Notes under the pieces: model-generated
What the model saw: the letters and a program-made list of their open reading frames with translations, nothing else
Databases searched by the model: none
What the model was told of the DNA's origin: nothing
Program-made: the position numbers and the translations under genes
Origin: Azolla caroliniana
Taxonomy: Eukaryota > Plantae > Polypodiophyta
DNA length: 64,000 nt
Direction of reading: 5' to 3'
NCBI GenBank assembly: GCA_043228905.1
Contig: JBHGNT010000004.1
Coordinates: 9,734,001 to 9,798,000, forward strand
In this document: positions 1-64,000 of the stretch, piece by piece
How the letters are laid out: each line of letters begins with the position of its first letter
Numbering within the stretch: the first letter of the stretch is position 1

Positions 1-26
1 ATGCGGCCCAACAAGCCGTCGAAAGC

Positions 27-2006
27 ATGATCAAGCGAGTCGGGTTTTTCGATGGAGGAAAAGTCCAAAAATTTCTAAACGCCTACAATGCCGAAATGGA
101 TTCAAGAGGAGTGGAGGAAGCAATGAGGCTGGAGTACTTTTGTCAAGTGGTGGCCGAACCAATCTTCGAAGAGATTAAAGAGATGCAAAAAACTCACGAT
201 TCGTGGGTGTCCTTCAAAGAAGCTTTACGAGAGTCATATGGTTACGAAGAGCAAAAGGGACGAGGTCTGCATGAGTTTCACGAATGGGTGTCATCGAGAA
301 AGACCCACCAGAGTGCTATGCATGCATTCGTTGAGTTTGAGTATCGCTTCGCTCAACTCTCGGACCAGGATCGAAGATTGGTGGGGGGGAATAAAGTTCT
401 GATGTTTGTAAAGTCCATCGATCGGAATGAAAGGAAGACCATTGGAATCCAACTCGAGGATGACAATGGTGAAAATGGCCTCACTGAGGATTGGGCCAAA
501 GTGGAAAGGGTATGCCGACAACACGATAAGAAGGAGATGAGACTCTCATCGACAACAACACGACCCACAAGGGATGTTCAAAGGAGAATGGGATGTGGCA
601 ATAAAAACCCACTGAAGGAAGAAAGCTCGAAGAGGGAAGCTTCGAAAGAACTCAACATAGAAGCCTTGATGAGAGAGGCAATAATGAACTTAAAGGCACA
701 AGTCGAGGTTGAAGAGAAGTTGAAAACAAAACCGAGCAAAATGGTGATCGACGAAGAGGAGACCTCCCGACAAATGCAGAATAATGGTGCAGCCAATAGG
801 AAGGCCCAGGTTTGGTATGATAGTACCATGGGAGAAGGTGTGAAACAAGCCACCTTCTCAACTTATGGAGGAACGACGGTCGAGAGAAGGGCCGAAGACT
901 CGAGTGCGGGAAATGCTGCTTTAAGAGTGGACGAGCATTTTAAAACACATGTTGTGTCCGAAATATCGAGTAATGAAGGTGCAAGCATGAGGGAAGCTTG
1001 CGTGATCAAGGGATGTAAAGAGTGCGAGGTCGACGTGATTGAGGCGGCAGCCATGAGAAACGACATCAAGTCGCAGATGGCTAAGGAAGAGTTCACGGCG
1101 GATGACCGTGTCGAGACTTTCCCAACACTTGATCTAGAGACTTGGGTAGTTGCGTCTGAGAGCCAACATGAAACCCAAGAGACGGAAAGTGGTGGGGAAG
1201 AAAATATTGAAGACAATGCGAATAACAACATTGAGCGAAAGATGGCTACGGATGAGAAGACGATGACCGATGGTGTCGAGGTTCTCCCCACATTTCTTCC
1301 TGAGACTTCGGCAGTTGTGCCCGAGTGTCAACGTGAGACCGGAGAGACGGAAGGTGACAGCAAGAAATCGAAGGACCAAAGTGGCAATGAGGACGATGAC
1401 CACAGACGAAGGGATCACTCCAGACCGGTTCCGAAGACTTCGGCAATTGTGCCCGAGAGCGAACATAAGACCGGAGAGATGGAAGGTGGCAACGAGGAGA
1501 TGAGGGTCGAAGCCGGCGCATACAGAAGAAGGGTTGCCAACAAGGAGGCCAAAAACAAAGCTACAATAGAGTTCGATGAAGAGCCAAAGATCAGCAAGAA
1601 AGGAAGAACTAGAATACAATCCGGATGGAAGATGACTCAGTTAGTATTCCGACCCGAACGGAAGCCGACCCGGACAAGAGTTGATCAACCAGGCCCGACG
1701 CAACTGAAAACCGGACGGAAACTAACCCGGACGAAAGTCGATCATCTTAGTCTGATTCGGCCGAATGCGAATTCGAACGGAGGCCGACCAAGCCAGAAGT
1801 TGATTGGTCGAGACCGATCCCGACAAAAGTTGAGCCGGCTTAGACAGAGGTCGAAGCAAACGAGCCCCGACATCCAATCGAGGATGTTGAGCATAAGGAA
1901 AGGCAAGCATGAGACGAGAAAGGATGATAAAGGAAAGTTAAGTGACCAAGGAGATGGCCGAGATGAAGGTGGCACGTGCACGAGGCATGAAGCGTTATGC
2001 TCGTGA
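27..2006 (+). CDS. gag: Gag-like protein with long charged tail, from a Gag-only (non-autonomous) LTR element
   Basis: The N-terminus (FFDGGKVQKFLNAYNAEMDSRGV...SWVSFKEAL...GENGLTEDWAKVERVC) aligns by eye with the Gypsy Gag at 9613 (QFDGRNVTKFLDAYKREMNQRDV...TWSEFEKTI). No PR/RT/IN follows; the PPT and LTR come about 200 bp after the stop. Three internal repeats of the type ETSAVVPECQRETGETEG are present. Confidence 0.8.
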   Translation: MIKRVGFFDGGKVQKFLNAYNAEMDSRGVEEAMRLEYFCQVVAEPIFEEIKEMQKTHDSWVSFKEALRESYGYEEQKGRGLHEFHEWVSSRKTHQSAMHAFVEFEYRFAQLSDQDRRLVGGNKVLMFVKSIDRNERKTIGIQLEDDNGENGLTEDWAKVERVCRQHDKKEMRLSSTTTRPTRDVQRRMGCGNKNPLKEESSKREASKELNIEALMREAIMNLKAQVEVEEKLKTKPSKMVIDEEETSRQMQNNGAANRKAQVWYDSTMGEGVKQATFSTYGGTTVERRAEDSSAGNAALRVDEHFKTHVVSEISSNEGASMREACVIKGCKECEVDVIEAAAMRNDIKSQMAKEEFTADDRVETFPTLDLETWVVASESQHETQETESGGEENIEDNANNNIERKMATDEKTMTDGVEVLPTFLPETSAVVPECQRETGETEGDSKKSKDQSGNEDDDHRRRDHSRPVPKTSAIVPESEHKTGEMEGGNEEMRVEAGAYRRRVANKEAKNKATIEFDEEPKISKKGRTRIQSGWKMTQLVFRPERKPTRTRVDQPGPTQLKTGRKLTRTKVDHLSLIRPNANSNGGRPSQKLIGRDRSRQKLSRLRQRSKQTSPDIQSRMLSIRKGKHETRKDDKGKLSDQGDGRDEGGTCTRHEALCS

Positions 2007-2210
2007 GGAGCACAGGGAGCCATGATAACTAGACATGGCAATAAAAAGGGTGAGCGAATGATATGGTGTATCGGATGGCAATGACAGTTTGAAGTAGACG
2101 ACAAAAAGACGGTGTGGACGAGGCACAAGAAAGGAGGAAATCAAACACCAACCACCTTTGACCTTTCCACATCACTCTTTTCTTCTTGGCACATTTCGGA
2201 GGATGTGCGG

Positions 2211-2225
2211 TTTGGTGGGGGTGGA
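2211..2225 (+). other. Polypurine-tract-like primer site
   Basis: TTTGGTGGGGGTGGA directly before the LTR start TGTCGTGA. The same motif abuts the LTRs at 3905 and 41545 in reverse. Confidence 0.8.
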
Positions 2226-2884
2226 TGTCGTGATGTGGCATGTCTAGTGCGAGAAAAACTCAAAAATTGAGGATCCACACACATTTCACGAATACTTGTA
2301 AAAATGAAAATAAATAAACCTAGGTCACAATGGCATTGAGTGCATGTAGAGGGTTGCAAGTAGGATTTGAAACTTGCACCTCTAAGATAAGAGGCAATTA
2401 CCTTACCACTAAAGCTACTACTAAGTGCTTTAGATGTTCTATATTTCTTTCTCATATTCAGTATTCCGTAGGAAACAAACGAACAAAACCGTGTACACAA
2501 AACCACGGTTTTAAGCCCATGGTTTCCTGCATGTCTCAAAACTGTGTGCATAGAAACCATGGCTCCAAGCCCATGGTTTTGTGCATGGACAAACCTATAA
2601 AACCCCTAGTACGGCTTGTGTAAGGGGGGGGCTCAATATGATATGACCATCATCATCACCATCCATAATATAAGCTTCTATTTCTTCTTCTTCGCATCTA
2701 TCTTGTAATTATTTATCTACTTTTGAAAGTGTACAATCTTCAATCTTCTGAAGTGTAATAGGTCTTCCTCCAATCTTACATTCACATCGCCCTCTTCTCA
2801 ATACCTTGACGGACATCCTCCTTGGTCCAAGACCCCGTTGGTCCCGCTCAAGCGAAGCACGCTCGCACGCGCATCTTCGCGACA
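2226..2884 (+). repeat. LTR type A (3' LTR of the Gag-only element)
   Basis: Termini TGTCGTGA...TCGCGACA; near-identical inverted copy at 9678-10341. Confidence 0.9.
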
Positions 2885-2894
2885 TTTTTGATTA

Positions 2895-3904
2895 TGTCGT
2901 GAAGATCCGTCACTACGCGCAGATCGTGAGGCGGAACCGCCGGGGTTCTAGACCAGAAGGATTTAGAGTCGATACAAGCTTTGGCGAGAAAGTACTTAAG
3001 ATAGATTGGGAAAGAGAGAAGATGAGATTACACGATTGATTTGATAACGAATTTCTTCTTCTTAATTTTCATAAAAGAAACCGTGTTTTTCTCCTCCCCC
3101 TTCCCTCTTTTATAGATGCTCTCATGCATATGATGCATGTGAGGGTACAAGACATGCATAAATTGCATGTTTGCCATTTGGCGCTTAAGTATTACATGTG
3201 GTGCATGCTAACCATGTCACTCATTTTAGCACTCATGGATGAGAATTTATATGTAAAAGTACAATGATAGAAATATAATTTTCAACTAAATAGCATGTCT
3301 TAATGGTAAGCCAATTGACTCCTAACTTGGAGGTGCAAGGTTCAAATCCATACTTGCCCTCCTTGTATATGTAAATATGTATATATATTTATATATTTAT
3401 TTTATCTAGTCGCCGGACGCCGGTTCGCTGGATACCGTCACCGGATACCGGTGCCTCGCCGGATGCCGACGCCGGATGCCGGTGCCGCCGCCGGATTGCG
3501 GTCGGATCACCGGCTCCATCGCTGGTCCGGTTTTGGTTGGCCAAAACCCTTTTCGAGTAGCTAGCTACCTCCACTCTTAGTTCAAGTTACCTTGAACTCT
3601 CTATGCTCCACACATAGACACAAAGATAATATCTTTTGCTCCACCTTATATATGATGAGAGCCGTATTTGTCGTGCCTATGTGGGATATCTCACAATTTT
3701 CTCTTTTCTTTTTACAAACTTTATACCCTCATATCTTGACATTTAGTTATCCATTTCTCATGTAATAAAGTGCATTCGAAACCTCCATCATTTTGTACTT
3801 AGATATTAAAAATGTTATCTTCACAATTATTGTATTACGTGATTCATACTCGATTTCGTACATTTTATGGGATTTTCACACTATTGCCGAAAATCTTCAC
3901 GACA
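2895..3904 (-). repeat. LTR type B (3' LTR of Gypsy element 1)
   Basis: Termini TGTCGTGAAG...CTTCACGACA, adjacent to the PPT at 3905; homologous to the LTRs at 40356 and 47363. Confidence 0.9.
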
Positions 3905-3976
3905 TCCACCCCCACCAAACCGCACGTCCTCCGGTACGTGCCAAGAAGAGAAGAAGTGAGATTTCGGCTACGATGA

Positions 3977-6900
3977 TCAATTAGATTCCTCCATGTCTTC
4001 ATTTTCATCCGGCCTATTATGTTCATCGTCGAGGTAATCGAGGTCAGGATCCTTGTCTTGTCTTTTCTTGAAAAGCTTTACTCTTTTTCCCGCAATGGGT
4101 ACGGCCAACCTTGATCCGTCTAGTTCCGCAAGGTGGTATGTGGCATTATCGTTGGCACTTGTCACCACATATGGCCCGAACCATCTTCTTGCGAACTTCC
4201 TTGTTGTACTATGTTCTTCAATCTTCTTGGGACGAAGTCGATGCGTGTTGTCGAGCCGAACTTTGTTCTTTACTCGGGCTGCCTTCATCATCTTTCGCGC
4301 TTTTTCTAAATCTTCAGGTCTTCTTTCAAGTTGCCTTATCCGCGCCGCTAATAACTCTTCTCGGCTCATCTCGTTCTCCCACGGTATCGCTACCCATGAG
4401 GCGATTGTCCTTTCGATGGGCATAATCGGCTTTTGTCCATACATAAGCTCCGTCGGCATATACCCTGTCACTGAGCTATGTGTCGTTCTATCGGCCCACA
4501 GGGTAATAGTCGTGGCCAATTCCCGACTCGACCGTTGCATGCCCGTACGATGGCTTTAACGATAGGTCCATGCCCTCGCTCGATCTTCCCATTTGCTTCC
4601 GGATTGTAGGCAGTCGTGAGGGAGAGCTTCACGCCTAGTCTTTCGAAGAGCTCCGTCGCTTCGTGCGCGTCCAACTCCCCTCGGTCGGCCACTATCTTCC
4701 CTACACATCCATATCGGCAAACAACATCTTCAAGTAAAAATTTGCAAACGGCTGAAGTCGTCTTATTTGTCAAGGCTCGTCCTTCCACTTGATTTGTCAA
4801 GTCTTCCCTTGCGAGCGCTAAGTACTTCATTTGTCCCACTCCCATTGGCATCGAGACCAGATCCACCATCCATTTGAAGTGAATGGTGAGTGGGTATGTC
4901 GGCTTTAACTCATCACGATGACGTATATTTGAATATATTTGGCAAGTTTCACATGTGGACACGAAATGGAGTACATCTTTGTACATGCTTGGCCACCAGT
5001 ACTTCTCCTTCAATTTTTCGAACATCGCCCATGTTCCTCTATGACCTGCCCAAGCACTCTCGTGGAATTTGGTCATCAGCGTCTCTTGCTCTTCTTTCTT
5101 TACCACCACTCGACGTGGTATTCCTGTCCTTCTTTTTGGATGTCGCTAAAGGAATCCTCCCTTCAAGAAGTATCGATAAGCTTTCTTTCGGATTCGTAGG
5201 GCCTCCTCCTTTGTCAACGAAGCATCTGTCGTCAATGTTCTTAGGAATCTACCGATGAGTAACCACTCTCCTTCGTACTCGTTCTCGTTGAAGGCGTGGA
5301 GGGTTTGCGTGTCCTGGTCTTCCGCCGACAATCGAGCCATCTTGAAGAAGTCGAGGGCGACATCTTCATCTTCCGAAACCATGTTACTTCCATTTGAAAA
5401 TCTTGCCCTCGACAGCATGTCAGCCATGGCGTTCTTCTTCCCTGCGATGTGACGGATCTCTGGGTTTAAAGACTTGATGTAGGCGATCAACCTTAGCATA
5501 GCAAGATCTGGGGTCGCACATCCCGAGACCATTCCGAGAATTGGGAGACAATCTGTCTCTATTATCACTTCTGACCCGATCAGGTAATCTTTGTCCGTCT
5601 TCACTGCCGACACAATACCCCAAAGTTCCTGCTTGACTTGGGCATATCTTTGTTGCCGTTCGCTGAGAACCTTTGCTCCGAACCGGATGGCATATCGCGC
5701 ATTATCTTCACCTTCTTGATTGATGAACCACCGATTCCGGTTGGGCTCGTATCTACGGTCACGTAAATTGGTTTCCCTTTGGCATAATCGGCCTTCCTTA
5801 GTGCCGGAGCTTCAAGAAGCAGTTTCTTTAATCTTCGCATCGCCTCTGTGTGCTCGTCTCGCCATTCGAACTTTATTCTTTTCTTTCGTAGTCCATATAA
5901 CGGTTCGGCGACATGAGCGTAGTGAGGAATCCATATATGATAAAATGCGCACGCTCCAAGGAACCTTCGAACCTCCGTTTGGTTTTCGCATTCTTCTTTC
6001 ATGTCTTCGATTGCGTTCACTTTGGATGGCGAGGGCTTCCGGCCGTATGCTCCACACAAGTGACCTACCACCAAGATCTCTGGTTGCCCGAATGCGGATT
6101 TTTCTCCCGAAAATGTCAAATTCGCATCTTCGAGCCTTTGAAGCACCTTCTCGCAATCTTTCATATGATCCGCAACGAACTTTCTACAACCTTCCTTATC
6201 TTTCGATTCATCTTTCTCCTCATCCGAACATCCTTTTATCGGAATATCATCCAAGAATGGCATCGTGATGTCCGGAATGCAATCCTTCAAGACTTTATTC
6301 ATGGCATTCACCATATGAGCCACCGAGTTCGTTGCGCCTTGGGGTAAGGTACACATCCGCACAAGCCCGATCGGAGTCCTCATGGTTGTAATGTCCCGAC
6401 TGTCGATCGCCAATTGGAATTGGTCATATCCGGAGTAGAGATCACCAATGGAGTAGATGGACCGGCCCGCAAACGCTTCGGCAAATTCGTCCACGCTCGG
6501 ACCGATTCCGGCATTTCGAATTGTCACCTTGTTGACGGGTTGAAGATCTTGGATGAATCGCAATGATCCATTCTTCTTCGGCACCGTGAACCACCTATTG
6601 GAATAAGGAGCATTCGACGGTTCTAGAATTCCCATACTCACCTTCTCCTTTAAGAGCTCGATCAGCTTCGGAAGGTGTGCTCTCGGAACCGGTATCGGTT
6701 TCAAATTCCAAGGCACATGAGGCACCGTGAAGATCACCATTGGCTCTATAACCTTTGGGTCGGCGCATCCGATTTCTTGTGGGAAGAATGCGAAAGCCTT
6801 CCCATGTCTCTCAAGCATATCGTGAAACATTCGCTCCTCTTCAGGGAGAAGGAAATCCTCCTTTCCAACTCGTAGCTTCCCCTTCGTCTCTTTGGTGAAG

Positions 6901-7421
6901 TCATGACCTATCTTCTTCGGATCTCTTAAGCTTGGATCATTAGCGACTTCCTTCATCTTTTGCCAGCTATCTTCCGGTAGCGGAACCGCAACTGGCTTGA
7001 TCTTCTTATCCACCATTTTATATTTCGTGTTGATGTCAGCATCCTTCATCGAGATGCCACGACGGTATTCATCGATGATAGCGTACATGTTGACGGAGTT
7101 AACCGAAATCACGCATTGGTTGTGAAGATAGCTCAAGTCCACGACGTCCTCGATTTCACCGATGGTGTCGTTAAATGAGGCTTCTTCCATAATATGAGTC
7201 ACGAACTCCCCTTCTTCTATTATGTTCTCTTCTTTCAGCATCTTCTCGAATTCTTGTATCCGGTGCTTGTGCTTCTTGTCGGGTAGTACTAGTTTACATG
7301 CGCCACTAGGTGTGACACATGTTGCTTCTCCTTGCAATCCACGCGCTCTTCTTTCTTGTGGGGTCTTGTGATTGCTCGGACTATTTGTGCCCCATGCTTC
7401 AATAGTCCGCTCTAAAAATCC
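3977..7421 (-). pseudogene. pol: pol (RT-RNaseH-integrase), frameshifted
   Basis: RT motifs DLYSGYDQF, LPQGATNS, FLDDIPIK; RNase H VDTSPTGIG, IETDCLP; integrase zinc finger HESAWAGH...CETC, core VDLV/VADRGE/GKIER, GPY motif. Confidence 0.92.
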
Positions 7422-9607
7422 GAGGATTCGCCTCCGAGACTATCTCGATTCCTTTCATGATTGGCTCACACTGTTAGGAATTGGACCGATCTTTGGTTGT
7501 CAAGACTCTTTATTCGTGCGAAGGCTGCTCCATTATCGAACACTTTGGTCTCCATCCGAGATGATGTGATATAAGGTTGCCCTAGGATGACAGGATGCAA
7601 CGCCGATTCTTGTACGAAGAAGTGTTGATCCATCTCCACATCCCCGATCGTGACTTTGACATTGGGACAAGCTCCGTACAAGTCCTCTGTAGACTTTGTT
7701 GCCGCATGAATCTTCCATCCGTGGTTTGTATTGATTGGCCATCTTCCCTTTTTGTAGAAGTCGGTTGACATGAGGTTGATCTCCGAGCCGTGGTCGATCA
7801 AGGCTACGACGGTCTCTTTCTTCTCCCCGATCTTTACCGGCGTCTCCATTGTCGCTCGTGCCCAATGAGGTCGAGTGTAGTGGCTGTCCACCATATCTTC
7901 ATCGATTTCGTCTCTTGCCATTGTTATGGCATTCGTTTTTGCTTTCTGCGGTTTCTCTTCTTCCTCGTCCGATTGTTGTCTCTTTCTCTTTACAAGGTTC
8001 ACGATCGTGTCATGGAACTCCTTCTTCGTAATGCCAAGCAATTCCCTCAAGGACAAAGTTACGTGGCTATCAAGAACTCGTTCTTCGAGAATCTTCTTTA
8101 GGTCCGTCATCTGCTCTATGTCCGACCTTAGCTTATAGGTAGGTATGGTCCTTGTCCTCCGAGCGGGGTCTTCGACACCAACCTTCACGGGCCGAACCGT
8201 TTCTTCAACTCATATGCTCGGCTCCCCTTTTCGGCTTGATTCTCGTTCCTCCGTTTGTAAAGGTCGACTCGTCTCCGCATCGTCCTTCTTTTCCGCGTTC
8301 CTTGTTTCATGTGTTTTTGATGGGCCTTGCTCTTCTATTCTCTTTCTCTTTTCTTCGACGAACACCTCGTGGTTGTCGCACATCACCTCTGCGAGTATGG
8401 TGTTGTCGTCCACCGGATCCGACCACCTGGTTATGGTTTGCACGTTTCGGTCCGCAAGCTCTACCTCGTTCGATGTGACTTTTCCCTTCTTCTCATATTC
8501 GAGAACGGAAGTCCAAAACTTTGCTCCCGCTCTAGCAGCTTCAGTCTTGTCTTTCCCGACTCTTATTCCGGCCGACGCAACATAGTGCATCGCATCCACA
8601 TGAGTCGCATCGGCATCCTCCATAGATTTCTTCATTCCTCCTCTTCCGAAATTCACCCGTAGGGGTCTTCTAGTCTCGCTTGAGCAGATCATGTTGTCCT
8701 CTATGTATACGATATTTTGTCGAATCGCCTCTCGAAGGCTCGCACAATCCCTTCTCATGTGGTCCATGCTATCGCACCACACGCATCTAAAGGGTTCTTT
8801 TCCTTTAGGGCTCCGACGATTCATGTTGGCTACCGTGACCTTCTCGAACTTCTTCGCTAGCTCTTCAATGATGTCATCATCAATCTTCTTTTCTTCCACG
8901 TTACTTTGTCTCAGCGGCTTAGCTACTTTCGGCGGTCTTGCTTTCTCCGTGGTAGTCGGTCCCGTCAAGTCGGTGTCATCAACCCATTGGCGACGCTTGT
9001 CGAGCCTATTGCATGCCCGCTTCACCGCGATCCAGTCCGCTACGAGCCCATTTGCTTAGGTATCATCTTCGAGAAGAGTCCCCAACTCCCGTCTATCCTT
9101 TATGTCCACGGCCTTCAAGAAGTACAAAGTCTTGTCCTCTTCCTATTCTTGGTCCGTATTGGGGAGACGACTAAACATCTGGTCGAATTCGTCGTACACC
9201 CTCAAGACGCTCATCTTCTTATTCTTCTTCTCTATCCACTTCATCAGGGCATGTCGAGTCATCCTCGTTGAGTCTTCAGTCACGAACTCCGCTAGTATCG
9301 TTTTCTCGAACTCGGACCATGTTGTCTTACCTTCTTGAAGCTCGATGACGCGTCTTTGGATGTTGTTGGCGACAACTCTCTTGAAGCTTGCGATTTGACG
9401 TGCCTCGGACACGTCCCTTTGATTCATCTCCCTCTTATATGCATCAAGGAACTTCGTAACGTTCCTTCCATCGAATTGGCCCTCGAGCTCTACGACACGA
9501 TCGACAGCCTTCTCCACGCTCGCGTCGTTGTCCCGAGATCTCATCATTTGCTCGACGATTAGCATCATCCTTTCGAGCTCTCCCGCTTGGTTGCTTGAGG
9601 ACGCCAT
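7412..9607 (-). pseudogene. gag: gag-protease ORF with in-frame stops
   Basis: Zinc knuckle CVWCDSMDHMRRDC; aspartic protease ALIDHGSEIN...VILGQPY. The Gag and PR segments share one frame. Confidence 0.88.
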
Positions 9608-9648
9608 CTCCAAGTATTAATCTCGACTTGATCCTTCCTACCGCCTCG

Positions 9649-9666
9649 TTCACATCGGGTTCACCA
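9649..9666 (-). other. Primer binding site, tRNA-Trp
   Basis: Plus strand TTCACATCGGGTTCACCA matches the recalled plant tRNA-Trp 3' end (TTCACGTCGGGTTCACCA) with one mismatch. Confidence 0.8.
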
Positions 9667-9677
9667 CTTAAAAAAAA

Positions 9678-10341
9678 TGTCGCGAAGATGCGCGTGCGAG
9701 CGTGCTTCGCTTGAGCGGGACCACCGGGGTCTTGGACCAAGGAGGATGTCCGTCAAGGTATTGAGAAGAGGGCGATTGAAGGTGAATGTAAGATTGGAGG
9801 AAGACCTATTACACTTCAGAAGATTGAAGATTGTACACTTTCAAAAGTAGATAAATAATTACAAGATAGATGCGAAGAAGAAGAAATAGAAGCTTATATT
9901 ATTGATGGTGATGATGATGGTCATATCATATTGAGCCCCCCCCTTACACAAGCCGTACTAGGGGTTTTATAGGTTTGTCCATGCACAAAACCATGGGCTT
10001 GGAGCCATGGTTTCTATGCACACAGTTTTGAGACATGCAGGAAACCATGGGCTTAAAACCGTGGTTTTGTGTACACGGTTTTGTTCGTTTGTTTCCTACG
10101 GAATACTGAATATGAGAAAGAAATATAGAACATCTAAAGCACTTAGTAGTAGCTTTAGTGGTAAGGTAATTGCCTCTTATCTTAGAGGTGCAAGGTTCAA
10201 ATCCTACTTGCAACCCTCTACATGCACTCAATGCCATTGTGACCTAGGTTTATTTATTTTCATTTTTACAAGTATTCGTGAAATGTGTGTGGATCCTCAA
10301 TTTTTGATTTTTTCTCGCACTAGACATGCCACATCACGACA
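9678..10341 (-). repeat. LTR type A serving as the 5' LTR of Gypsy element 1
   Basis: Reverse complement of 2226-2884 with a few substitutions and one small indel. Confidence 0.9.
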
Positions 10342-12556
10342 GCGTCGGTCGCAAAGATGACAACCGTCTGTGTTTTACTTACAGTAGTTGCAGAGAAAGA
10401 GTGGCACTTACATCAGATGGATGTCAAGAATGGCTTCTTGCAAGGCGAGCTTGAGGAACAGGTGTACACGGTACAACCCCCGGATTTCACTCTGGACTGA
10501 ACACTTCGACGGTCTGCCGATTGAAGAAGTCCCTTTACGGACTAAAGCAAGCCCCGCGTGCTTGGAACGCAAAAATCACACAACGATTGTGTCGGATGGG
10601 ATTTGCGACGTCTAGATCGGACTCTTCACTATTCATTTGGAAAGGTTGACTCGGGCCGATTAGTATTTTACTTTATGTTGATGACCTGGTCATCACGGGC
10701 GCCTTCCTAGGTGAAATCAACCGCGTAAAGCTCCAGCTCGCGGCATCATTTGACATGAAGGACCTAGGGAACCTTCACTACTTCCTCGGGATCGAAGTGA
10801 TCCGTACCCCCGAAGGCATATTGATCATCAGCCAACGTCATTATGCATTGAATATGCTCTTCAAGTTTGGGATGGCAAATTGTAAGCCCATCTCGACCCC
10901 TCTGGACAAAAATGTAAAGCTTCGCCGAGATTCAAGAAAGCTGTGCGACCCTACACGGTTTCGACAAATTGTCAGAAGCCTCATCTACTTGACGATTACT
11001 GGGCCGGATCTCAGCTACCTGGTCATCTTAATCAGTCAATTTATGTCGCAGACCACGGCCAAACACTTTCAGTGCGTGCAAAGGATATTGCGATATGTCA
11101 GCGGCACGAAATACATGGCGTTGTTGTATCAGGCAGGCATAACTGAACAGTTGGTTGGCCACACGGATGCCGATTGGGCCGGAAACGCCAATGATCGTAG
11201 ATCCACATCCGGATATGCCTTCTCATTAGGAAGTGTGGCGATCGCATGGAGCAGCAAAAAGCAGCTGATAGTGGCACTGTCGAGCACAGAGGTTGAATAT
11301 CGAGGGGCGATTGTTGCTACGTGCGAAGTCATCTAGTTGAAACGGCTATTACGGGATCTGCATGTAGAGGTGTCTGATCCGACGACGATCTATTACGACA
11401 ACCTCAACAGTATCCACCTTGCGAAAAACCCCGTGTTCCACGCCCGGACCAAGCACATTGAGGTGCATTACCATTTTGTCCACGAGCGGGTCCTTTCAGG
11501 TGAAGTCTAACTAGCGTATGTTCCGACGGATCGGCAGGTTGGTCTCGACAAGTTACGACATTTCTCAGGTGAGCTAGGGTTGTGTCACCTCGACACGCCA
11601 AACTTGAGGGGGTGAAAAGAAGAATAGGAACAAGAGCATGAAAGGATCAGAGGTATTCATTGCGGCGAATGTGACCGTGACGCTGAATTGGATGGAGAAT
11701 TCGATTTTGAACCGGCTGAAGAAGCCGAAGGAAGAATCAAGGGCCATAATCGTAGGAAAGAGTCGCAGACAGCCGAATCTGGGGGAGATAAGACCAAGAC
11801 GAAGAGGTGGTCGAAAGTTGTCAAAGGCCTGAAGACTGAAGACGAATTGGAGACAACCAATTCGGATGAGAGGGGAATTGAATCGGAAGTGTTCGATTCA
11901 ATCAAAATGTTCAATTTGGATACGCCAAATCAACGGAAGGCCAAACGGAGAAAAGGGCAGTGAAGGAACTGCCAACACCGTGATAGCAAGGGAGCTGAGA
12001 AGGGTCGAACAAGCAGAAAACCCGACCAGAAGGGTCGAGGCACGCGGATTCAAACAAGTCGAGGAGTGAAGAAAGAAGGAACCGGAGCATAGATTCGGAA
12101 GGGCAAACAGAACCTCAAGTTTTGCTGTAGGGGGAGTGTTGAGTGACAAGCTCAACATTCGGCGTGTAATACGGTGCGTAACCCAGTGCGTAGACTGGGT
12201 GTGTGAAATAGTACGCATAATGTAGCCGTAGTGGTGCGTAAACCGTGAGGCCGTTAGTATGGTATTGCTCGTAAGAAATAATTTTGGGAGTTATTGTAGT
12301 AGGCTCATTTATGAGCAGTCAAGTATTGTCAGTACTTGTGTCAGCCCAATTGTCAGGGCTTGTATAAAAGATGCTCACTGAGCACGATGTATATACAAAG
12401 CATCATTATTTTTGAAATAGAACTAAGTTGTCTACTCTCTATCTGTCTCTCCATCTCCATCTCCATCTTTGTGTTTCCTGAGTTTACCGAACTGACTTAT
12501 TTTCGAACTGTGTACTATGTGTTTACGCACACCCTTCCGCACACATATTCTTTACA
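10342..12556 (+). mobile_element. Ty1/Copia retrotransposon, 3' part (RT, RNaseH, 3' extension, PPT, 3' LTR 12137-12556)
   Basis: HQMDVKNGFL, LYVDDL, MKDLGNLHYFLGIE, DADWAG...RRSTSG, SSTEVEY; PPT AGGGGGAG; LTR TGTTGA...TTTACA. Confidence 0.92.
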
Positions 12557-13138
12557 ATCATCATTATTGGTCTTACCATTATGACGAGGACAAGGTGGTG
12601 GTTGAACAATGGGAGCAGGAACCTGAGAAACTGCAACTTTAATGGTAGTACTGATGAGGCTCATTGCATCTTCTACTTTCATGAAACTTCTTTTTTTCTA
12701 TTCATGGAAAGCTGAAGCTTGAGAGAAGTCTTCTCTATTTAGCACCGAAGAAGGAGTAGAGCTATTGTTTTCTGCACACAACACAAGACTTTCTTCACTA
12801 AGAAGGTAGACGAGGAAGAAGGGCAACACCAACGAAGAGTAGAGTTCCAATGGTTCCTGATAGCATTGTCTATGCGACCACGGAGTAATCGAGCTATGGC
12901 AGCCCACATGAGCTTTTATGGCCTGATCTGATCGACCAGGTATTCCTTTACTTATTAGAGACCAGTTTCGATCTCCATACTTCTCAACTAGTCGATGGAG
13001 AGCCGCGTGTTCGTTGGGGCTCCATGGACCTTTCCCTCGATCATTCGGGTTGTGGATGGTCGACGCAGACAGAGATGCGTGAGAGACCGATGCAGATGTA
13101 TTGGTCAAGCTTGAGAGCGCCCTGGAAGCTAATACCAA
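12557..13138 (-). pseudogene. Intronless R2R3-MYB pseudogene (MYB44/73/77-like subgroup)
   Basis: R2 KGPWSPNEHAALHRLVEKYGDRNWSLISKGIPGRS, then a deletion and frameshift, then R3 [25 protein letters not shown] in another frame. Truncated by the Copia LTR. Confidence 0.85.
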
Positions 13139-13562
13139 GGGAAGATGACAATCGAGAAGTTGTGATCAGATATCAGGAGAAGCTTGTGATCACGGAGAAG
13201 TTGAGCGGAGGTTGCTTCTCCTACTTCTGTTTCCATTTCGGTTGGTGCTCCTCATGATTGAAGCCTTCCATTGATGGATTGATGGATGGATAGATTCGTT
13301 CTCTGGCAGAGCAAGAGAAAAGGGAAACAGAGACAGAGAAAAAGAGGATCATGGCATCAACATGATAAGAGGATTTGAAAGAAGGAGGATGCCATGTCTC
13401 ATCTTCATCCTCAGAATAGTGCAAGACTCTAAGAAAGGCTCTACCTCTTCATCTTCTTCCATTTCCCTTCCTCTCCTTCTTCCAGGTTGTTGCTACGTTT
13501 CTTCTTCACTATTTCTTCCGAGGGTCTAGGGTTTACATCCCAAAAATGAAACGATGAGTTAG

Positions 13563-13622
13563 GGGAGAGAGACACACACACAACACAGAGATACAACGAG
13601 AGAGAGAGAGAGAGAGAGAGAG
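13563..13622. repeat. (GA)n/(CA)n microsatellite upstream of the MYB pseudogene
   Basis: Visible dinucleotide runs. Confidence 0.8.
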
Positions 13623-13689
13623 ATTAGTGTTGAAGAGGGACAGTAACAGAATTCTTTCTCAAGGAAGGGTCGGCCGTTGAGGCATGCCA

Positions 13690-13860
13690 AAAGTGTTGTT
13701 GGGGTGGGGGGTGAAGCCATTCTCCCAAGGGGTTAAGCTAGAGAGAGAGCGAGAGAGAAAGACAAATAGAAAATGACACCAAATGAGAGGGGAAAAAGTT
13801 ATTCATTACATACCCTAGAGGGGGTTTATATAATACATCCAATGTAACGGTTACATGACA
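13690..13860 (+). repeat. Possible diverged LTR fragment related to the 518-bp LTR at 56952
   Basis: Colinear motifs GGGGTGGGGG...CTCCCAAGGGG...GA-run...TTCATT...AGGGGGTT. Confidence 0.35.
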
Positions 13861-14725
13861 GTTATAAATAAGAGTGTTGGGTGAAAGCATGAGAGTGGAA
13901 ACAATTAGCTCTGTCCTTGACATAGCTAATTAGCTATGCAAAAAGCTACCATTGATAAATAGTCATTTTAGCAAAATGCCATCATTAATAAATTAACTAT
14001 GCAAAAAACTACAATTGAAAATACTAGAGTGTTTTAATTACATATGTAAATGAGCACCATAAATGTGCAACACAAATTGATATGTGCACCATAAATGTGT
14101 ACCATAAATTATATATCGAATTCCTAGGTCCATTATGCATGATCCTTTGCCACATCACGTAGGCCATCTCTAGTTGAGTATTGTGGGTTAGTTGCTACCA
14201 CTGTTGCTAAACCCTATCGAGTCCACCTGCCGCCACTCTACACTCAGTGGGCCGTTACTGTGAAGGTCATGTATTGCTGCCACTTTTCAACCCGACGGCG
14301 TTAACAACTCCACTACCGCCATTCTACTCTCAGTTGCCTTCTCTGTGCGTTCCAAGCATCATCGGTAACTGTTCAATCTGACGGGGTTCTCTCCTCCATC
14401 GCCATCATTCTACACTCAGTTGCCGCAACTGTCCAGTCCTGGATTGCTTCCACATTTCGATTTGACGGAGTTCACTCATCCAACGGCAACATTTTACACT
14501 CAGTTGTCACCATTGGTCGGTCCTGGATCGCCTCCTCAACTATTCGATCCAACGAAGTGAACTCCTTAACTGTTCGGTCTTGGATTGCAATAACTTTTCT
14601 GTCTATTGATTATCTTGTGTATTGTTGTGTCTAATCTTGTGTATTGTGGAATATTTTTGTGTATTGTTGTTGCCCATAGCCATCTTAAATACTTGTTTTT
14701 TTTCCTGGAAATTTAGGGTTTGAAT

Positions 14726-15474
14726 ATGTCCAACCAAATGGAAGGGGAAGAAGGGTGTTTAGAATTACCCCTCAATGATCATAAGGATAGGGATGATGCT
14801 ATCAGGCACAACAAGCCATATGAAACTATTGGGCAGAAATAAAAAGGAAACATCGTCAATTGTTGAAGGATACAAAAGCCACACTCAGTAAAGGTAAGGA
14901 TAGTTTAGCTGAGAATGTAAGTAATGCGATTACCATCATAGAGAGAAAGGTTGTAGACTATTTCAATGTTCAAACCAAGCACATCAACAATGAAGAAAAG
15001 AAGGTAGTACTTTATGGAATATTAAATGATCCATCGATAAAGGACTTAGTTGATTGTGATGGTCTTAATGCAAACATATCATCTATTTTAGTAAATAATC
15101 TTCGTAATAGTTTCGTATCCATGAGCAAGTCAGAAGATGATCTTGTCTTAAAAAGGTCTAGTCTAATGATGTTACTTAATAGTGATGTTGACGATATAAA
15201 CATCAATGAGCTATCTAAGGTAATTGGTGTTAGTAGAAAAATAGTGTACAATACATTGAACTGTATAATTTCCTCGGGTGAAGGAACTAGTCTACTAAAG
15301 CTAACTATAAGATGTAAGCCAATGACACCCATAACATCAGAAATCAAGGATGTAATCACAATGTTTTGGACTAATGAGAGTAGGGTTTCACCCAATAAAA
15401 AGGATTTATGCAGGAAACGTGTTGGAAGAAATCAATACGAGGAGCATCCCATTCATCTTCTTGATGTACCTCAG
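14726..15474 (+). pseudogene. DNA transposase N-terminal exon (Sola2-like), disrupted near 14840
   Basis: HTH-like NINELSKVIGVSRKIVYN and motif FWTNESRVSPNKKD; ends at a splice donor CAG|GTATTT. Confidence 0.6.
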
Positions 15475-16225
15475 GTATTTACATTTATCTCAACATTTGT
15501 TTTGACTGTACACGGAAAGTTAATTAGCTTAGTTAGCAGAAAAGCTAATTAGCTTATCAGTTACATTTACCTCAGTTAGCTACTAGGATAGCTACTACAT
15601 AGGTAACTGGCTACTCTCAATAGATACTACCATGATAGCTAATTAGCAAACTCAATAGCTAATTTAGTTACTACCAGATAATTAGCTACCAAAATAGCTA
15701 ACTAGCTACCATGATAGCTAATTAGCTATTCTCAATAGCTAATTTAGTTATTACCAGATAATTAGCTACCAGAATAGCTAATTAACTTTTAGGATAGCTA
15801 ATTAGCTATTAGAATAGGGTTTTAGCTACCATGATAGCTAAATAGCTACTCGAATAGCTAATTAGAATAGCTAATTAACTAATTAGCTATTAGAATAGGT
15901 AATTAGCTACCATGATAGCTAATTGGCAACTATGATAGTTAGCTACTCTAGTTATTACCAGCTAATTAGCTACTAGGAAAGCTAATTAGCTACCATGATA
16001 GCTAATTAGGTACTAGGACAGCTAATTAGCTACCATGATAGCTAATTAGCTACTAGAACAACTAATTAGCTACTAGGACAACTAATTAGCTACTAGGATA
16101 GCTAATTTCGTTATTACCAGCTAATTAGCTACTAGGAAAGCTAATTAGCTACCACGATAGCTAATTAGCCACCATGATAGCTACTAGGACAGCTAATTAG
16201 CCACCACGATAGCTAATTAGCTACC

Positions 16226-16405
16226 TTGTTCGTCCAACACTGTTTTAAGTTACATTGGCAGTGGTTATTAGCTCAACGTTTGGAGCTTACTCAACATTGG
16301 GTCTGGTCTGACGGAGTTGCGTCATAATTCAAGGCTCGACGTCCATTTTATTTTGTGGGGAGGTATCCTACTATAACAGGTTTGGAGATGAGATGAGATG
16401 TGGGA
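16226..16405 (+). pseudogene. Transposase catalytic-core fragment (Sola2-like DDD), not in the ORF track
   Basis: Hand translation: LFVQHCFKLHWQWLLAQRLELTQHWVWSDGVAS*FKARRPFYFVGRYPTITGLEMR*. This fits the WSDGxxxQFK motif; the stops are single CAA>TAA and TGG>TGA transitions. Confidence 0.7.
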
Positions 16406-16493
16406 AGGATAGCTAATTAACTACTTTACACAACTATGGTAGTAGCTCATTAGCTAGTAGGATAGCTAATTAGCTAGTAGCTAATTAGTTGCC

Positions 16494-16668
16494 AATGCCA
16501 TGAAATAGTGGAAACAGCATGTAAAACTGAGGTTCACAACAACAATGTTTTTGAACACTTGATGTAGCATACTGCCATAATGTTGCATCAAGTGCTGCAT
16601 CAAGTGTTCAAAAACACTGTTGTTGTGAACCTCAGTTTTACATGTTGTTTCCACTATTTCATAGCATT
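16494..16668. repeat. Foldback hairpin with ~75 bp arms (MITE-like)
   Basis: AATGCCATGAAATAGTGGAAACAGCATGTAAAACTGAGG... pairs with ...CCTCAGTTTTACATGTTGTTTCCACTATTTCATAGCATT. Confidence 0.85.
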
Positions 16669-18299
16669 TCAAATCGTTGCCTAATTCAGTACACTATTCC
16701 AAAAGAATAGGGTGGAGCTGATCTGAAGGAGATGTGATAGCAGAACTCTTACTTTCAGCCACGTTGGCAGCTATCTCCTCATCTGTTGCAGCGTCATCAA
16801 CACCAGACACATCATGTGCCGTCCTTAATCCACAAAATTCTACAATAACAAGGCAGCTATTTAGGATAGCTAATTAGCTACTTTACTAAACTATGGTAGT
16901 AGCTACGATAGCTAATTAGCTAGTACGATAGCTAATTAAGATAGCTAATTAGCTAGTACGATAGCTAATTAGCTACTTTCCTCAACTATGGTAGTAGGTA
17001 GGATAGCTAATTAGCTACTATGGTAGCTAATTAGCTACTTTACTCAACTATGGTAGTAGCTAGGATAGCTAATTAGCTACTTTACTAACTATGGTAGTAG
17101 CTAGGATAGCTAATTAGCTACTTTACTCAACTATGGTAGTAACTAGCATAGCTAATTAGCTACTTTACTAACTATGGTAGTAGCTAGGATAGCTAATTAG
17201 CTACTTTACTAACTATGGTAGTAGCTAGGATAGCTAATTAGCTACTTTACTCAACTATGGTAGTAACTAGCATAGCTAATTAGCTACTTTACTAACTATG
17301 GTAGTAGCTAGGATAGCTCATTAGCTACTATGGTAGCTAATTAACTACTTTACTCAACTATGGTAGTAGCTAGGATAGCTAATTAGCTACTTTACTCAAC
17401 TATGGTAGTAGCTAGGTGTTATGTACACATAACGTTGGTGAGGGTAGGTCACTAATATTTACATTAGTGAAGGGTATGTTCACTATTATTAAAAAGGGGA
17501 CTAATGATTGGATAGAATGAATGATATGTGCATGCACTATCATGATTTAGACAACCAATGAATAGAGAGCCTTTTAGAAAGGCACATCTATTCAAGGGGC
17601 CTAGGAAAAGGTATAAATATGAGGCTTAGCTACCCTCATAGGGATCATCACGTCGGAAGGCTGCTGTCGTAGACACCGGTGGTGCGGGCTAGGCTTTCGT
17701 CTCGACAATCGTGTTTATCTCTTCCAAGGTATTAGTCATCCTAATATCCGGCGGTATGGGACGTCGGTGGTAGGTTGGCTATGTCTAGATCATAGCTCGG
17801 GGGTGGTCGGGTGGAATGGGTTCTTCTATCCAATCTATTTTCTTCCTTTTTACTTGATTTGGTCTATTGATTAGTAATAGACTCTTAACAGTGGTATCGG
17901 AGCTTTTACTAACAATTTTTTTGTTGTTTTGATGTTTTTTGCGTGTGAGCGAGGGGGATCTAACAAGGCTCGTCATGCTCTTCTCAGGATCAAAACAACA
18001 CTCTAAACCCGGTATTCTTCTTTTTTGATCTCTTCTCTTTTTCTATTATGCGTTCTTTATGGTCGAATCAAATTGGTATTACGTTTTATTCTCTTTCTTT
18101 CTACCTCCTACTACGCTACAATTTTACTTATTATTATGCATCGGGCCGAGCGTGTTTGCACTAATCGCACACGCTCAACTCATGGCCTTTTGCATATTGC
18201 GATATATATCCCACTCTCTCCTCTCTTGAACTCTTACGATAATAATTATTCTTGTGCATTGGGTCGAGCGTGTTTGCTCTAATCGCACACGCTTATCTC

Positions 18300-18660
18300 A
18301 TGGCCGTTTTGCATATGATGTTGAGTATACCACTCTTCCCCTCTATTGAGCCATCACTTGGCCGATTCTAAGGGATGATGTGGCCTTGACGAGGTGTATG
18401 TTGCGTACCTATGCCACTCTACTCTCTATTAAGCCATCAATTGGCCGATTCTATGGGATGTTGTGGCCTTGACAAGGTATATGTAGCTTACATATGCCAC
18501 TTTCCTTTTTAATTAGCCATCAATTGGCCGATTCTAAGGGATGATGTGGCCTTGACGAGGTATATGTCACTTACCTATGCCACTTTCCTCTTTAATTAGC
18601 CATTACTTGGCCGATTCTAGGGATATGTGGTGGTCTTGAGGAGGTGCATGTCAACTACCC
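18300..18660 (+). repeat. ~88-bp tandem repeat (about 4 copies) in the chromovirus 5' leader
   Basis: Recurrent TTGGCCGATTCTAAGGGATGATGTGGCCTTGACGAGG. Confidence 0.8.
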
Positions 18661-19645
18661 TAGGGTTTCGTATCTTAGGGCATGTTTGATTCCATACACC
18701 TAATTGTTGATTATTCTAATTAAATCTTAATTTCATAAGTATTGTTTCACTTATATGATTTTCTAGTAATTATTATTTACCCGCCCACAATTAACTCTCC
18801 TTTTTCCACTTCCTTTTCATGTATAAAGTATTTACATCGTTTATTTTTAATGTAACCTTTACGTGTAGACTATTTTTTTCGTATGGAGTGGCTTGTTGAA
18901 CGATTTTTTTTCAACGGGTCATCTAGGTTTAACTCTTATCATCAAGCCTTAGAAAACGAGTAAAACCATATGAGTTCCCTTATTGATGTTTTACTCATGG
19001 ATTTGAGTATTACATCTTTGCGCACAACACCGTCATCACTTGTATCAATTTGTGGCTTATGTCACAATTGTGCAAGTTATAACAATCATATTGGGATGTA
19101 TATGTGCATACCTTGCACTTCCCATTTATTTGTGACATTGTTTTTTTCGTAGGTAACACATGGGTTCTTTTTTTTTTACCCTTGTTTTCGTCACTACTTA
19201 ACTCTTATGAGTAGTGCCTTATTTTATCATTTTATCATCACGTTTGCTTATTGCTCGCAAGACTAGAATATTACTTGTGAGTGCACTTGTTTTTTCACGT
19301 AATACACTTTCTCGACCATATAATACATGATGGGTTGGCATTAATATAAGGCTATCTAGGAAATTTCATTGATGTAAGAACCATGTTTGAGCCTCGGGGA
19401 GCCGCCATGATTACTCAAGATAGAGATCCGAGAAATACATCTTAGCTATGTTTTCCCCCATGGTTTTTAAAACACCATAGTGTTACCATAGTTATCGGAT
19501 CTCGAATCACATCTCATATGTCTAGAGGGGTAAAGACATGAGATACTTTCTTGGATAAAGTTCTTTCAATCAAAATTTCAAGCATTCATTTTGCTTGTGT
19601 ATTTTCTGAACCTCCTTATTTTATTGCATACCCACAGCGTGCATC

Positions 19646-22600
19646 ATGGAACAAGTTTTGAACGCAGTTGGAACGATCTCTCCAAATGAGACCTCTCAAC
19701 CCCAATCCGCATCTCGCACACAAGCTGAGATCACTATTGAGCAATTGCTCACTACTACCTTGAATCAATTGGCCGAAATGAGACAGGCCAATATGGCATT
19801 GGAAAAGAAATTCCAAGAATTAACTATTGAGTCCAAGAAAGAAGGTGAACCTTCCTTCGTAGTCACGCCTTTCAAGGGAGATAAGAAAGAAAGAACCGAG
19901 GAGGCCATTAGCACTTGGCTTGGTCGTTGGGAGTCTCACTTTGAGCTTCATCCCAAGCCCGATGCAGTAAAAATTGGTTATGTCGGTCGTGAGTTAGGTG
20001 GCCGAGCTGCTGCTTGGTGGCGTGGCCTAAGGACCGCAAAAAACTTACCCACAACTTGGGAAGGTTTCGTTGATGTTTTTAAGAAACAATTCTTGCAGCC
20101 ACCTTCTCAAACCGAACAAGCGCAACACTTGCTCACATTGTCTAGTAAGCCATTTACCTCTCTCGAGGATTATGTGCATCACGCACGGACCCAGATCCAA
20201 AAATCGGGACTTACGGGTGAGAAATGGTTTGTCGCTTGTTTTTTGAATGGTATTCCCAATGGGGATTATCATTGGATTGTCCATGACAAGGACCCCACAA
20301 CTTTCGAGGAAGCCGTCAACATTGTGCTGCGATACCATAGGACTTCCAAGAAAGACCACAATAAACCTGAGTTCGCCAAAACTCCGAATGTCAAGCTCAT
20401 TGGGAAACGTAAGCAATCCAGTGACACTCTTGACCGCGACTCAAAGAAACCGAACCTCTTCTGTGCATATTGCAAGAAGCGGGGCCACACAAAGGATACC
20501 TGTCGTCATCTTGAGAGGAAGTCAATGAACACCCCTCCTCAAGACAAATCTACGAGTCACACAGGTGAGTCTTTTGATATTGTTGAAGTTCATACCAATC
20601 ACTTAAGTTTATGTGAATGCACTTTTCCTTCACATTTACTTGGACCTAATGATTTACTCCGAGCAGTCGGATATATCAATGGAACACAAGCACATTTCTT
20701 GTTTGATTCCGGTAGTTCTCACAATTTTCTTAATGATCACTTTGTGCAGCAAATGGAGCTCCACATAAACGCAAGTGATCATATCTATCAAGTTCACATG
20801 GCAAATGGAAACGTTCAATACATCAGTGGCATTGTTTGTCAACTGCCAATTCAAATAGATACTTATTTGGAGAAGCTTGACTTTCATGTTATGAAATTAC
20901 AATCCGCAGATGTCATTTTAGGATATCCTTGGTTTTTTAATAAAAACCCTTCTTTGTCCATTGATTGGGTTAATCACTCAATCACATTTGAACTTAAAAA
21001 TTGTAAACATTTTATTCAATGTTCCAAACTTCCTTCTCATTCACTTGTGTCTTCTAAATCTTTAAGTGAGTATTCTAGTTCATTAATTTATTCGTGTGTA
21101 ATTGATCCTGCGGTTCAATTTTATTATTTTAATATTGACGCCACACAATTACCACATTTTGAGCAACGATTACTCGACTCTATTTTAGAGGATTTTCAAG
21201 ATGTGTTTCCTACTGAATTACCGCTTACTTTACCACCTAAACGTAATGTGGACCATCAAATTGAACTCATCCCTGGGCTGCTCCTGTGAGCATTCCACCT
21301 TACCGACTTAGTCGATTAGAAGAGGATGAGATCGCTAAACAACTTAAGGAATACTTGAGTATGGGCCACATTAGGTATAGTAAATCACCTTGGGGTGCGC
21401 CAGTTCTATTAGTCAAGAAGAAGGAAGGTTCGTGGCGAATGTGTATCAATTATCGCCGTTTGAATAAAATGACAATTAAGAATGCATATCCATTACCTCG
21501 TGCCGATGATTTGATTGATCGTTTGCACGGGGCTCGATATTTTACGAAAATTGACTTACGAACTGGTTATCATCAGATTCGCATCGCCGAGGATGATATT
21601 CCTAAAACCGCTTTTCGTACGCGCTATGGCCATTATGAGTTTTTAGTCATGCCGTTTGGGTTGACTAATGCTCCAGCCACATTCCAACAAGCGATGAATG
21701 ATGTTTTCCGAGATCAACTCGGTGATTTTGTTGTCGTCTTCTTGGATGATATTTTGATATATAGCCGTACCTTGCAAGATCATGTTCAACATGTTCGATT
21801 TGTTTTGCGAAAGTTGCGTGACAACTCTTTCTATGCAAAACATTCAAAATGTGACTTCTTCCAAAACTCTATTGTGTACCTAGGTCATTTAATTACAGAA
21901 AATGGCGTTGAAATTGAACCTTCTCGTATTGAAAAGGTTAAACTTTGGCCCATTCCTCGTAATATTCGTGAACTTAGATCATTCTTAGGGTTTGTTGGAT
22001 TTTTACGAAAATCAATTCGTAACTATTCCAAATTGACTACGCCATTAACTGACCTTTTAAAAGGTCATCCACGTAAGTCTGTCAAACCAATTTCATGGAA
22101 TGAACAACTTGAAAAATCATTTGAGACACTCAAGGAGCATGTGTGTCAGGCTCCCACTCTTCTATTACCAGACCCTTCTAAGCCTTTCTCAATTGAAACC
22201 GATGCTAGTGATTATGCTATTGGTGCCGTTCTTTATCAAGGTGGTCACCCTATCGCTTTTGAAAGTAAGAAGCTTGATGCTGCTCAATCTCGGTATTCGG
22301 TTCAAGAGAAAGAGTTGTTTGCGGTGATACACGCACTTAAAACATGGAGGCACTATCTCTATGGAAATAAATTTGTGGTTACAACAGACCATCAATCATT
22401 AAAGTATTTTTGGGACCAGCCCGATCTTGTTGGTCGTAAAGGCCGTTGGGCTAACCTTATGCAAGATTTTGATTTTTCCATACGATATCGCAAGGGTTCT
22501 ATGAACACCGTTGCTGATGCTCTTAGTCGCATTAAAGAAGTTAACATGCTTAGCTTCACGGAAATAAAATCTGATCTTTTAGATCACCTTCGAGGGAAAT

Positions 22601-24049
22601 ACCTTGATGACAGTTATTTCTCAAAATACTGGACGAAAGCCGAATCTGGTTTAGATGCCGATACTAGCACCCTACCCTCGAAGGCGACCTTTCACATTAC
22701 AAACGGTTTGCTCTACCGTAGTGGAAAGGTCTGTGTTCCAGATTTACCAAATGTTAAACAGAAAATTCTTCATGAATGTCATGATGCACCATCTGATGGT
22801 CATCCTTGAATACAACGCACACTCGTTCTCATCTCGTGTACTTTTTTCTGGCCTAAGATGCGCTCTGACGTGCATAAATACGTAACTCAATGCTTACAAT
22901 GTCAGATTAATAAGTCGGAACGACTTAAAGCTGCTGGTCTTTTACATCCCTTAGATATTCCCAACAATAAATGGGAAAGTATCTCGATGGATTTTATTGT
23001 TAGTTTACCTCGTACACAGAGGGGTCATGATGCCATATGGGTTGTCGTTGACAGGCTAACAAAATTAGCTAGATTTATTCCTACAAAAACCACGGTAACC
23101 GCTCAACAGTTGGCTTATCAATTTGTTGATGAGTTATTTCGTTTTTATGGATTACCGATGGATATTGTTAGTGATCGAGATTCCAAGTTTACTAGTGACT
23201 TTTGGACTCAGGTCTTTAAGAAACTAGAAACTACGTTGAGCATGAGTTCCGCAGATCATCCTCAGTCTGATGGACAAACTGAACGAGTTAATCAAATTAT
23301 TGAGGACATGCTTCGAGCTTATGTAGCAAAAACCCCTTCTAAGTGGGAGCAATACCTTCCTATCTTAGAATTTGCCTATAATAGCTCTAAACATACATCC
23401 ACTGGATATAGTCCTTTTATGTTGATGTATGGTTTTCAGCCACGTGCCCCAGTTGATGTCACGATTCATCATGATACATTAGACAGTACACGCAATTTTT
23501 TGCAAGACATGAACCAAATGTTGCATATTGCCAAAGAAAATGTCAAGACAGCTCAAGATCGTGCTCGATTTTATGCTGATCAGGATAGACGTCCTCGTGC
23601 ATTTACTATTGGTCAAAAAGTTTTTTTTGCATGTCCCGACTGATTCTACGTCATTATCTACGGGCAAGTGCGCTAAGTTAGCCCCACGATATTGTGGCCC
23701 ATTTGAAATCCTTAAGCGAGTTGGGTCATCTGCTTATCACCTTGCCTTACCTCGTAACGTTGGTATTCATCCTGTTTTTCACGTCAGTCGTCTAAAACCA
23801 TTTTTAGGCTCTGGTGATAACACCATCACAATCCAAGATCTTGTAATATTAGAGGATTTTTCTTACAAACCTCATGTTCCTGAACGAATTCTTGATTCTC
23901 GTACTAAACGTTTACGTTCTAAAGAGATTCGGCTATTCAAGATCAAATGGATGGATAAACCTATTGATGATGCCACATGGGAACGCGAGCATTCGCTTAA
24001 GGCACAATTTCCTCACTTTATATTGCAAGAGTGCAATCTTTTGAAGTAG
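19646..24049 (+). pseudogene. gag-pol: gag-pol polyprotein with chromodomain; two frameshifts and one stop
   Basis: [40 protein letters not shown], integrase, GPF, chromodomain PERILDSR...IKW...DATWERE. Lesions near 21277, 22807 and 23625. Confidence 0.95.
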
Positions 24050-24530
24050 GGGAGTATGTTATGTACACATAACGTTGGTGAGGGTAGGTCACTAATATTT
24101 ACATTAGTGAAGGGTATGTTCACTATTATTAAAAAGGGGACTAATGATTGGATAGAATGAATGATATGTGCATGCACTATCATGATTTAGACAACCAATG
24201 AATAGAGAGCCTTTTAGAAAGGCACATCTATTCAAGGGGCCTAGGAAAAGGTATAAATATGAGGCTTAGCTACCCTCATAGGGATCATCACGTCGGAAGG
24301 CTGCTGTCGTAGACACCGGTGGTGCGGGCTAGGCTTTCGTCTCAACGATCGTGTTTATCTCTTCCAAGGTATTAGTCATCCTAATATCCGGCGGTATGGG
24401 ACGTCGGTGGTAGGTTGGCTATGTCTAGATCATAGCTCGGGGGTGGTCGGGTGGAACGGGTTCTTCTATCCAATCTATTTTCTTCCTTTTTACTTGATTT
24501 GGTCTATTGATTAGTAATAGACTCTTAACA

Positions 24531-25290
24531 CTAGGATAGCTAATTAGCTACTATGGTAGCTAATTAACTACTTTACTCAACTATGGTAGTAGCTAGGATA
24601 GCTAATTAGCTACTTTACTCAACTATGGTAGTAGCTAGGATAGCTAATTAGCTACTGGGATAGCTAATTAGCTACTTTTCTCAACTATGGTAATATCTAG
24701 GATAGCTAATTAGCTACTTTCTCAACTATGTAGTAGCTAGGATAGCTAATTAGCTACTAGGATAGCTAATTAGCTAGTAGCTCATTAGCTGCCAATAGCT
24801 AATTAGCTAGTAGGATAGCTAATTAGCTACTTTATACAACTATGGTACTAGCTAATTAGTTATGAGTAGTTAATTAGCTAGTAGCTAACTAGCTGCCAGT
24901 AGCTAATTAGCTGCCATTAGGATAGCTAATTAGCTAGTAGCTAATTAGCTACCAGTAGGATAGCTAATTAGCTAGTAGCTAACTAGCTGCCACTTAGCTA
25001 ATTAACTACTGTAGTAAACTATGGCAGTAGCTAATTAGCTACTAGGATAGCTATTAGCTGCTTTAATCAACTATGGTAGTAGCTAATTAGCTGCCAGTAG
25101 GATAGCTAATTAGCTAGTAGCTAATTAGCTGCCATTTAGCTAATTAACTATTGTAGTAAACTATGGCAGTAGCTAATTAGCTACTAGGATAGCTATTAGC
25201 TGCTTTAATCAACTATGGTAGTAGCTAATTAGCTACAACGATAGCAACAAAATAGTTTCCATACTTTTTACGGCTTAGCTAATTAGAAGA
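24531..25290. repeat. TAGCTAATTAGCTA array (right part)
   Basis: Continues the array in phase after the chromovirus TSD. Confidence 0.95.
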
Positions 25291-25301
25291 GACTAAGCTT
25301 A

Positions 25302-26650
25302 CTAGCTACAGTATGGTATACCTGTTAGTTTTCTCCACTCATTTGGTAGAGTTGTACTGCAATCTACCAAATAGAATGCAGCAATTCGATAGGCATATTG
25401 AAAACAAAGGAGATGGTATGTGTGGTTGCATGGTTGTAGGTGAACCAACAAAGACGTAGTTTTGTCCTCCATACCTAACCCACAAGCGATGCAACGTGCT
25501 TGAACTGTCAATAAATCATTTTCTGGTTCTCCTTCATTTGGTAAGGGAGCAAGAATGTTCAGGTCCAAATCCTGTCTGCTCCTTACCATTCCCTCCACAA
25601 AATGTAGCTGCTTCTTAAGGCAGATAACTACCTGTTCTTGATGAATGTATTGTTCCTTCAACGCAACAGAGAAATTTACCGATTAATTATTCTTGTCTGA
25701 GAAAGATACACCAACTTTGCTCAGGAATCGTTAACTTACTTGAAGCTTTTCCAAATTGTAATCTACAACAGTATTTACACCTAGAAGGTCCAGGTTCGTT
25801 GAAAGAACCTGGATCTCTATTTGCAGTTGTATTTTACGTTGGGGATCTAGTGGCCCCTCTAATTCAAGCTCCTGTTGCGCAACCTATTCCAGATAATGCT
25901 TGATTAGCACATTTTACCCTTAAAGTTATTTATAACACAATCACATACCAACAAAACAATAGTTACCTGAATCTTATTTCTAATCGTTGTAACAGCGAAA
26001 GTAACTTTGCTCTCCATTGCAGAAGCCATTGTGGCTTTCTCTAAATCAGTCTTAAAAAATGCTAATGTCTGACAGGCTTCATGGACATTTTTTAGCATAT
26101 AGCTAACCAATGTCTCACCTGTATCATCGACATTGGCTTTCCTTGGGTGTCGGTGTCGTGTATGCCCCCGGTTTTGCCGGGAGTTGGCAGTTGCATCAAC
26201 AGCTGCCATGCTCCAAAATCTGTCTATTTTTTGTGCCAAGGTCCCCATCTTTTGGCATCTTTCTATCGATGCCTCACCATAGACTGCCCAAGCTACCCTA
26301 TACATTTCAGGGTCTCTGGATTCCTTCGTTGTTTTGCAGTACTCATATGCAAATGCTCTAGCAAATGAAACTGACAACTCATTGTTGACTGGGATCTCCT
26401 GATGAACTTTCTGGTGCAGCCTCATGCAGTCATCGTACAAGTCGGCTCGTACATGCTTCAGCTTGACCTTGCCTTTGACTCTAGGCACTGTATATATACT
26501 GTCATCTAGTCTACATCACTTATCAATTTATCACTTAGTACAGTAGGGTCAACACCCTTGAGTGACAGACCATAGGTGTTGTGGAAGTCCTCCTTTGTCT
26601 CGCAAAATTTTGCGAAGTTTAGCACTCTCAGATACGGAGGAACGAGCCAT
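25302..26650 (-). CDS. Predicted 4-exon gene, ~374 aa, helical region plus C-terminal RING-H2-like finger
   Basis: Exons 26650-26556, 26498-25967, 25883-25740 and 25655-25302 join in frame through GT-AG introns of 57, 83 and 84 nt without stops. Motif C-x2-C-x17-C-x-H-x2-H-x2-C-x10-Y-x3-C, where Y=TAT is one transition from Cys. Confidence 0.65.
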
Positions 26651-26659
26651 CTGAAATAT

Positions 26660-27417
26660 CAAATCAGAAATCAGAAATAGTGCAAAATCAGAATATGTCA
26701 GAATCAGAAATCCCAATCAACAACAGAAATAGTGCAAAATCATTAACTTAGCAAATCAGAAACCCCTTTCAGAAATTGCAATCAGATATTTCTAAACAGA
26801 AACCCTAATCATAATTTGTATTCAGAAATTTGAAATCAGAAACCCTAATCAAAATCTGTAATCAGAAGTTTGTAACCAGAAACCCTATTCCGAAATTCTA
26901 ATTAGAAATTTATAATCAAAAACCCTAATCAGAAATTTAATCAGAAACCATAATCAGAAAATTGTAACTAGAAACAAAAACCCTAATTATAATTTGTATT
27001 CAGAAATTTGAAATCAAAAACCCTAATCAAAATCTATAATCAGAAGTTTGAAATCAAAAACCCTAATCAAAATCTGTAATCAGAAGTTTGTAACCAGAAA
27101 CCCTATTCAAAAATTCTAATCAGAAATTTATAATAAAAAACCCTAATCAGACATTTCAATCAGAAACACTAATAAAAAATTTCAATCACAAACCCTAATC
27201 ACAAATTTATAAAGAAAAACCCTATTCAGAAATTCTAATCTGTAATCAAAATCTGTAACCAGAAACCCTATTCGGAAATTCTAATCAGAAATTTATAATA
27301 AAAAACCCTAATCAGAAATTTCAATCAGAAACCCTAATCAAAAATTTCAATCACAAACCCTAATCAGAAATTTATAAACAGAAACCCTAATCAGAAATTT
27401 TAATCAGAAACCCCAAT
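26660..27417. repeat. Degenerate tandem array of AGAAACCCTAATC (telo-box-like)
   Basis: Many AAACCCTAA/ATCAGAAA units. Confidence 0.9.
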
Positions 27418-27429
27418 CTATTTATTATA

Positions 27430-30400
27430 CGGAATGGTCGTACTATGATAGAATTATATGCCCCTTCACTCTCCCAAAGGGTAGTATTGCACGAAGGGTA
27501 GCTGTGACTGACAACAAGAATAAGGATACAAGATATTTGAAGGGTGATGGAAGGTAAGTACCTATAATAGCATAAGACACAATAAAATATATATACATTA
27601 TAATAGAATAACACACAATATTCTTTTTTGTTTATGTTTTTGCCATTGTTAAAAACAAGAAATTGTTTTAGCCAAAAACAACACTTTTTGCTAGTGAATG
27701 CAGAGTAAGCATTGAAACTCTACAAGTTCCGCTACCACAGAAAGGTGGTACTATGACAGAATCATATGCCCCCTTCACACTCCCAAATGGTAGTATTGCA
27801 CGAAGGGTAGTTGTGACCAACAATAAGAATAAGGATACAAGAAATTTGAAGGGTGATGGAAGGTAAGTACTTATGATAGCATAAGACACAGTAAACATAC
27901 ATACATTATAATAGCATAAGACACAATATTCTTTCTTGTTTATGTTTTTGCCATTGTAAAAAACAAAAAATTGTTTTAGCTAAAACAACACTTTTTGCTG
28001 GTAAATGCAGAGTAAGCATTGAAACTCTAGGAGTTCCGCTACCATGGAAAGGTGGTACTATGACAGAATCATATGCCCCCTTCACACTCCTAAATGGTAG
28101 TATTGCACAAAGTGTAGCTGTGACCGACAACAAGAATAAGGATACAAGAAATCTTAAGGGCGATGGAATGTAAGTACTTATAATAGCATAAGACACAATA
28201 TTGCTTTTTGTTTATGTTTTTGCCATTGTTAAAAACAAAAAATTATTTTAGCCAAAACAACACTTTTTGCTGGTGAATGTAGAGTAAGCATTGAATCTCT
28301 ACAAGTTCAGCTACCACTAAAAGATGGTACTATGACAAAATCCTATGGCCCCTTCACACTCCCAAAGGGTAGTATTGCACGAAGTGTAGTTGTGACCGAC
28401 AACAAGAATAAGGATAGAAGAAATTTGAAGGGCGATGGAATGTAAGTACTTATAATAGCATAAGACAAAATTAAACATATATACATTATAATAGCATAAC
28501 ACAAAATATTCTTTTTTGTTTATGTATTTGCCATTCTTAAAAACAGAAAATTGTTTTAGCCAAAACAACAGTTTTTTGCTGGTAAATGCAGAGTGAGCAT
28601 TGAAACTCTACGAGTTCTGCTGCCACGAAATGGTGGTACTATGACAAAATCCTATGCCCCCTTCACACTCACAAAGGGTAGTATTGCACGAAGGGTAGCT
28701 GTGACCGATAACAAGAATAAGGATACAAGAAATTTGAAGGGCTATGACAAAATCCTATGCCCCCTTCATACTCACAAAATGTAGTATTGCATGAAGGGTA
28801 GTTGTGACGGATAACAAGAATAAGGATACAAGAAATTTGAAGGGCGATGGAATGTAAGTACTTATAATAGCATAAGACAAAATTAAACATATATACATTA
28901 TAATAGCATAACACAAAATATTCTTTTTTGTTTATGTATTTGTCATTCTTAAAAACAGAAAATTGTTTTAGCCAAAACAACAGTTTTTTGCTGGTGAATG
29001 CAGAGTGAGCATTGAAACTCTACGAGTTCTGCTGCCACGGAATGGTCGTACTATGACAAAATCATATGCCCCCTTCACACTCACATAGGGTAGTATTGCA
29101 CGAAGGGTAGTTGTGACCGATAACAAGAATAAGGATACAAGAAATTTGATGGGCTGTGACAAAATCCTATGCCTCCTTCACACTTACAAAGGGTAGTATT
29201 GCACGAAGTGTAGCTATGACGGATAACAAGAATAAGGATACAAGAAATTTGAAGGGCGATGAAAGATAAGTACTTATAATAGCATAAGACACAATAAAAC
29301 ATACATATATTATAATAGCATAACACAAAATATTCTTTTTTGTTTATGTTTTTGCCATTGTTCAAAACAAAAAATTATTGTAGCCAAAAAACACTTTTTG
29401 CTTGTGAATGCAATGAAAGCATTGAAACTCTACGATTTCTGCTAACACGGAATGGTGGTACTATGATAAAATCCTTTGCCCTCTTCACACTCACAAAGGG
29501 TAGTATTGCACGAAGGGTAGCTGTGATCGACAACAAGAATAAGGATACAAGAAATTTGAAGGGCGATGGAAGGTAAGTACTTATAATAGAATAAGACACA
29601 ATAAAAAATACATACATTATCATAGCAAAACACAAAATATTCTTTTTTGTTTATGTTTTTGCCATTGTTAAAAACAAAAAATAGTTTTAGCCAAAACAAC
29701 ACTTTTTGTTGGTGAATGTAGAGTAAGCATTGAAACTCTACGAGTTCTGTTACCACGGAATGGTGGTACTATGACAAAATCCTATGCCCTCTTCACATTC
29801 CCAAAGGATAGTATTGCACGATGGGTAGCTGTGACTAACAACAAGAATAAGGATACAAGAAATTTGAAGGGCGATGGAAGGTAGGTACTTTTAATAGGAT
29901 AAGACACAATGAAACATTCATACATTATAATAGCATAAGACACAATATTCTTTTTTGGGTGGTGAATGCAGAGTGAGCACTGGAACTCTACGAGTTCAGT
30001 TGCCATGAAGGGAAAATACTTTTGCAAAATTGTTGGCCCCCATCACACTCACAGAGGGTAGTACTGCATGAAATTTGAAGGATGATGGAAGGTAAGTACT
30101 TATAGTAGGATAACACACAATAAGAGATACATACATTATAATAGCATAAGACATAATATTCTTTTTTTTAATTATGTTTTTGCCATTGTTAAAAGCAAAA
30201 AATTGGTGGGAGAGGCAAAAACGTATTGATTCTAAAGATGCTAAAGATTGTGTGGAGGAGGATGTTGTAGAAGTGGTGATGGAGACCAATTCTATGTTAG
30301 CAACTTTTGATAGGTTTTGTGATCGTGGTGTTATTTTGTATTTCACCAGGAAACTTCCTTTGGTATGATGGATTAAGCAGTGGTTAAATTCATTCATAAT

Positions 30401-32135
30401 GCCCAATTGTGTTGAGGATATGTATGTGGTTCCAAGAGGTTTCTATAATGTAGTATTGCACGAAGGGTAGTTGTGACCGACAATAAGAATAAGGATACAA
30501 GAAATTTGAAGGGTGATGGAAGGTCAGTACTTATAATAGCATAAGACATAGTAAAACATACATACATTATAATAGTATAAGACACAATATTCTTTCTTGT
30601 TTATGTTTTTGCCATTGTTAAAAACAAAAAATTGTTTTAGCTAAAACAACACTTTTTGCTGGTAAATGCAGAGTAAGCATTGAAACTCTAGGAGTTCCGC
30701 TACCATGGAAAGGTGGTACTATGACAGAATCATATGCCCCCTTCACACTCCCAAATGGTAGTATTGCACAAAGTGTAGTTGTGACCAAAAACAAGAATAA
30801 GGATACAAGAAATCTTAAGGGCGATGGAATGTAAGTACTTATAATAGCATAAGACACAATATTGTTTTTTGTTTATGTTTTTGCCATTCTTAAAAACAAA
30901 AAATAGTTTTAGCCAAAACAACACTTTTTGCTGGTGAATGTAGAGTAAGCATTGAATCTCTACGAGTTCAGCTACCACGGAAAGATGGTACTATGACAAA
31001 ATCCTATGGCCCCTTCACACTCCCAAAGGGTAGTATTGCACGAAGTGTAGTTGTGACCGACAACAAGAATAAGGATAGAAGAAATTTGAAGGGCGATGGA
31101 ATGTAAGTACTTATAATAGCATAAGACAAAATTAAACATATATACATTATAATAGCATAACACAAAATATTCTTTTTTGTTATGTATTTGCCATTCTTAA
31201 AAACAGAAAATTGTTTTAGCCAAAACAACAGTTTTTTGCTGGTGAATGCAAAGTGAGCATTGAAACTCTACGAGTTCTGCTGCCACGGAATGGTGGTACT
31301 ATGACAAAATCCTATGCCCCCTTCACACTCACAAAGGGTAGTATTGCACGAAGGGTAGTTGTGACCGATAACAAGAATAAGGATACAAGAAATTTGAAGG
31401 GCTATGACAAAATCCTATGCCCCCTTCATACTCACAAAGGGTAGTATTGCACGAAGGGTAGTTGTGACTGATAACAAGAATAAGGATACAAGAAATTTGA
31501 AGGGCGATGAAAGATAAGTACTTACAATAGCGTAAGACACAATAAAACATACATATATTATAATAACATAACACAGAATATTCTTTTTTGTTTATGTTTT
31601 TGCCATTGTTAAAAAACAAAAAATTATTGTAGCCAAAAAACACTTTTTGCTGGTGAATGCAGAGAAAGCATTGAAACTCTACGATTTCTGCTACCACGGA
31701 ATGGTTGTACTATGATAAAATCCTATGCCCTCTTCACACTCACAAAGGGTAGTATTGCACGATGGGTAGCTGTGACCGACAACAAGAATAAGGATATAAG
31801 AAATTTCAAGGGCGATGGAAGGTAAGTACTTATAATAGCACAAGACACAATAAAACATTCATACATTATAATAGCATAAGACACAATATTCTTTTTTGGG
31901 TGGTGAATGCAGAGTGAGCACTGGAACTCTACGAGTTTAGTTGCGATGAAGGGAAAATACTTTTGCAAAATTGTTGGCCCCCATCACACTCACAGAGGGT
32001 AGTACTACATGAAATTTGAAGGATGATGGAAGGTAAGTACTTATAGTAGGATAACACACAATAAGAGATACATACATTATAATAGCATAAGACACAATAT
32101 TCTATTTTTTTTTTATGTTTTTGACATTGTTAAAA
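27430..32135 (+). repeat. ~300-bp tandem repeat (about 15 units) with exon/intron architecture and a higher-order duplication
   Basis: Unit = TGCAG|159 nt|GTAAGT plus an AT-rich spacer. The block from about 30450 repeats the variant order seen from about 27790. Confidence 0.9.
30195..30450 (+). pseudogene. Duplicated LINE ORF1 fragment (empty site for the TIR element)
   Basis: Matches 32135-32349 joined to 35870 onward. Confidence 0.8.
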
Positions 32136-32349
32136 GCAAAAAATTGGTGGGAGAGGCAAAAGTGTATTGATTCTACAAAACATGAGAAAATATCATATGA
32201 TGCTATTCTTGGTGGGAAAGATGTTATTGGAGATGATTATGATATTGATAGTAGTAGTGATTTTGTTAAGGCTTTGCTTTCTGATTTTATGGAAAAACTG
32301 ACAAAGATGATAAAGATTGTGTGGAGGAGGATGTTGTAGAAGTGGTGAT

Positions 32350-35300
32350 AACACCTTTGCATTCACAAGTGGAAGGACTGCGCATTCCACTTATAGATTC
32401 CTTTTATAATCTTGCGATTTTAGACAATTTCCAAAAACTTGATACACTAGTATCATATGTTTTAAATAGCATGTAAATTTTGCTAATTTTTTGAGATTTA
32501 ACAAATTTCAAAATGATAATTTCTAAAATTGAATAGTTTAGGGATAATGTTTAAATGTTGATGGTTTGCAGATATGAAATGTAGTTAACTTAAAGAAAAT
32601 CACAATTATGGTCAACTCAAGGCACAAGTTAAGATTAATGGTTTCACCGTCTTGAGAAGATTAAGGTTACATCTATTGTTAGACTTGAAAATGTTTTAAG
32701 TATAAAAGGTAATATTGCAATCCTTAATGTCATCATCTATAAATTAGTGCTCATTAACATCCATAAATTCACAACTCAAGAAATGTAGACAATATTTATA
32801 AACAATTTTGATAAATCCACAACTCCTAAAATGTAGACGATATTCATAAATTGTCAAACTTTAGATGTGAACATTAATATATCAATTTGAACATAACACA
32901 TAGTTATCAAGGTATCTACAATGTTATAATCTCCTTCCTTATAAGAATTCCCCTTCAAAATTTGTGAAGTAAATGGCATTTGCAAAGTTCAATTTCCATC
33001 AACACAATTATTAATGGTTTTCTTCTAATAAATGAAGCACATATTTACCATAAGGTATCTTGTTCTGCAACATACATCTTTAAAAAACCTCTTTTATTTG
33101 AAAAACAACAAGAGTTTTAAACATGAACACGATATGTTGTATTGAATTGACGTAAAAAATAGAGTTTTCATCATAACTCTATACAATATATTGAATTCAT
33201 GTTCAAAGTTTTTTTTACCGGATTTAAAAAATAATAATAATAATAAATTAAGCTTGAGTTCATAGAAAAACCAGATTTTTCATCACAATTCAATACAATG
33301 TATCAAGTTCATGTTTAAAGCAATTTTTTCTAATTTTTAAAAAAACATTTTCAATTTGTTTCAAATTTTTTTATTTTTTTTCAAATTTTTTTTGTTTTTT
33401 TCAATTTTTTTTATTTTTTTATTTTTTATGGAAAAAATAATAATTTTAAACATGAACTCGATACATTGTATCGACTTGTGATAAAAACTCTGGTTTCTTC
33501 ATCACTTATTAAAGCTCCAAAACAAAATTCTAAGACAGAGACGAAATTGGTACTAAGAGAGAAATATTAGTACTAAGAAGAATTGGGACTGAGAGGGAAT
33601 GATGATGACATGAGTTAATCTACGGCGTATCGAGTTCATGTTGAAAAGCTAACTTTTGTACATGAACTCGATACGCCTTTTCAACATGAACTCGAAACGG
33701 CGTATCGAGTTCATGTTTAAAGTTTTATTTTGGATTGTTTTTTTTAAATAATTACATTTTTTCCTATTTTCTTTTTTTTGCTAAAAAACTTTGAGCTTTA
33801 ATAAGTGATGAAAATAATATTTCATGTATTACAATGTATGGTCTAATGGTCGAGAGCTTGACCCATGTAGCATAAGGTCATGGGTTCTAGTCCTACCATA
33901 TCATGACATGAACTAAGCTAACTTTTTTACATGAACTCGATACGCCTTTTCAAGATGAACTCGATACGGCGTATCGAGTTCATGTTGAAAAGCTAACTTT
34001 TTTACATGAACCCGATACGCCGTATCGAGTTCATCTCGAAAAGCTAACTTTTTTACATGAACCCGATACGACGTATCGAGTTCATGTTGAAAAGCTCACT
34101 TTTTTACGTGAACTGGATACGGCGTATCGAGTTCATGTTTAAAGTTTTATTTCGGATTTTTTTATTTAAATAATTACATTTTTTCCTATTTTAGTATGGT
34201 TTTTTGTTTTATTTCTAAAAAGAAATTGAGTTTTAATAAGTGATAAAAATAATATTTTATGTATTACAATGTATGGTCTAATGATCAAGAGCTTGACCTA
34301 TATAACATAAGGTCATGGGTTCGAGTTCTACCATATCATGACATGAAAAGTTTAATTTTGGATTTTTTTTAAAAAATAATTACATTTTTTTCTATTTTAT
34401 TTTGGTATTTTGTTTTTTTTCCTAAAACAAAATTGAGGTTTAATAAGTGATGAAAAAACCAGAGCTTTTATCACAAGTCGATACAATGTTTCAAATTGAT
34501 GTTTAAAAAATAAAACAAAATCAATAAAAAATTATAAAAAATTGAAAAAAAATTGAAAACAATTAGAAAAAATTACTTTAAGCATGAACTCAATACATTA
34601 TATCGAATTGTGATGAAAATTATGGTTTTCTAGATGAACTCAAGCACAATTTATTATTATTATTTTTTTTAAAATCTAGTAAAAAAAACTTTGAGCAAGA
34701 ATTCAATACATTGTATGGAATTATGATGAAAACTCTATTTTTTACATCAACTCGATATAACATATCGACTTAATGTTTAAAATCTTGTTGTTTTTCAAAT
34801 AAAAGGGGTTTTTTAAACATGAACTTGAATCGTACTAAAATGTTTGTTTTAACAAGATAAAAATATGCATATCGATAGTGCAAACAAGTATGTTGTACAA
34901 CAAGATACTTTATGGTGAACATGTGCATCATTGATTAACAAAAAACTATTAATAATTGTGTTGATGGTAATTGAACCTTGCAAATGCCATTTACATGGTC
35001 CATAAAGTGTTCGTGTGGTTCTTAATCACTACTTAATGTTAATCTTTATAGTTGGAACGAAGGATGACAACACAAGTATAACTCAGATGACAAGGAAACT
35101 TGCAAGAACTCAAGATGGGGATATTAATAGCTACACTTGTAGATGGCCATGACCTAGGGTACCAATTCTGCATTGGTAAAGTTTTGGACGTGATGATGTA
35201 TTAAACATTTGTAATACATCTATCACTGACATTAATGAGGTGGATATCATTATGTATGACTTTACACAAACAAAAGTTGGATGTATAAGGACAACAACGA

Positions 35301-35865
35301 TATGCATACTAAAAGAGATATTAGCAAGTCTAGAAGATATCTCAGATTGAAGGCGAAGAAGATTTATTGCACAAAATTTGAAGATACCATTTGGTGAAGA
35401 CAATGATTTGATTGGTACATTGGAAGATGAGGAGGAAGAGTCACAATTGTATATTATCTATAGTAGTGATTCTCATGAAAAGAATGATGATAGTCATGCA
35501 AATAACTCCCAAATGTATTTGTTGTGCAACTATATGTAACAAATTTAGACAACATTTTATCGAATGGAACAAAAACGTTCATTGTTTTGAAATATTCTAC
35601 TTTGATTTCTTTAAGATCTAAAAACTTATTAGTTGTCATTTTTCTTTAAAAATCCACAAAGTTACTTTTCATATTTTACCCAAATTTGGCATTTTTCAAT
35701 TTTACCAAATGGTGAAATTTTCAACTTTTTCATCATGTTTTGGAGAACATGTGATACTAGTATCAAGATGTTTTGTGAAATGGCAAAAAAAACCCAAAAT
35801 CAAACGGAATATTCCTTATCCTTCCACTTGTGCGCGATCCTTCCACTTGTGAACGCAAACGTGTT
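32350..35865. mobile_element. Non-autonomous TIR DNA transposon, 3516 bp, 4-bp TSD TGAT
   Basis: ~35-bp TIRs AACACCTTTGCATTCACAAGTGGAAGGA / TCCTTCCACTTGTGAACGCAAACGTGTT; empty site GTGGTGATGGAGACC at about 30273. Confidence 0.9.
32969..34994. repeat. Internal long inverted repeat (arms ~32969-33518 and ~34433-34994) around palindromic minirepeats
   Basis: GTAAATGGCATTTGCAAAGTTCAATT... versus ...AATTGAACCTTGCAAATGCCATTTAC; the centre has ATGAACTCGATACG-N-CGTATCGAGTTCAT copies. Confidence 0.85.
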
Positions 35866-38800
35866 TGATGGAGACCAACTCTATGTTAGCAACTTTTGAT
35901 AGGTTCTATGATCGTGGTGTTATTTTGTATTTCACTAGGAAACTTCCTTTGGTATCATGGATTAAGCAGTGCTTGAATTCATTCATAATGCCTAATTGTG
36001 TTGAGGATATGTATGTGGTTCCAAGAGGTTTCTATAATGTAGTTTTTCAATCCTCAGAACATTGTACGACTTTGATGGCAAAGGTACCAATCTTTTTTGA
36101 TAGAAGATTTGTGAATGTGATGCAATGGGTTCCAGTGCTAGATTATAAAGATTTAGTAAAATACACTGTCCAATTCGGGTGACCGTTGATTGTAGCAACT
36201 CATTCTTTTGGGATTTACTACAAGGATTGATGTCTCAAATTGGTAAAGTTTTGGTTGCAGCTCCTGTTAATTCGTTGAACAAATGTAGATTTTGCATGTT
36301 ATGGGATACAAGTTGTAAACTTCCAAGATGGTTGAGTATCGATACATCTCGATTTGGTTGGTTTCGTTTTAAGCTTCAACGGGAAACTTTTGCAGGACAT
36401 TGTTTAAAATGTGGTAATTTGGGGCATTTTATGGATGAATGCCAATATATGGTGAACTATCCCTAGAAAATAAGGAAGATGTTGAGAAGGATATGGTCAT
36501 GATTATTCATGATTCGTTTTGTCCACATATTGACTATAATGATCCATATGGACGTTTTTTGGTGATGGAAGTCAAGTATTTTGAGGATTTGATATGGTTG
36601 GTAGGAATCTATGCACCCAATAATGCTAATCAATGCATTGAGTTATGGTCTTCAATCTATCCATGACTATTAGTGGGCCGTGTTGGTTTGTTAATGGGTT
36701 ATTTTAATATGTGTGTTGATGCGTCACAATCTACTTCATGATTCTCATTGATAGATTCTCATGAGCAAGTAGTTTGGGACAAACTGGCATCAGAGGTTTT
36801 GAAGTTGGATGTATGGAAATGGTTGCATCAAGATGAGGTTGGGTTTACATTTCAATCTATCCAATATAAGGAAACATGGAGTAGGTTAGATAGAATGTAT
36901 GTTATGCATGATGAGTCCTTTTAGCCAGAGATGCTTAATATGTGAATTATGCAAGAGGGTGTGACATCGGATCATTTTCCCAATTTGATGCCTATATGGA
37001 ACAAATTTTTGGCATGTTTTCAGAACAAGTTATTTAAAAAGGATGGCATTCATGGGATACAACACACTACAAAACATCAATGATATTCATCATATGTATG
37101 GTATGACAAATGCTAAAAGACGTAAGAGATTGATTGATAAGTTTCCATATATTCTTACGCGATGCAAATATTTGTCAAGTATTGGATGTTGATTTTGAAG
37201 AAGCTGAGGTTGAAAAGGTATTGTTACACCTTCCAAATGGTAAAAGCCTTGACTGGGATGGTGTTAAAAATGAAGTTTTTAAGAAGTATGCTAGGATGCT
37301 TAAGAGTCCATTCCCACAAATGTTTCAACAATGTTGGGATTCTGGTTTCATGCCTCAAAGCTAGAAGGTGGGCTTAATCAAATTGTTACCAAAGGTACCA
37401 TCTCCGGAGTCATTTCATCAATGGAGGCCTACTTCTTTGATGGGAGGGTTGTACAAAATCGCGTAAGAATATATGAAAACTTATCGATCAATTTCTTATG
37501 TCGTTTAGCATTAGTCATACCATACATACGATGAATACACATCCATAAGACACAATAAGACATACATATATTATAATAGCATAAGACACAATATTCTTTT
37601 TTGTAACAACTTGGAGCAACTTTTGTCATTTTCCGATAAGGGATAATGTTTATTGATTTTTACAAGAAATATTTTGAAGAATACTAGTGAGTTCTAATGT
37701 TTATATATAACTACATCGTACAAAATAGAAACATATTATGAGAATGCATTGATTTGACAGTTTTAGTCCTAGTAATTTTTGTTGAAAAGACAACTACTTT
37801 GCTGGTGAAATATATGTATGTGTATAGATATTAAATGTATATATTTAGTTTTCCCAAAATATTCTTTTTTGTTTATGTTTTTTGCATTGTTAAAAGCAAA
37901 AAATTGTTTCGGCTTGAAACAACACTTCTTGGTGGTGAATGCATACAAAGGGCTCTTTCAGTTTTGATCAAAATTTAAGAATGAAGTAGAGAAAGCCATG
38001 GGCTAACATGTACAATTTCTTCGGTCGGACGGAGGAAAAGAGTACTTCTCCGACGAATTTTCGGCCTTTCTCCGGAAAGAAGGAATTCGGCGAGAGTTTT
38101 CACATCGTTTGTTAGTAATGTTGTCAAAACTTGCAGCCAGTGGTGATATTGTGGGTTTGCATCTTCCTTATGGTGGACAATTGGTGGCACAGGCATCAAC
38201 TGATGATTCGTTTATGTTTTTCCAAGCCTCAAAATAAAATCATAAAAGGAGTATACAAGTTTGGGATTAATTTGCTTTGGCTTTAGGGTTGTATATAAAT
38301 TGGAGAAGTCTCGACTTATTTCTTTTACATAGAGTAATTTGGAATGTTTGGGATGGCGAGGGTTAGTGATTACATGAGGATCAATTTATCAACATTTGGG
38401 TTATCCATTGGGAATTGAGGTTACAAATGTTCAATTGATTGACTGGATTGGTAGTAAATTGAGGGACAAATTTATGTATTGGAAGTCTCAATTATGGCCC
38501 TTGCATGTACGACCCAAAGTGGTGCAATGTGTCTTGATACCCATGTTATTATATTTTTTGCATTTACATCCTTGGACTAAGAAGCTATTGAGATACAAGC
38601 TCAACATTGGCCGGATTGGTTGCGCAAGCCGAGAACCGGATCGGTTAAGTCGGACCGGTGCGTAAACCGGGTACGTAAACCGGTGCGCAAACAAGAAGCT
38701 ATAGCGGTGCGTAAACCGCGAGGCCGTTGGAAAGATATTCCGCGTAGGAATATATTTTGGGAGTTAGTGTAGAGCTCATTTATGAGCATTGAAGTACGTG

Positions 38801-40355
38801 TCAATACTTCTATCAGTCTGTATAAAAGTGCTCACTGAGCACTTTCTATGTATATACTGAGTATTATTTTTTGAATAGAGTTGTGTGTATTCTCTCTCTC
38901 AGTCAGTCTCTCCTGCATACTGTGTGTCCAAGCTCTCCATTAAACTTGTGTTTTCCTACGTTCTGCCTTCTGTTGCTTCTGCATGTCCTTTTTTTACATG
39001 GTATCAGAGCGCGAGGGTTGAGAATGAAACTCTACAGCAGACCTTAGCATGAGAAGAAAACCTAACCTTCGAAAAGAATAAGAAAAACTGAATAGATAGA
39101 GGCATGGCTAGCTTGCTTCCGACCGAGAAGCTCGACAGAAACAACTACGCATCTTGGTTGTACAAGATGCACCAGTACCTGCTCGGGCATGGATACTGGA
39201 ACTATGTCGACGGAGCAAATGACTCAGCACCCGATTCGACACACAAAGACTTCCCAACTTGGGAATAGTCGGCGAGTAGAGTTCTCTATTGCTCTACATC
39301 TTGTGTGGGCGAACAACTTCTGAGCTATATTCGGGGTGCGAAAATGCCAAAGGATGCTTGGGGAAATTTGAAAAAGATTTTCACCGCAAGCACCACAGCC
39401 AGAAAGCTCCAACTTCGATAGGAGTTGAGCAACTTGCGGCAACACGATTTTTCGGTGGCTGATTACACCTCGAAGATCAAAGATATATGCGAATCCTTAG
39501 CCTCCATTGATGTGAATGTCAAGGAAGGTGAGATGGCGCAGATCTGTCTCGGGGGACTGGCGTCGAAGTTCGGAGCGTTTCAAACTGCTATGTGCACACG
39601 GGAGAATACGCCGTCGTTTTTCGACCTATAGTCGATGCTCCTTATAGAGGAGTACCATGCGGGTGCGTGGATGAGTACGCACACCGATAGCAAGATGTTG
39701 TACACGAAGGGAGATAGGCCCCGTCGTCATGGCAGACGAGGCGAGTCGGTGCACAATGGAGGCGGCCGATGGGATCAAGGAAGAAGGCACTGAAGTGATG
39801 CCAAGAGCAATTCTGGACCCTCCAGAAACAGGGGGAGTCGAGGCAACGAGAACCGGCAAGGGAAACCCGTCGCGGAATGCTGGTACTGTGGCAAGAAAGG
39901 CCACAAGGAGAGCGAGTGTTGGAAGAAGTGCGCCGATTCGGAGAAAACCGGATCCTGATCCATACAAACCGACAATGGAAATCACCAGCGATCGCACTAC
40001 GCCAAAGGATCCGAAAAAGTCGGAAAGGGGGCCGTCTTCATGACAAGACACGAGGCGAACTCGATGAAGAAGAGCACCCCGGAATCGGACAAGGTGTGAT
40101 ACGTTGACTCCGGTGCGTCAACCCACATGATGAGCCATAAGGAGTGGTCCTCATACCTTGAGAAACCGATGCAACTAGGAGTAGTCGCAACAAGACACGT
40201 CACTCCACATCCGATCGAGAATTTTGTTGAAGTTCCCCTAAGCCATGCCGGGCAAAAAGGGAAACTCATGAACGTGTTACACGTCCCGACAATCACGAAG
40301 AATCTAGTGTCGATCGGGCATATCGTCAACTAGGGGATGCAAGTCCGGTTCATGT

Positions 40356-43300
40356 TGTCGTAAAGATCCGTCACTACGCGCAGATCATGAGGCGGAACTG
40401 TTGTGGTTCTGGACCGGAAGGATTCGACGTTAGTATAAGCTTTAGCAAGAAAGGAATTAAGATAGATTGAAAGAGAGAGAGATTGAGAAAAGATAGAACA
40501 CTTGATTTTAGATTGAGAGAGAGATTAAGAACTCTTGACTTTAGATTTCAGAAACAAGTTACACGATCAATTCGATAACGAATTTTCTTCTTCTTAATTT
40601 CATAACCAAAAGAGCCTAACCCTCTTTTATAGATGCTCTTTTATAGATGCTCTTTTCATCCCCCTCTTTTATAGATGCTCTCATGCATATGATGCATGTG
40701 AGGGTACAAGACATGCATAAAATGCATGTTTTCCATTTGGCGCTCATGTATTACATGTGGTGCATAATAACCATATCACTCATTTTAGTTCTCATGTATA
40801 AGAATTTACATGTAAAAGTACAATAATAGAAATAAAAATTCAACTAAATGTTATGGCTTAGTGGTAAGCCTACTAACTCTTAACTAGGAGGTGCAAGGTT
40901 CGAATCCACACTTGCACTCCTTGTGTATACATATATTTATTTATTTATATATATATCTACCCGGTCACCGGATGACGCCGGTTCGCCGGATGCCGGTCGC
41001 CACCGATTACCGTTGATTGCTGGATGACGTCAGTTCCCCGGATGTCGCCGGTTACCGTCGGTTACCGGATTTCGGTTACGTCGCCGGATGCCAGATGCCG
41101 GTTACCGCTCGGTCACCGAGTCCCGATTACATTGCCGGTCCGGTTTTGGTTGGGCAAATCCTTTGCAAGTAGCTAGGCCACACCCATTCAGCCAATAGCT
41201 TAGTTCAAGTCACCTTGAACTCTATATGCTCCACACATAGACACAAAGATAATAGCTTTTGCTCTACCTTATATTTGGTGAGATCCTTATTTCCTGTCTA
41301 TGTGGGATATCTCACAGTTTTATTTTTCTCTTCTTCCTTCTTATACTTCACTCCCACATAACTTGTCACTTAGATGTCCGTTTCTTATGTAGTAAAGTGC
41401 ATCTCTTCAAGATCTTCGTCTTTTGTACTAAGATATTAAACTTACTTAGAATCAGTATATTCACTATTATTGTTTTATATGATTGACACTTGATTTCGTA
41501 TGTCTTATGTAATTTTCACACCATTGCCGAAAATCTTCACGACATCCACCACCACCAAACCGCACGTCCTCCGGTACGTGCCAAGAAGAGAGAAAGTGAG
41601 ATTTTGGCTACGGTGATCAATAAGATTCCTCCATGTCTTCATTTACAACCGCCCTATTATGTTCATCGTCGAGGTGATCGAGGTCAGGATCTTCGTCTTG
41701 TCTTTTCTTGAAAATCTTTACTCTTTTTCCCGCAATGGGTACGATCAACCTTGATCTGTCTAGCTCTGCAAGGTGGTATGTGGCATTATCGTTGGCACTT
41801 GTCACCACATACGGCCTAAACCATCTTCTTGCGAACTTTCTTGTTGTACTGTGTTGATTGTCAAGGCTGTTGTCGTAAACCAAAACCTAATCTCCTTCTT
41901 CAATCTTCTTGGGACGAAGTCGATCCGTGTTGTCGAACCGAACTTTGTTTTTTACTCGGGTTGCCTCCATCATCTTTTGCGCTTTTTCTAGATCTTCAGG
42001 TCTTTTTTCAAGTTGCCTTATCAGCACCGCTAATAACTCTTCTCGGCTCATCTTGTTCTCCCACGGTATCGCTACCCATGAGGCAATCGTCCTTTCGATG
42101 GGCATTACCGGCTTTTGTCCATACATAAGCTCTGTCGGCATATACCCTATCACTGAGCTGTGTGTCGTTCTGTTGGCCCACAAGGCATAGGGTAATAGTC
42201 GTGGCCAATTCCCGACTCGATCATTGCATGCCCGTACGATGGCTTTGACGATAGGTCCATGTCCTCACTCGATCTTCCCATTCGCTTCCGGATTGTAGGC
42301 AGTCATGAGGGAGAGCTTCACGCCTAGTCGTTCGAAGAGCTCCGTCGCTTCGTGCTCATCCAACTCCCCTCGGTTAGCCACTATCTTCCCCACACATCTG
42401 TATCGGCAAAGAACCTCTTCAAGTAGAAATTTGCAAACGACTGAAGTCGTCCTATTTGTCAAGGCTCGTCCTTCCACTTGATTTGTCAAGTCTTCCCTTG
42501 CCAGCACTAAGTACTTCATTTGTCCCACTCCCATTGGTATCGAGACCAAATCCACCATCCATTTGAAGTGTATGGTGAGTGGGTATGCCGGTCGTAACTC
42601 ATCACGATGACGTATATTTGAATGTATTTGGCAAGTTTCGCATGTGGACACGAAATGGAGTACATCTTTGTACATGCTTGGCCACCAATACTTCTCCTTC
42701 AACTTTTCGAACGTCGCCCATGTTCCTCTATGACCTGCCCAAGTACTCTCGTGGAATTTGGTCATCAGCCTCTCTTGCTCTTCTTTCTTCACCACCACTC
42801 GACATGGTATTCTTGTCCTTCTTTTTGGATGTCGCTAAAGGAATCCTCCCTTCAAGAAGTACCGGTAAGATTTCTTCCAGATTCGTAGGACCTCCTCCTT
42901 TGTCAACGAAGCATCTGCCGTCAATGTTCTTAGGAATCTACCGATCAGTAACCACTCTCTTTCGTACTCGTTCTCGTTGAAGGCCCGGAGGGTTTGCGTG
43001 TCCTGGTCTTCCGCCGATAATCGAGCCATCTTGAAGAAGTCGAGGGCGACATCTTCATCTTCCGAAACCATGTCACTGCCATTTTCAAATCTTGCCCTCG
43101 ACAGCATGTCAGCCATGGCGTTCTTCTTCCCTACAATGTGACGGATCTCTAGGTTTAAAGACTTGATGTAGGTGATCCACCTTAGCATAACAAGATCTAG
43201 GGTCGCACATCCCGAGACCATTCCGAGAATTGGGAGACAATCTGTCTCTATTATCATTTCCGACCTGATCAGGTAATCTTTGTCCGTCTTCACTGCCGAC

Positions 43301-46300
43301 ACAATACCCTAAAGTTCCCGCTTGCCTTGGGCATATCTTTGTTACCGTTCGTTGAGAATCTTTGCTCCGAACCGGACGGCATATCGCGTATTATCTTCTC
43401 CTTCTTGATTGATGACCCACCTGATTCCGGTTGGGCTCGTATCGACGGTCATGTAAATCGGCTTCCCTTCAGCATAGTCGTCCTTCCTTAGTGCTAGAGC
43501 TTCGAGAAGTAGTTTCTTCAATCTTCGCATCACATTTGTGTGCTCGTCTCGCCATTCGAACTTCATTCTTTTCTTTAGTAGTCCATATAACGGTTCCGCG
43601 ACATGAGCGTAGTGCGGAATCCAAATATGATAAAATGTGCATGCTCCAAGGAACCTTCTAACCTCCGTTTGGTTTTCGCATTCTTCTTTCATGTCTTGGA
43701 ACGCGTTCACTTTGTATGGCGAAGGCTTCCGGCCGTATGCCCCACACAAGTGACCTACGACCAAGATCTCTGGTTGCCCGAATGCAGATTTTTCTCCCGA
43801 AAATGTCAAATTCGCATCTTCGAGCCTTTGAAGCACCTTCTCGCAATCTTTCATATGATCTGCAACGAACTTTCTACAACCTTCCTTATCTTTCAATTCA
43901 TCTTTCTCCTCATCCAAACATCCTTTTATCAGAATATCATCCAAGAATGGCATCGTGATGTCCGAGATGCAATCCTTCAAGACTTTATTCATGGCATTCA
44001 CCATATGAGCTACCGAGTTCGTTGCGCCTTGGGGTAAGGTACACATCCGCATAAGCCCGATAGGAGTCCTCATGGTTGTAATGTTCCGACTGTCGATCGC
44101 CAATTGGAATTGGCCATATCCGGAGTAGAGATCGCCAATGGAGTAGATGGACTGGCCTTCAAACGCTTCGGCAAATTCGTCCATGCTCGGACCAATTCCG
44201 GCATTTCGAATTGTCACCTTGTTGACGGGTTGAAGATCTTGGATGAATCGCAACGATCCATTCTTCTTCGGCACCGTGAACCACCTATTGGAATAAGGAG
44301 AATTCGACGGTTCTAGAATTCCCATACTCACCTTCTCCTTTAAGAGCTCGATTAGCTTCGGAAGGTGTGCTCTCGGAACCGGTATCGGTTTCAAATTCCA
44401 AGGCACATGAGGCACCGTGAAGATCACCATCAGCTCTATAACCTTTGGGTCGGCACATCCGATTTCTCGTGGGAAGAATGCGAAAGCCTTCCCATGTCCC
44501 TCAAGCATATCACGAAACATTCGCTCCTCTTCAAGGGGAAGGAAATTCTCCTTTCCAACTTGTAGCTTCCCCTTCGTCTCTTTGGTGAAGACATGACCTA
44601 CCCTCTTCGGATCTCTTAAGCTTGGATCGTTAGCGACTTCCTTCATCTTTTGCCAACTATCTTCTGGTAGCAAAACCACCACTGGATTGATCTTCTTATC
44701 CACCATTTTATATTTCGTGTTGATGTCAGCTTCCTTCATCGAGATGCCACGATGGTATTCATCGATGATAACATACATGTTGACAGAGTTAACTAAAATC
44801 ACGTAATCATCGTGAAGATAGCTCAAGTCCACGAGTTCCTCGATTTCACCGATGGTGTCGTTAAATGAGGCTTCTTCCATAATATGAGTCACAAAGTCTC
44901 CTTCTTCTATTATGTTTTCTTCATTCAGCATCTTCTCGAATTCTTGTATTCGACGCTTGTCCTTCTTGTCGGGTAGTACTAGTTTACATGCACCACTAGG
45001 TGTGACACATGTTGCTTCTCCTCGCAATCCATGCACTCTTCTTTCTTGTGGGGTCTTGTGATTTCTCGGACTATTTGTGCCCCATGCTTCAATAGTCCAC
45101 TCTAAAAATCCGAGGATTCGCCTCTGAGACTATCTCGATTCCTTTCATGATTGGCTCACACCGTTAGGAACTGGACCGATCTTTGGTTGTCAAGACTCTT
45201 TATTCGTGCGAAGGCTGCTCCATTATCGAACACTTTGGTCTCCATCCGAGATGATGTGATATACGGTTGTCCTAGGATGACAAGATGCGACGCCGATTCT
45301 TGCACGAAGAAGTGTTGATCCATCTCCACATCCCCAATCATGACTTTGACATTGGGACAAGCTCCGTACAAGTCCTCCGTAGACTTTGTTGCTGTGCGAA
45401 TCTTCCATCCGTGGTTTGTATTGATTGGCCATCTTCCTTTTTTGTAGAAGTCGGTTGACATGAGTTGATCTCTGAGCCGTGGTCGATCAAGGCTACCACA
45501 GTCTCTTTCTTCTCCCCGATCTTCACCGGCATCTCCATTGTCGTTGGTGCCCAATGAGGTCGAGTATAGTGGTTGTCCACCATATCTTCATCGACTTCGT
45601 CTCTTGCCATCGTTATGACATTCGTTTTTGCTTTTTGTGGCTTCTCTTCTTCCTCGTCTGATTGTTGTCTTTTTCTCTTTACAAAGTCCACAATAGTGTC
45701 ATGGAACTCCTTCGTAATGCCGAGTAATTCCCTCAAGGACAAAGTCACGTGGCTATCAAGAACTCGTTCTTCGAGAATTTTCTTTAGGTCCGTCGTCTGC
45801 TCTATGTCCGACTTTAGCTTATACGTAGGTATAGTCCTTGTCCTCTGAGCGGGGTCTTCGACACAACCTTCACGGGCCGAACCGTTTCTTCAACTTTTAT
45901 GCTCAGCTCCCCTTTCCGGCTTGATTCTCGTTCCTCCATTTGTAAAGGTCAACTCGTCTCCACATCGTCCTTCTTTTTCGCATTCCTCGTTTCATGTCTT
46001 TTTGATGGGCCTTGCTCTTCTATTCTTTTTCTCTTTTCTTTGACAAACACCTCGTGGTAGTCGCACATCACTTCCGGGAGTATGGTGTTGTCGTCCACCA
46101 GATCTGACCATCCAGTTATACTTTGTACACTTCGATCCGCAAGCTCTACTTCGCTCAAAGTGACTTTTCCCTTCTTCTCATATTCGAGAACGGAAGTCCA
46201 AAACTTTGCTCCCGCTCTAGCAACTTCAGTCTTGTCTTTCCCGACTCTTATTCCAGCCGACGCAGCATAGTGCATTGCATCCACATGAGTTTCATCGGCA

Positions 46301-48617
46301 TCCTCCATAGATTTCTTCATTCCTCCTCTTCTGAAATTCACCCGTAGGGGTCTTCTAGTCTCGCTCGAGCAGATCATGTTGTCATCTATGTACACGATAT
46401 TTTGTCAGATCGCCTCTCGAAGGCTCGCGCAATCCCTTCTCATGTGGTCCATGCTATCACACCACACGCATCTAAAGGGTTCTTTCCCTTTAGGGCCCCG
46501 ACAATTCATGTTGGCTAGCGTAACCATCTCAAACTTCTTCGCCGGTTCTTCGATGATGTTGTCATCAATCTTCTTTTCGTCCGGGCTACTTTGTTTGGGT
46601 AGCTCAGCTACTTTCGGTTGTCTAGTTTTCTCCGCAACAGTCGATCCCGCCAAGTCGGTGTCATCAACCCACTCACGACGCTTGTCGAGCCTATTGCATG
46701 CTCGCTTTACCGCAACCTAGTCCGCCACAAGCCCATTTGCTTGGGTATCCTCTTCGAGAAGAGTCCCCAATTCTCGTCTATCCTGCATGTCCACAACTTT
46801 CAAGAAGTACAAAGTCTTGTCTTCTTCAAGCAACACTTGGTCCGTGTTGGGGAGACGACGAAACATCTGGTCGAATTCGTCATACACCCTCGAGGCACTC
46901 ATCTTCTTATTCTTCTTCTCTATCCACTTCATCAGGGCATGTCGAGTCATCCTCGTTGAGTCTTCAATTGCGAGCTCCGCTAGTATCGTTTTCTCGAACT
47001 CGGACCATGTTGTCTTACCTTCTTGAAGTTCAATGACACGTCTTTGGACGTTGTTGGCGACACCTCTCTTGAAGCTTGCGATTTGACGTGCTTCGGACAC
47101 GTCCCTCTGATTCATCTCCCTTCTATATGTATAAAGGAACTTCGTAACGTTCCTTCCATCAAATTGACCCTCGTGCTCTACAACACGGTCGACGGCCTTC
47201 TCCATGTTCGCATCGTTGTCTCGAGATCTCATCATTTGTTTGACGATTACCATCATCCTTTCAAGCTTTCGCGCTTCGTTTCTTGGGGACGCCATCTCCA
47301 AGTATTAATCTCGGCTTGATCCTTCCTACCGTCTCTTTCACGTCAGGTTCACCACTTAATTATGTCGTGAAGATTCGTCACTACGCGCGGATCGTGAGGC
47401 AGAACCGACGGGGTTCTGGACCGGAAGGATTCGACGTTGGCACAAGCTTTAGCGAGAAAGGAATTAAGATAGATTGAAAGAGAGAGAGATTGAGAAAAGA
47501 TAGAACGCTTGATTTTAGATTGAGAGAGAGATTAAGAACTCTTGACTTTAGATTTCAGAAACAAGTTACACGATCAATTCGATAACGAATTTTCTTCTTC
47601 TTAATTTCATAACTAAAAGAGCCTAACCCTTCTTCTTTTTCATCCCCCTCTTTTATAGATGCTCTCATGCATATGATGCATGTGAGGGTACAAGACATGC
47701 ATAAAATGCATGTTTTCCATTTGGCGCTCATGTATTACATGTGGTGCATAATAACCATATCACTCATTTTAGCTCTCATGTATAAGAATTTACATGTAAA
47801 AAAGTACAATTATAGAAATAAAAATTCAACTAAATGTTATGGCTTAGTGGTAAGCCTACTAACTCTTAACTAGGAGGTGCAAGGTTTGAATCCACACTTG
47901 CACTCCTTGTGTATATATATATATGTATACATATATATATATATTTATTTATATATCTATCCGGTCGTCGGATGCCGGATGACGCCGGTTCGCCAGATGC
48001 CGGTTGCTGCCGATTATCGTCAATTGCCAGATGTCGTCGGTTACCGTCGGTTACCGGCATCCAGTTCTGTTACCATTCGTCCGGTTTTGGTTGGGCAAAA
48101 CCTTTGCAAGTAGCTAGGCCACACCCATTCATCCAATAGCTTAGTTCAAGTCACCTTGAACTCTCTATGCTCGACACATAGACACAAAGATAATAGCTTT
48201 TGCTCTACCTTATATATGGTGAGATCCTTATTTCCTGTCTATGTGGGATATCTCACAGTTTTATTTTTCTCTTCTTCCTTCTCATACTTCACTCCCACAT
48301 AACTTGTCACTTAGATGTCCGTTTCTTATGTAGTAAAGTGCATCTCTTCAAGATCTTCGTCTTTTGTACTAAGATATTAAACTTACTTAGAATTAGTATA
48401 TTCACTATTATTGTTTTATATGATTGACACTTGATTTCGTATGTCTTATGTAATTTTCACACCATTGCCGAAAATCTTCACGACATCCACCACCACCAAA
48501 CCGCACGTCCTCCGGTACGTGCCAAGAAGAGAGAAAGTGAGATTTGGGCTACGGTGATCAAGGTGATTTCGTACGTCTTATGTAATTTTCACACCATTGC
48601 TGAAAATCTTCACGACA
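40356..48617 (-). mobile_element. Gypsy element 2 (same family as element 1), type-B LTRs 40356-41544 and 47363-48485, nested in Copia
   Basis: Gag-PR-RT-RH-IN closely similar to 3977-9607; tRNA-Trp PBS 47337-47354; likely 4-bp TSD ATGT/ACGC (two C>T changes). Confidence 0.95.
40854..40907 (+). promoter_or_regulatory. tRNA-like Pol III internal promoter inside an LTR (antisense to the element)
   Basis: A box TGGCTTAGTGG (40854-40864) and B box GGTTCGAATCC (40897-40907) at tRNA spacing; Lys(CTT)-like loop CTCTTAA. Confidence 0.7.
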
Positions 48618-51600
48618 ACGCATCTCGGGTGCTTGATCGAGGAGGAAGGCCAAGTTATTGCGCAAGGGCGTAGAGATGGGAGGATGTTTATCCTCGACAC
48701 CAATGACGTTGCCACCACAATGTTTGCGAAAGGACAAAAAGTTGAGTCGGATATCGACTTGTGGCAGAAGCGGATAGGCCACGTCAACTTTCAAAGGCTT
48801 GAGGACTTGCAATCGAAACAAGTTGTGTTCGGATTGCCCAAATTCAGTGGCCTGAAGTCCCAAATTTGTGAAGCCTACGAGCTAGGGAAGCAAAACCAAC
48901 TTCTTTTCCCCAACTAGCGTAACCGGAGCTGGAACAAGCCTGACTTGATAGAATCGGATGTATGGGGTCCGACACAAAACGTTAGTCTTGGCGGGAGTCG
49001 ATATTTTGTCTCCTTCATCGACAACTACACGTGGCACACGTGGATCTATCTCATTCAAAAGAAGAGTGAAGTCTTTCACATTTTCCGGAACCTCAAAAGC
49101 TTCGTAGGAAGGGAAATAGGGAGAAAGATTCAGTGCCTGTGGTCGAATAGCGGAAAAGAGTACTTTTCCGGCCAATTCAACAATTATCTGCAATAAATGG
49201 GAATTCGACGCGAATTCAGTTGCAGGTATACCCCAGAGCAAACCGGCGTAGCCGAAAGGAAAAATCGGTTGGTTGTGGAAGCGGTGTGGGCAATGCTGGA
49301 AGAAAAGAGCTTGCCCAAGTTCTATTGGGCCGAAGCGGTACGAACCGCGGTCTACATCCAGAATCGGATCGGAGACAAAGTGTCGGCGCATGAGCTGTAT
49401 TTCGAAAGGAGGCTAAATCTATGACACTTGAGATTTTTCGGTAGCATTGCGTATGTGCATGTGCCGAAGGAGAATTGGAGGAAGTTGGACGCAAAAGCCG
49501 AGAAGTGTATCGTGGTCGGCTACTCGGACGAATAGAAGGGTTATAAGTGTTATAATCCCCGAAACAAACAAGCTCGCGTGAGCCGCAATGTTGTTTTTGA
49601 TGAGTTTGTGTCCTGGTACTTGCCTCCGACTCCGGACCTCAACTCCAACTCCGGATCTCCGGACCCGAGTTCTGACGATGAGGTCAACGAGGCTAAAATG
49701 CCTTCGGATGACCGCGAAATCAAGACCCTTGATGAGAGTCCAATTTCATTTCAGCTAAGTGGACTGAACGAGTGACTGGGTTGGCTTGACCAGTCCGAAG
49801 AAGAGACTGCGACTGGTGGAGACTCGACCGTGCATTCCCCTCGTAGGAAGCCGAGGAGACGGTTTACCCGCAAGGAAAAAGGGAAGAAGAAAATGCCAGA
49901 GTACGACACGGATAAGGGCGAGTCGGATAGATGCGAATCCGACTCTGAGAAGAGCGATGACGGGCCTTCGAGAGCAAAGTCCGTGTTAGCCAAAAAAGCC
50001 TCAACATCGGCTAATGAGCAGTTACGACAATCTACCCACCAGAAGAACCCTGTTGTGTGGTTCGGATACAACGAGTACATGGCGCATCACTATGCATACA
50101 TGACACTTGTAGCGGATGTGCGTGAGCTGGAGAGCTACGTAGAAGCAGAGAAGGACGCAAATTGGTGTGCCACAATGAAGGAAGAGATGTGCGCATTAGC
50201 GAAGAATGAGACTTGGGACCTGGTTGACGCACCGAAGGGTGTAAAGCCGATCGGATGCAGATGGGTGTATAAAGTGAAATACAACACCGACGGCTCTGTC
50301 AATTGCTACAAGGCCCGGTTAGTAGCGAAAGGCTACTCGTAGAAGTACGGCATGGATTATGATGAGACCTTCACGCCAGTCACGAAGATGACTACCATGC
50401 GAGTCCTGCTAGCCGTAACAACGGCGAAAGGGTGGCACTTACATCAAATGGATGTAAAGAACGCGTTCCTACAAGGTGATCTCAAGGAACAGGTGTACAT
50501 GGTACAACCCCCTGGATTTCTATCCGAACAAAACACTTCGGTAGTTTGCCGACTGAGGAATTCCATCTACGGACTTAAGCAAGCACCGCGAGCCTAGAAC
50601 GCGAAGAGTACGCAACAGTTGCATAAGATGGGTTGCGTCGTCGAAGTTGGCCTCTTCACTATTTGTTCGACAAGGTCAACAAGGACCAGTTAGCCTTCTT
50701 TTGTATGTTTATGATTTGGTCATTGTCGGTGCCGACCTGAACGAAATCCGCCGCGTGAAGTGTCAACTTGCGGCATCTTTCGAAATGAAGGATCTTGGAG
50801 ACCTTCATTACTTCCTCGGCATCGAAGTGATCCGTACCCCCGAAGGCATATTAATTAGCCAACGCCACTATGTGCTGAATATGCTCTTCAAGTTGTAAGC
50901 ACATCTCGCCCCTTTAGACAGAAACATAAAACTTCGCCGATATTGGGGAAAGGTGTGCCACCCGACACGGTTCCGAAAAATTGTTGGAAGCCTCATATAT
51001 TTGACGATTACTCGGCCGGACCTCAGCTACCCGGTCGAACTGATCAGTCAATTCATGTCGCAGCTTACAACCGAACATTTTTAGTGTGCACAAAGGATAT
51101 TGCGATATGCCAGCGGCACGAAAGACATGGCGTTCCTATATCGGGCAGGAGTAGCCGAACAGTTAGTCGGCTACACGGATGTCGATTGGGTCAGAAACGC
51201 TCATGATCGTAGATCCACATCCGGATACGCATACTTTCTAGGCAGTGCGGCGATTGTGTGGAGCAGTAAGAAGCAGCCGATAGTAGCACTGTCGAGCATG
51301 GAGGCCGAGTATCGAGGGGCGACTGTCGCTACGTGCGAAGTCATTTGGCTAAAACGGCTATTACGGGATCTGTATGTAGACGTGTCTAATCCGACGACGA
51401 TCTATTGCGACAACCTTAGCAATATCCACCTTGCGAAGAACATCGTATTCCATGCCCGGACCAAGAACATTGAGGTGCATTACCATTTTGTCCGCGAGCA
51501 GGTCCTTTTAGGTGAAGTCGACTTGGTGTATGTTTCGACTGATCGGCAGATTTCCGACATCTTCACCAAGCCTCTTGGTCTCGACAAGTTGCGGCATTTC

Positions 51601-54207
51601 TCGGGTGAGCTGGGTTTGCGTCACCTCGACACGCCATACTTGATGGGGAGAAAGGAAGAACAGGAACAGGCACAAGAGCGTGGAAGGAGTAGAGGTGGTC
51701 ATTGCGGCGGAAGTGACCATGACGCGGAATCGGATAAAAAATTCGATTTCGGCCTAGCTGAAGAAGCCAAAGAAAAGAGCAAGGGCCATAACCGGAGGGA
51801 AGAGCCGAGGATAGCCAAATCAAGGGGAGATATAGCCAAGAAGGGCGTAAAGTCCAAGACCAAGACGTGGTCTGATGGAGTCGAAGGCCTAAAAACAAGA
51901 GACGAATTGGAGATAACCAATTCGGATGAGAGCAGAATTGAATCGGAAGTGTTTGATTCAATCGGAATGTTCCATTCGGATACGCCGAATCAACTGAAGG
52001 CCGTGCAAAAAAAGGGCAGCGAAGGGCGCACCGATACCGTGATAACAAGGGAGCTGAGAAGGGTCGGATGAGCAGACAAGCCGACCGGCAGGGTCAAAGT
52101 GTGCGGAATCGAATGGGTCGAGGAGCGTGAGCGAGGCGTGAAGCTAGAAGAAACCGGAGCGGTGATCCGGAAGTACCAAAAGCGCCTCATGTTGAGCTTG
52201 AGGGGGAGTGTTGAGATTTAAGCTCAACATTGGCCGGATTGGCTGCGCAAGCCGAGAACCAAATCAGTTGGGACTGATCGGTTAGGCCGGACCGGTGCGT
52301 AAACCGGTGCGCAAAAAAGAAGTCGTAGCGGTGCGTAAACCGCGAGGCCGTTGGAAATATATTCCACGTAGGAATATATTTTGGGAGATAGTGTAGAGCT
52401 CATTTATGAGCATTGACGTACGTGTCAGTTATTCTATCAGTCTGTATGGACTTGTATAAAAGTGCTCACTGAGCACATTCTATGTATATACTGAGTATTA
52501 TTTTTTGAATAGAGTAGTGTGTATTCTCTCTCTCTCAGTCTTTCTCTCCCGCATACTGTGTTTGTCCAAGCTCTCCTTTAAACCTGTGTTTTCCTACATT
52601 CTGCCTTCTATTGCTTCCGCACGTTGTTTTTCTACAAAGGCATTACAAAACATGTTACAACCTATTCGGTTCAAGTTGTGGCGGAAGGGAGAAATGATGG
52701 GAGTTACATGGATTTCATGGGACCATTGGGATACTCCTAAAAGGTTAGGTGGTGCAACAATATTGGATTTGGAAAGGCATTTGATGGCTTGTAGATTTGT
52801 ATTATTACAAGATATATGTCAACAAGATCAAGCATAAATATCTATGATGCAATATTTTATTGAGCATGAAGGATTGGTGCATGGGAAAACAAAGATTCAA
52901 GCGTCATGGTGGTCACTACGTAATGGCAGTATTCCTCTAAAGATTCGTCATTCTGTATGTGGTCAACATTTGGTACAATCGTGGCAAGATGATTGAGAAT
53001 ATTGTAATTCATTACAAAATGAATTGCTTGTTTCTTCTCTAGCGTTGTTTTGCCATGGGAAAGAGAAGTTGAGATCTCAATTCAATCATTTAGTTCGATT
53101 GGGGATTGTACATTTGGAAGATGTGGTTGATAATGAATCTCAAAGGTTGTTAGATTTTGAAGATGCCAAGAGATGGTTATGTATTCACCCAAATTATGGA
53201 TTTATTAGGGAGAAATTACAAGAGATACCATTGTTGCAAGGATCTTTGCCATTGAAAACAAAATTTGCACCTTGGGTCGATTGGCGGTTACAAGATGGTG
53301 CACACTTGTTACAGGTCACTAGAAATATATTGTATCATCATGCCATGGCATTATTATCTTGGCTATCTCCTGAAGCAACGAAGTTGTGGAATGTATATAA
53401 GTCAGAGGCAAGGTGGTGGAAAATATTACGTGGTTGGCATTCCCATCTACCATTTCGTGCAACAGTATTCATATGGAGAGTCATGATTGGTGGGCTCCCA
53501 TTAGGTTCAGCCTTAAAGAGACGAGGACTAGGGTCTAGCACTTGTTTCTTTTGCATTGTTCCATTGGAGGATAGTACACATAGGTTCATTAAATGTCCTA
53601 TAACGTGTACCATTTGGAAGTTCTTATCCGCCATTTGGCAAGTTTTAGCCCGTTGTTGTTTGAGACCTCAACGATGGGTTTTTTCTCAATATGCTCAAAA
53701 TGGATCAAATGATGAGATTGAGATATTGTTCTAATTTTTACGTTATTGGGGTCTACAACACAATTGGAATATGCATAATGCTTTCATGTTTGATAATAGA
53801 CACAGGGTGGAAGCCTATATAAAGAAGTTGAAAGGTATATTATCATGTGGATTTTTTGGATGTTAGTGCATGGGGGGATCATTTCCTCAAATGCTTATTC
53901 AAGTTTTTTAATAGCATTACACAACGTTCCTCTCCCTACATAGGCATATGATAGGTAGAGGAGACTAAGAAATGTTGTAACTAAGTGGATTTTACATAAA
54001 CTTAATATAATTATGTGCTTTTACCCAAAAAGAAGAAGAGAAACAAACAAACAAAGCTATATTAACGTCTTCGAAGGCCAAAATTGGCCCATGAGACAGT
54101 TGGTTTACAACAAAATGGGTATTTATCCAATTATCAAAACTAAAATAAAATAAAGTGAAAATAGAACTTAAGCTAAAAGAGTTCTAGTTACAAAACGTGG
54201 TATACGC

Positions 54208-56074
54208 TGTCGTGACGTGGCTCGTCCAAAAGCGTAGCATTGTGTAGACAAAAGATATCGTGAAGGTGAGGAAGGAATCACTAGGATTATGGACGGAAGG
54301 GATGAAAGAGTAGAGGTAGAGTAAATAGAGATCAACAAGATATGACAAGATAGGATATAGAATGATATTTGACAGAATAAAAGAAATTTATAATTATTTC
54401 GTGAAAGAGTTACAAAATGGTTACGAGCGTCGTTGAACCTTCGATCTTTGTTTCATAAGGTAATCGCTCTTCTCTTTCTTGATAGTAAGCCACATCAATC
54501 TTCACTTCAATATTTCGATGAAGATAAGAATCAAGATAAGAATCTAACCGCCGCCCTTTCGTTGTGAGTTGAGCACCACAAAAATCAAGCTAGCTCTTCT
54601 CTTGTCATTTCTTCTTCTGTTGCTCTTTCTATCTTATGATATCTCTTATGTAATATAACTCTATTTGATTCTCTTGATATATCATCCAATATAGTTCTTC
54701 GAGTTCAATTCCTTCGATATCCCTTGTGGCCCTACTCCCTTCTCCTTTTATAGGGAAGAGATGGTTGTACATGTGGGCCATGTGGCGCACATGCAGAGAG
54801 AACTTTGCATGTGTGCTATATGGTGCACATGTAGTACATTCCATGGTTTAAACCATACAATACTACTTCAAATAAAACAACACATATATTTTATATGCAT
54901 TACAAGTAAATGCTAAATGGTAAGGTTTAAATGTCATATTAAGGTTGGGGTTGTTGGTTCAAGTCCTCTTTTGCCCATGCAATATGCTATATGGTGTGCA
55001 TGTAGTATATTACATGGTTTAGACTATAAAATAGTACTTCAAATAAAACAATGCATATAATGTAAATTATCAGTATATGCTAAATGGTAAGGTTTGAGTG
55101 TCATAAGGTGGGGTTATTGGCTCAATTCTTCTCTCGTCCATGTAACATAACATATACATTATTTTATTTGCCTCTACATATAATGTTTAATATTATCATA
55201 GTGTGTTCTTAATATTATCTTTATGTATAAAATATTATCAATATTTATTTTATTTTAGTTACGTATTTATCTTATTGTAGACTTTTAATGTGAAGCTTTT
55301 GTACTTCACGACATCCACCCCCTCTAGACCTGCACATCCTCTGGCATGTGCCACTATCTTTCATCTTCATCTTGATCTATTGGAGGTTCACGCTCGAACC
55401 TTTTCTTAAATACTTTTATCCTTTTTCCAGCTACCACGTTTAGGATTGGTGTCTCATCCAATTCACTAAGCTTAGAAGTAAAGTTATCATATACTTTTCT
55501 TACTAACTTTCAACGAACTTGCAGACGGTCTTATGTTGATTATCTAAACTGCTATCATACACAAGCACCCAATCCCCTTGTTCTATCTTTTTATGTCTAA
55601 TTCTATGAGTTTTATCAAAACGAATTTTATTCTTCAGTCGGGCCTCCTTCAATCATTGGGCTGCAAATTCTATATCTCCAGATCGACACTCTAATTGTTG
55701 AATTTGCAAAGCAAACAATTCTTCTTTACTCACCTCTTCTCTCCATGGAATAGATATCCCTAATATAATTGATTCTTCTACCGGCATGATGGGTTTTGGC
55801 CAAGTATCAATTCAACTGGCATAAATCCTATTACTGAACTATGCGTTGTTCGATCGGGCAATAGTGCGTAAGGTAGCATGCATGGCCAATCTCTTATTTT
55901 AGTTTTGTAGCTTTTCACAATTGCCTTAACTATTGGGATATGTCCTCTTTCAATCTTTCCATTGGCTTCTAGATTATACCTAGTTGTAATTGATAACTTG
56001 ACCCCTGTCCAATTGAAGAATTCTTGAGCTTCATGAGAATCAAATTCTCCTCTATCTGCAATTATTTTACCAAC
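54208..56074 (-). mobile_element. Third Gypsy (related family): 3' LTR type C 54208-55313 plus decayed integrase
   Basis: Termini TGTCGTGA...TTCACGACA, PPT TCCACCCCC; the integrase remnant is colinear with 3977-4720. Cut by a Copia LTR. Confidence 0.85.
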
Positions 56075-59000
56075 TGTAAAAACAAATAGCGCGTGGAAGC
56101 AATAAAAAAACAGAAAACAGAGAACAGGTTTAATGGAGAGCTTAACAGTATGCGGGAGAGACAGAGAGAGAACAAGAATCTCTATTCAAAAATTATATCA
56201 ACACTCTGTACATCGTATGTGTTTAGCGAACACTTTTATACAGGTCCATACGGACTGACAGAAGTATAGTGTACTTCAATGCTCACTCGAGCGTCTGACA
56301 CTAACTACGAGAGTAATAACTCCCTAGTAGTCTTGCTGCTACTAGGCTTCCGGTTACTGATGGATCCGGCTAACCGACTCCCTAGCTCACCGGCTCTTTT
56401 GCTCACCGAGTGCTCACCGATCCGTCTCGCTCACCAGCTCATGCTTATCTAGCCGATCCGGCTCCAATTGAGCTTGCCGCTCAACACTCCCCCTCAAGCT
56501 CAACTTGGGGTCCGGTCGTAGTGTCAACGTCTGTGGCAACTGGTCCTTCTGCCCGGCTCCTTCTGGCATCACTCCGCCTTGCTCGCGATCCTCGTCCGGT
56601 CCGGTTCTGTTTGCCGCGAACCCTCTTGTTCTACGCACCTCGACCTCCTTGGACGTACTTGTCTGCTCAACAGGCCCAATTGAGCTCCCTCGCTGCTATG
56701 ATTTCGGCGCGTGCCGGTTCGCCGATTCCTTCATGTTGGCGTCGACTTTCGCTGCCTTCTTGTCCTCTTGGCCTTGAATTGATCTGCTTCTTCCGAATTT
56801 GTCTGTTGAACCGAATCAATTGTCTCCGATTCGTTCCAGCTCTTGTCTGAATCAGTTGCTCCCGATTCGTCTTCTGGTTCCAGGCCCTTCACCATATCGG
56901 ACCATGTCCGGGTCTTGGCCTTCTTCTTCCGGTCGGCTCTGTCCTTCTTGATGTTGTACGTTTTAGGGTTAGGGTCAAGGATGATAATCATGATAAAGAT
57001 GATTGATGATGAAGATAGACATTGTGTAATGGTGGAGATGACGGGCATGATGATGAGAGATCGTATAGAGAAGCATAGAGAAGCATTGCGGGGTGGGGGG
57101 TGGTGCCTAGAATGGCTCCACCCCCCTCCCAAGGGGATTCAACGTTGAGGGGGAGAGAGAGAGAGAAAGAGGGATGACAAGAGAGAGATTAGGAGAGAAA
57201 ATGGTTCCTTCTTCATTCATTCCCCATAAGGGGTTAAATAGTACAAGAGGGGGTAGTTACAAAGGGGTGTAAGCTCCATAGAGCATTCATACTGGACACT
57301 CACTCACACCTCATCGTATCCCTCCACATGCACACACGTGTGCATGTGTTCACATACATATCAACTCACAATTACATTTATGTTCCCTACACATATACAA
57401 CATCATCATGATAATATTCGACCCTCGCTCATCACACTTGACTCTCCGTACAACTCGTACGGGGTAACACATATGGCACGCCCGTGGGAAAGTGCGTTGC
57501 ACGTCGATCCCACATGCCTTGATGATGATATCTCTTCGACCGGAACTTCCATCGGTCCTTTCAACGATCGACTCCCTCGATCGGAGCGCTTGACTCGATC
57601 ATCTCCATCGGTCAGCGACTTTTCCGCGACACGAACATTCTCATTCTGTCGTCTTACAAACTTTGGTATCCTCTTTCGGGTCCTTAAAAATGTTGTGTGC
57701 ATGTATGTTATTCTTTGTTGATTTTGTGAGTTGTCATGGTCGATCACGTCCATTTCTTTAGGTGGATGAGATTTCAAAATTTCATAGGTGCCCTTTGATT
57801 TTTAAAATTTTCTTATATACCCTCATCTTTCTTCTTTCCTTCTCTTCTTTCCCTCTTCTTTTCCATTTCTGTTACTACTTCTTTCTTTCTTTCTCGCCTG
57901 CTTTCTTCTTCCTCATTCTTTCTTCCCGTTCTTCCTTATTCTTCCGTGTATGCCTTTCTCTCTCTTCTTTCTGTCTCTTCTTTCTGTTTCTCAGACTGCA
58001 TCATCTTCTTCTTTCTCTTCTTCATTCACCACGGCTATGTCCCTTGTCCGTGGCTGTCACGCTCTGCTTTTGTGTGTCGTTGTGTGTTTGTACGGCCTTC
58101 TCTGTTCATCTCCGTCTCGGTCTCTGTTTTTTTTTTTTCTGTTTCCGTCTCTGGGTCCATCGCCGTTGCCATCGGTGTCCTCCGATGCTCGGACTTGGCT
58201 GTCCAGCCGCCGCTTTCCGTTCCTGTTCTGCCATCGTTTGGCGTCATTGCCGTCTCTGTCGGCCCTGTCCGGCCATTCTATGGTCTGCCATCTCTGTCCA
58301 GATGTCTCTATTCTTTACGACCATCGGTTGTCTGGCCGCCAACACCTCTTGTGCTTCTTCTTTTCCTTCCCTTCCTTCTTCTCTTCTTCATCTTCTTCTT
58401 CTCTTTCATCATTGTCGATTGTATGTTCGTTTGTTGGCCGCCACTGTTCGGCTGCAATCGGGGCACTGCTCCAACTATCGTTGTTCGGCCGCTTCGTCCC
58501 TGTCTCCCTCACTATTGTGGTCGGTCGTCCCTTCGTCTTTCCGGTCGTTTTTGTCGTTTGTCCGGTTGTCCGGTCCGTTCTGGTCATTGCTTTGTCACTG
58601 TGCCGACCGTTACCACTCTGGTTGTCTCTCCATCTCTGCAACCGTCCCGTCATCTTCCGTCTTCATCACCGTTCTCCGTTCGGTCGTTGGCTTTCCGGTC
58701 GTTTCTATCGCCATTCGTCCTTCACTCGAGTTGTTCGGTCTTGTCCGGCGCCTTTCCATCCAGCCCTGTTTCCGTTTCTGTTGTCGTCTCTGCCGGTTCG
58801 TCATAGTCCAACCTCGTCCGTCGCTTGCCCGCTCTGCACACAATCTGGCCGCTGCTCTTCGGCCACTCTTTGACTGTTGTGTAGGGTTTCGGGTTGCCAT
58901 TCGCCGCCGCTGTCCGGCCTCTGCCGTATAGCGTCGTCGTCGTTCGGCCATTTGTCCCGCTGTTCGACCTAGGGTTTGCTCATGGCTTTTGGGGTCTCTG

Positions 59001-62000
59001 GCCCTTTCCGTCTCTGTCCGGCTGTATCTCCGACAGAAACCGTTTTCATCTCTCGTTGTCTTCGTCTGGCGCCCTGAGCCTTTTGTCCGTCAATGTTGTT
59101 GTCGAGTCACCCTCGTTGGTCCTGCTGTCTTTGCATGTGTGTGTTTGTTGTGATGTCCCTTTTTCTGGTTGTCGATGTTTGGTCCACGTCTGCATCTTCT
59201 TCTCTGTCTTCGATGCCCCTTCGGTGATAACCAACTTTGGTTCTTGTTCCGATTCCGGTTCCACTCTCTTTGCGTTGTTTCTTCTGGAACCATAGCCCAT
59301 GCATTCGCAGCACATCCTGCCGGCCTCCGCTCCACACTGCGTCTTCCACCGCAGTCTTCAGGTGGGCTTCTCTTACCGGTCGTGCTGGCACCGGTTCCCT
59401 CTGCGTCGCTGTTTTTCCAGCCGTGCATCTTGCACCACGCATTCGAACACGCACATTGTCACTAACCGCATTCGGAAACACGTACATGGACACCAATCGC
59501 AACCTTGCACAAACATCGTTTCCATTCATGAATTCTTTCATCGCATTGTCATTTCCTGCACTCACACAAATATGTCGCTATGGCCTTCGCTATGGCCTTC
59601 ATCACCGCGTATCATTCTTTGACTCCGTTTCCAAAGGGGGGTCGCCGTAGTGGTCGCCAAAAGGTGTTGTACGTTTTAGGGTTAGGGTCAAGGATGATAA
59701 TCATGATAAAGATGATTGATGATGAAGATAGACATTGTGTAATGGTGGAGATGACGGGCATGATGATGAGAGATCGTATAGAGAAGCATAGAGAAGCATT
59801 GCGGGGTGGGGGGTGGTGCCTAGAATGGCTCCACCCCCCTCCCAAGGGGATTCAACGTTGAGGGGGAGAGAGAGAGAGAAAGAGGGATGACAAGAGAGAG
59901 ATTAGGAGAGAAAATGGTTCCTTCTTCATTCATTCCCCATAAGGGGTTAAATAGTACAAGAGGGGGTAGTTACAAAGGGGTGTAAGCTCCATAGAGCATT
60001 CATACTGGACACTCACTCACACCTCATCGTATCCCTCCACATGCACACACGTGTGCATGTGTTCACATACATATCAACTCACAATTACATTTATGTTCCC
60101 TACACATATACAACATCATCATGATAATATTCGACCCTCGCTCATCACACTTGACTCTCCGTACAACTCGTACGGGGTAACACATATGGCACGCCCGTGG
60201 GAAAGTGCGTTGCACGTCGATCCCACATGCCTTGATGATGATATCTCTTCGACCGGAACTTCCATCGGTCCTTTCAACGATCGACTCCCTCGATCGGAGC
60301 GCTTCAAAAGGTGTTGTACGTTTTAGGGTTAGGGTCAAGGATGATAATCATGATAAAGATGATTGATGATGAAGATAGACATTGTGTAATGGTGGAGATG
60401 ACGGGCATGATGATGAGAGATCGTATAGAGAAGCATAGAGAAGCATTGCGGGGTGGGGGGTGGTGCCTAGAATGGCTCCACCCCCCTCCCAAGGGGATTC
60501 AACGTTGAGGGGGAGAGAGAGAGAGAAAGAGGGATGACAAGAGAGAGATTAGGAGAGAAAATGGTTCCTTCTTCATTCATTCCCCATAAGGGGTTAAATA
60601 GTACAAGAGGGGGTAGTTACAAAGGGGTGTAAGCTCCATAGAGCATTCATACTGGACACTCACTCACACCTCATCGTATCCCTCCACATGCACACACGTG
60701 TGCATGTGTTCACATACATATCAACTCACAATTACATTTATGTTCCCTACACATATACAACATCATCATGATAATATTCGACCCTCGCTCATCACACTTG
60801 ACTCTCCGTACAACTCGTACGGGGTAACACTTGACTCTGCCGCTGCTACCGCTTGTTCCGACTTGTTCGGATGTGTCGACTTCCTTTGTCAACTCGGCTC
60901 CTTTCTTCTTCTTGACTCTCCCTTTGTCCGTTCTTCCCTCACCGGCGCAATCGGCAATCTCTTTGCCTTTGCTCGTTCCGGTGTCTTTCCCGAGATGCTG
61001 AACACCAAGCATTTCGGTGAAGTGTTGCAACTTGTCCGATCTGAGTGGTTTCGTGAAGATGTCGGCAACTTGCCGATACGTGTGAACATACCGAAGTTCG
61101 ACCTCACCGATCAGGACACGCTCACGCACGAAGTGATAGTGCACTTCTATGTGCTTTGTGCGAGCATGGAATATAGGGTTCTTGGCGAGCTACATGCTAC
61201 TTATGTTGTCACAGTAGATCAGAATTGGGGTTGGTACCTCGATCCGTAGGTCTTGCATTAGTCGCCGAAGCCAAATGGCTTCACAGGTGGCAATGGTAAC
61301 GCCCCGATACTCAGCCTCAGTGCTCGACAGAGCAACTATTGGCTGCTTTTTGCTGCTCCACGCAACAACTGCACTACCTAGGGAAAACATGTAACCGGAG
61401 GTTGATCGGCGATCTGATGCATCACCGGCCCAGTCGGCATTTGTGTAACCGACCAGCTCTTCAGTTATACCGTGCCGGTATAACAGTCCCTGGTTCTTCG
61501 TGCCACTAACATACTGCAGTATTCGGTGCGCGCAGTGAAGATGCTCCATGGTCGGCTTCTGCATGAATTGGCTAATCACACCAACCTGATAGCTGATGTC
61601 GGGTCGGGTGATGGTCAAATATATAAGGCTTCCGACAATTTGTCGAAACTGTTTCTCATCGCAGGCCGGTCCAAAGTCGAGACGGAGCTTTTGGTTGCGG
61701 TCCAGGGGAGTAAAGATAGGTCGGCATTCCGTCATGCCGAACTTGTACAACATATTCAACACATAGTGCCGTTGTGAGAGCAATATGCCATTGGGGGTTC
61801 GGATCACCTCGATCCCAAGAAAATAATGAAGGTCCCCCAGGTTCTTCATCTCAAATGCATCCGACAACTTGGACTTGACTCAGCTAATTTCATCGAGTCC
61901 GGGTCCGGTGATGACCAGATCATCAACGTACAACAAGATGCAAACCGGACCGTCCGGACCTTGGCGGATGAACAACGAAGAGTCGGACTTGGAGGCCGCA

Positions 62001-64000
62001 AACCCCATCTTACACAACCGGTGCGTGATCTTCGCATTCCAAGCTCAGGGGGCTTGCTTAAGGCCATAAAGGGACTTCTTCAGCCGGCATACCGCCGACT
62101 TGTTCATCTCCGTCTGGAAACCGAGGGGTTGTATCATAAAGACCTCTTCTTCAAGATCTCCTTGAAGAAATGCATTCTTCACATCCATCTGGTGAAGATG
62201 CCACCCCCTTGCCGCTGCAACCGCCAGCACCACACGAACCATCGTCATCTTCGCTACCGGAGCGAAGGTCTCATCGTAGTCGATTCCGTGGGTCTATGCG
62301 TATCCCTTCGCCACTAATCGGGCCTTGTACTGGTTAACTGAACCGTCAGCATTGTACTTTACCTTGTACACCCACTTGCATCCGATCGGTTTACTGTGAC
62401 GGGGAGGGTCAACTAGGTCCCATGTATCGTTGGCATCAAGTGCCCGCATCTCTTCTTCCATAGTGGCACGCCAATGTGCGTCCTTTCCCGCTTCTACGTA
62501 GTTCTCTGGCTCACGCACATTCGCCACCTTGGTCATGTATGCATAGTGATGCACCATGTACTCATTGTATCTGTACCGCTTAATAGGTTCCTTCTGGTGG
62601 GTTGACCGGCCTAACCTACCGTTACCCGGTTTGATGCCCTTCTTGGTCGGTTCGGTCTTTGATGCCGAAGAACCGTCATTTTCCTTTCTAGAGTTGGATC
62701 CGCTTCGATCCGACTCATCAATACCAGTTCCATAATCCAGCATCTTCTTCTTCCCCTTCTCTTTGCTCGTGAACCATCTCCTCGGTTCCTTGCGCGGGGA
62801 GAGCACGGCAGAGTCTTCACTACTCGCTGGTTCTTCTTACGACTGGTCGGATTGACCTAGTCTCTCCTTCGGCCCACTCAACTGAAACGATTCCGGACTC
62901 TCTTCTTGAGTCTCAGATTCATCATCTTCTAACTGGACCGGTTAAGGCTCACTAGCCTCATCCTCCGATATCAGGTCGGGGTCAGAAGTCGGAGCTGGTA
63001 AGGCATACCATGATGCGGCTAACTTAGACCTGCTTCGTCCGGGGGTTATAACACTTATACGCCTTTTGCTCATGTGAGTAGCCGACGAGGATGCACTTCT
63101 CCGATTTTGCATCCAGCTTCCTCCGCTTCTCATCCGGCACATGCACATATGCTATGTTGGTGAAAAATGACAGCGTATTCTCCCTCGTACATACTGTTGT
63201 CCGGAAAGCTCGGAACTTAGACGCTAGGCCGCCAAGACAGACCTATACCATCTCGTCTTCCTCTACAGTAACGTTGATAGAGGCAAGCGAGTCACAGATC
63301 TCTTTGATTCGGGTCGTGTAATCAGCCACCGACATGTTCTTCTGTCGGACATTGCTCAACTCCTGTCGGAGTTGCAGCTTTCGGGTTGTGGTGCTTGTGG
63401 CGAACACCTTCTTCAGGTTTCCCCAAGCCTCTTTCGGCGTCCCGGCATCTCGGACGTGGCTTAGTAGCTGGTCTGCCACACTGGATGCAAAGCAGTACAT
63501 CACTCTACTTGCCGATTGTTCCCACACCGGGAAGTCCTTGTGTGCCGCATCAGGTGCTGTGTCGTTAGGTCTATCGACATAGCTCTAGTAACCATGCCCA
63601 AGCAGGTACTGGTGTATCTTGTATGACCAAGATGCGTAGTTGGATCTATCACGCTTCTCCACCGGAAGCGAGCTAGCCATTCCTCTATCCATTGTTTTTT
63701 TTTTTTTGTTCTTTACAAAGGTTAGGTTTTCTTCTTGCGAAAGCGAATGTTGGCTGTAGAGGTTCACAACCCTTGCGCTCTGATACCATGTAAAAACAAA
63801 TAGCCTGCGGAAGCAATGAAAAAACAGAAAACAGAGAACAAGTTTAATGGAGAGCTTAACAGTACGCGGGAGCGACAAAGAGAGAGAACAAGAATCTCTA
63901 TTCAAAAATTATATCAACGCTCTGTACATCGTAGGTGTTCAACGAGCACTTTTATACAGGTCCATACGGATTGACAGAAGTACGATGTACTTCAATGCTC
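56075..64000 (-). mobile_element. Internally deleted Ty1/Copia; 3' LTR 56075-56486, 5' LTR from 63789 (runs off the window)
   Basis: PBS GCTCTGATACCA 63777-63788; Gag N-terminus fused near 63160 to the integrase tail YVHVPDEKRRKLDAK; RT and RNase H present; PPT CTCCCCCT. Confidence 0.92.
56952..60829 (+). mobile_element. Non-coding LTR element with three 518-bp LTRs (56952-57469, 59665-60182, 60312-60829)
   Basis: Apparently identical TGTT...AACA LTRs; perfect TSD CTTGA; PBS TGGCACGCCCGTGGGA (tRNA-Arg-like) after LTRs 1 and 2; no gag/pol motifs. Confidence 0.93.

Follow-up and report, generated by a model that had tools for sequence, protein, structure and literature searches.

In a fern retrotransposon insertion, a type-A LTR sits on a gag-pol interior of another family, and the change of family falls beside the PBS. 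The window, by which we mean the whole 64,000-nucleotide stretch of Azolla caroliniana DNA analyzed here, contains an LTR-A at 9678-10341 that heads a gag-pol interior with a type B LTR at its 3' end (2895-3904). The best explanation overall, and one we consider probable, is that co-packaged type A (Gag-only) and type B (gag-pol) elements swap LTRs at the PBS and that the window locus carries a head-out insert of swapped products. At the family level, intermolecular plus-strand transfer between co-packaged RNAs of a Phygy-like helper and the Gag-only element is very likely; that the window locus is a head-out swapped multimer is favored on balance.

Structure of the insertion

The insert enters the window with the type A element, whose Gag-like open frame (3..2006, plus strand) starts ~80 bases upstream of the window. 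It is followed by the type A PPT (2214..2225, plus strand), identical in sequence to the type B PPT, and by the 3' LTR-A (A3; 2226..2884, plus strand). At junction J1 (2885..2894, TTTTTGATTA), A3 is joined tail-to-tail to a 3' LTR-B (B3; 2895..3904, minus strand). The type B element continues on the minus strand with its PPT (3905..3916), an interior encoding gag (CCHC), protease, RT, RNase H, and integrase that is broken by stops and frameshifts (3917..9648), the 18-nt PBS, a tRNA-Trp complement in which this copy has one C>T change (9649..9666), the swap point J2 (9667..9677), and the 5' LTR-A (A5; 9678..10341), whose U3 end closes the entire insertion on the right. The 6.8-kb center of the insert is not palindromic, and a simple fold-back read is thereby ruled out. 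The left end is found on an unplaced contig, C461, and begins with LTR-B; the preliminary description had taken 2226 as an end and looked upstream for a 5' LTR-A. On C461, junction J0 places LTR-B on a Gag-only interior and is thus the reciprocal of J2.

A3 and A5 are sisters, mutual nearest among 30 LTR-A; across 659 bp they differ by four substitutions, all transversions, plus a single 5-bp indel. This bears out the near-identity first noted between A5 and the LTR of the adjacent Gag-only element, and is typical of normal sister LTR-A pairs (2-5 substitutions, five pairs). B3 is the sister of the C461 LTR-B (B5; mutual nearest among 34 LTR-B), with which it has four rare alleles in common, but the two differ by 24 substitutions in 987, so that B3/B5 are 2.4% apart vs 0.6% for A3/A5 (Poisson p 5e-4 for equal rates). 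As a control inside the window, the B/B copy Gypsy 2 (40356..48485, minus strand) has the spacer TAATTAAG. The window interior had been described as the same as that of Gypsy 2; it is of the same family, but at 91.9% identity it is a different sequence, with nearest relatives at 98%.

Reading from the LTR, J2 consists of LTR-A, T8, AAG, and the PBS. The AAG is the end of a B spacer (normal B, TAAT[T/C/A]AAG; normal A, TTTT), and the switch therefore lies within the spacer, 3 nt 5' of the PBS. The type-A 5' LTR and the junction letters first quoted for it are present in the assembly; the swap is near the PBS as stated, though not exactly at it, since AAG stays with the interior. J2 is the single instance of the exact A-tip/T-run/AAG/PBS pattern in 523 Mb. 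At 11 nt vs the usual 4-5 nt of A spacers, the J2 spacer is out of register, so slippage or extra bases have to be assumed. At J1, each 3' LTR ends in its LTR-PBS spacer (A, TTTT+TG; B, TAATCAA) rather than in a TSD, and the two spacers overlap by TTG; among seven loci fitting the two-tip pattern, this is the sole spacer-type tail-to-tail join. A B element nested in the spacer of an A element is ruled out, as that position lacks a 5' LTR of type B and neither J1 nor J2 shows a TSD.

Two families with common ends

Type A elements have LTR starts ~3.0 kb apart and one long ORF, which is Gag by homology to B Gag only (27% identity over 143 aa at the N-terminus, E 9e-18). Neither a CCHC motif nor pol homology was found in this ORF, and Pfam gave no family for it or for two B gag pieces. 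Type B elements are ~7.8 kb long with the Pfam domain order PR-RT-RH-INT; no chromodomain was found, and Pfam gives no family for the C-terminal ORF piece. The PBS matches genomic tRNA-Trp(CCA) over 18 nt (4/4 loci scanned), the PBS regions of A and B have ~30 similar bases in common, and 55 of 62 flank 4-mers are NCGN, with a 4-bp TSD. Similarity between LTR-A and LTR-B is limited to the tips and one 58-bp patch (84%), in agreement with the original picture of two families that share PBS, PPT, and LTR termini and little other LTR sequence.

As predicted, LTR-A is normally found around Gag-only interiors that have a Trp PBS; at the other top LTR-A loci, an A tip, T-run, and PBS with A-type start are seen in 8 of 28. 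Among the 29 nearest relatives of the B interior, every one has a B LTR end and no A/A gag-pol copy was found, which rules out LTR-A being common on gag-pol copies (0/29) or on both ends of autonomous ones.

LTR swaps across the genome

A/B chimeras switching at the PBS do recur: we read end to end ten other loci at which LTRs of the two types are exchanged beside the PBS, and exchanges in either direction are represented. These comprise four B-intA-A monomers, one B-intA/intB-B, two A-intB-B-intA-A head-to-tail dimers (outer LTRs 8/663 and 5/314 apart), one B-intB-B-intA'-A', one B''-intA'-A'-intB-B, and one A-int-B' with a fold-back end. Diverged B-like LTRs at C10:11.87 Mb and on C721 are not chimeras and were removed from the count, tip-patch copies at C7:20.42 and C14:5.82 Mb were counted separately, and C12:8.62 and C14:15.36 Mb were excluded because the 5' or 3' end was unreadable. 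TSDs are exact over 4 bp at seven of the ten loci and carry one mismatch at three (chance 0.085 per pair); the matching TSDs rule out unequal recombination between neighbors as the source of these chimeras. An internal A/B switch occurs at one of the ten, and switch points are not scattered through the internal region.

These loci bear on the strongest alternative for the window, in which tail-to-tail insertion of two normal cDNAs (B-intB-B and A-intA-A) was followed by a chromosomal inversion between the two inverted PBS regions that gave both junctions. Reversing one J0-J2 inversion does restore two normal elements; the ~30 similar bases common to the PBS regions and the upstream fragment, which has the same Copia flank on LTR-A and A interior, also fit. 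We nevertheless consider it unlikely: the same junction type is found in TSD-bearing monomers without an inverted partner, both breakpoints lie 3-4 nt beyond the shared sequence, and a head-out dimer would still be required, hence both cDNAs present together.

Spacer signature of the swap

The last 1-5 spacer bases, which are PBS-proximal, mostly go with the interior. B spacers end in T in 10 cases vs G in 522, and an A-type interior follows 5/10 of the T-ending vs at least 4/522 of the G-ending spacers (Fisher p 9e-8; the four are a lower bound from an exact-pattern search). At A tips, seven spacers end in AG vs 213 in TT, and all seven AG-ending spacers lead into a B-type start. Hybrid spacers of 8 nt and 5 nt are in register. 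A copy on C17 with sister B LTRs (2/1001) switches internally from A to B and has a spacer ending in T, which indicates that the T spacer base moves with the A template. The signature is not absolute, as four of the ten T-ending spacers belong to diverged B-like LTRs whose interiors are also B-like, and the full B spacer is retained at five B-to-A junctions.

The spacers also make it very unlikely that host repair recombined finished, unintegrated cDNAs at the PBS with no co-packaging. A crossover internal to the PBS would never split a spacer, yet the hybrid spacers are in register, and the C17 copy pairs a non-homologous internal switch with sister LTRs. Such repair would match the five junctions with whole B spacers, and J1 resembles host end-joining with a 3-bp overlap, so free cDNAs did meet.

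Target site and assembly of the locus

The predicted GCGT/GCGC TSD was found. GCGT lies at 10342..10345 (plus strand), and C461 carries the opposite side of the same target, GCGC; three empty paralogous sites join the C461 flank to the window flank over a single GCGC, and the two flanks branch alike against the three paralogs. The host is a Copia element (LTRs 92%) whose right part occupies 10346..12561 (plus strand), from RT to the 3' LTR at 12137-12556 and then ATCAT, and whose left part is on C461. Its 5-bp TSD ATCAT is found on both contigs, and the Copia RT reading frame is continuous across the insertion site. C461 fits the assembly gap by collinearity, and the genome holds one left junction and one full right junction of this kind. 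C461 as a second filled copy is disfavored because only one such left junction was found, although a collapsed copy would escape.

Some features of the locus are less orderly. The Gag interiors of C461 and the window have three alleles in common that no other of 21 copies carries; they form no supported clade and differ at 34/1395 sites (2.4%), so either something other than a simple dimer of two cDNAs was inserted or the end of the contig is mosaic. The assembly has a 100-N gap, with a fold-back piece beside it, that stops 1010 bases short of the upstream edge of the window. Sequence is scrambled over the 1 kb that precedes the window, where 23 bp of the Copia flank appear a second time, joined to a deleted LTR-A with an A interior; this counts against the best explanation. 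No near-identical source was found for the C461 Gag interior or the fold-back piece (best 98%).

The chimera is real as assembled, and J0, J1, and J2 are seen in the assembly only. No contig bridging J1 was found among those listed (32 of 989 pieces; short-read contigs, 2835-2945), for which the source genotype is possibly different and rare paths are dropped; in 20 sequencing runs, again as short-read contigs, the share of words from 2850-9712 that were present did not exceed 0.60. Misassembly at the contig end, to which the gap and fold-back piece, the unplaced state of C461, the 2.4% between Gag interiors, and the transversions in A3 all lend something, is quite improbable given that the TSD, the Copia TSD and reading frame, and the three empty sites are concordant across two contigs, that J0 and J2, one on each contig, form a reciprocal pair of hybrid spacers, and that nine of the ten other chimeric loci are on chromosome-scale contigs, with no N in the stretches read.

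Proposed mechanism

In the explanation we prefer, co-packaging and swapping at the PBS, a Gag-only RNA and a gag-pol RNA would be copied within one particle, their presence there together being suggested by the chimeras. Plus-strand strong-stop DNA would then jump to the minus strand of the other element at the shared tRNA-Trp PBS. Strong-stop transfer inside one particle, as put forward in the preliminary description, thus remains the best explanation; guidance by the PBS only does not hold, since it would import the full A spacer, yet the B AAG is kept. This implies that the acceptor minus strand runs past the PBS. It may end a few bases beyond, so that the acceptor would keep its own spacer end and the remaining LTR would be copied from the donor. 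At the window locus, both transfers would have been intermolecular, giving B-intA-A and A-intB-B; integrase would have taken both U3 ends to one site, and the free U5 ends would have been joined via the 3-bp overlap. The window copy would then probably be one of two swapped partners that entered the site together.

More tentatively, and as one joint claim that we would put somewhat short of even, second strand transfer in this family may be routinely intermolecular between RNAs with unrelated LTRs in a common particle, in ~1 in 50 to 1 in 100 insertions. The intermediate would be a heterodimeric circle, from which swapped monomers, head-to-tail dimers, or head-out multimers could arise. Under this claim, integrase would pair U3 ends of different cDNAs, the 1-5 kept spacer bases would mark, to the base, an RNase H stop beside the tRNA primer, and rescued swapped copies would leave the parasite U5 tip in a propagating helper lineage.

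Comparison with known systems

Co-packaging, template switching, LTR swapping, and Gag-only elements are already known separately; new here are the step at which the switch occurs and its spacer signature. In soybean, Du et al. in 2010 reportedly described LTR swapping between autonomous and non-autonomous partners, and as in Azolla, LTR exchange tags the helper/parasite pair. The soybean swaps are said to be propagating lineages with two like LTRs, not single inserts with unlike LTRs.

In the accounts of second strand transfer drawn on here, the jump is guided by PBS complementarity within one minus-strand template, and in Ty1/Ty3 the tRNA is not the source of the inherited PBS (PMC6894440, PMC5086612, PMC5371799). 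The canonical transfer is thus intramolecular, whereas the A/B fossils point to an intermolecular, reciprocal one. If true, they would provide genomic, base-level evidence that the plus-strand jump crosses between different co-packaged elements.

Type B is Phygy-like by its TSD, PBS, length, and domain order. Phygy is described as a non-chromovirus Ty3/gypsy clade with a 4-bp NCGN TSD, a tRNA-Trp PBS, and a length of 7.7-10 kb (Neumann et al. 2019, PMC6317226); type B resembles it in TSD, PBS, its ~7.8 kb, and an interior-filling polyprotein, and the parts of that account used here make no mention of a Gag-only partner or chimeras. Type A resembles TR-GAG elements (Chaparro et al. 2015, PMC4350172) in being <4 kb, with LTRs, PBS, PPT, a lone Gag ORF, and no pol. 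The coffee elements are described with a 5-bp TSD, in contrast to the 4-bp NCGN of type A, and in the portion of the study consulted, no autonomous partner was found for TR-GAG1. Type A behaves as a TR-GAG would and has Phygy-type ends; its partner is named by the common PBS, PPT, LTR tips, and target site together with the chimeras, despite 27% Gag identity. If the proposed reading is true, the helper of a Gag-only parasite would have been named from fossils alone.

Inserts that contain several LTRs, have a single TSD, and are bounded by nearly identical LTRs have been credited to co-packaged RNAs (Sabot and Schulman 2007, PMC1950507), in a model that places the switch at the first transfer, through R-region homology of nearly identical members of one family, and yields direct repeats. 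Our C9 and C342 loci match this anatomy, with three LTRs in direct orientation, a single TSD, and outer LTRs that are nearly identical. The A/B chimeras differ from the model in that their LTRs are non-homologous and the PBS is where they switch. The window insert differs from those complexes in its inverted (head-out) halves and unlike outer LTRs. It would, if true, represent an integration product with two U3 ends as boundaries. Inserts with unlike or inverted LTRs are missed by LTR finders that need similar direct LTRs, and LTR-pair dating would misjudge them. A second insert with two U3 ends outermost was found at C6:12.59 Mb, with flanks ACGT/ACGT.

Structure of the insert

The assembled genome that holds the window (contig C4, positions 9,734,001-9,798,000) comprises 523 Mb, and the insert begins in the window with a Gag-like ORF (3-2006, forward). 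This is followed by a PPT and a forward LTR-A (2226-2884), the LTR of a Gag-only element type, and then by the join TTTTTGATTA, a reverse LTR-B of the gag-pol type (2895-3904) and its PPT, a broken reverse gag-pol interior, the PBS (9649-9666), a hybrid spacer, a reverse LTR-A (9678-10341), GCGT, and the RT of the interrupted Copia. At the join, two PPT-preceded LTRs each continue into their own spacer instead of host DNA, with a TTG overlap; this was the sole join of its kind among seven loci matching the two-tip pattern. As the preliminary description held, the two LTR-A copies are almost identical: they are mutually nearest among 30 aligned copies (4 substitutions and one 5-bp indel), and ordinary A/A pairs (n = 5) show 2-5 differences each. 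That description also equated the B interior with that of Gypsy 2, a B/B copy (40356-48485, reverse); the two are related but not the same sequence (91.9% identity, vs ~98% to its closest relatives). Just before the 5' LTR of Gypsy 2 lie a PPT and the first 54 bp of an LTR (48486-48617; outer flanks ATGT/ACGC), a head-to-tail dimer relic.

The best other match to the window LTR-B lies on the unplaced contig C461, where Copia sequence ending in GCGC precedes it and TAAT-TTTT leads from it into the PBS and then an A interior. These two LTR-B copies are mutually nearest among 34. The host Copia has one LTR on C461 and one in the window; they match at 92%, each is flanked by ATCAT, and the Copia RT frame is continuous through the insertion site. 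The surroundings form a tandem segmental duplication, whose paralogs at C4:9.57, 9.36 and 9.20 Mb (C denotes contigs) all lack the insert; in 3/3 of these a single GCGC joins the C461 flank to the window flank. The flanks on either side branch outside the three paralogs and show private change of 1.0-1.2%, and the gap upstream of the window accommodates C461 by collinearity. Altogether, the flanks, Copia frame and empty sites argue for a single insertion, with a B U3 end at the left (C461) and an A U3 end at the right (window). The GCGC predicted as partner to GCGT was thus found, bounded by LTR-B instead of the expected LTR-A.

Several features do not fit. The Gag interiors of C461 and the window differ at 34/1395 sites; they have three alleles in common that are absent from 19 other copies, and the tree does not resolve them. 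The B sister LTRs have diverged four times as much as the A sisters. A truncated third LTR-A just upstream has a rare allele in common with both window LTR-A copies, so the insert may hold two tandem Gag interiors, or the contig end may be a mosaic. The first 500 bases past the gap (C4:9,732,989-9,733,491; L031:8990-9491) are an inverted piece at the contig start: its Gag interior is a third one, and it also has a deleted LTR-A together with 23 bases from the same Copia flank, as would be expected of an un-inverted ancestor.

The duplication spans C4:8.67-9.80 Mb, window included (units ~170-200 kb apart, 97.5-99.4% identity), and is a source of empty-site controls for many insertions. In a further Copia copy (C4:11.824-11.828 Mb; L119/L130), an element of the related A' subfamily has inserted independently at the corresponding GCGC, which makes this site a possible hot spot. 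Elsewhere in the window, a 7.1-kb LTR element (17417-24530; 474-bp LTRs, 99% identical) lies within a 20-bp TAGCTAAT satellite, and a near-identical element lies inside the Copia in the 9.20-Mb paralog.

The A and B families

LTR-A copies come in pairs ~3.0 kb apart that enclose one long ORF without a pol match, which agrees with the proposal that LTR-A normally flanks Gag-only interiors with a Trp PBS. The N-terminus of this ORF is 27% identical to B Gag (E 9e-18), and no CCHC motif was found in the ORF. The families do share PBS and LTR termini and little other LTR sequence, as proposed: they have in common an 18-nt tRNA-Trp PBS and, besides it, coincide over ~55 bases upstream of the 3' LTR, at the LTR tips and in one 58-bp patch. 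Their spacers between LTR and PBS are distinct, being TAAT[T/C/A]AAG in 29/29 closest relatives of the window B interior's 5' end, a T-run in A, and TCATT in A'. The LTR end next to this B spacer is of type B in all 29 relatives. Flanking 4-mers are NCGN in 55/62 cases. Phygy was described in a moss. By its tabulated features (Neumann et al. 2019, PMC6317226), it matches A and B in NCGN flanks and tRNA-Trp PBS, making a seed-free host plant likely.

Genome-wide, 63 tRNA-Trp 3'-end matches were found, including arrays at C8:17.80-17.82 Mb (~1.2 kb apart), C16:4.99-5.11 Mb and C5:10.11 Mb; an ARAGORN scan of four other loci called tRNA-Trp(CCA) at all four. Tandem A'/A Gag-only elements with a common internal LTR (L032:1-5300; copies at C4:9.31, 9.51 and 9.53 Mb) are swaps between Gag-only subfamilies as well.

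Switch point and spacer ends

The swap junction (9667-9677) reads LTR-A, T8, AAG, PBS. Because AAG is the end of the B spacer, the switch lies 3 nt 5' of the PBS and not, as first described, exactly at it; if strong-stop DNA had annealed by the PBS alone, the whole A spacer would be expected. The T8 exceeds the usual A T-run, a misfit, and a pattern search found this junction once in the whole genome.

B spacers end in G at 522 places vs T at 10. Among the T-ending ones, five follow B-subfamily LTRs, and all five have A-type interiors; four combine diverged LTRs with B-like interiors, and in the remaining one the LTR is diverged and the interior Gag-only-like. At least four A interiors (a lower bound) occur among the 522 G-ending spacers (vs T-ending, Fisher p 9e-8). 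In pattern searches, A-tip spacers ended in AG at 7 places vs TT at 213, and a B tip, PBS and A-type start gave 13 matches, 9/13 with an A or A' interior.

Swapped loci elsewhere

A/B chimeras switching near the PBS do recur, at ten other loci. B-intA-A monomers (int, interior) lie at C3:11.73 (ACGG/ACGG, spacer TAATTAAT), C10:1.20 (ACGG/ACGG, TAATAAAT), C14:16.92 (A', ATGC/ACGC, TAATCATT) and C10:20.03 Mb (GCGT/GCAT, full B spacer). B-intA/intB-B lies at C17:12.24 Mb (GCGT/GCGT, TAATTAAT, LTRs differing at 2/1001), and A-intB-B-intA-A dimers at C9:8.80 Mb (GCGT/GCGT) and on C342 (CCGT/CCGT). The remainder are B-intB-B-intA'-A' (C19:5.05 Mb, ACGC/ACGC), B''-intA'-A'-intB-B (C3:2.29 Mb, AGGT/ACGT, internal spacer TCAAG) and A-int-B' (C6:12.59 Mb, ACGT/ACGT, spacer TTTAG). 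The TSD is exact at 7/10; two random flanks match at 0.085, giving ~4e-6 for 7/10 by chance (calculated by hand).

Proposed mechanism

It is established that particles package two RNAs and that the second transfer, which is described as intramolecular, is directed by the PBS (PMC6894440, PMC5086612, PMC5371799, PMC12657518). We propose that A and B RNAs share particles and that each minus strand ends 0-5 nt beyond the PBS. Strong-stop DNA of one element would anneal to the PBS of the other and its mismatched end be extended, so that the donor of the LTR would set the spacer length, and the interior its last bases. Two such jumps would give a heterodimeric circle, from which swapped monomers would arise if displacement took place at both LTRs; at one LTR it would yield the A-intB-B-intA-A dimers, a form seen twice. 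At the window locus, swapped products were likely integrated via U3 ends, and end-joining would have linked their U5 ends, still unprocessed. Integration by two U3 ends is plausible given a second such insert at C6:12.594-12.598 Mb (L139), bounded by ACGT/ACGT, in which fold-back at the natural hairpin GGTTTTGG..CCAAAACC of the B-type 3' LTR gave a palindrome with 378-bp arms (366/378).

The suggested co-packaging and strong-stop jump is thus largely borne out, and extended, by recurrent swaps with TSDs; annealing by the PBS alone is not, since the AAG of B was kept. The chimera is real in the assembly, with the corrections given, and we consider it probable that intermolecular PBS transfer holds in large part.

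Full-text searches of mostly non-subscription literature found no account of unlike LTRs being swapped at the PBS level with a spacer signature, and none of head-out inserts. The closest cases in the literature searched are TR-GAG (PMC4350172), template-switching complexes (PMC1950507; PMC4079214) and soybean LTR swapping.

Two further observations concern LTR ends. B elements at C7:20.42 Mb (L140) and C14:5.82 Mb (L141) carry a 13-nt A'-type tip at the end of the LTR, with spacer TCAAG; at C7:20.42 Mb the tip is on both LTRs, which suggests that an end swapped once went on to propagate in a helper lineage. At five places (L097, L098, L100, L101, L103), two LTR tips lie 4 bp apart (ACGT, ACGC, ATGT), the arrangement expected if a newer insertion had taken the TSD of an older element for its target.

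Follow-up and report, generated by a model that had tools for sequence, protein, structure and literature searches.

The LTRs of Ty3/gypsy elements in a 64,000-nucleotide stretch of the Azolla caroliniana genome (the window) carry modules of paired A and B boxes, which are spaced like those of a host tRNA gene yet do not fold as a tRNA, and which show roughly threefold less variation at the canonical box bases than in the neighbouring DNA. Our best explanation, to which we assign a probability of about 0.4, is that these modules act at the DNA level as docking sites for TFIIIC and help the Pol II promoter of the element to stay open. In this model, LTRs of the Phygy type acquire A and B boxes of the tRNA-gene type, likely several times, the boxes probably dock the Pol III factor TFIIIC on the DNA, and the docked TFIIIC would keep silenced chromatin from closing the predicted Pol II promoter, which lies at a distance of roughly one nucleosome. 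Since one LTR-B relative and many families manage without the module, it would serve as an optional booster.

Near-perfect A/B-box pairs (at most one mismatch, spacing of 42–46 nt) occur seven times in the window, whereas 100 dinucleotide shuffles gave 0.03 on average and at most 1. The pairs at tRNA spacing that had been noticed in an earlier, sequence-only reading of this DNA are thus real, and the seven comprise six of the module copies named there plus one pair at 33839. The spacing between the boxes is 43–45 nt in the six strong copies, matching the 43 nt of an intact tRNA-Pro gene in the related locus L006, and the B box described as perfect in the module at 40854 is indeed so. The remaining copy on the earlier list, at 55077, has three mismatches and is by itself at chance level; it belongs to a 172-nt duplication, and its homologues are better preserved in relatives. 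All seven noted copies (3296, 40854, 47840, 10150, 2363, 54911, and 55077) lie in U3, antisense to their own element. The claim that the modules are always antisense holds for these copies, but not for the decayed sense copies in LTR-B and LTR-C, nor for six related families with a sense module in U3. Decay is seen in the sense copies of LTR-B and LTR-C and at 55077, and the B box is altered at 2363 and 47840. Better-kept homologues of the sense module at 40529 are found in five relatives (L001, L059, L038, L058, and L077), and intact counterparts of that at 54513 in three (L017, L064, and L071). A further tRNA-like pair is present in an unrelated foldback element (33839, 34274).

Table 1. Elements, LTRs, and A/B-box modules in the window.
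Feature	Position	Strand	Remarks
LTR-A, 3′ LTR of E0	2226..2884	+	preceded by lineage PPT
Class-1 module, LTR-A	2363..2417	-	antisense; TATA predicted at 2596, 178 bp downstream of A box; one mismatch in B box
LTR-B, 3′ LTR of gypsy element E1	2895..3904	-	tail-to-tail junction with LTR-A
Class-1 module, LTR-B of E1	3296..3349	+	antisense; TATA predicted at 3114, 181 bp downstream
E1 internal region	3905..9677	-	PBS 9666-9649, gag, DUF4100, RT, RNase H, integrase, PPT
LTR-A as 5′ LTR of E1	9678..10341	-	99.4% identity to 2226-2884
Class-1 module, LTR-A of E1	10150..10204	+	antisense; both boxes equal consensus
LTR-B, 3′ LTR of E2	40356..41544	-	E2 = 40356-48485, 8.1 kb
Decayed sense A/B-type module, LTR-B	40529..40581	-	downstream of TATA; E=1.9e-5
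Class-1 module, LTR-B of E2	40854..40907	+	antisense; both boxes perfect; TATA predicted at 40673, 180 bp downstream
LTR-B, 5′ LTR of E2	47363..48485	-	PBS next, at 47354-47337
Decayed sense module, LTR-B	47536..47588	-	downstream of TATA
Class-1 module, LTR-B of E2	47840..47893	+	antisense; C of the B-box CpG mutated to T
LTR-C, 3′ LTR of truncated element, same lineage	54208..55313	-	outer flank NCGN
Decayed sense module, LTR-C	54513..54601	-	downstream of TATA; E=6.7e-15
Class-3 module, LTR-C	54911..54966	+	antisense; ~156 bp upstream of predicted TATA (54752); inter-box unrelated to class 1
Second class-3 module, decayed, LTR-C	55077..55129	+	product of tandem duplication

By their sequence features, namely a tRNA-Trp PBS, NCGN targets, and a length of ~8 kb, the host elements fit the Phygy lineage of Ty3/gypsy. 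The PBS, which we take to be complementary to tRNA-Trp, is found in both E1 and E2 (Table 1) and also behind nine LTR ends. At the 17 LTR ends without a PBS, the flank is NCGN in seven cases and deaminated NCGN in five (12/17 altogether); two of the other five represent the E0/E1 junction and one is a degenerate PBS. The elements insert at CG sites, often within other transposons: the outer flank of the E1 LTR-A is GCGT, within a Copia RT, and E2 is nested inside a Copia element, its two flanks disagreeing at two of four bases. E1 has the RT–RNase H–integrase order of the gypsy type, with broken reading frames and an integrase that lacks a chromodomain (no Pfam match at E<0.1 in the integrase tail), and E0 is of a non-autonomous type with a gag-like internal part. 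E1 and E2 measure 7.4–8.1 kb and contain pol, and the shortest complete unit bearing a module is ~3 kb long (L046, in which Rfam finds a weak RSV PBS match, E=3.9). The LTRs are 0.66–1.2 kb long and contain a predicted TATA box, all TATA boxes here being motif calls. Named homologues come from Riccia, Adiantum, and Calypogeia. In viral contigs there was neither a pattern match nor a relative of the integrase, and an 18-residue bacterial match in genome contigs was dropped.

Conservation is clearest when five groups of related LTRs, in families chosen by PPT and LTR start, are pooled. The 11 canonical box sites then show 0.096 differences per pair, compared to 0.298 at other sites and 0.236 between the boxes (55 box, 759 other, and 161 inter-box sites; p=9e-8 and 3e-4, respectively), in line with the earlier expectation that the boxes would be better conserved than the LTR flanks; these p-values are overstated because neither sites nor sequences are independent, and the families with a module had initially been recognised via their boxes. 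Within single groups the contrast with the inter-box sites is non-significant, both in the LTR-B kin (0.141 vs. 0.189, p=0.33) and in two more groups (p=0.13 and 0.09). In three DNA runs, LTR-B variants of high copy number vary at 8% or more at 1 of 22 sites in the boxes (a change permitted by the consensus), 7 of 32 between them, and 17 of 85 upstream (p=0.06–0.08), with the B box lying 18–28 nt from the stretch end, where differences are possibly under-reported. From these patterns we infer that selection may be acting on the boxes. Counts of CpG along the LTRs carried no further information.

The geometry is similarly constant. In all 13 modules examined, the distance from the GG of the A box to the GTTC of the B box is 36–37 nt, and the inter-box sequences of different module kinds are identical only at chance level. 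The A box mostly lies 150–215 bp ahead of the predicted TATA box, also where the spacers between the two are unrelated, and this distance is 178–205 bp in 12 of the 13 class-1 copies that have a TATA call. Indeed, LTR-A (178 bp) and LTR-B (180–182 bp) nearly coincide in this respect, with intervening spacers that are unalignable (z=0.8).

The module is also the sole BLAST block common to LTR-A and LTR-B (58–59 nt, 76–86%), as the sequence-only reading had proposed for the main stretch shared by the two, and it is a single unit inherited by both. That reading extended the same cassette to a third LTR type, which is not borne out: BLAST does not match the LTR-C module to LTR-A or LTR-B, the inter-box identity of this module to theirs is 0.33–0.46 (shuffle 95th percentile, 0.46), and it is not detectably related to them at the sequence level. 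There are at least five unrelated module kinds, tRNA-type boxes were likely captured several times, and the source was presumably tRNA genes or tRNA-derived SINEs. Separate SINE insertions into each LTR, which had been named as a possible refutation of a shared cassette, probably do not account for the LTR-A/LTR-B kin: the two LTR types are connected by mosaic families (F4 and F13) that switch type at the module, and class-1 profile matches fall in LTRs of this lineage in 32 of 32 cases within the 271 kb scanned, a sample biased towards these elements. The proposed Lys-like anticodon loop did not survive either. CTCTTAA occurs solely in the two LTRs of the 40–48 kb element, with CTCCTAA at 3296 and CTCTTAT in LTR-A, and a Lys origin was rejected because the loop varies between copies. 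An origin from the primer tRNA-Trp was likewise rejected, as the 3′ arm of the module agrees at only 5–6 of 15 bases with the end of the primer tRNA that the PBS implies. No copy scores as a tRNA, with 0 ARAGORN hits at the modules, noise only at a lowered threshold, and no Rfam tRNA match at E up to 5–10.

Among metagenome relatives, a U3 module is present in 16 of 41 LTR families, 10 of them antisense and 6 sense. The other 25, including the family richest in loci (F1, with 20), have none, so the module cannot be called lineage-wide, as had been suggested. These 41 families are what remained of 43 after two that were too short had been set aside, and they derive from 102 of 126 entries, following the removal of 8 bacterial-looking loci and 16 junctions with less than 150 nt of LTR. 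A box pair with at most two mismatches was found in 14 families, compared to 0.17 expected, and the profile added two more; the box-profile scores across families are bimodal. In one LTR-B relative (L047, contig coverage 143), the entire module has been lost through a ~140-nt deletion. The coding families that have a module do not form one clade on a tree of integrase ends (AU p=3e-5). However, LTRs have been swapped between families, as seen in E1, L067, and L059, which makes the internal tree a weaker guide to LTR history.

Of the roles suggested earlier, namely antisense RNA, insulation or opening of chromatin, and replication, the mixed orientations favour insulation or opening at the DNA level, since they would be more in keeping with a DNA site than with an RNA product. 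TFIIIC is reported to be able to bind A/B boxes in chromatin and to relieve nucleosome repression, and in yeast and animals tRNA genes have barrier activity (PMC11346459, PMC9540200); in the portions of the tDNA-barrier literature covered here, such a role was not found for plants. The full-size coding elements are unlikely to be transcribed by Pol III, and the boxes, if selected, must therefore do something else. A more far-reaching version, which we regard as possible but doubtful, is that of a self-insulating retrotransposon: a lineage inserting at CG sites of silenced DNA would repeatedly and independently have captured tRNA-gene boxes and positioned them, as portable TFIIIC barriers, roughly a nucleosome's length ahead of its Pol II promoter; in some families they would flank the promoter on both sides, facing outward. 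If true, this would bring tDNA-type insulation to plants, and would mean that coding LTR elements co-opt Pol III factors as a defence, and not to be transcribed or to choose targets. The sister families and the natural deletion, all without the module, are ready controls with which one could ask whether tRNA-gene boxes function as plant chromatin barriers and whether a transposon can be shielded from silencing by cis-acting sequences of its own.

Somewhat unlikely, in our judgement, is a scenario in which the modules are functionless passengers, left by heads of tRNA-derived SINEs or by pseudogenes in a few ancestral LTRs, where they would also provide an island of homology for recombining LTR halves. 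tRNA-like debris does exist in this genome, because the foldback element carries such a pair, and the AT-rich tail following the module in LTR-B, the change of type at the module in the mosaics, the patchy distribution in either orientation, the several origins, the many decayed copies, and the clean loss in L047 would all agree with such a past. The roughly threefold lower variability of the canonical box bases and the preserved box spacing and TATA distance do not. Moreover, no free class-1 copy was found in the 271 kb scanned, a sample biased towards these elements, and at most 1% of the DNA-run contigs continue into unlike sequence.

We consider it unlikely that the modules are active Pol III genes whose short RNA, antisense to U3 in LTR-A, LTR-B, and LTR-C, controls the element, for instance by supplying the small-RNA silencing machinery or drawing it away. 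Both boxes are retained, as transcription requires, and the DNA upstream is 68–92% AT in 17 of 18 modules, but only 6 of 18 have the upstream CAA motif of plants and the terminator is not conserved, the first T4 falling anywhere from 4 to 236 nt past the B box. Although the 3′ part forms a hairpin (z of -2.5 to -3.5 in the LTR-B copies; 87% of cells paired), covariation is no higher than in slid controls, the alignment fold is weak (-1.98 kcal/mol), and the LTR-C copies fold no better than shuffles. A conserved RNA structure in the modules is thus unsupported, a postulated middle helix being poorly paired, and the sense modules would yield another RNA.

It is highly improbable that minus-strand transfer is aided by the antisense module of the genomic RNA, located in its 3′ U3, through pairing with the primer tRNA at the D and T loops. 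Such a role has been proposed for a tRNA-like stretch in the U3–R of HIV-1, and an analogous proposal reportedly exists for a second primer site in Ty3; the antisense U3 position in 10 families, including all three LTR types of the window, would be compatible with this. However, the match to the primer tRNA is the poor one given above, the sense modules of six families would be unable to pair, and F1 and F8 share the Trp PBS yet lack a module. It is hardly credible that the modules serve Pol III-targeting elements as decoys or landing pads: tRNA-targeting elements require intact B boxes (PMC5006619), but none of 35 aligned module copies is interrupted by an insertion within the 25 nt preceding the A box.

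Several known systems share features with these modules or their elements. For the tDNA/TFIIIC barriers of yeast and animals, too, it has been proposed that A/B boxes are sites on the DNA at which chromatin is opened or silencing is stopped, but those are host loci, whereas the present modules are mobile parts of LTRs and putative barriers by analogy (PMC11346459, PMC9540200). The host elements resemble Phygy, a non-chromovirus Ty3/gypsy lineage described from Physcomitrella, in their Trp PBS, 4-bp NCGN target, size (7.7–10 kb in Phygy), coding region that fills the internal part, and lack of a detected chromodomain, a likeness of description rather than of RT trees; the main text of that description does not contain the term 'polymerase III' or mention Pol III boxes (Neumann 2019, PMC6317226). 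Pol III boxes in LTRs are known from very small non-coding elements, whose RNA they would drive. Cassandra TRIMs also have a captured Pol III internal promoter as a module of a plant LTR, and relatives without it, but theirs is 5S-derived (A/IE/C boxes) and drives the transcript of a non-autonomous element (PMC10853983, PMC10886601). The closest known system is that of the short, non-coding Helenus TRIMs (TRIMp3), in which both LTRs contain a tRNA-like stretch that is conserved around boxes A and B, is neither a functional tRNA nor related to the primer tRNA, and has been proposed to have multiple origins, with transcription of the element by Pol III (Kojima 2024, PMC10886601). That analysis was confined to TRIMs below 1 kb, and it notes other Repbase LTRs with tRNA-like pieces (PMC10886601). 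Helenus elements are 311–1263 bp long with boxes in sense in the consensus LTRs compared here, and the only plant family, from Selaginella, has a 120-bp LTR, a 5-bp TSD, and sense boxes (PMC10886601), whereas the present elements reach 8 kb with gag-pol and carry their U3 modules antisense in the window (7/7) and mostly so in relatives.

The window is transposon-dense plant DNA in which Copia and gypsy elements are nested, together with satellites. LTR-A, LTR-B and LTR-C, the LTR types of elements E0, E1 and E2 and of a truncated element, belong to one gypsy lineage with common termini and a common PPT region; the named homologues of its RT belong to two liverworts, Riccia and Calypogeia, and a fern, Adiantum, which makes a seed-free plant the likely host. 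In PBS, NCGN flanks, size and absence of a chromodomain the elements match the Phygy traits that Neumann et al. tabulate (PMC6317226). E0 and E1 lie tail to tail, separated by a 10-nt junction that starts, on either side, with bases which in an ordinary element separate the adjoining LTR from its PBS. The LTR-A copies of the two elements are inverted and 99.4% identical, and E1 bears a different LTR type at each end. Joined cDNA ends, followed by inversion between two PBS leaders, would explain this arrangement. The related loci L067 and L059 likewise have 5' and 3' LTRs from different families, reflecting either genuine LTR swapping or assembly chimeras.

Features of the window and of related loci (L-numbers)
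Feature	Position	Strand	Remarks
E0, 3' LTR-A	2226-2884	plus
E0/E1 junction	2885-2894
E1, 3' LTR-B	2895-3904	minus
E1, 5' LTR-A	9678-10341	minus
E2	40356-48485	minus	two LTR-B copies, 96% identical
Truncated element, LTR-C	54208-55313
Modules in LTR-B	3296-3349; 40854-40907; 47840-47893
Modules in LTR-A	10150-10204; 2417-2363 (minus)
Modules in LTR-C	54911-54966; 55077-55129
Tandem element remnant upstream of E2 5' LTR	48486-48617		PPT with ~70 bp internal end; first 54 bp of another LTR-B
Chromodomain-bearing gypsy element within palindromic 20-bp satellite	15600-25300		LTRs from 17417 and 24057, 99% identical
Element with three LTR copies	56952-60830		copies 100% identical over 519-640 nt; interior pyrimidine-rich, apparently non-coding; very recent or an assembly duplication
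AT-rich foldback element	32969-34994		long inverted arms, 51-bp palindromic repeats
Foldback box pairs	33839-33893; 34274-34328
CpG-rich CCGG repeat tract beside module	40960-41140; L047 LTR 400-850
F1 LTR beside tRNA-Pro array	L006:284-1700
Mixed-LTR elements	L067:1-530; L059:4750-5002

The tRNA-gene-type A-box/B-box pairs of these LTRs, here called modules, are a real feature. Scored against the consensus motifs of the two boxes, six of the seven listed copies fit at no more than one mismatch, and the window holds seven such pairs (these six and the one at 33839) against 0.03 in 100 shuffles. Their A-to-B spacing is 43-45 nt, compared with 43 nt in an intact tRNA-Pro gene of locus L006, so that the pairs at tRNA spacing described in the sequence-only reading hold up, as does its view of the module as the main stretch common to LTR-A and LTR-B, where it is the sole common block. 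Its proposal of a single cassette across three LTR types stands for A and B but is not borne out for LTR-C, which has no block in common with LTR-A and only a 34-nt CATG-rich block, not the module, in common with LTR-B. The modules are not tRNA genes, because ARAGORN and Rfam found nothing at them, the would-be anticodon loop, earlier likened to Lys, differs among copies, and their alignment gives a weak fold with covariation not above slid controls. The foldback element contains two copies of another tRNA-like pair, unrelated between the boxes to the LTR modules. At L006, a module-less LTR of family F1 has a tandem tRNA-Pro array as its neighbour, in which some genes are intact and others decayed (three called by ARAGORN).

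Relatives were sampled independently of the boxes by searching metagenome contigs for the PPT/LTR junction, which yielded 119 loci, 80 with long flanks; with the window's five junctions the set came to 126, and removal of 8 bacterial-looking and 16 short entries left 102 LTR starts in 43 families. All plant-like loci except L037 and L078, both without module, belong to one accession series, and the sample therefore represents one host group rather than land plants. A strict box pair was present in 14 of 41 testable families (0.17 expected), eight antisense and six sense to their elements, and a profile added two antisense families, F12 and F40. With 16 of 41 families carrying a U3 module and 25 lacking one, the module is not lineage-wide, contrary to what the sequence-only reading supposed. 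Box-profile scores are bimodal and the negative families have no faint remnants, only 305-408 nt being scannable in seven of them; pol-coding and non-coding families alike carry modules. The orientation, claimed to be always antisense, is so for the listed window copies, all in U3, but not for the six sense families or for sense copies downstream of the TATA box. LTRs of the module-less families F1, F6, F7 and F21 (L007 among them) have a conserved U5 motif ~50 nt before the LTR end whose sequence resembles a canonical lone B box; it is altered in relatives of LTR-A and LTR-B and also in the module-less F8 and F18.

Inter-box identity splits the modules into at least five kinds: class 1 (LTR-A, LTR-B and their relatives, and F42), class 3 (LTR-C and its relatives), a sense kind in U3 of F15, F22, F31 and F44 with F28, a second in U3 of F9, and one, also sense, that LTR-C relatives have on the downstream side of the TATA box. 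Although most comparisons between kinds give no more identity than shuffles do, the distance from the GG of the A box to the GTTC of the B box is 36-37 nt in 13 of 13 modules examined. In LTR-B relatives (L001, L059, L038, L058, L077) an additional module, akin to class 1 but in sense, follows the TATA box by ~75 bp, and decayed sense copies occur in the E2 LTRs and LTR-C; where a downstream copy exists, a predicted Pol II promoter lies between two outward-facing modules. Module-bearing families do not form one clade in the integrase-end tree (26 rows; second tree, 20 rows, AU p=3e-5), which, given the LTR swaps of E1, L059 and L067, need not equal LTR history. Class 1 was probably inherited rather than inserted separately as a SINE in each LTR, since F13 has an A-type spacer (z=63), F4 a B-type spacer (z=42) and both the same distal sequence, linking the two types, and all 32 class-1 profile matches in the 271 kb scanned fall in LTRs of this lineage.

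Comparison of the 11 canonical box sites provides moderate evidence of selection. Differences per pair in five groups of 4-12 sequences were 0.045, 0.141, 0.073, 0.045 and 0.173, against 0.24-0.35 at other sites, but when inter-box sites alone are the reference, two groups show a significant contrast (p=0.005, 0.013) and three do not (0.33, 0.13, 0.09), the pooled p of 3e-4 combining non-independent sites. Within LTR-B, a very large family in contigs of three DNA runs, variants at ≥8% affect 1 of 22 box sites, compared with 7 of 32 between the boxes and 17 of 85 upstream; the Fisher p is 0.06-0.08, and the B-box count may be subject to an edge effect. Where a TATA motif is called, its distance from the A box is 178-205 bp in 12 of 13 class-1 copies, 155-157 bp in LTR-C relatives and 161 bp in F42; sense families whose call is clear have 149-215 bp. 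The LTR-A and LTR-B spacers are of equal length, yet not alignable (z=0.8). Two observations speak against a function: the LTR-B relative L047, whose contig has a coverage of 143, is missing ~140 nt including both boxes, and most families have no module. A passenger relic is a less likely reading than a functional site; the lower variation at box sites than at other sites tells against it. The length of the CCGG tract differs among LTR-B copies, from ~60 to 450 bp, with its maximum in L047, the copy without the module.

All kinds, whichever way they face, have boxes, spacing and nearness to the TATA box in common, a combination consistent with a DNA site for TFIIIC. According to the accessible parts of PMC11346459 and PMC9540200, TFIIIC is able to bind boxes in chromatin and relieve nucleosome repression, yeast and animal tRNA genes can serve as barriers, and methylation impairs TFIIIC binding. 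We tentatively propose, at a probability of about 0.4, that the modules serve as DNA docking sites for TFIIIC, which would create an open chromatin patch beside the element's predicted Pol II promoter. Such a patch could be useful because CG sites, in many cases within other transposons, are where the elements insert. A short regulatory Pol III RNA made from the modules is a possible but less likely alternative; they show no conserved terminator and no conservation of the plant CAA motif (PMC3082873, in part). The 7-8 kb element RNA is unlikely to be a Pol III product, because the window modules face away from the element and coding elements must use Pol II, as argued in the available portion of PMC10886601; pairing with the primer tRNA is also unlikely, since the match to the tRNA end, as deduced from the PBS, is 5-6 of 15 bases and some modules are in sense.

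A literature search outside subscription papers and Repbase entries, in which most hits were judged from their listings, turned up no description of A/B boxes in LTRs of Phygy or of other coding gypsy elements of plants, and the Helenus paper, in the text accessible to us, leaves unanalysed the tRNA-like pieces contained in many Repbase LTRs (PMC10886601). The A/B-box modules of this coding gypsy lineage look like a variation on a known theme, with a putative function. Cassandra is the 5S analogue (PMC10853983, in part), and the nearest described system is Helenus, from which, going by the same partial text of PMC10886601, the present elements differ in size, coding and orientation.
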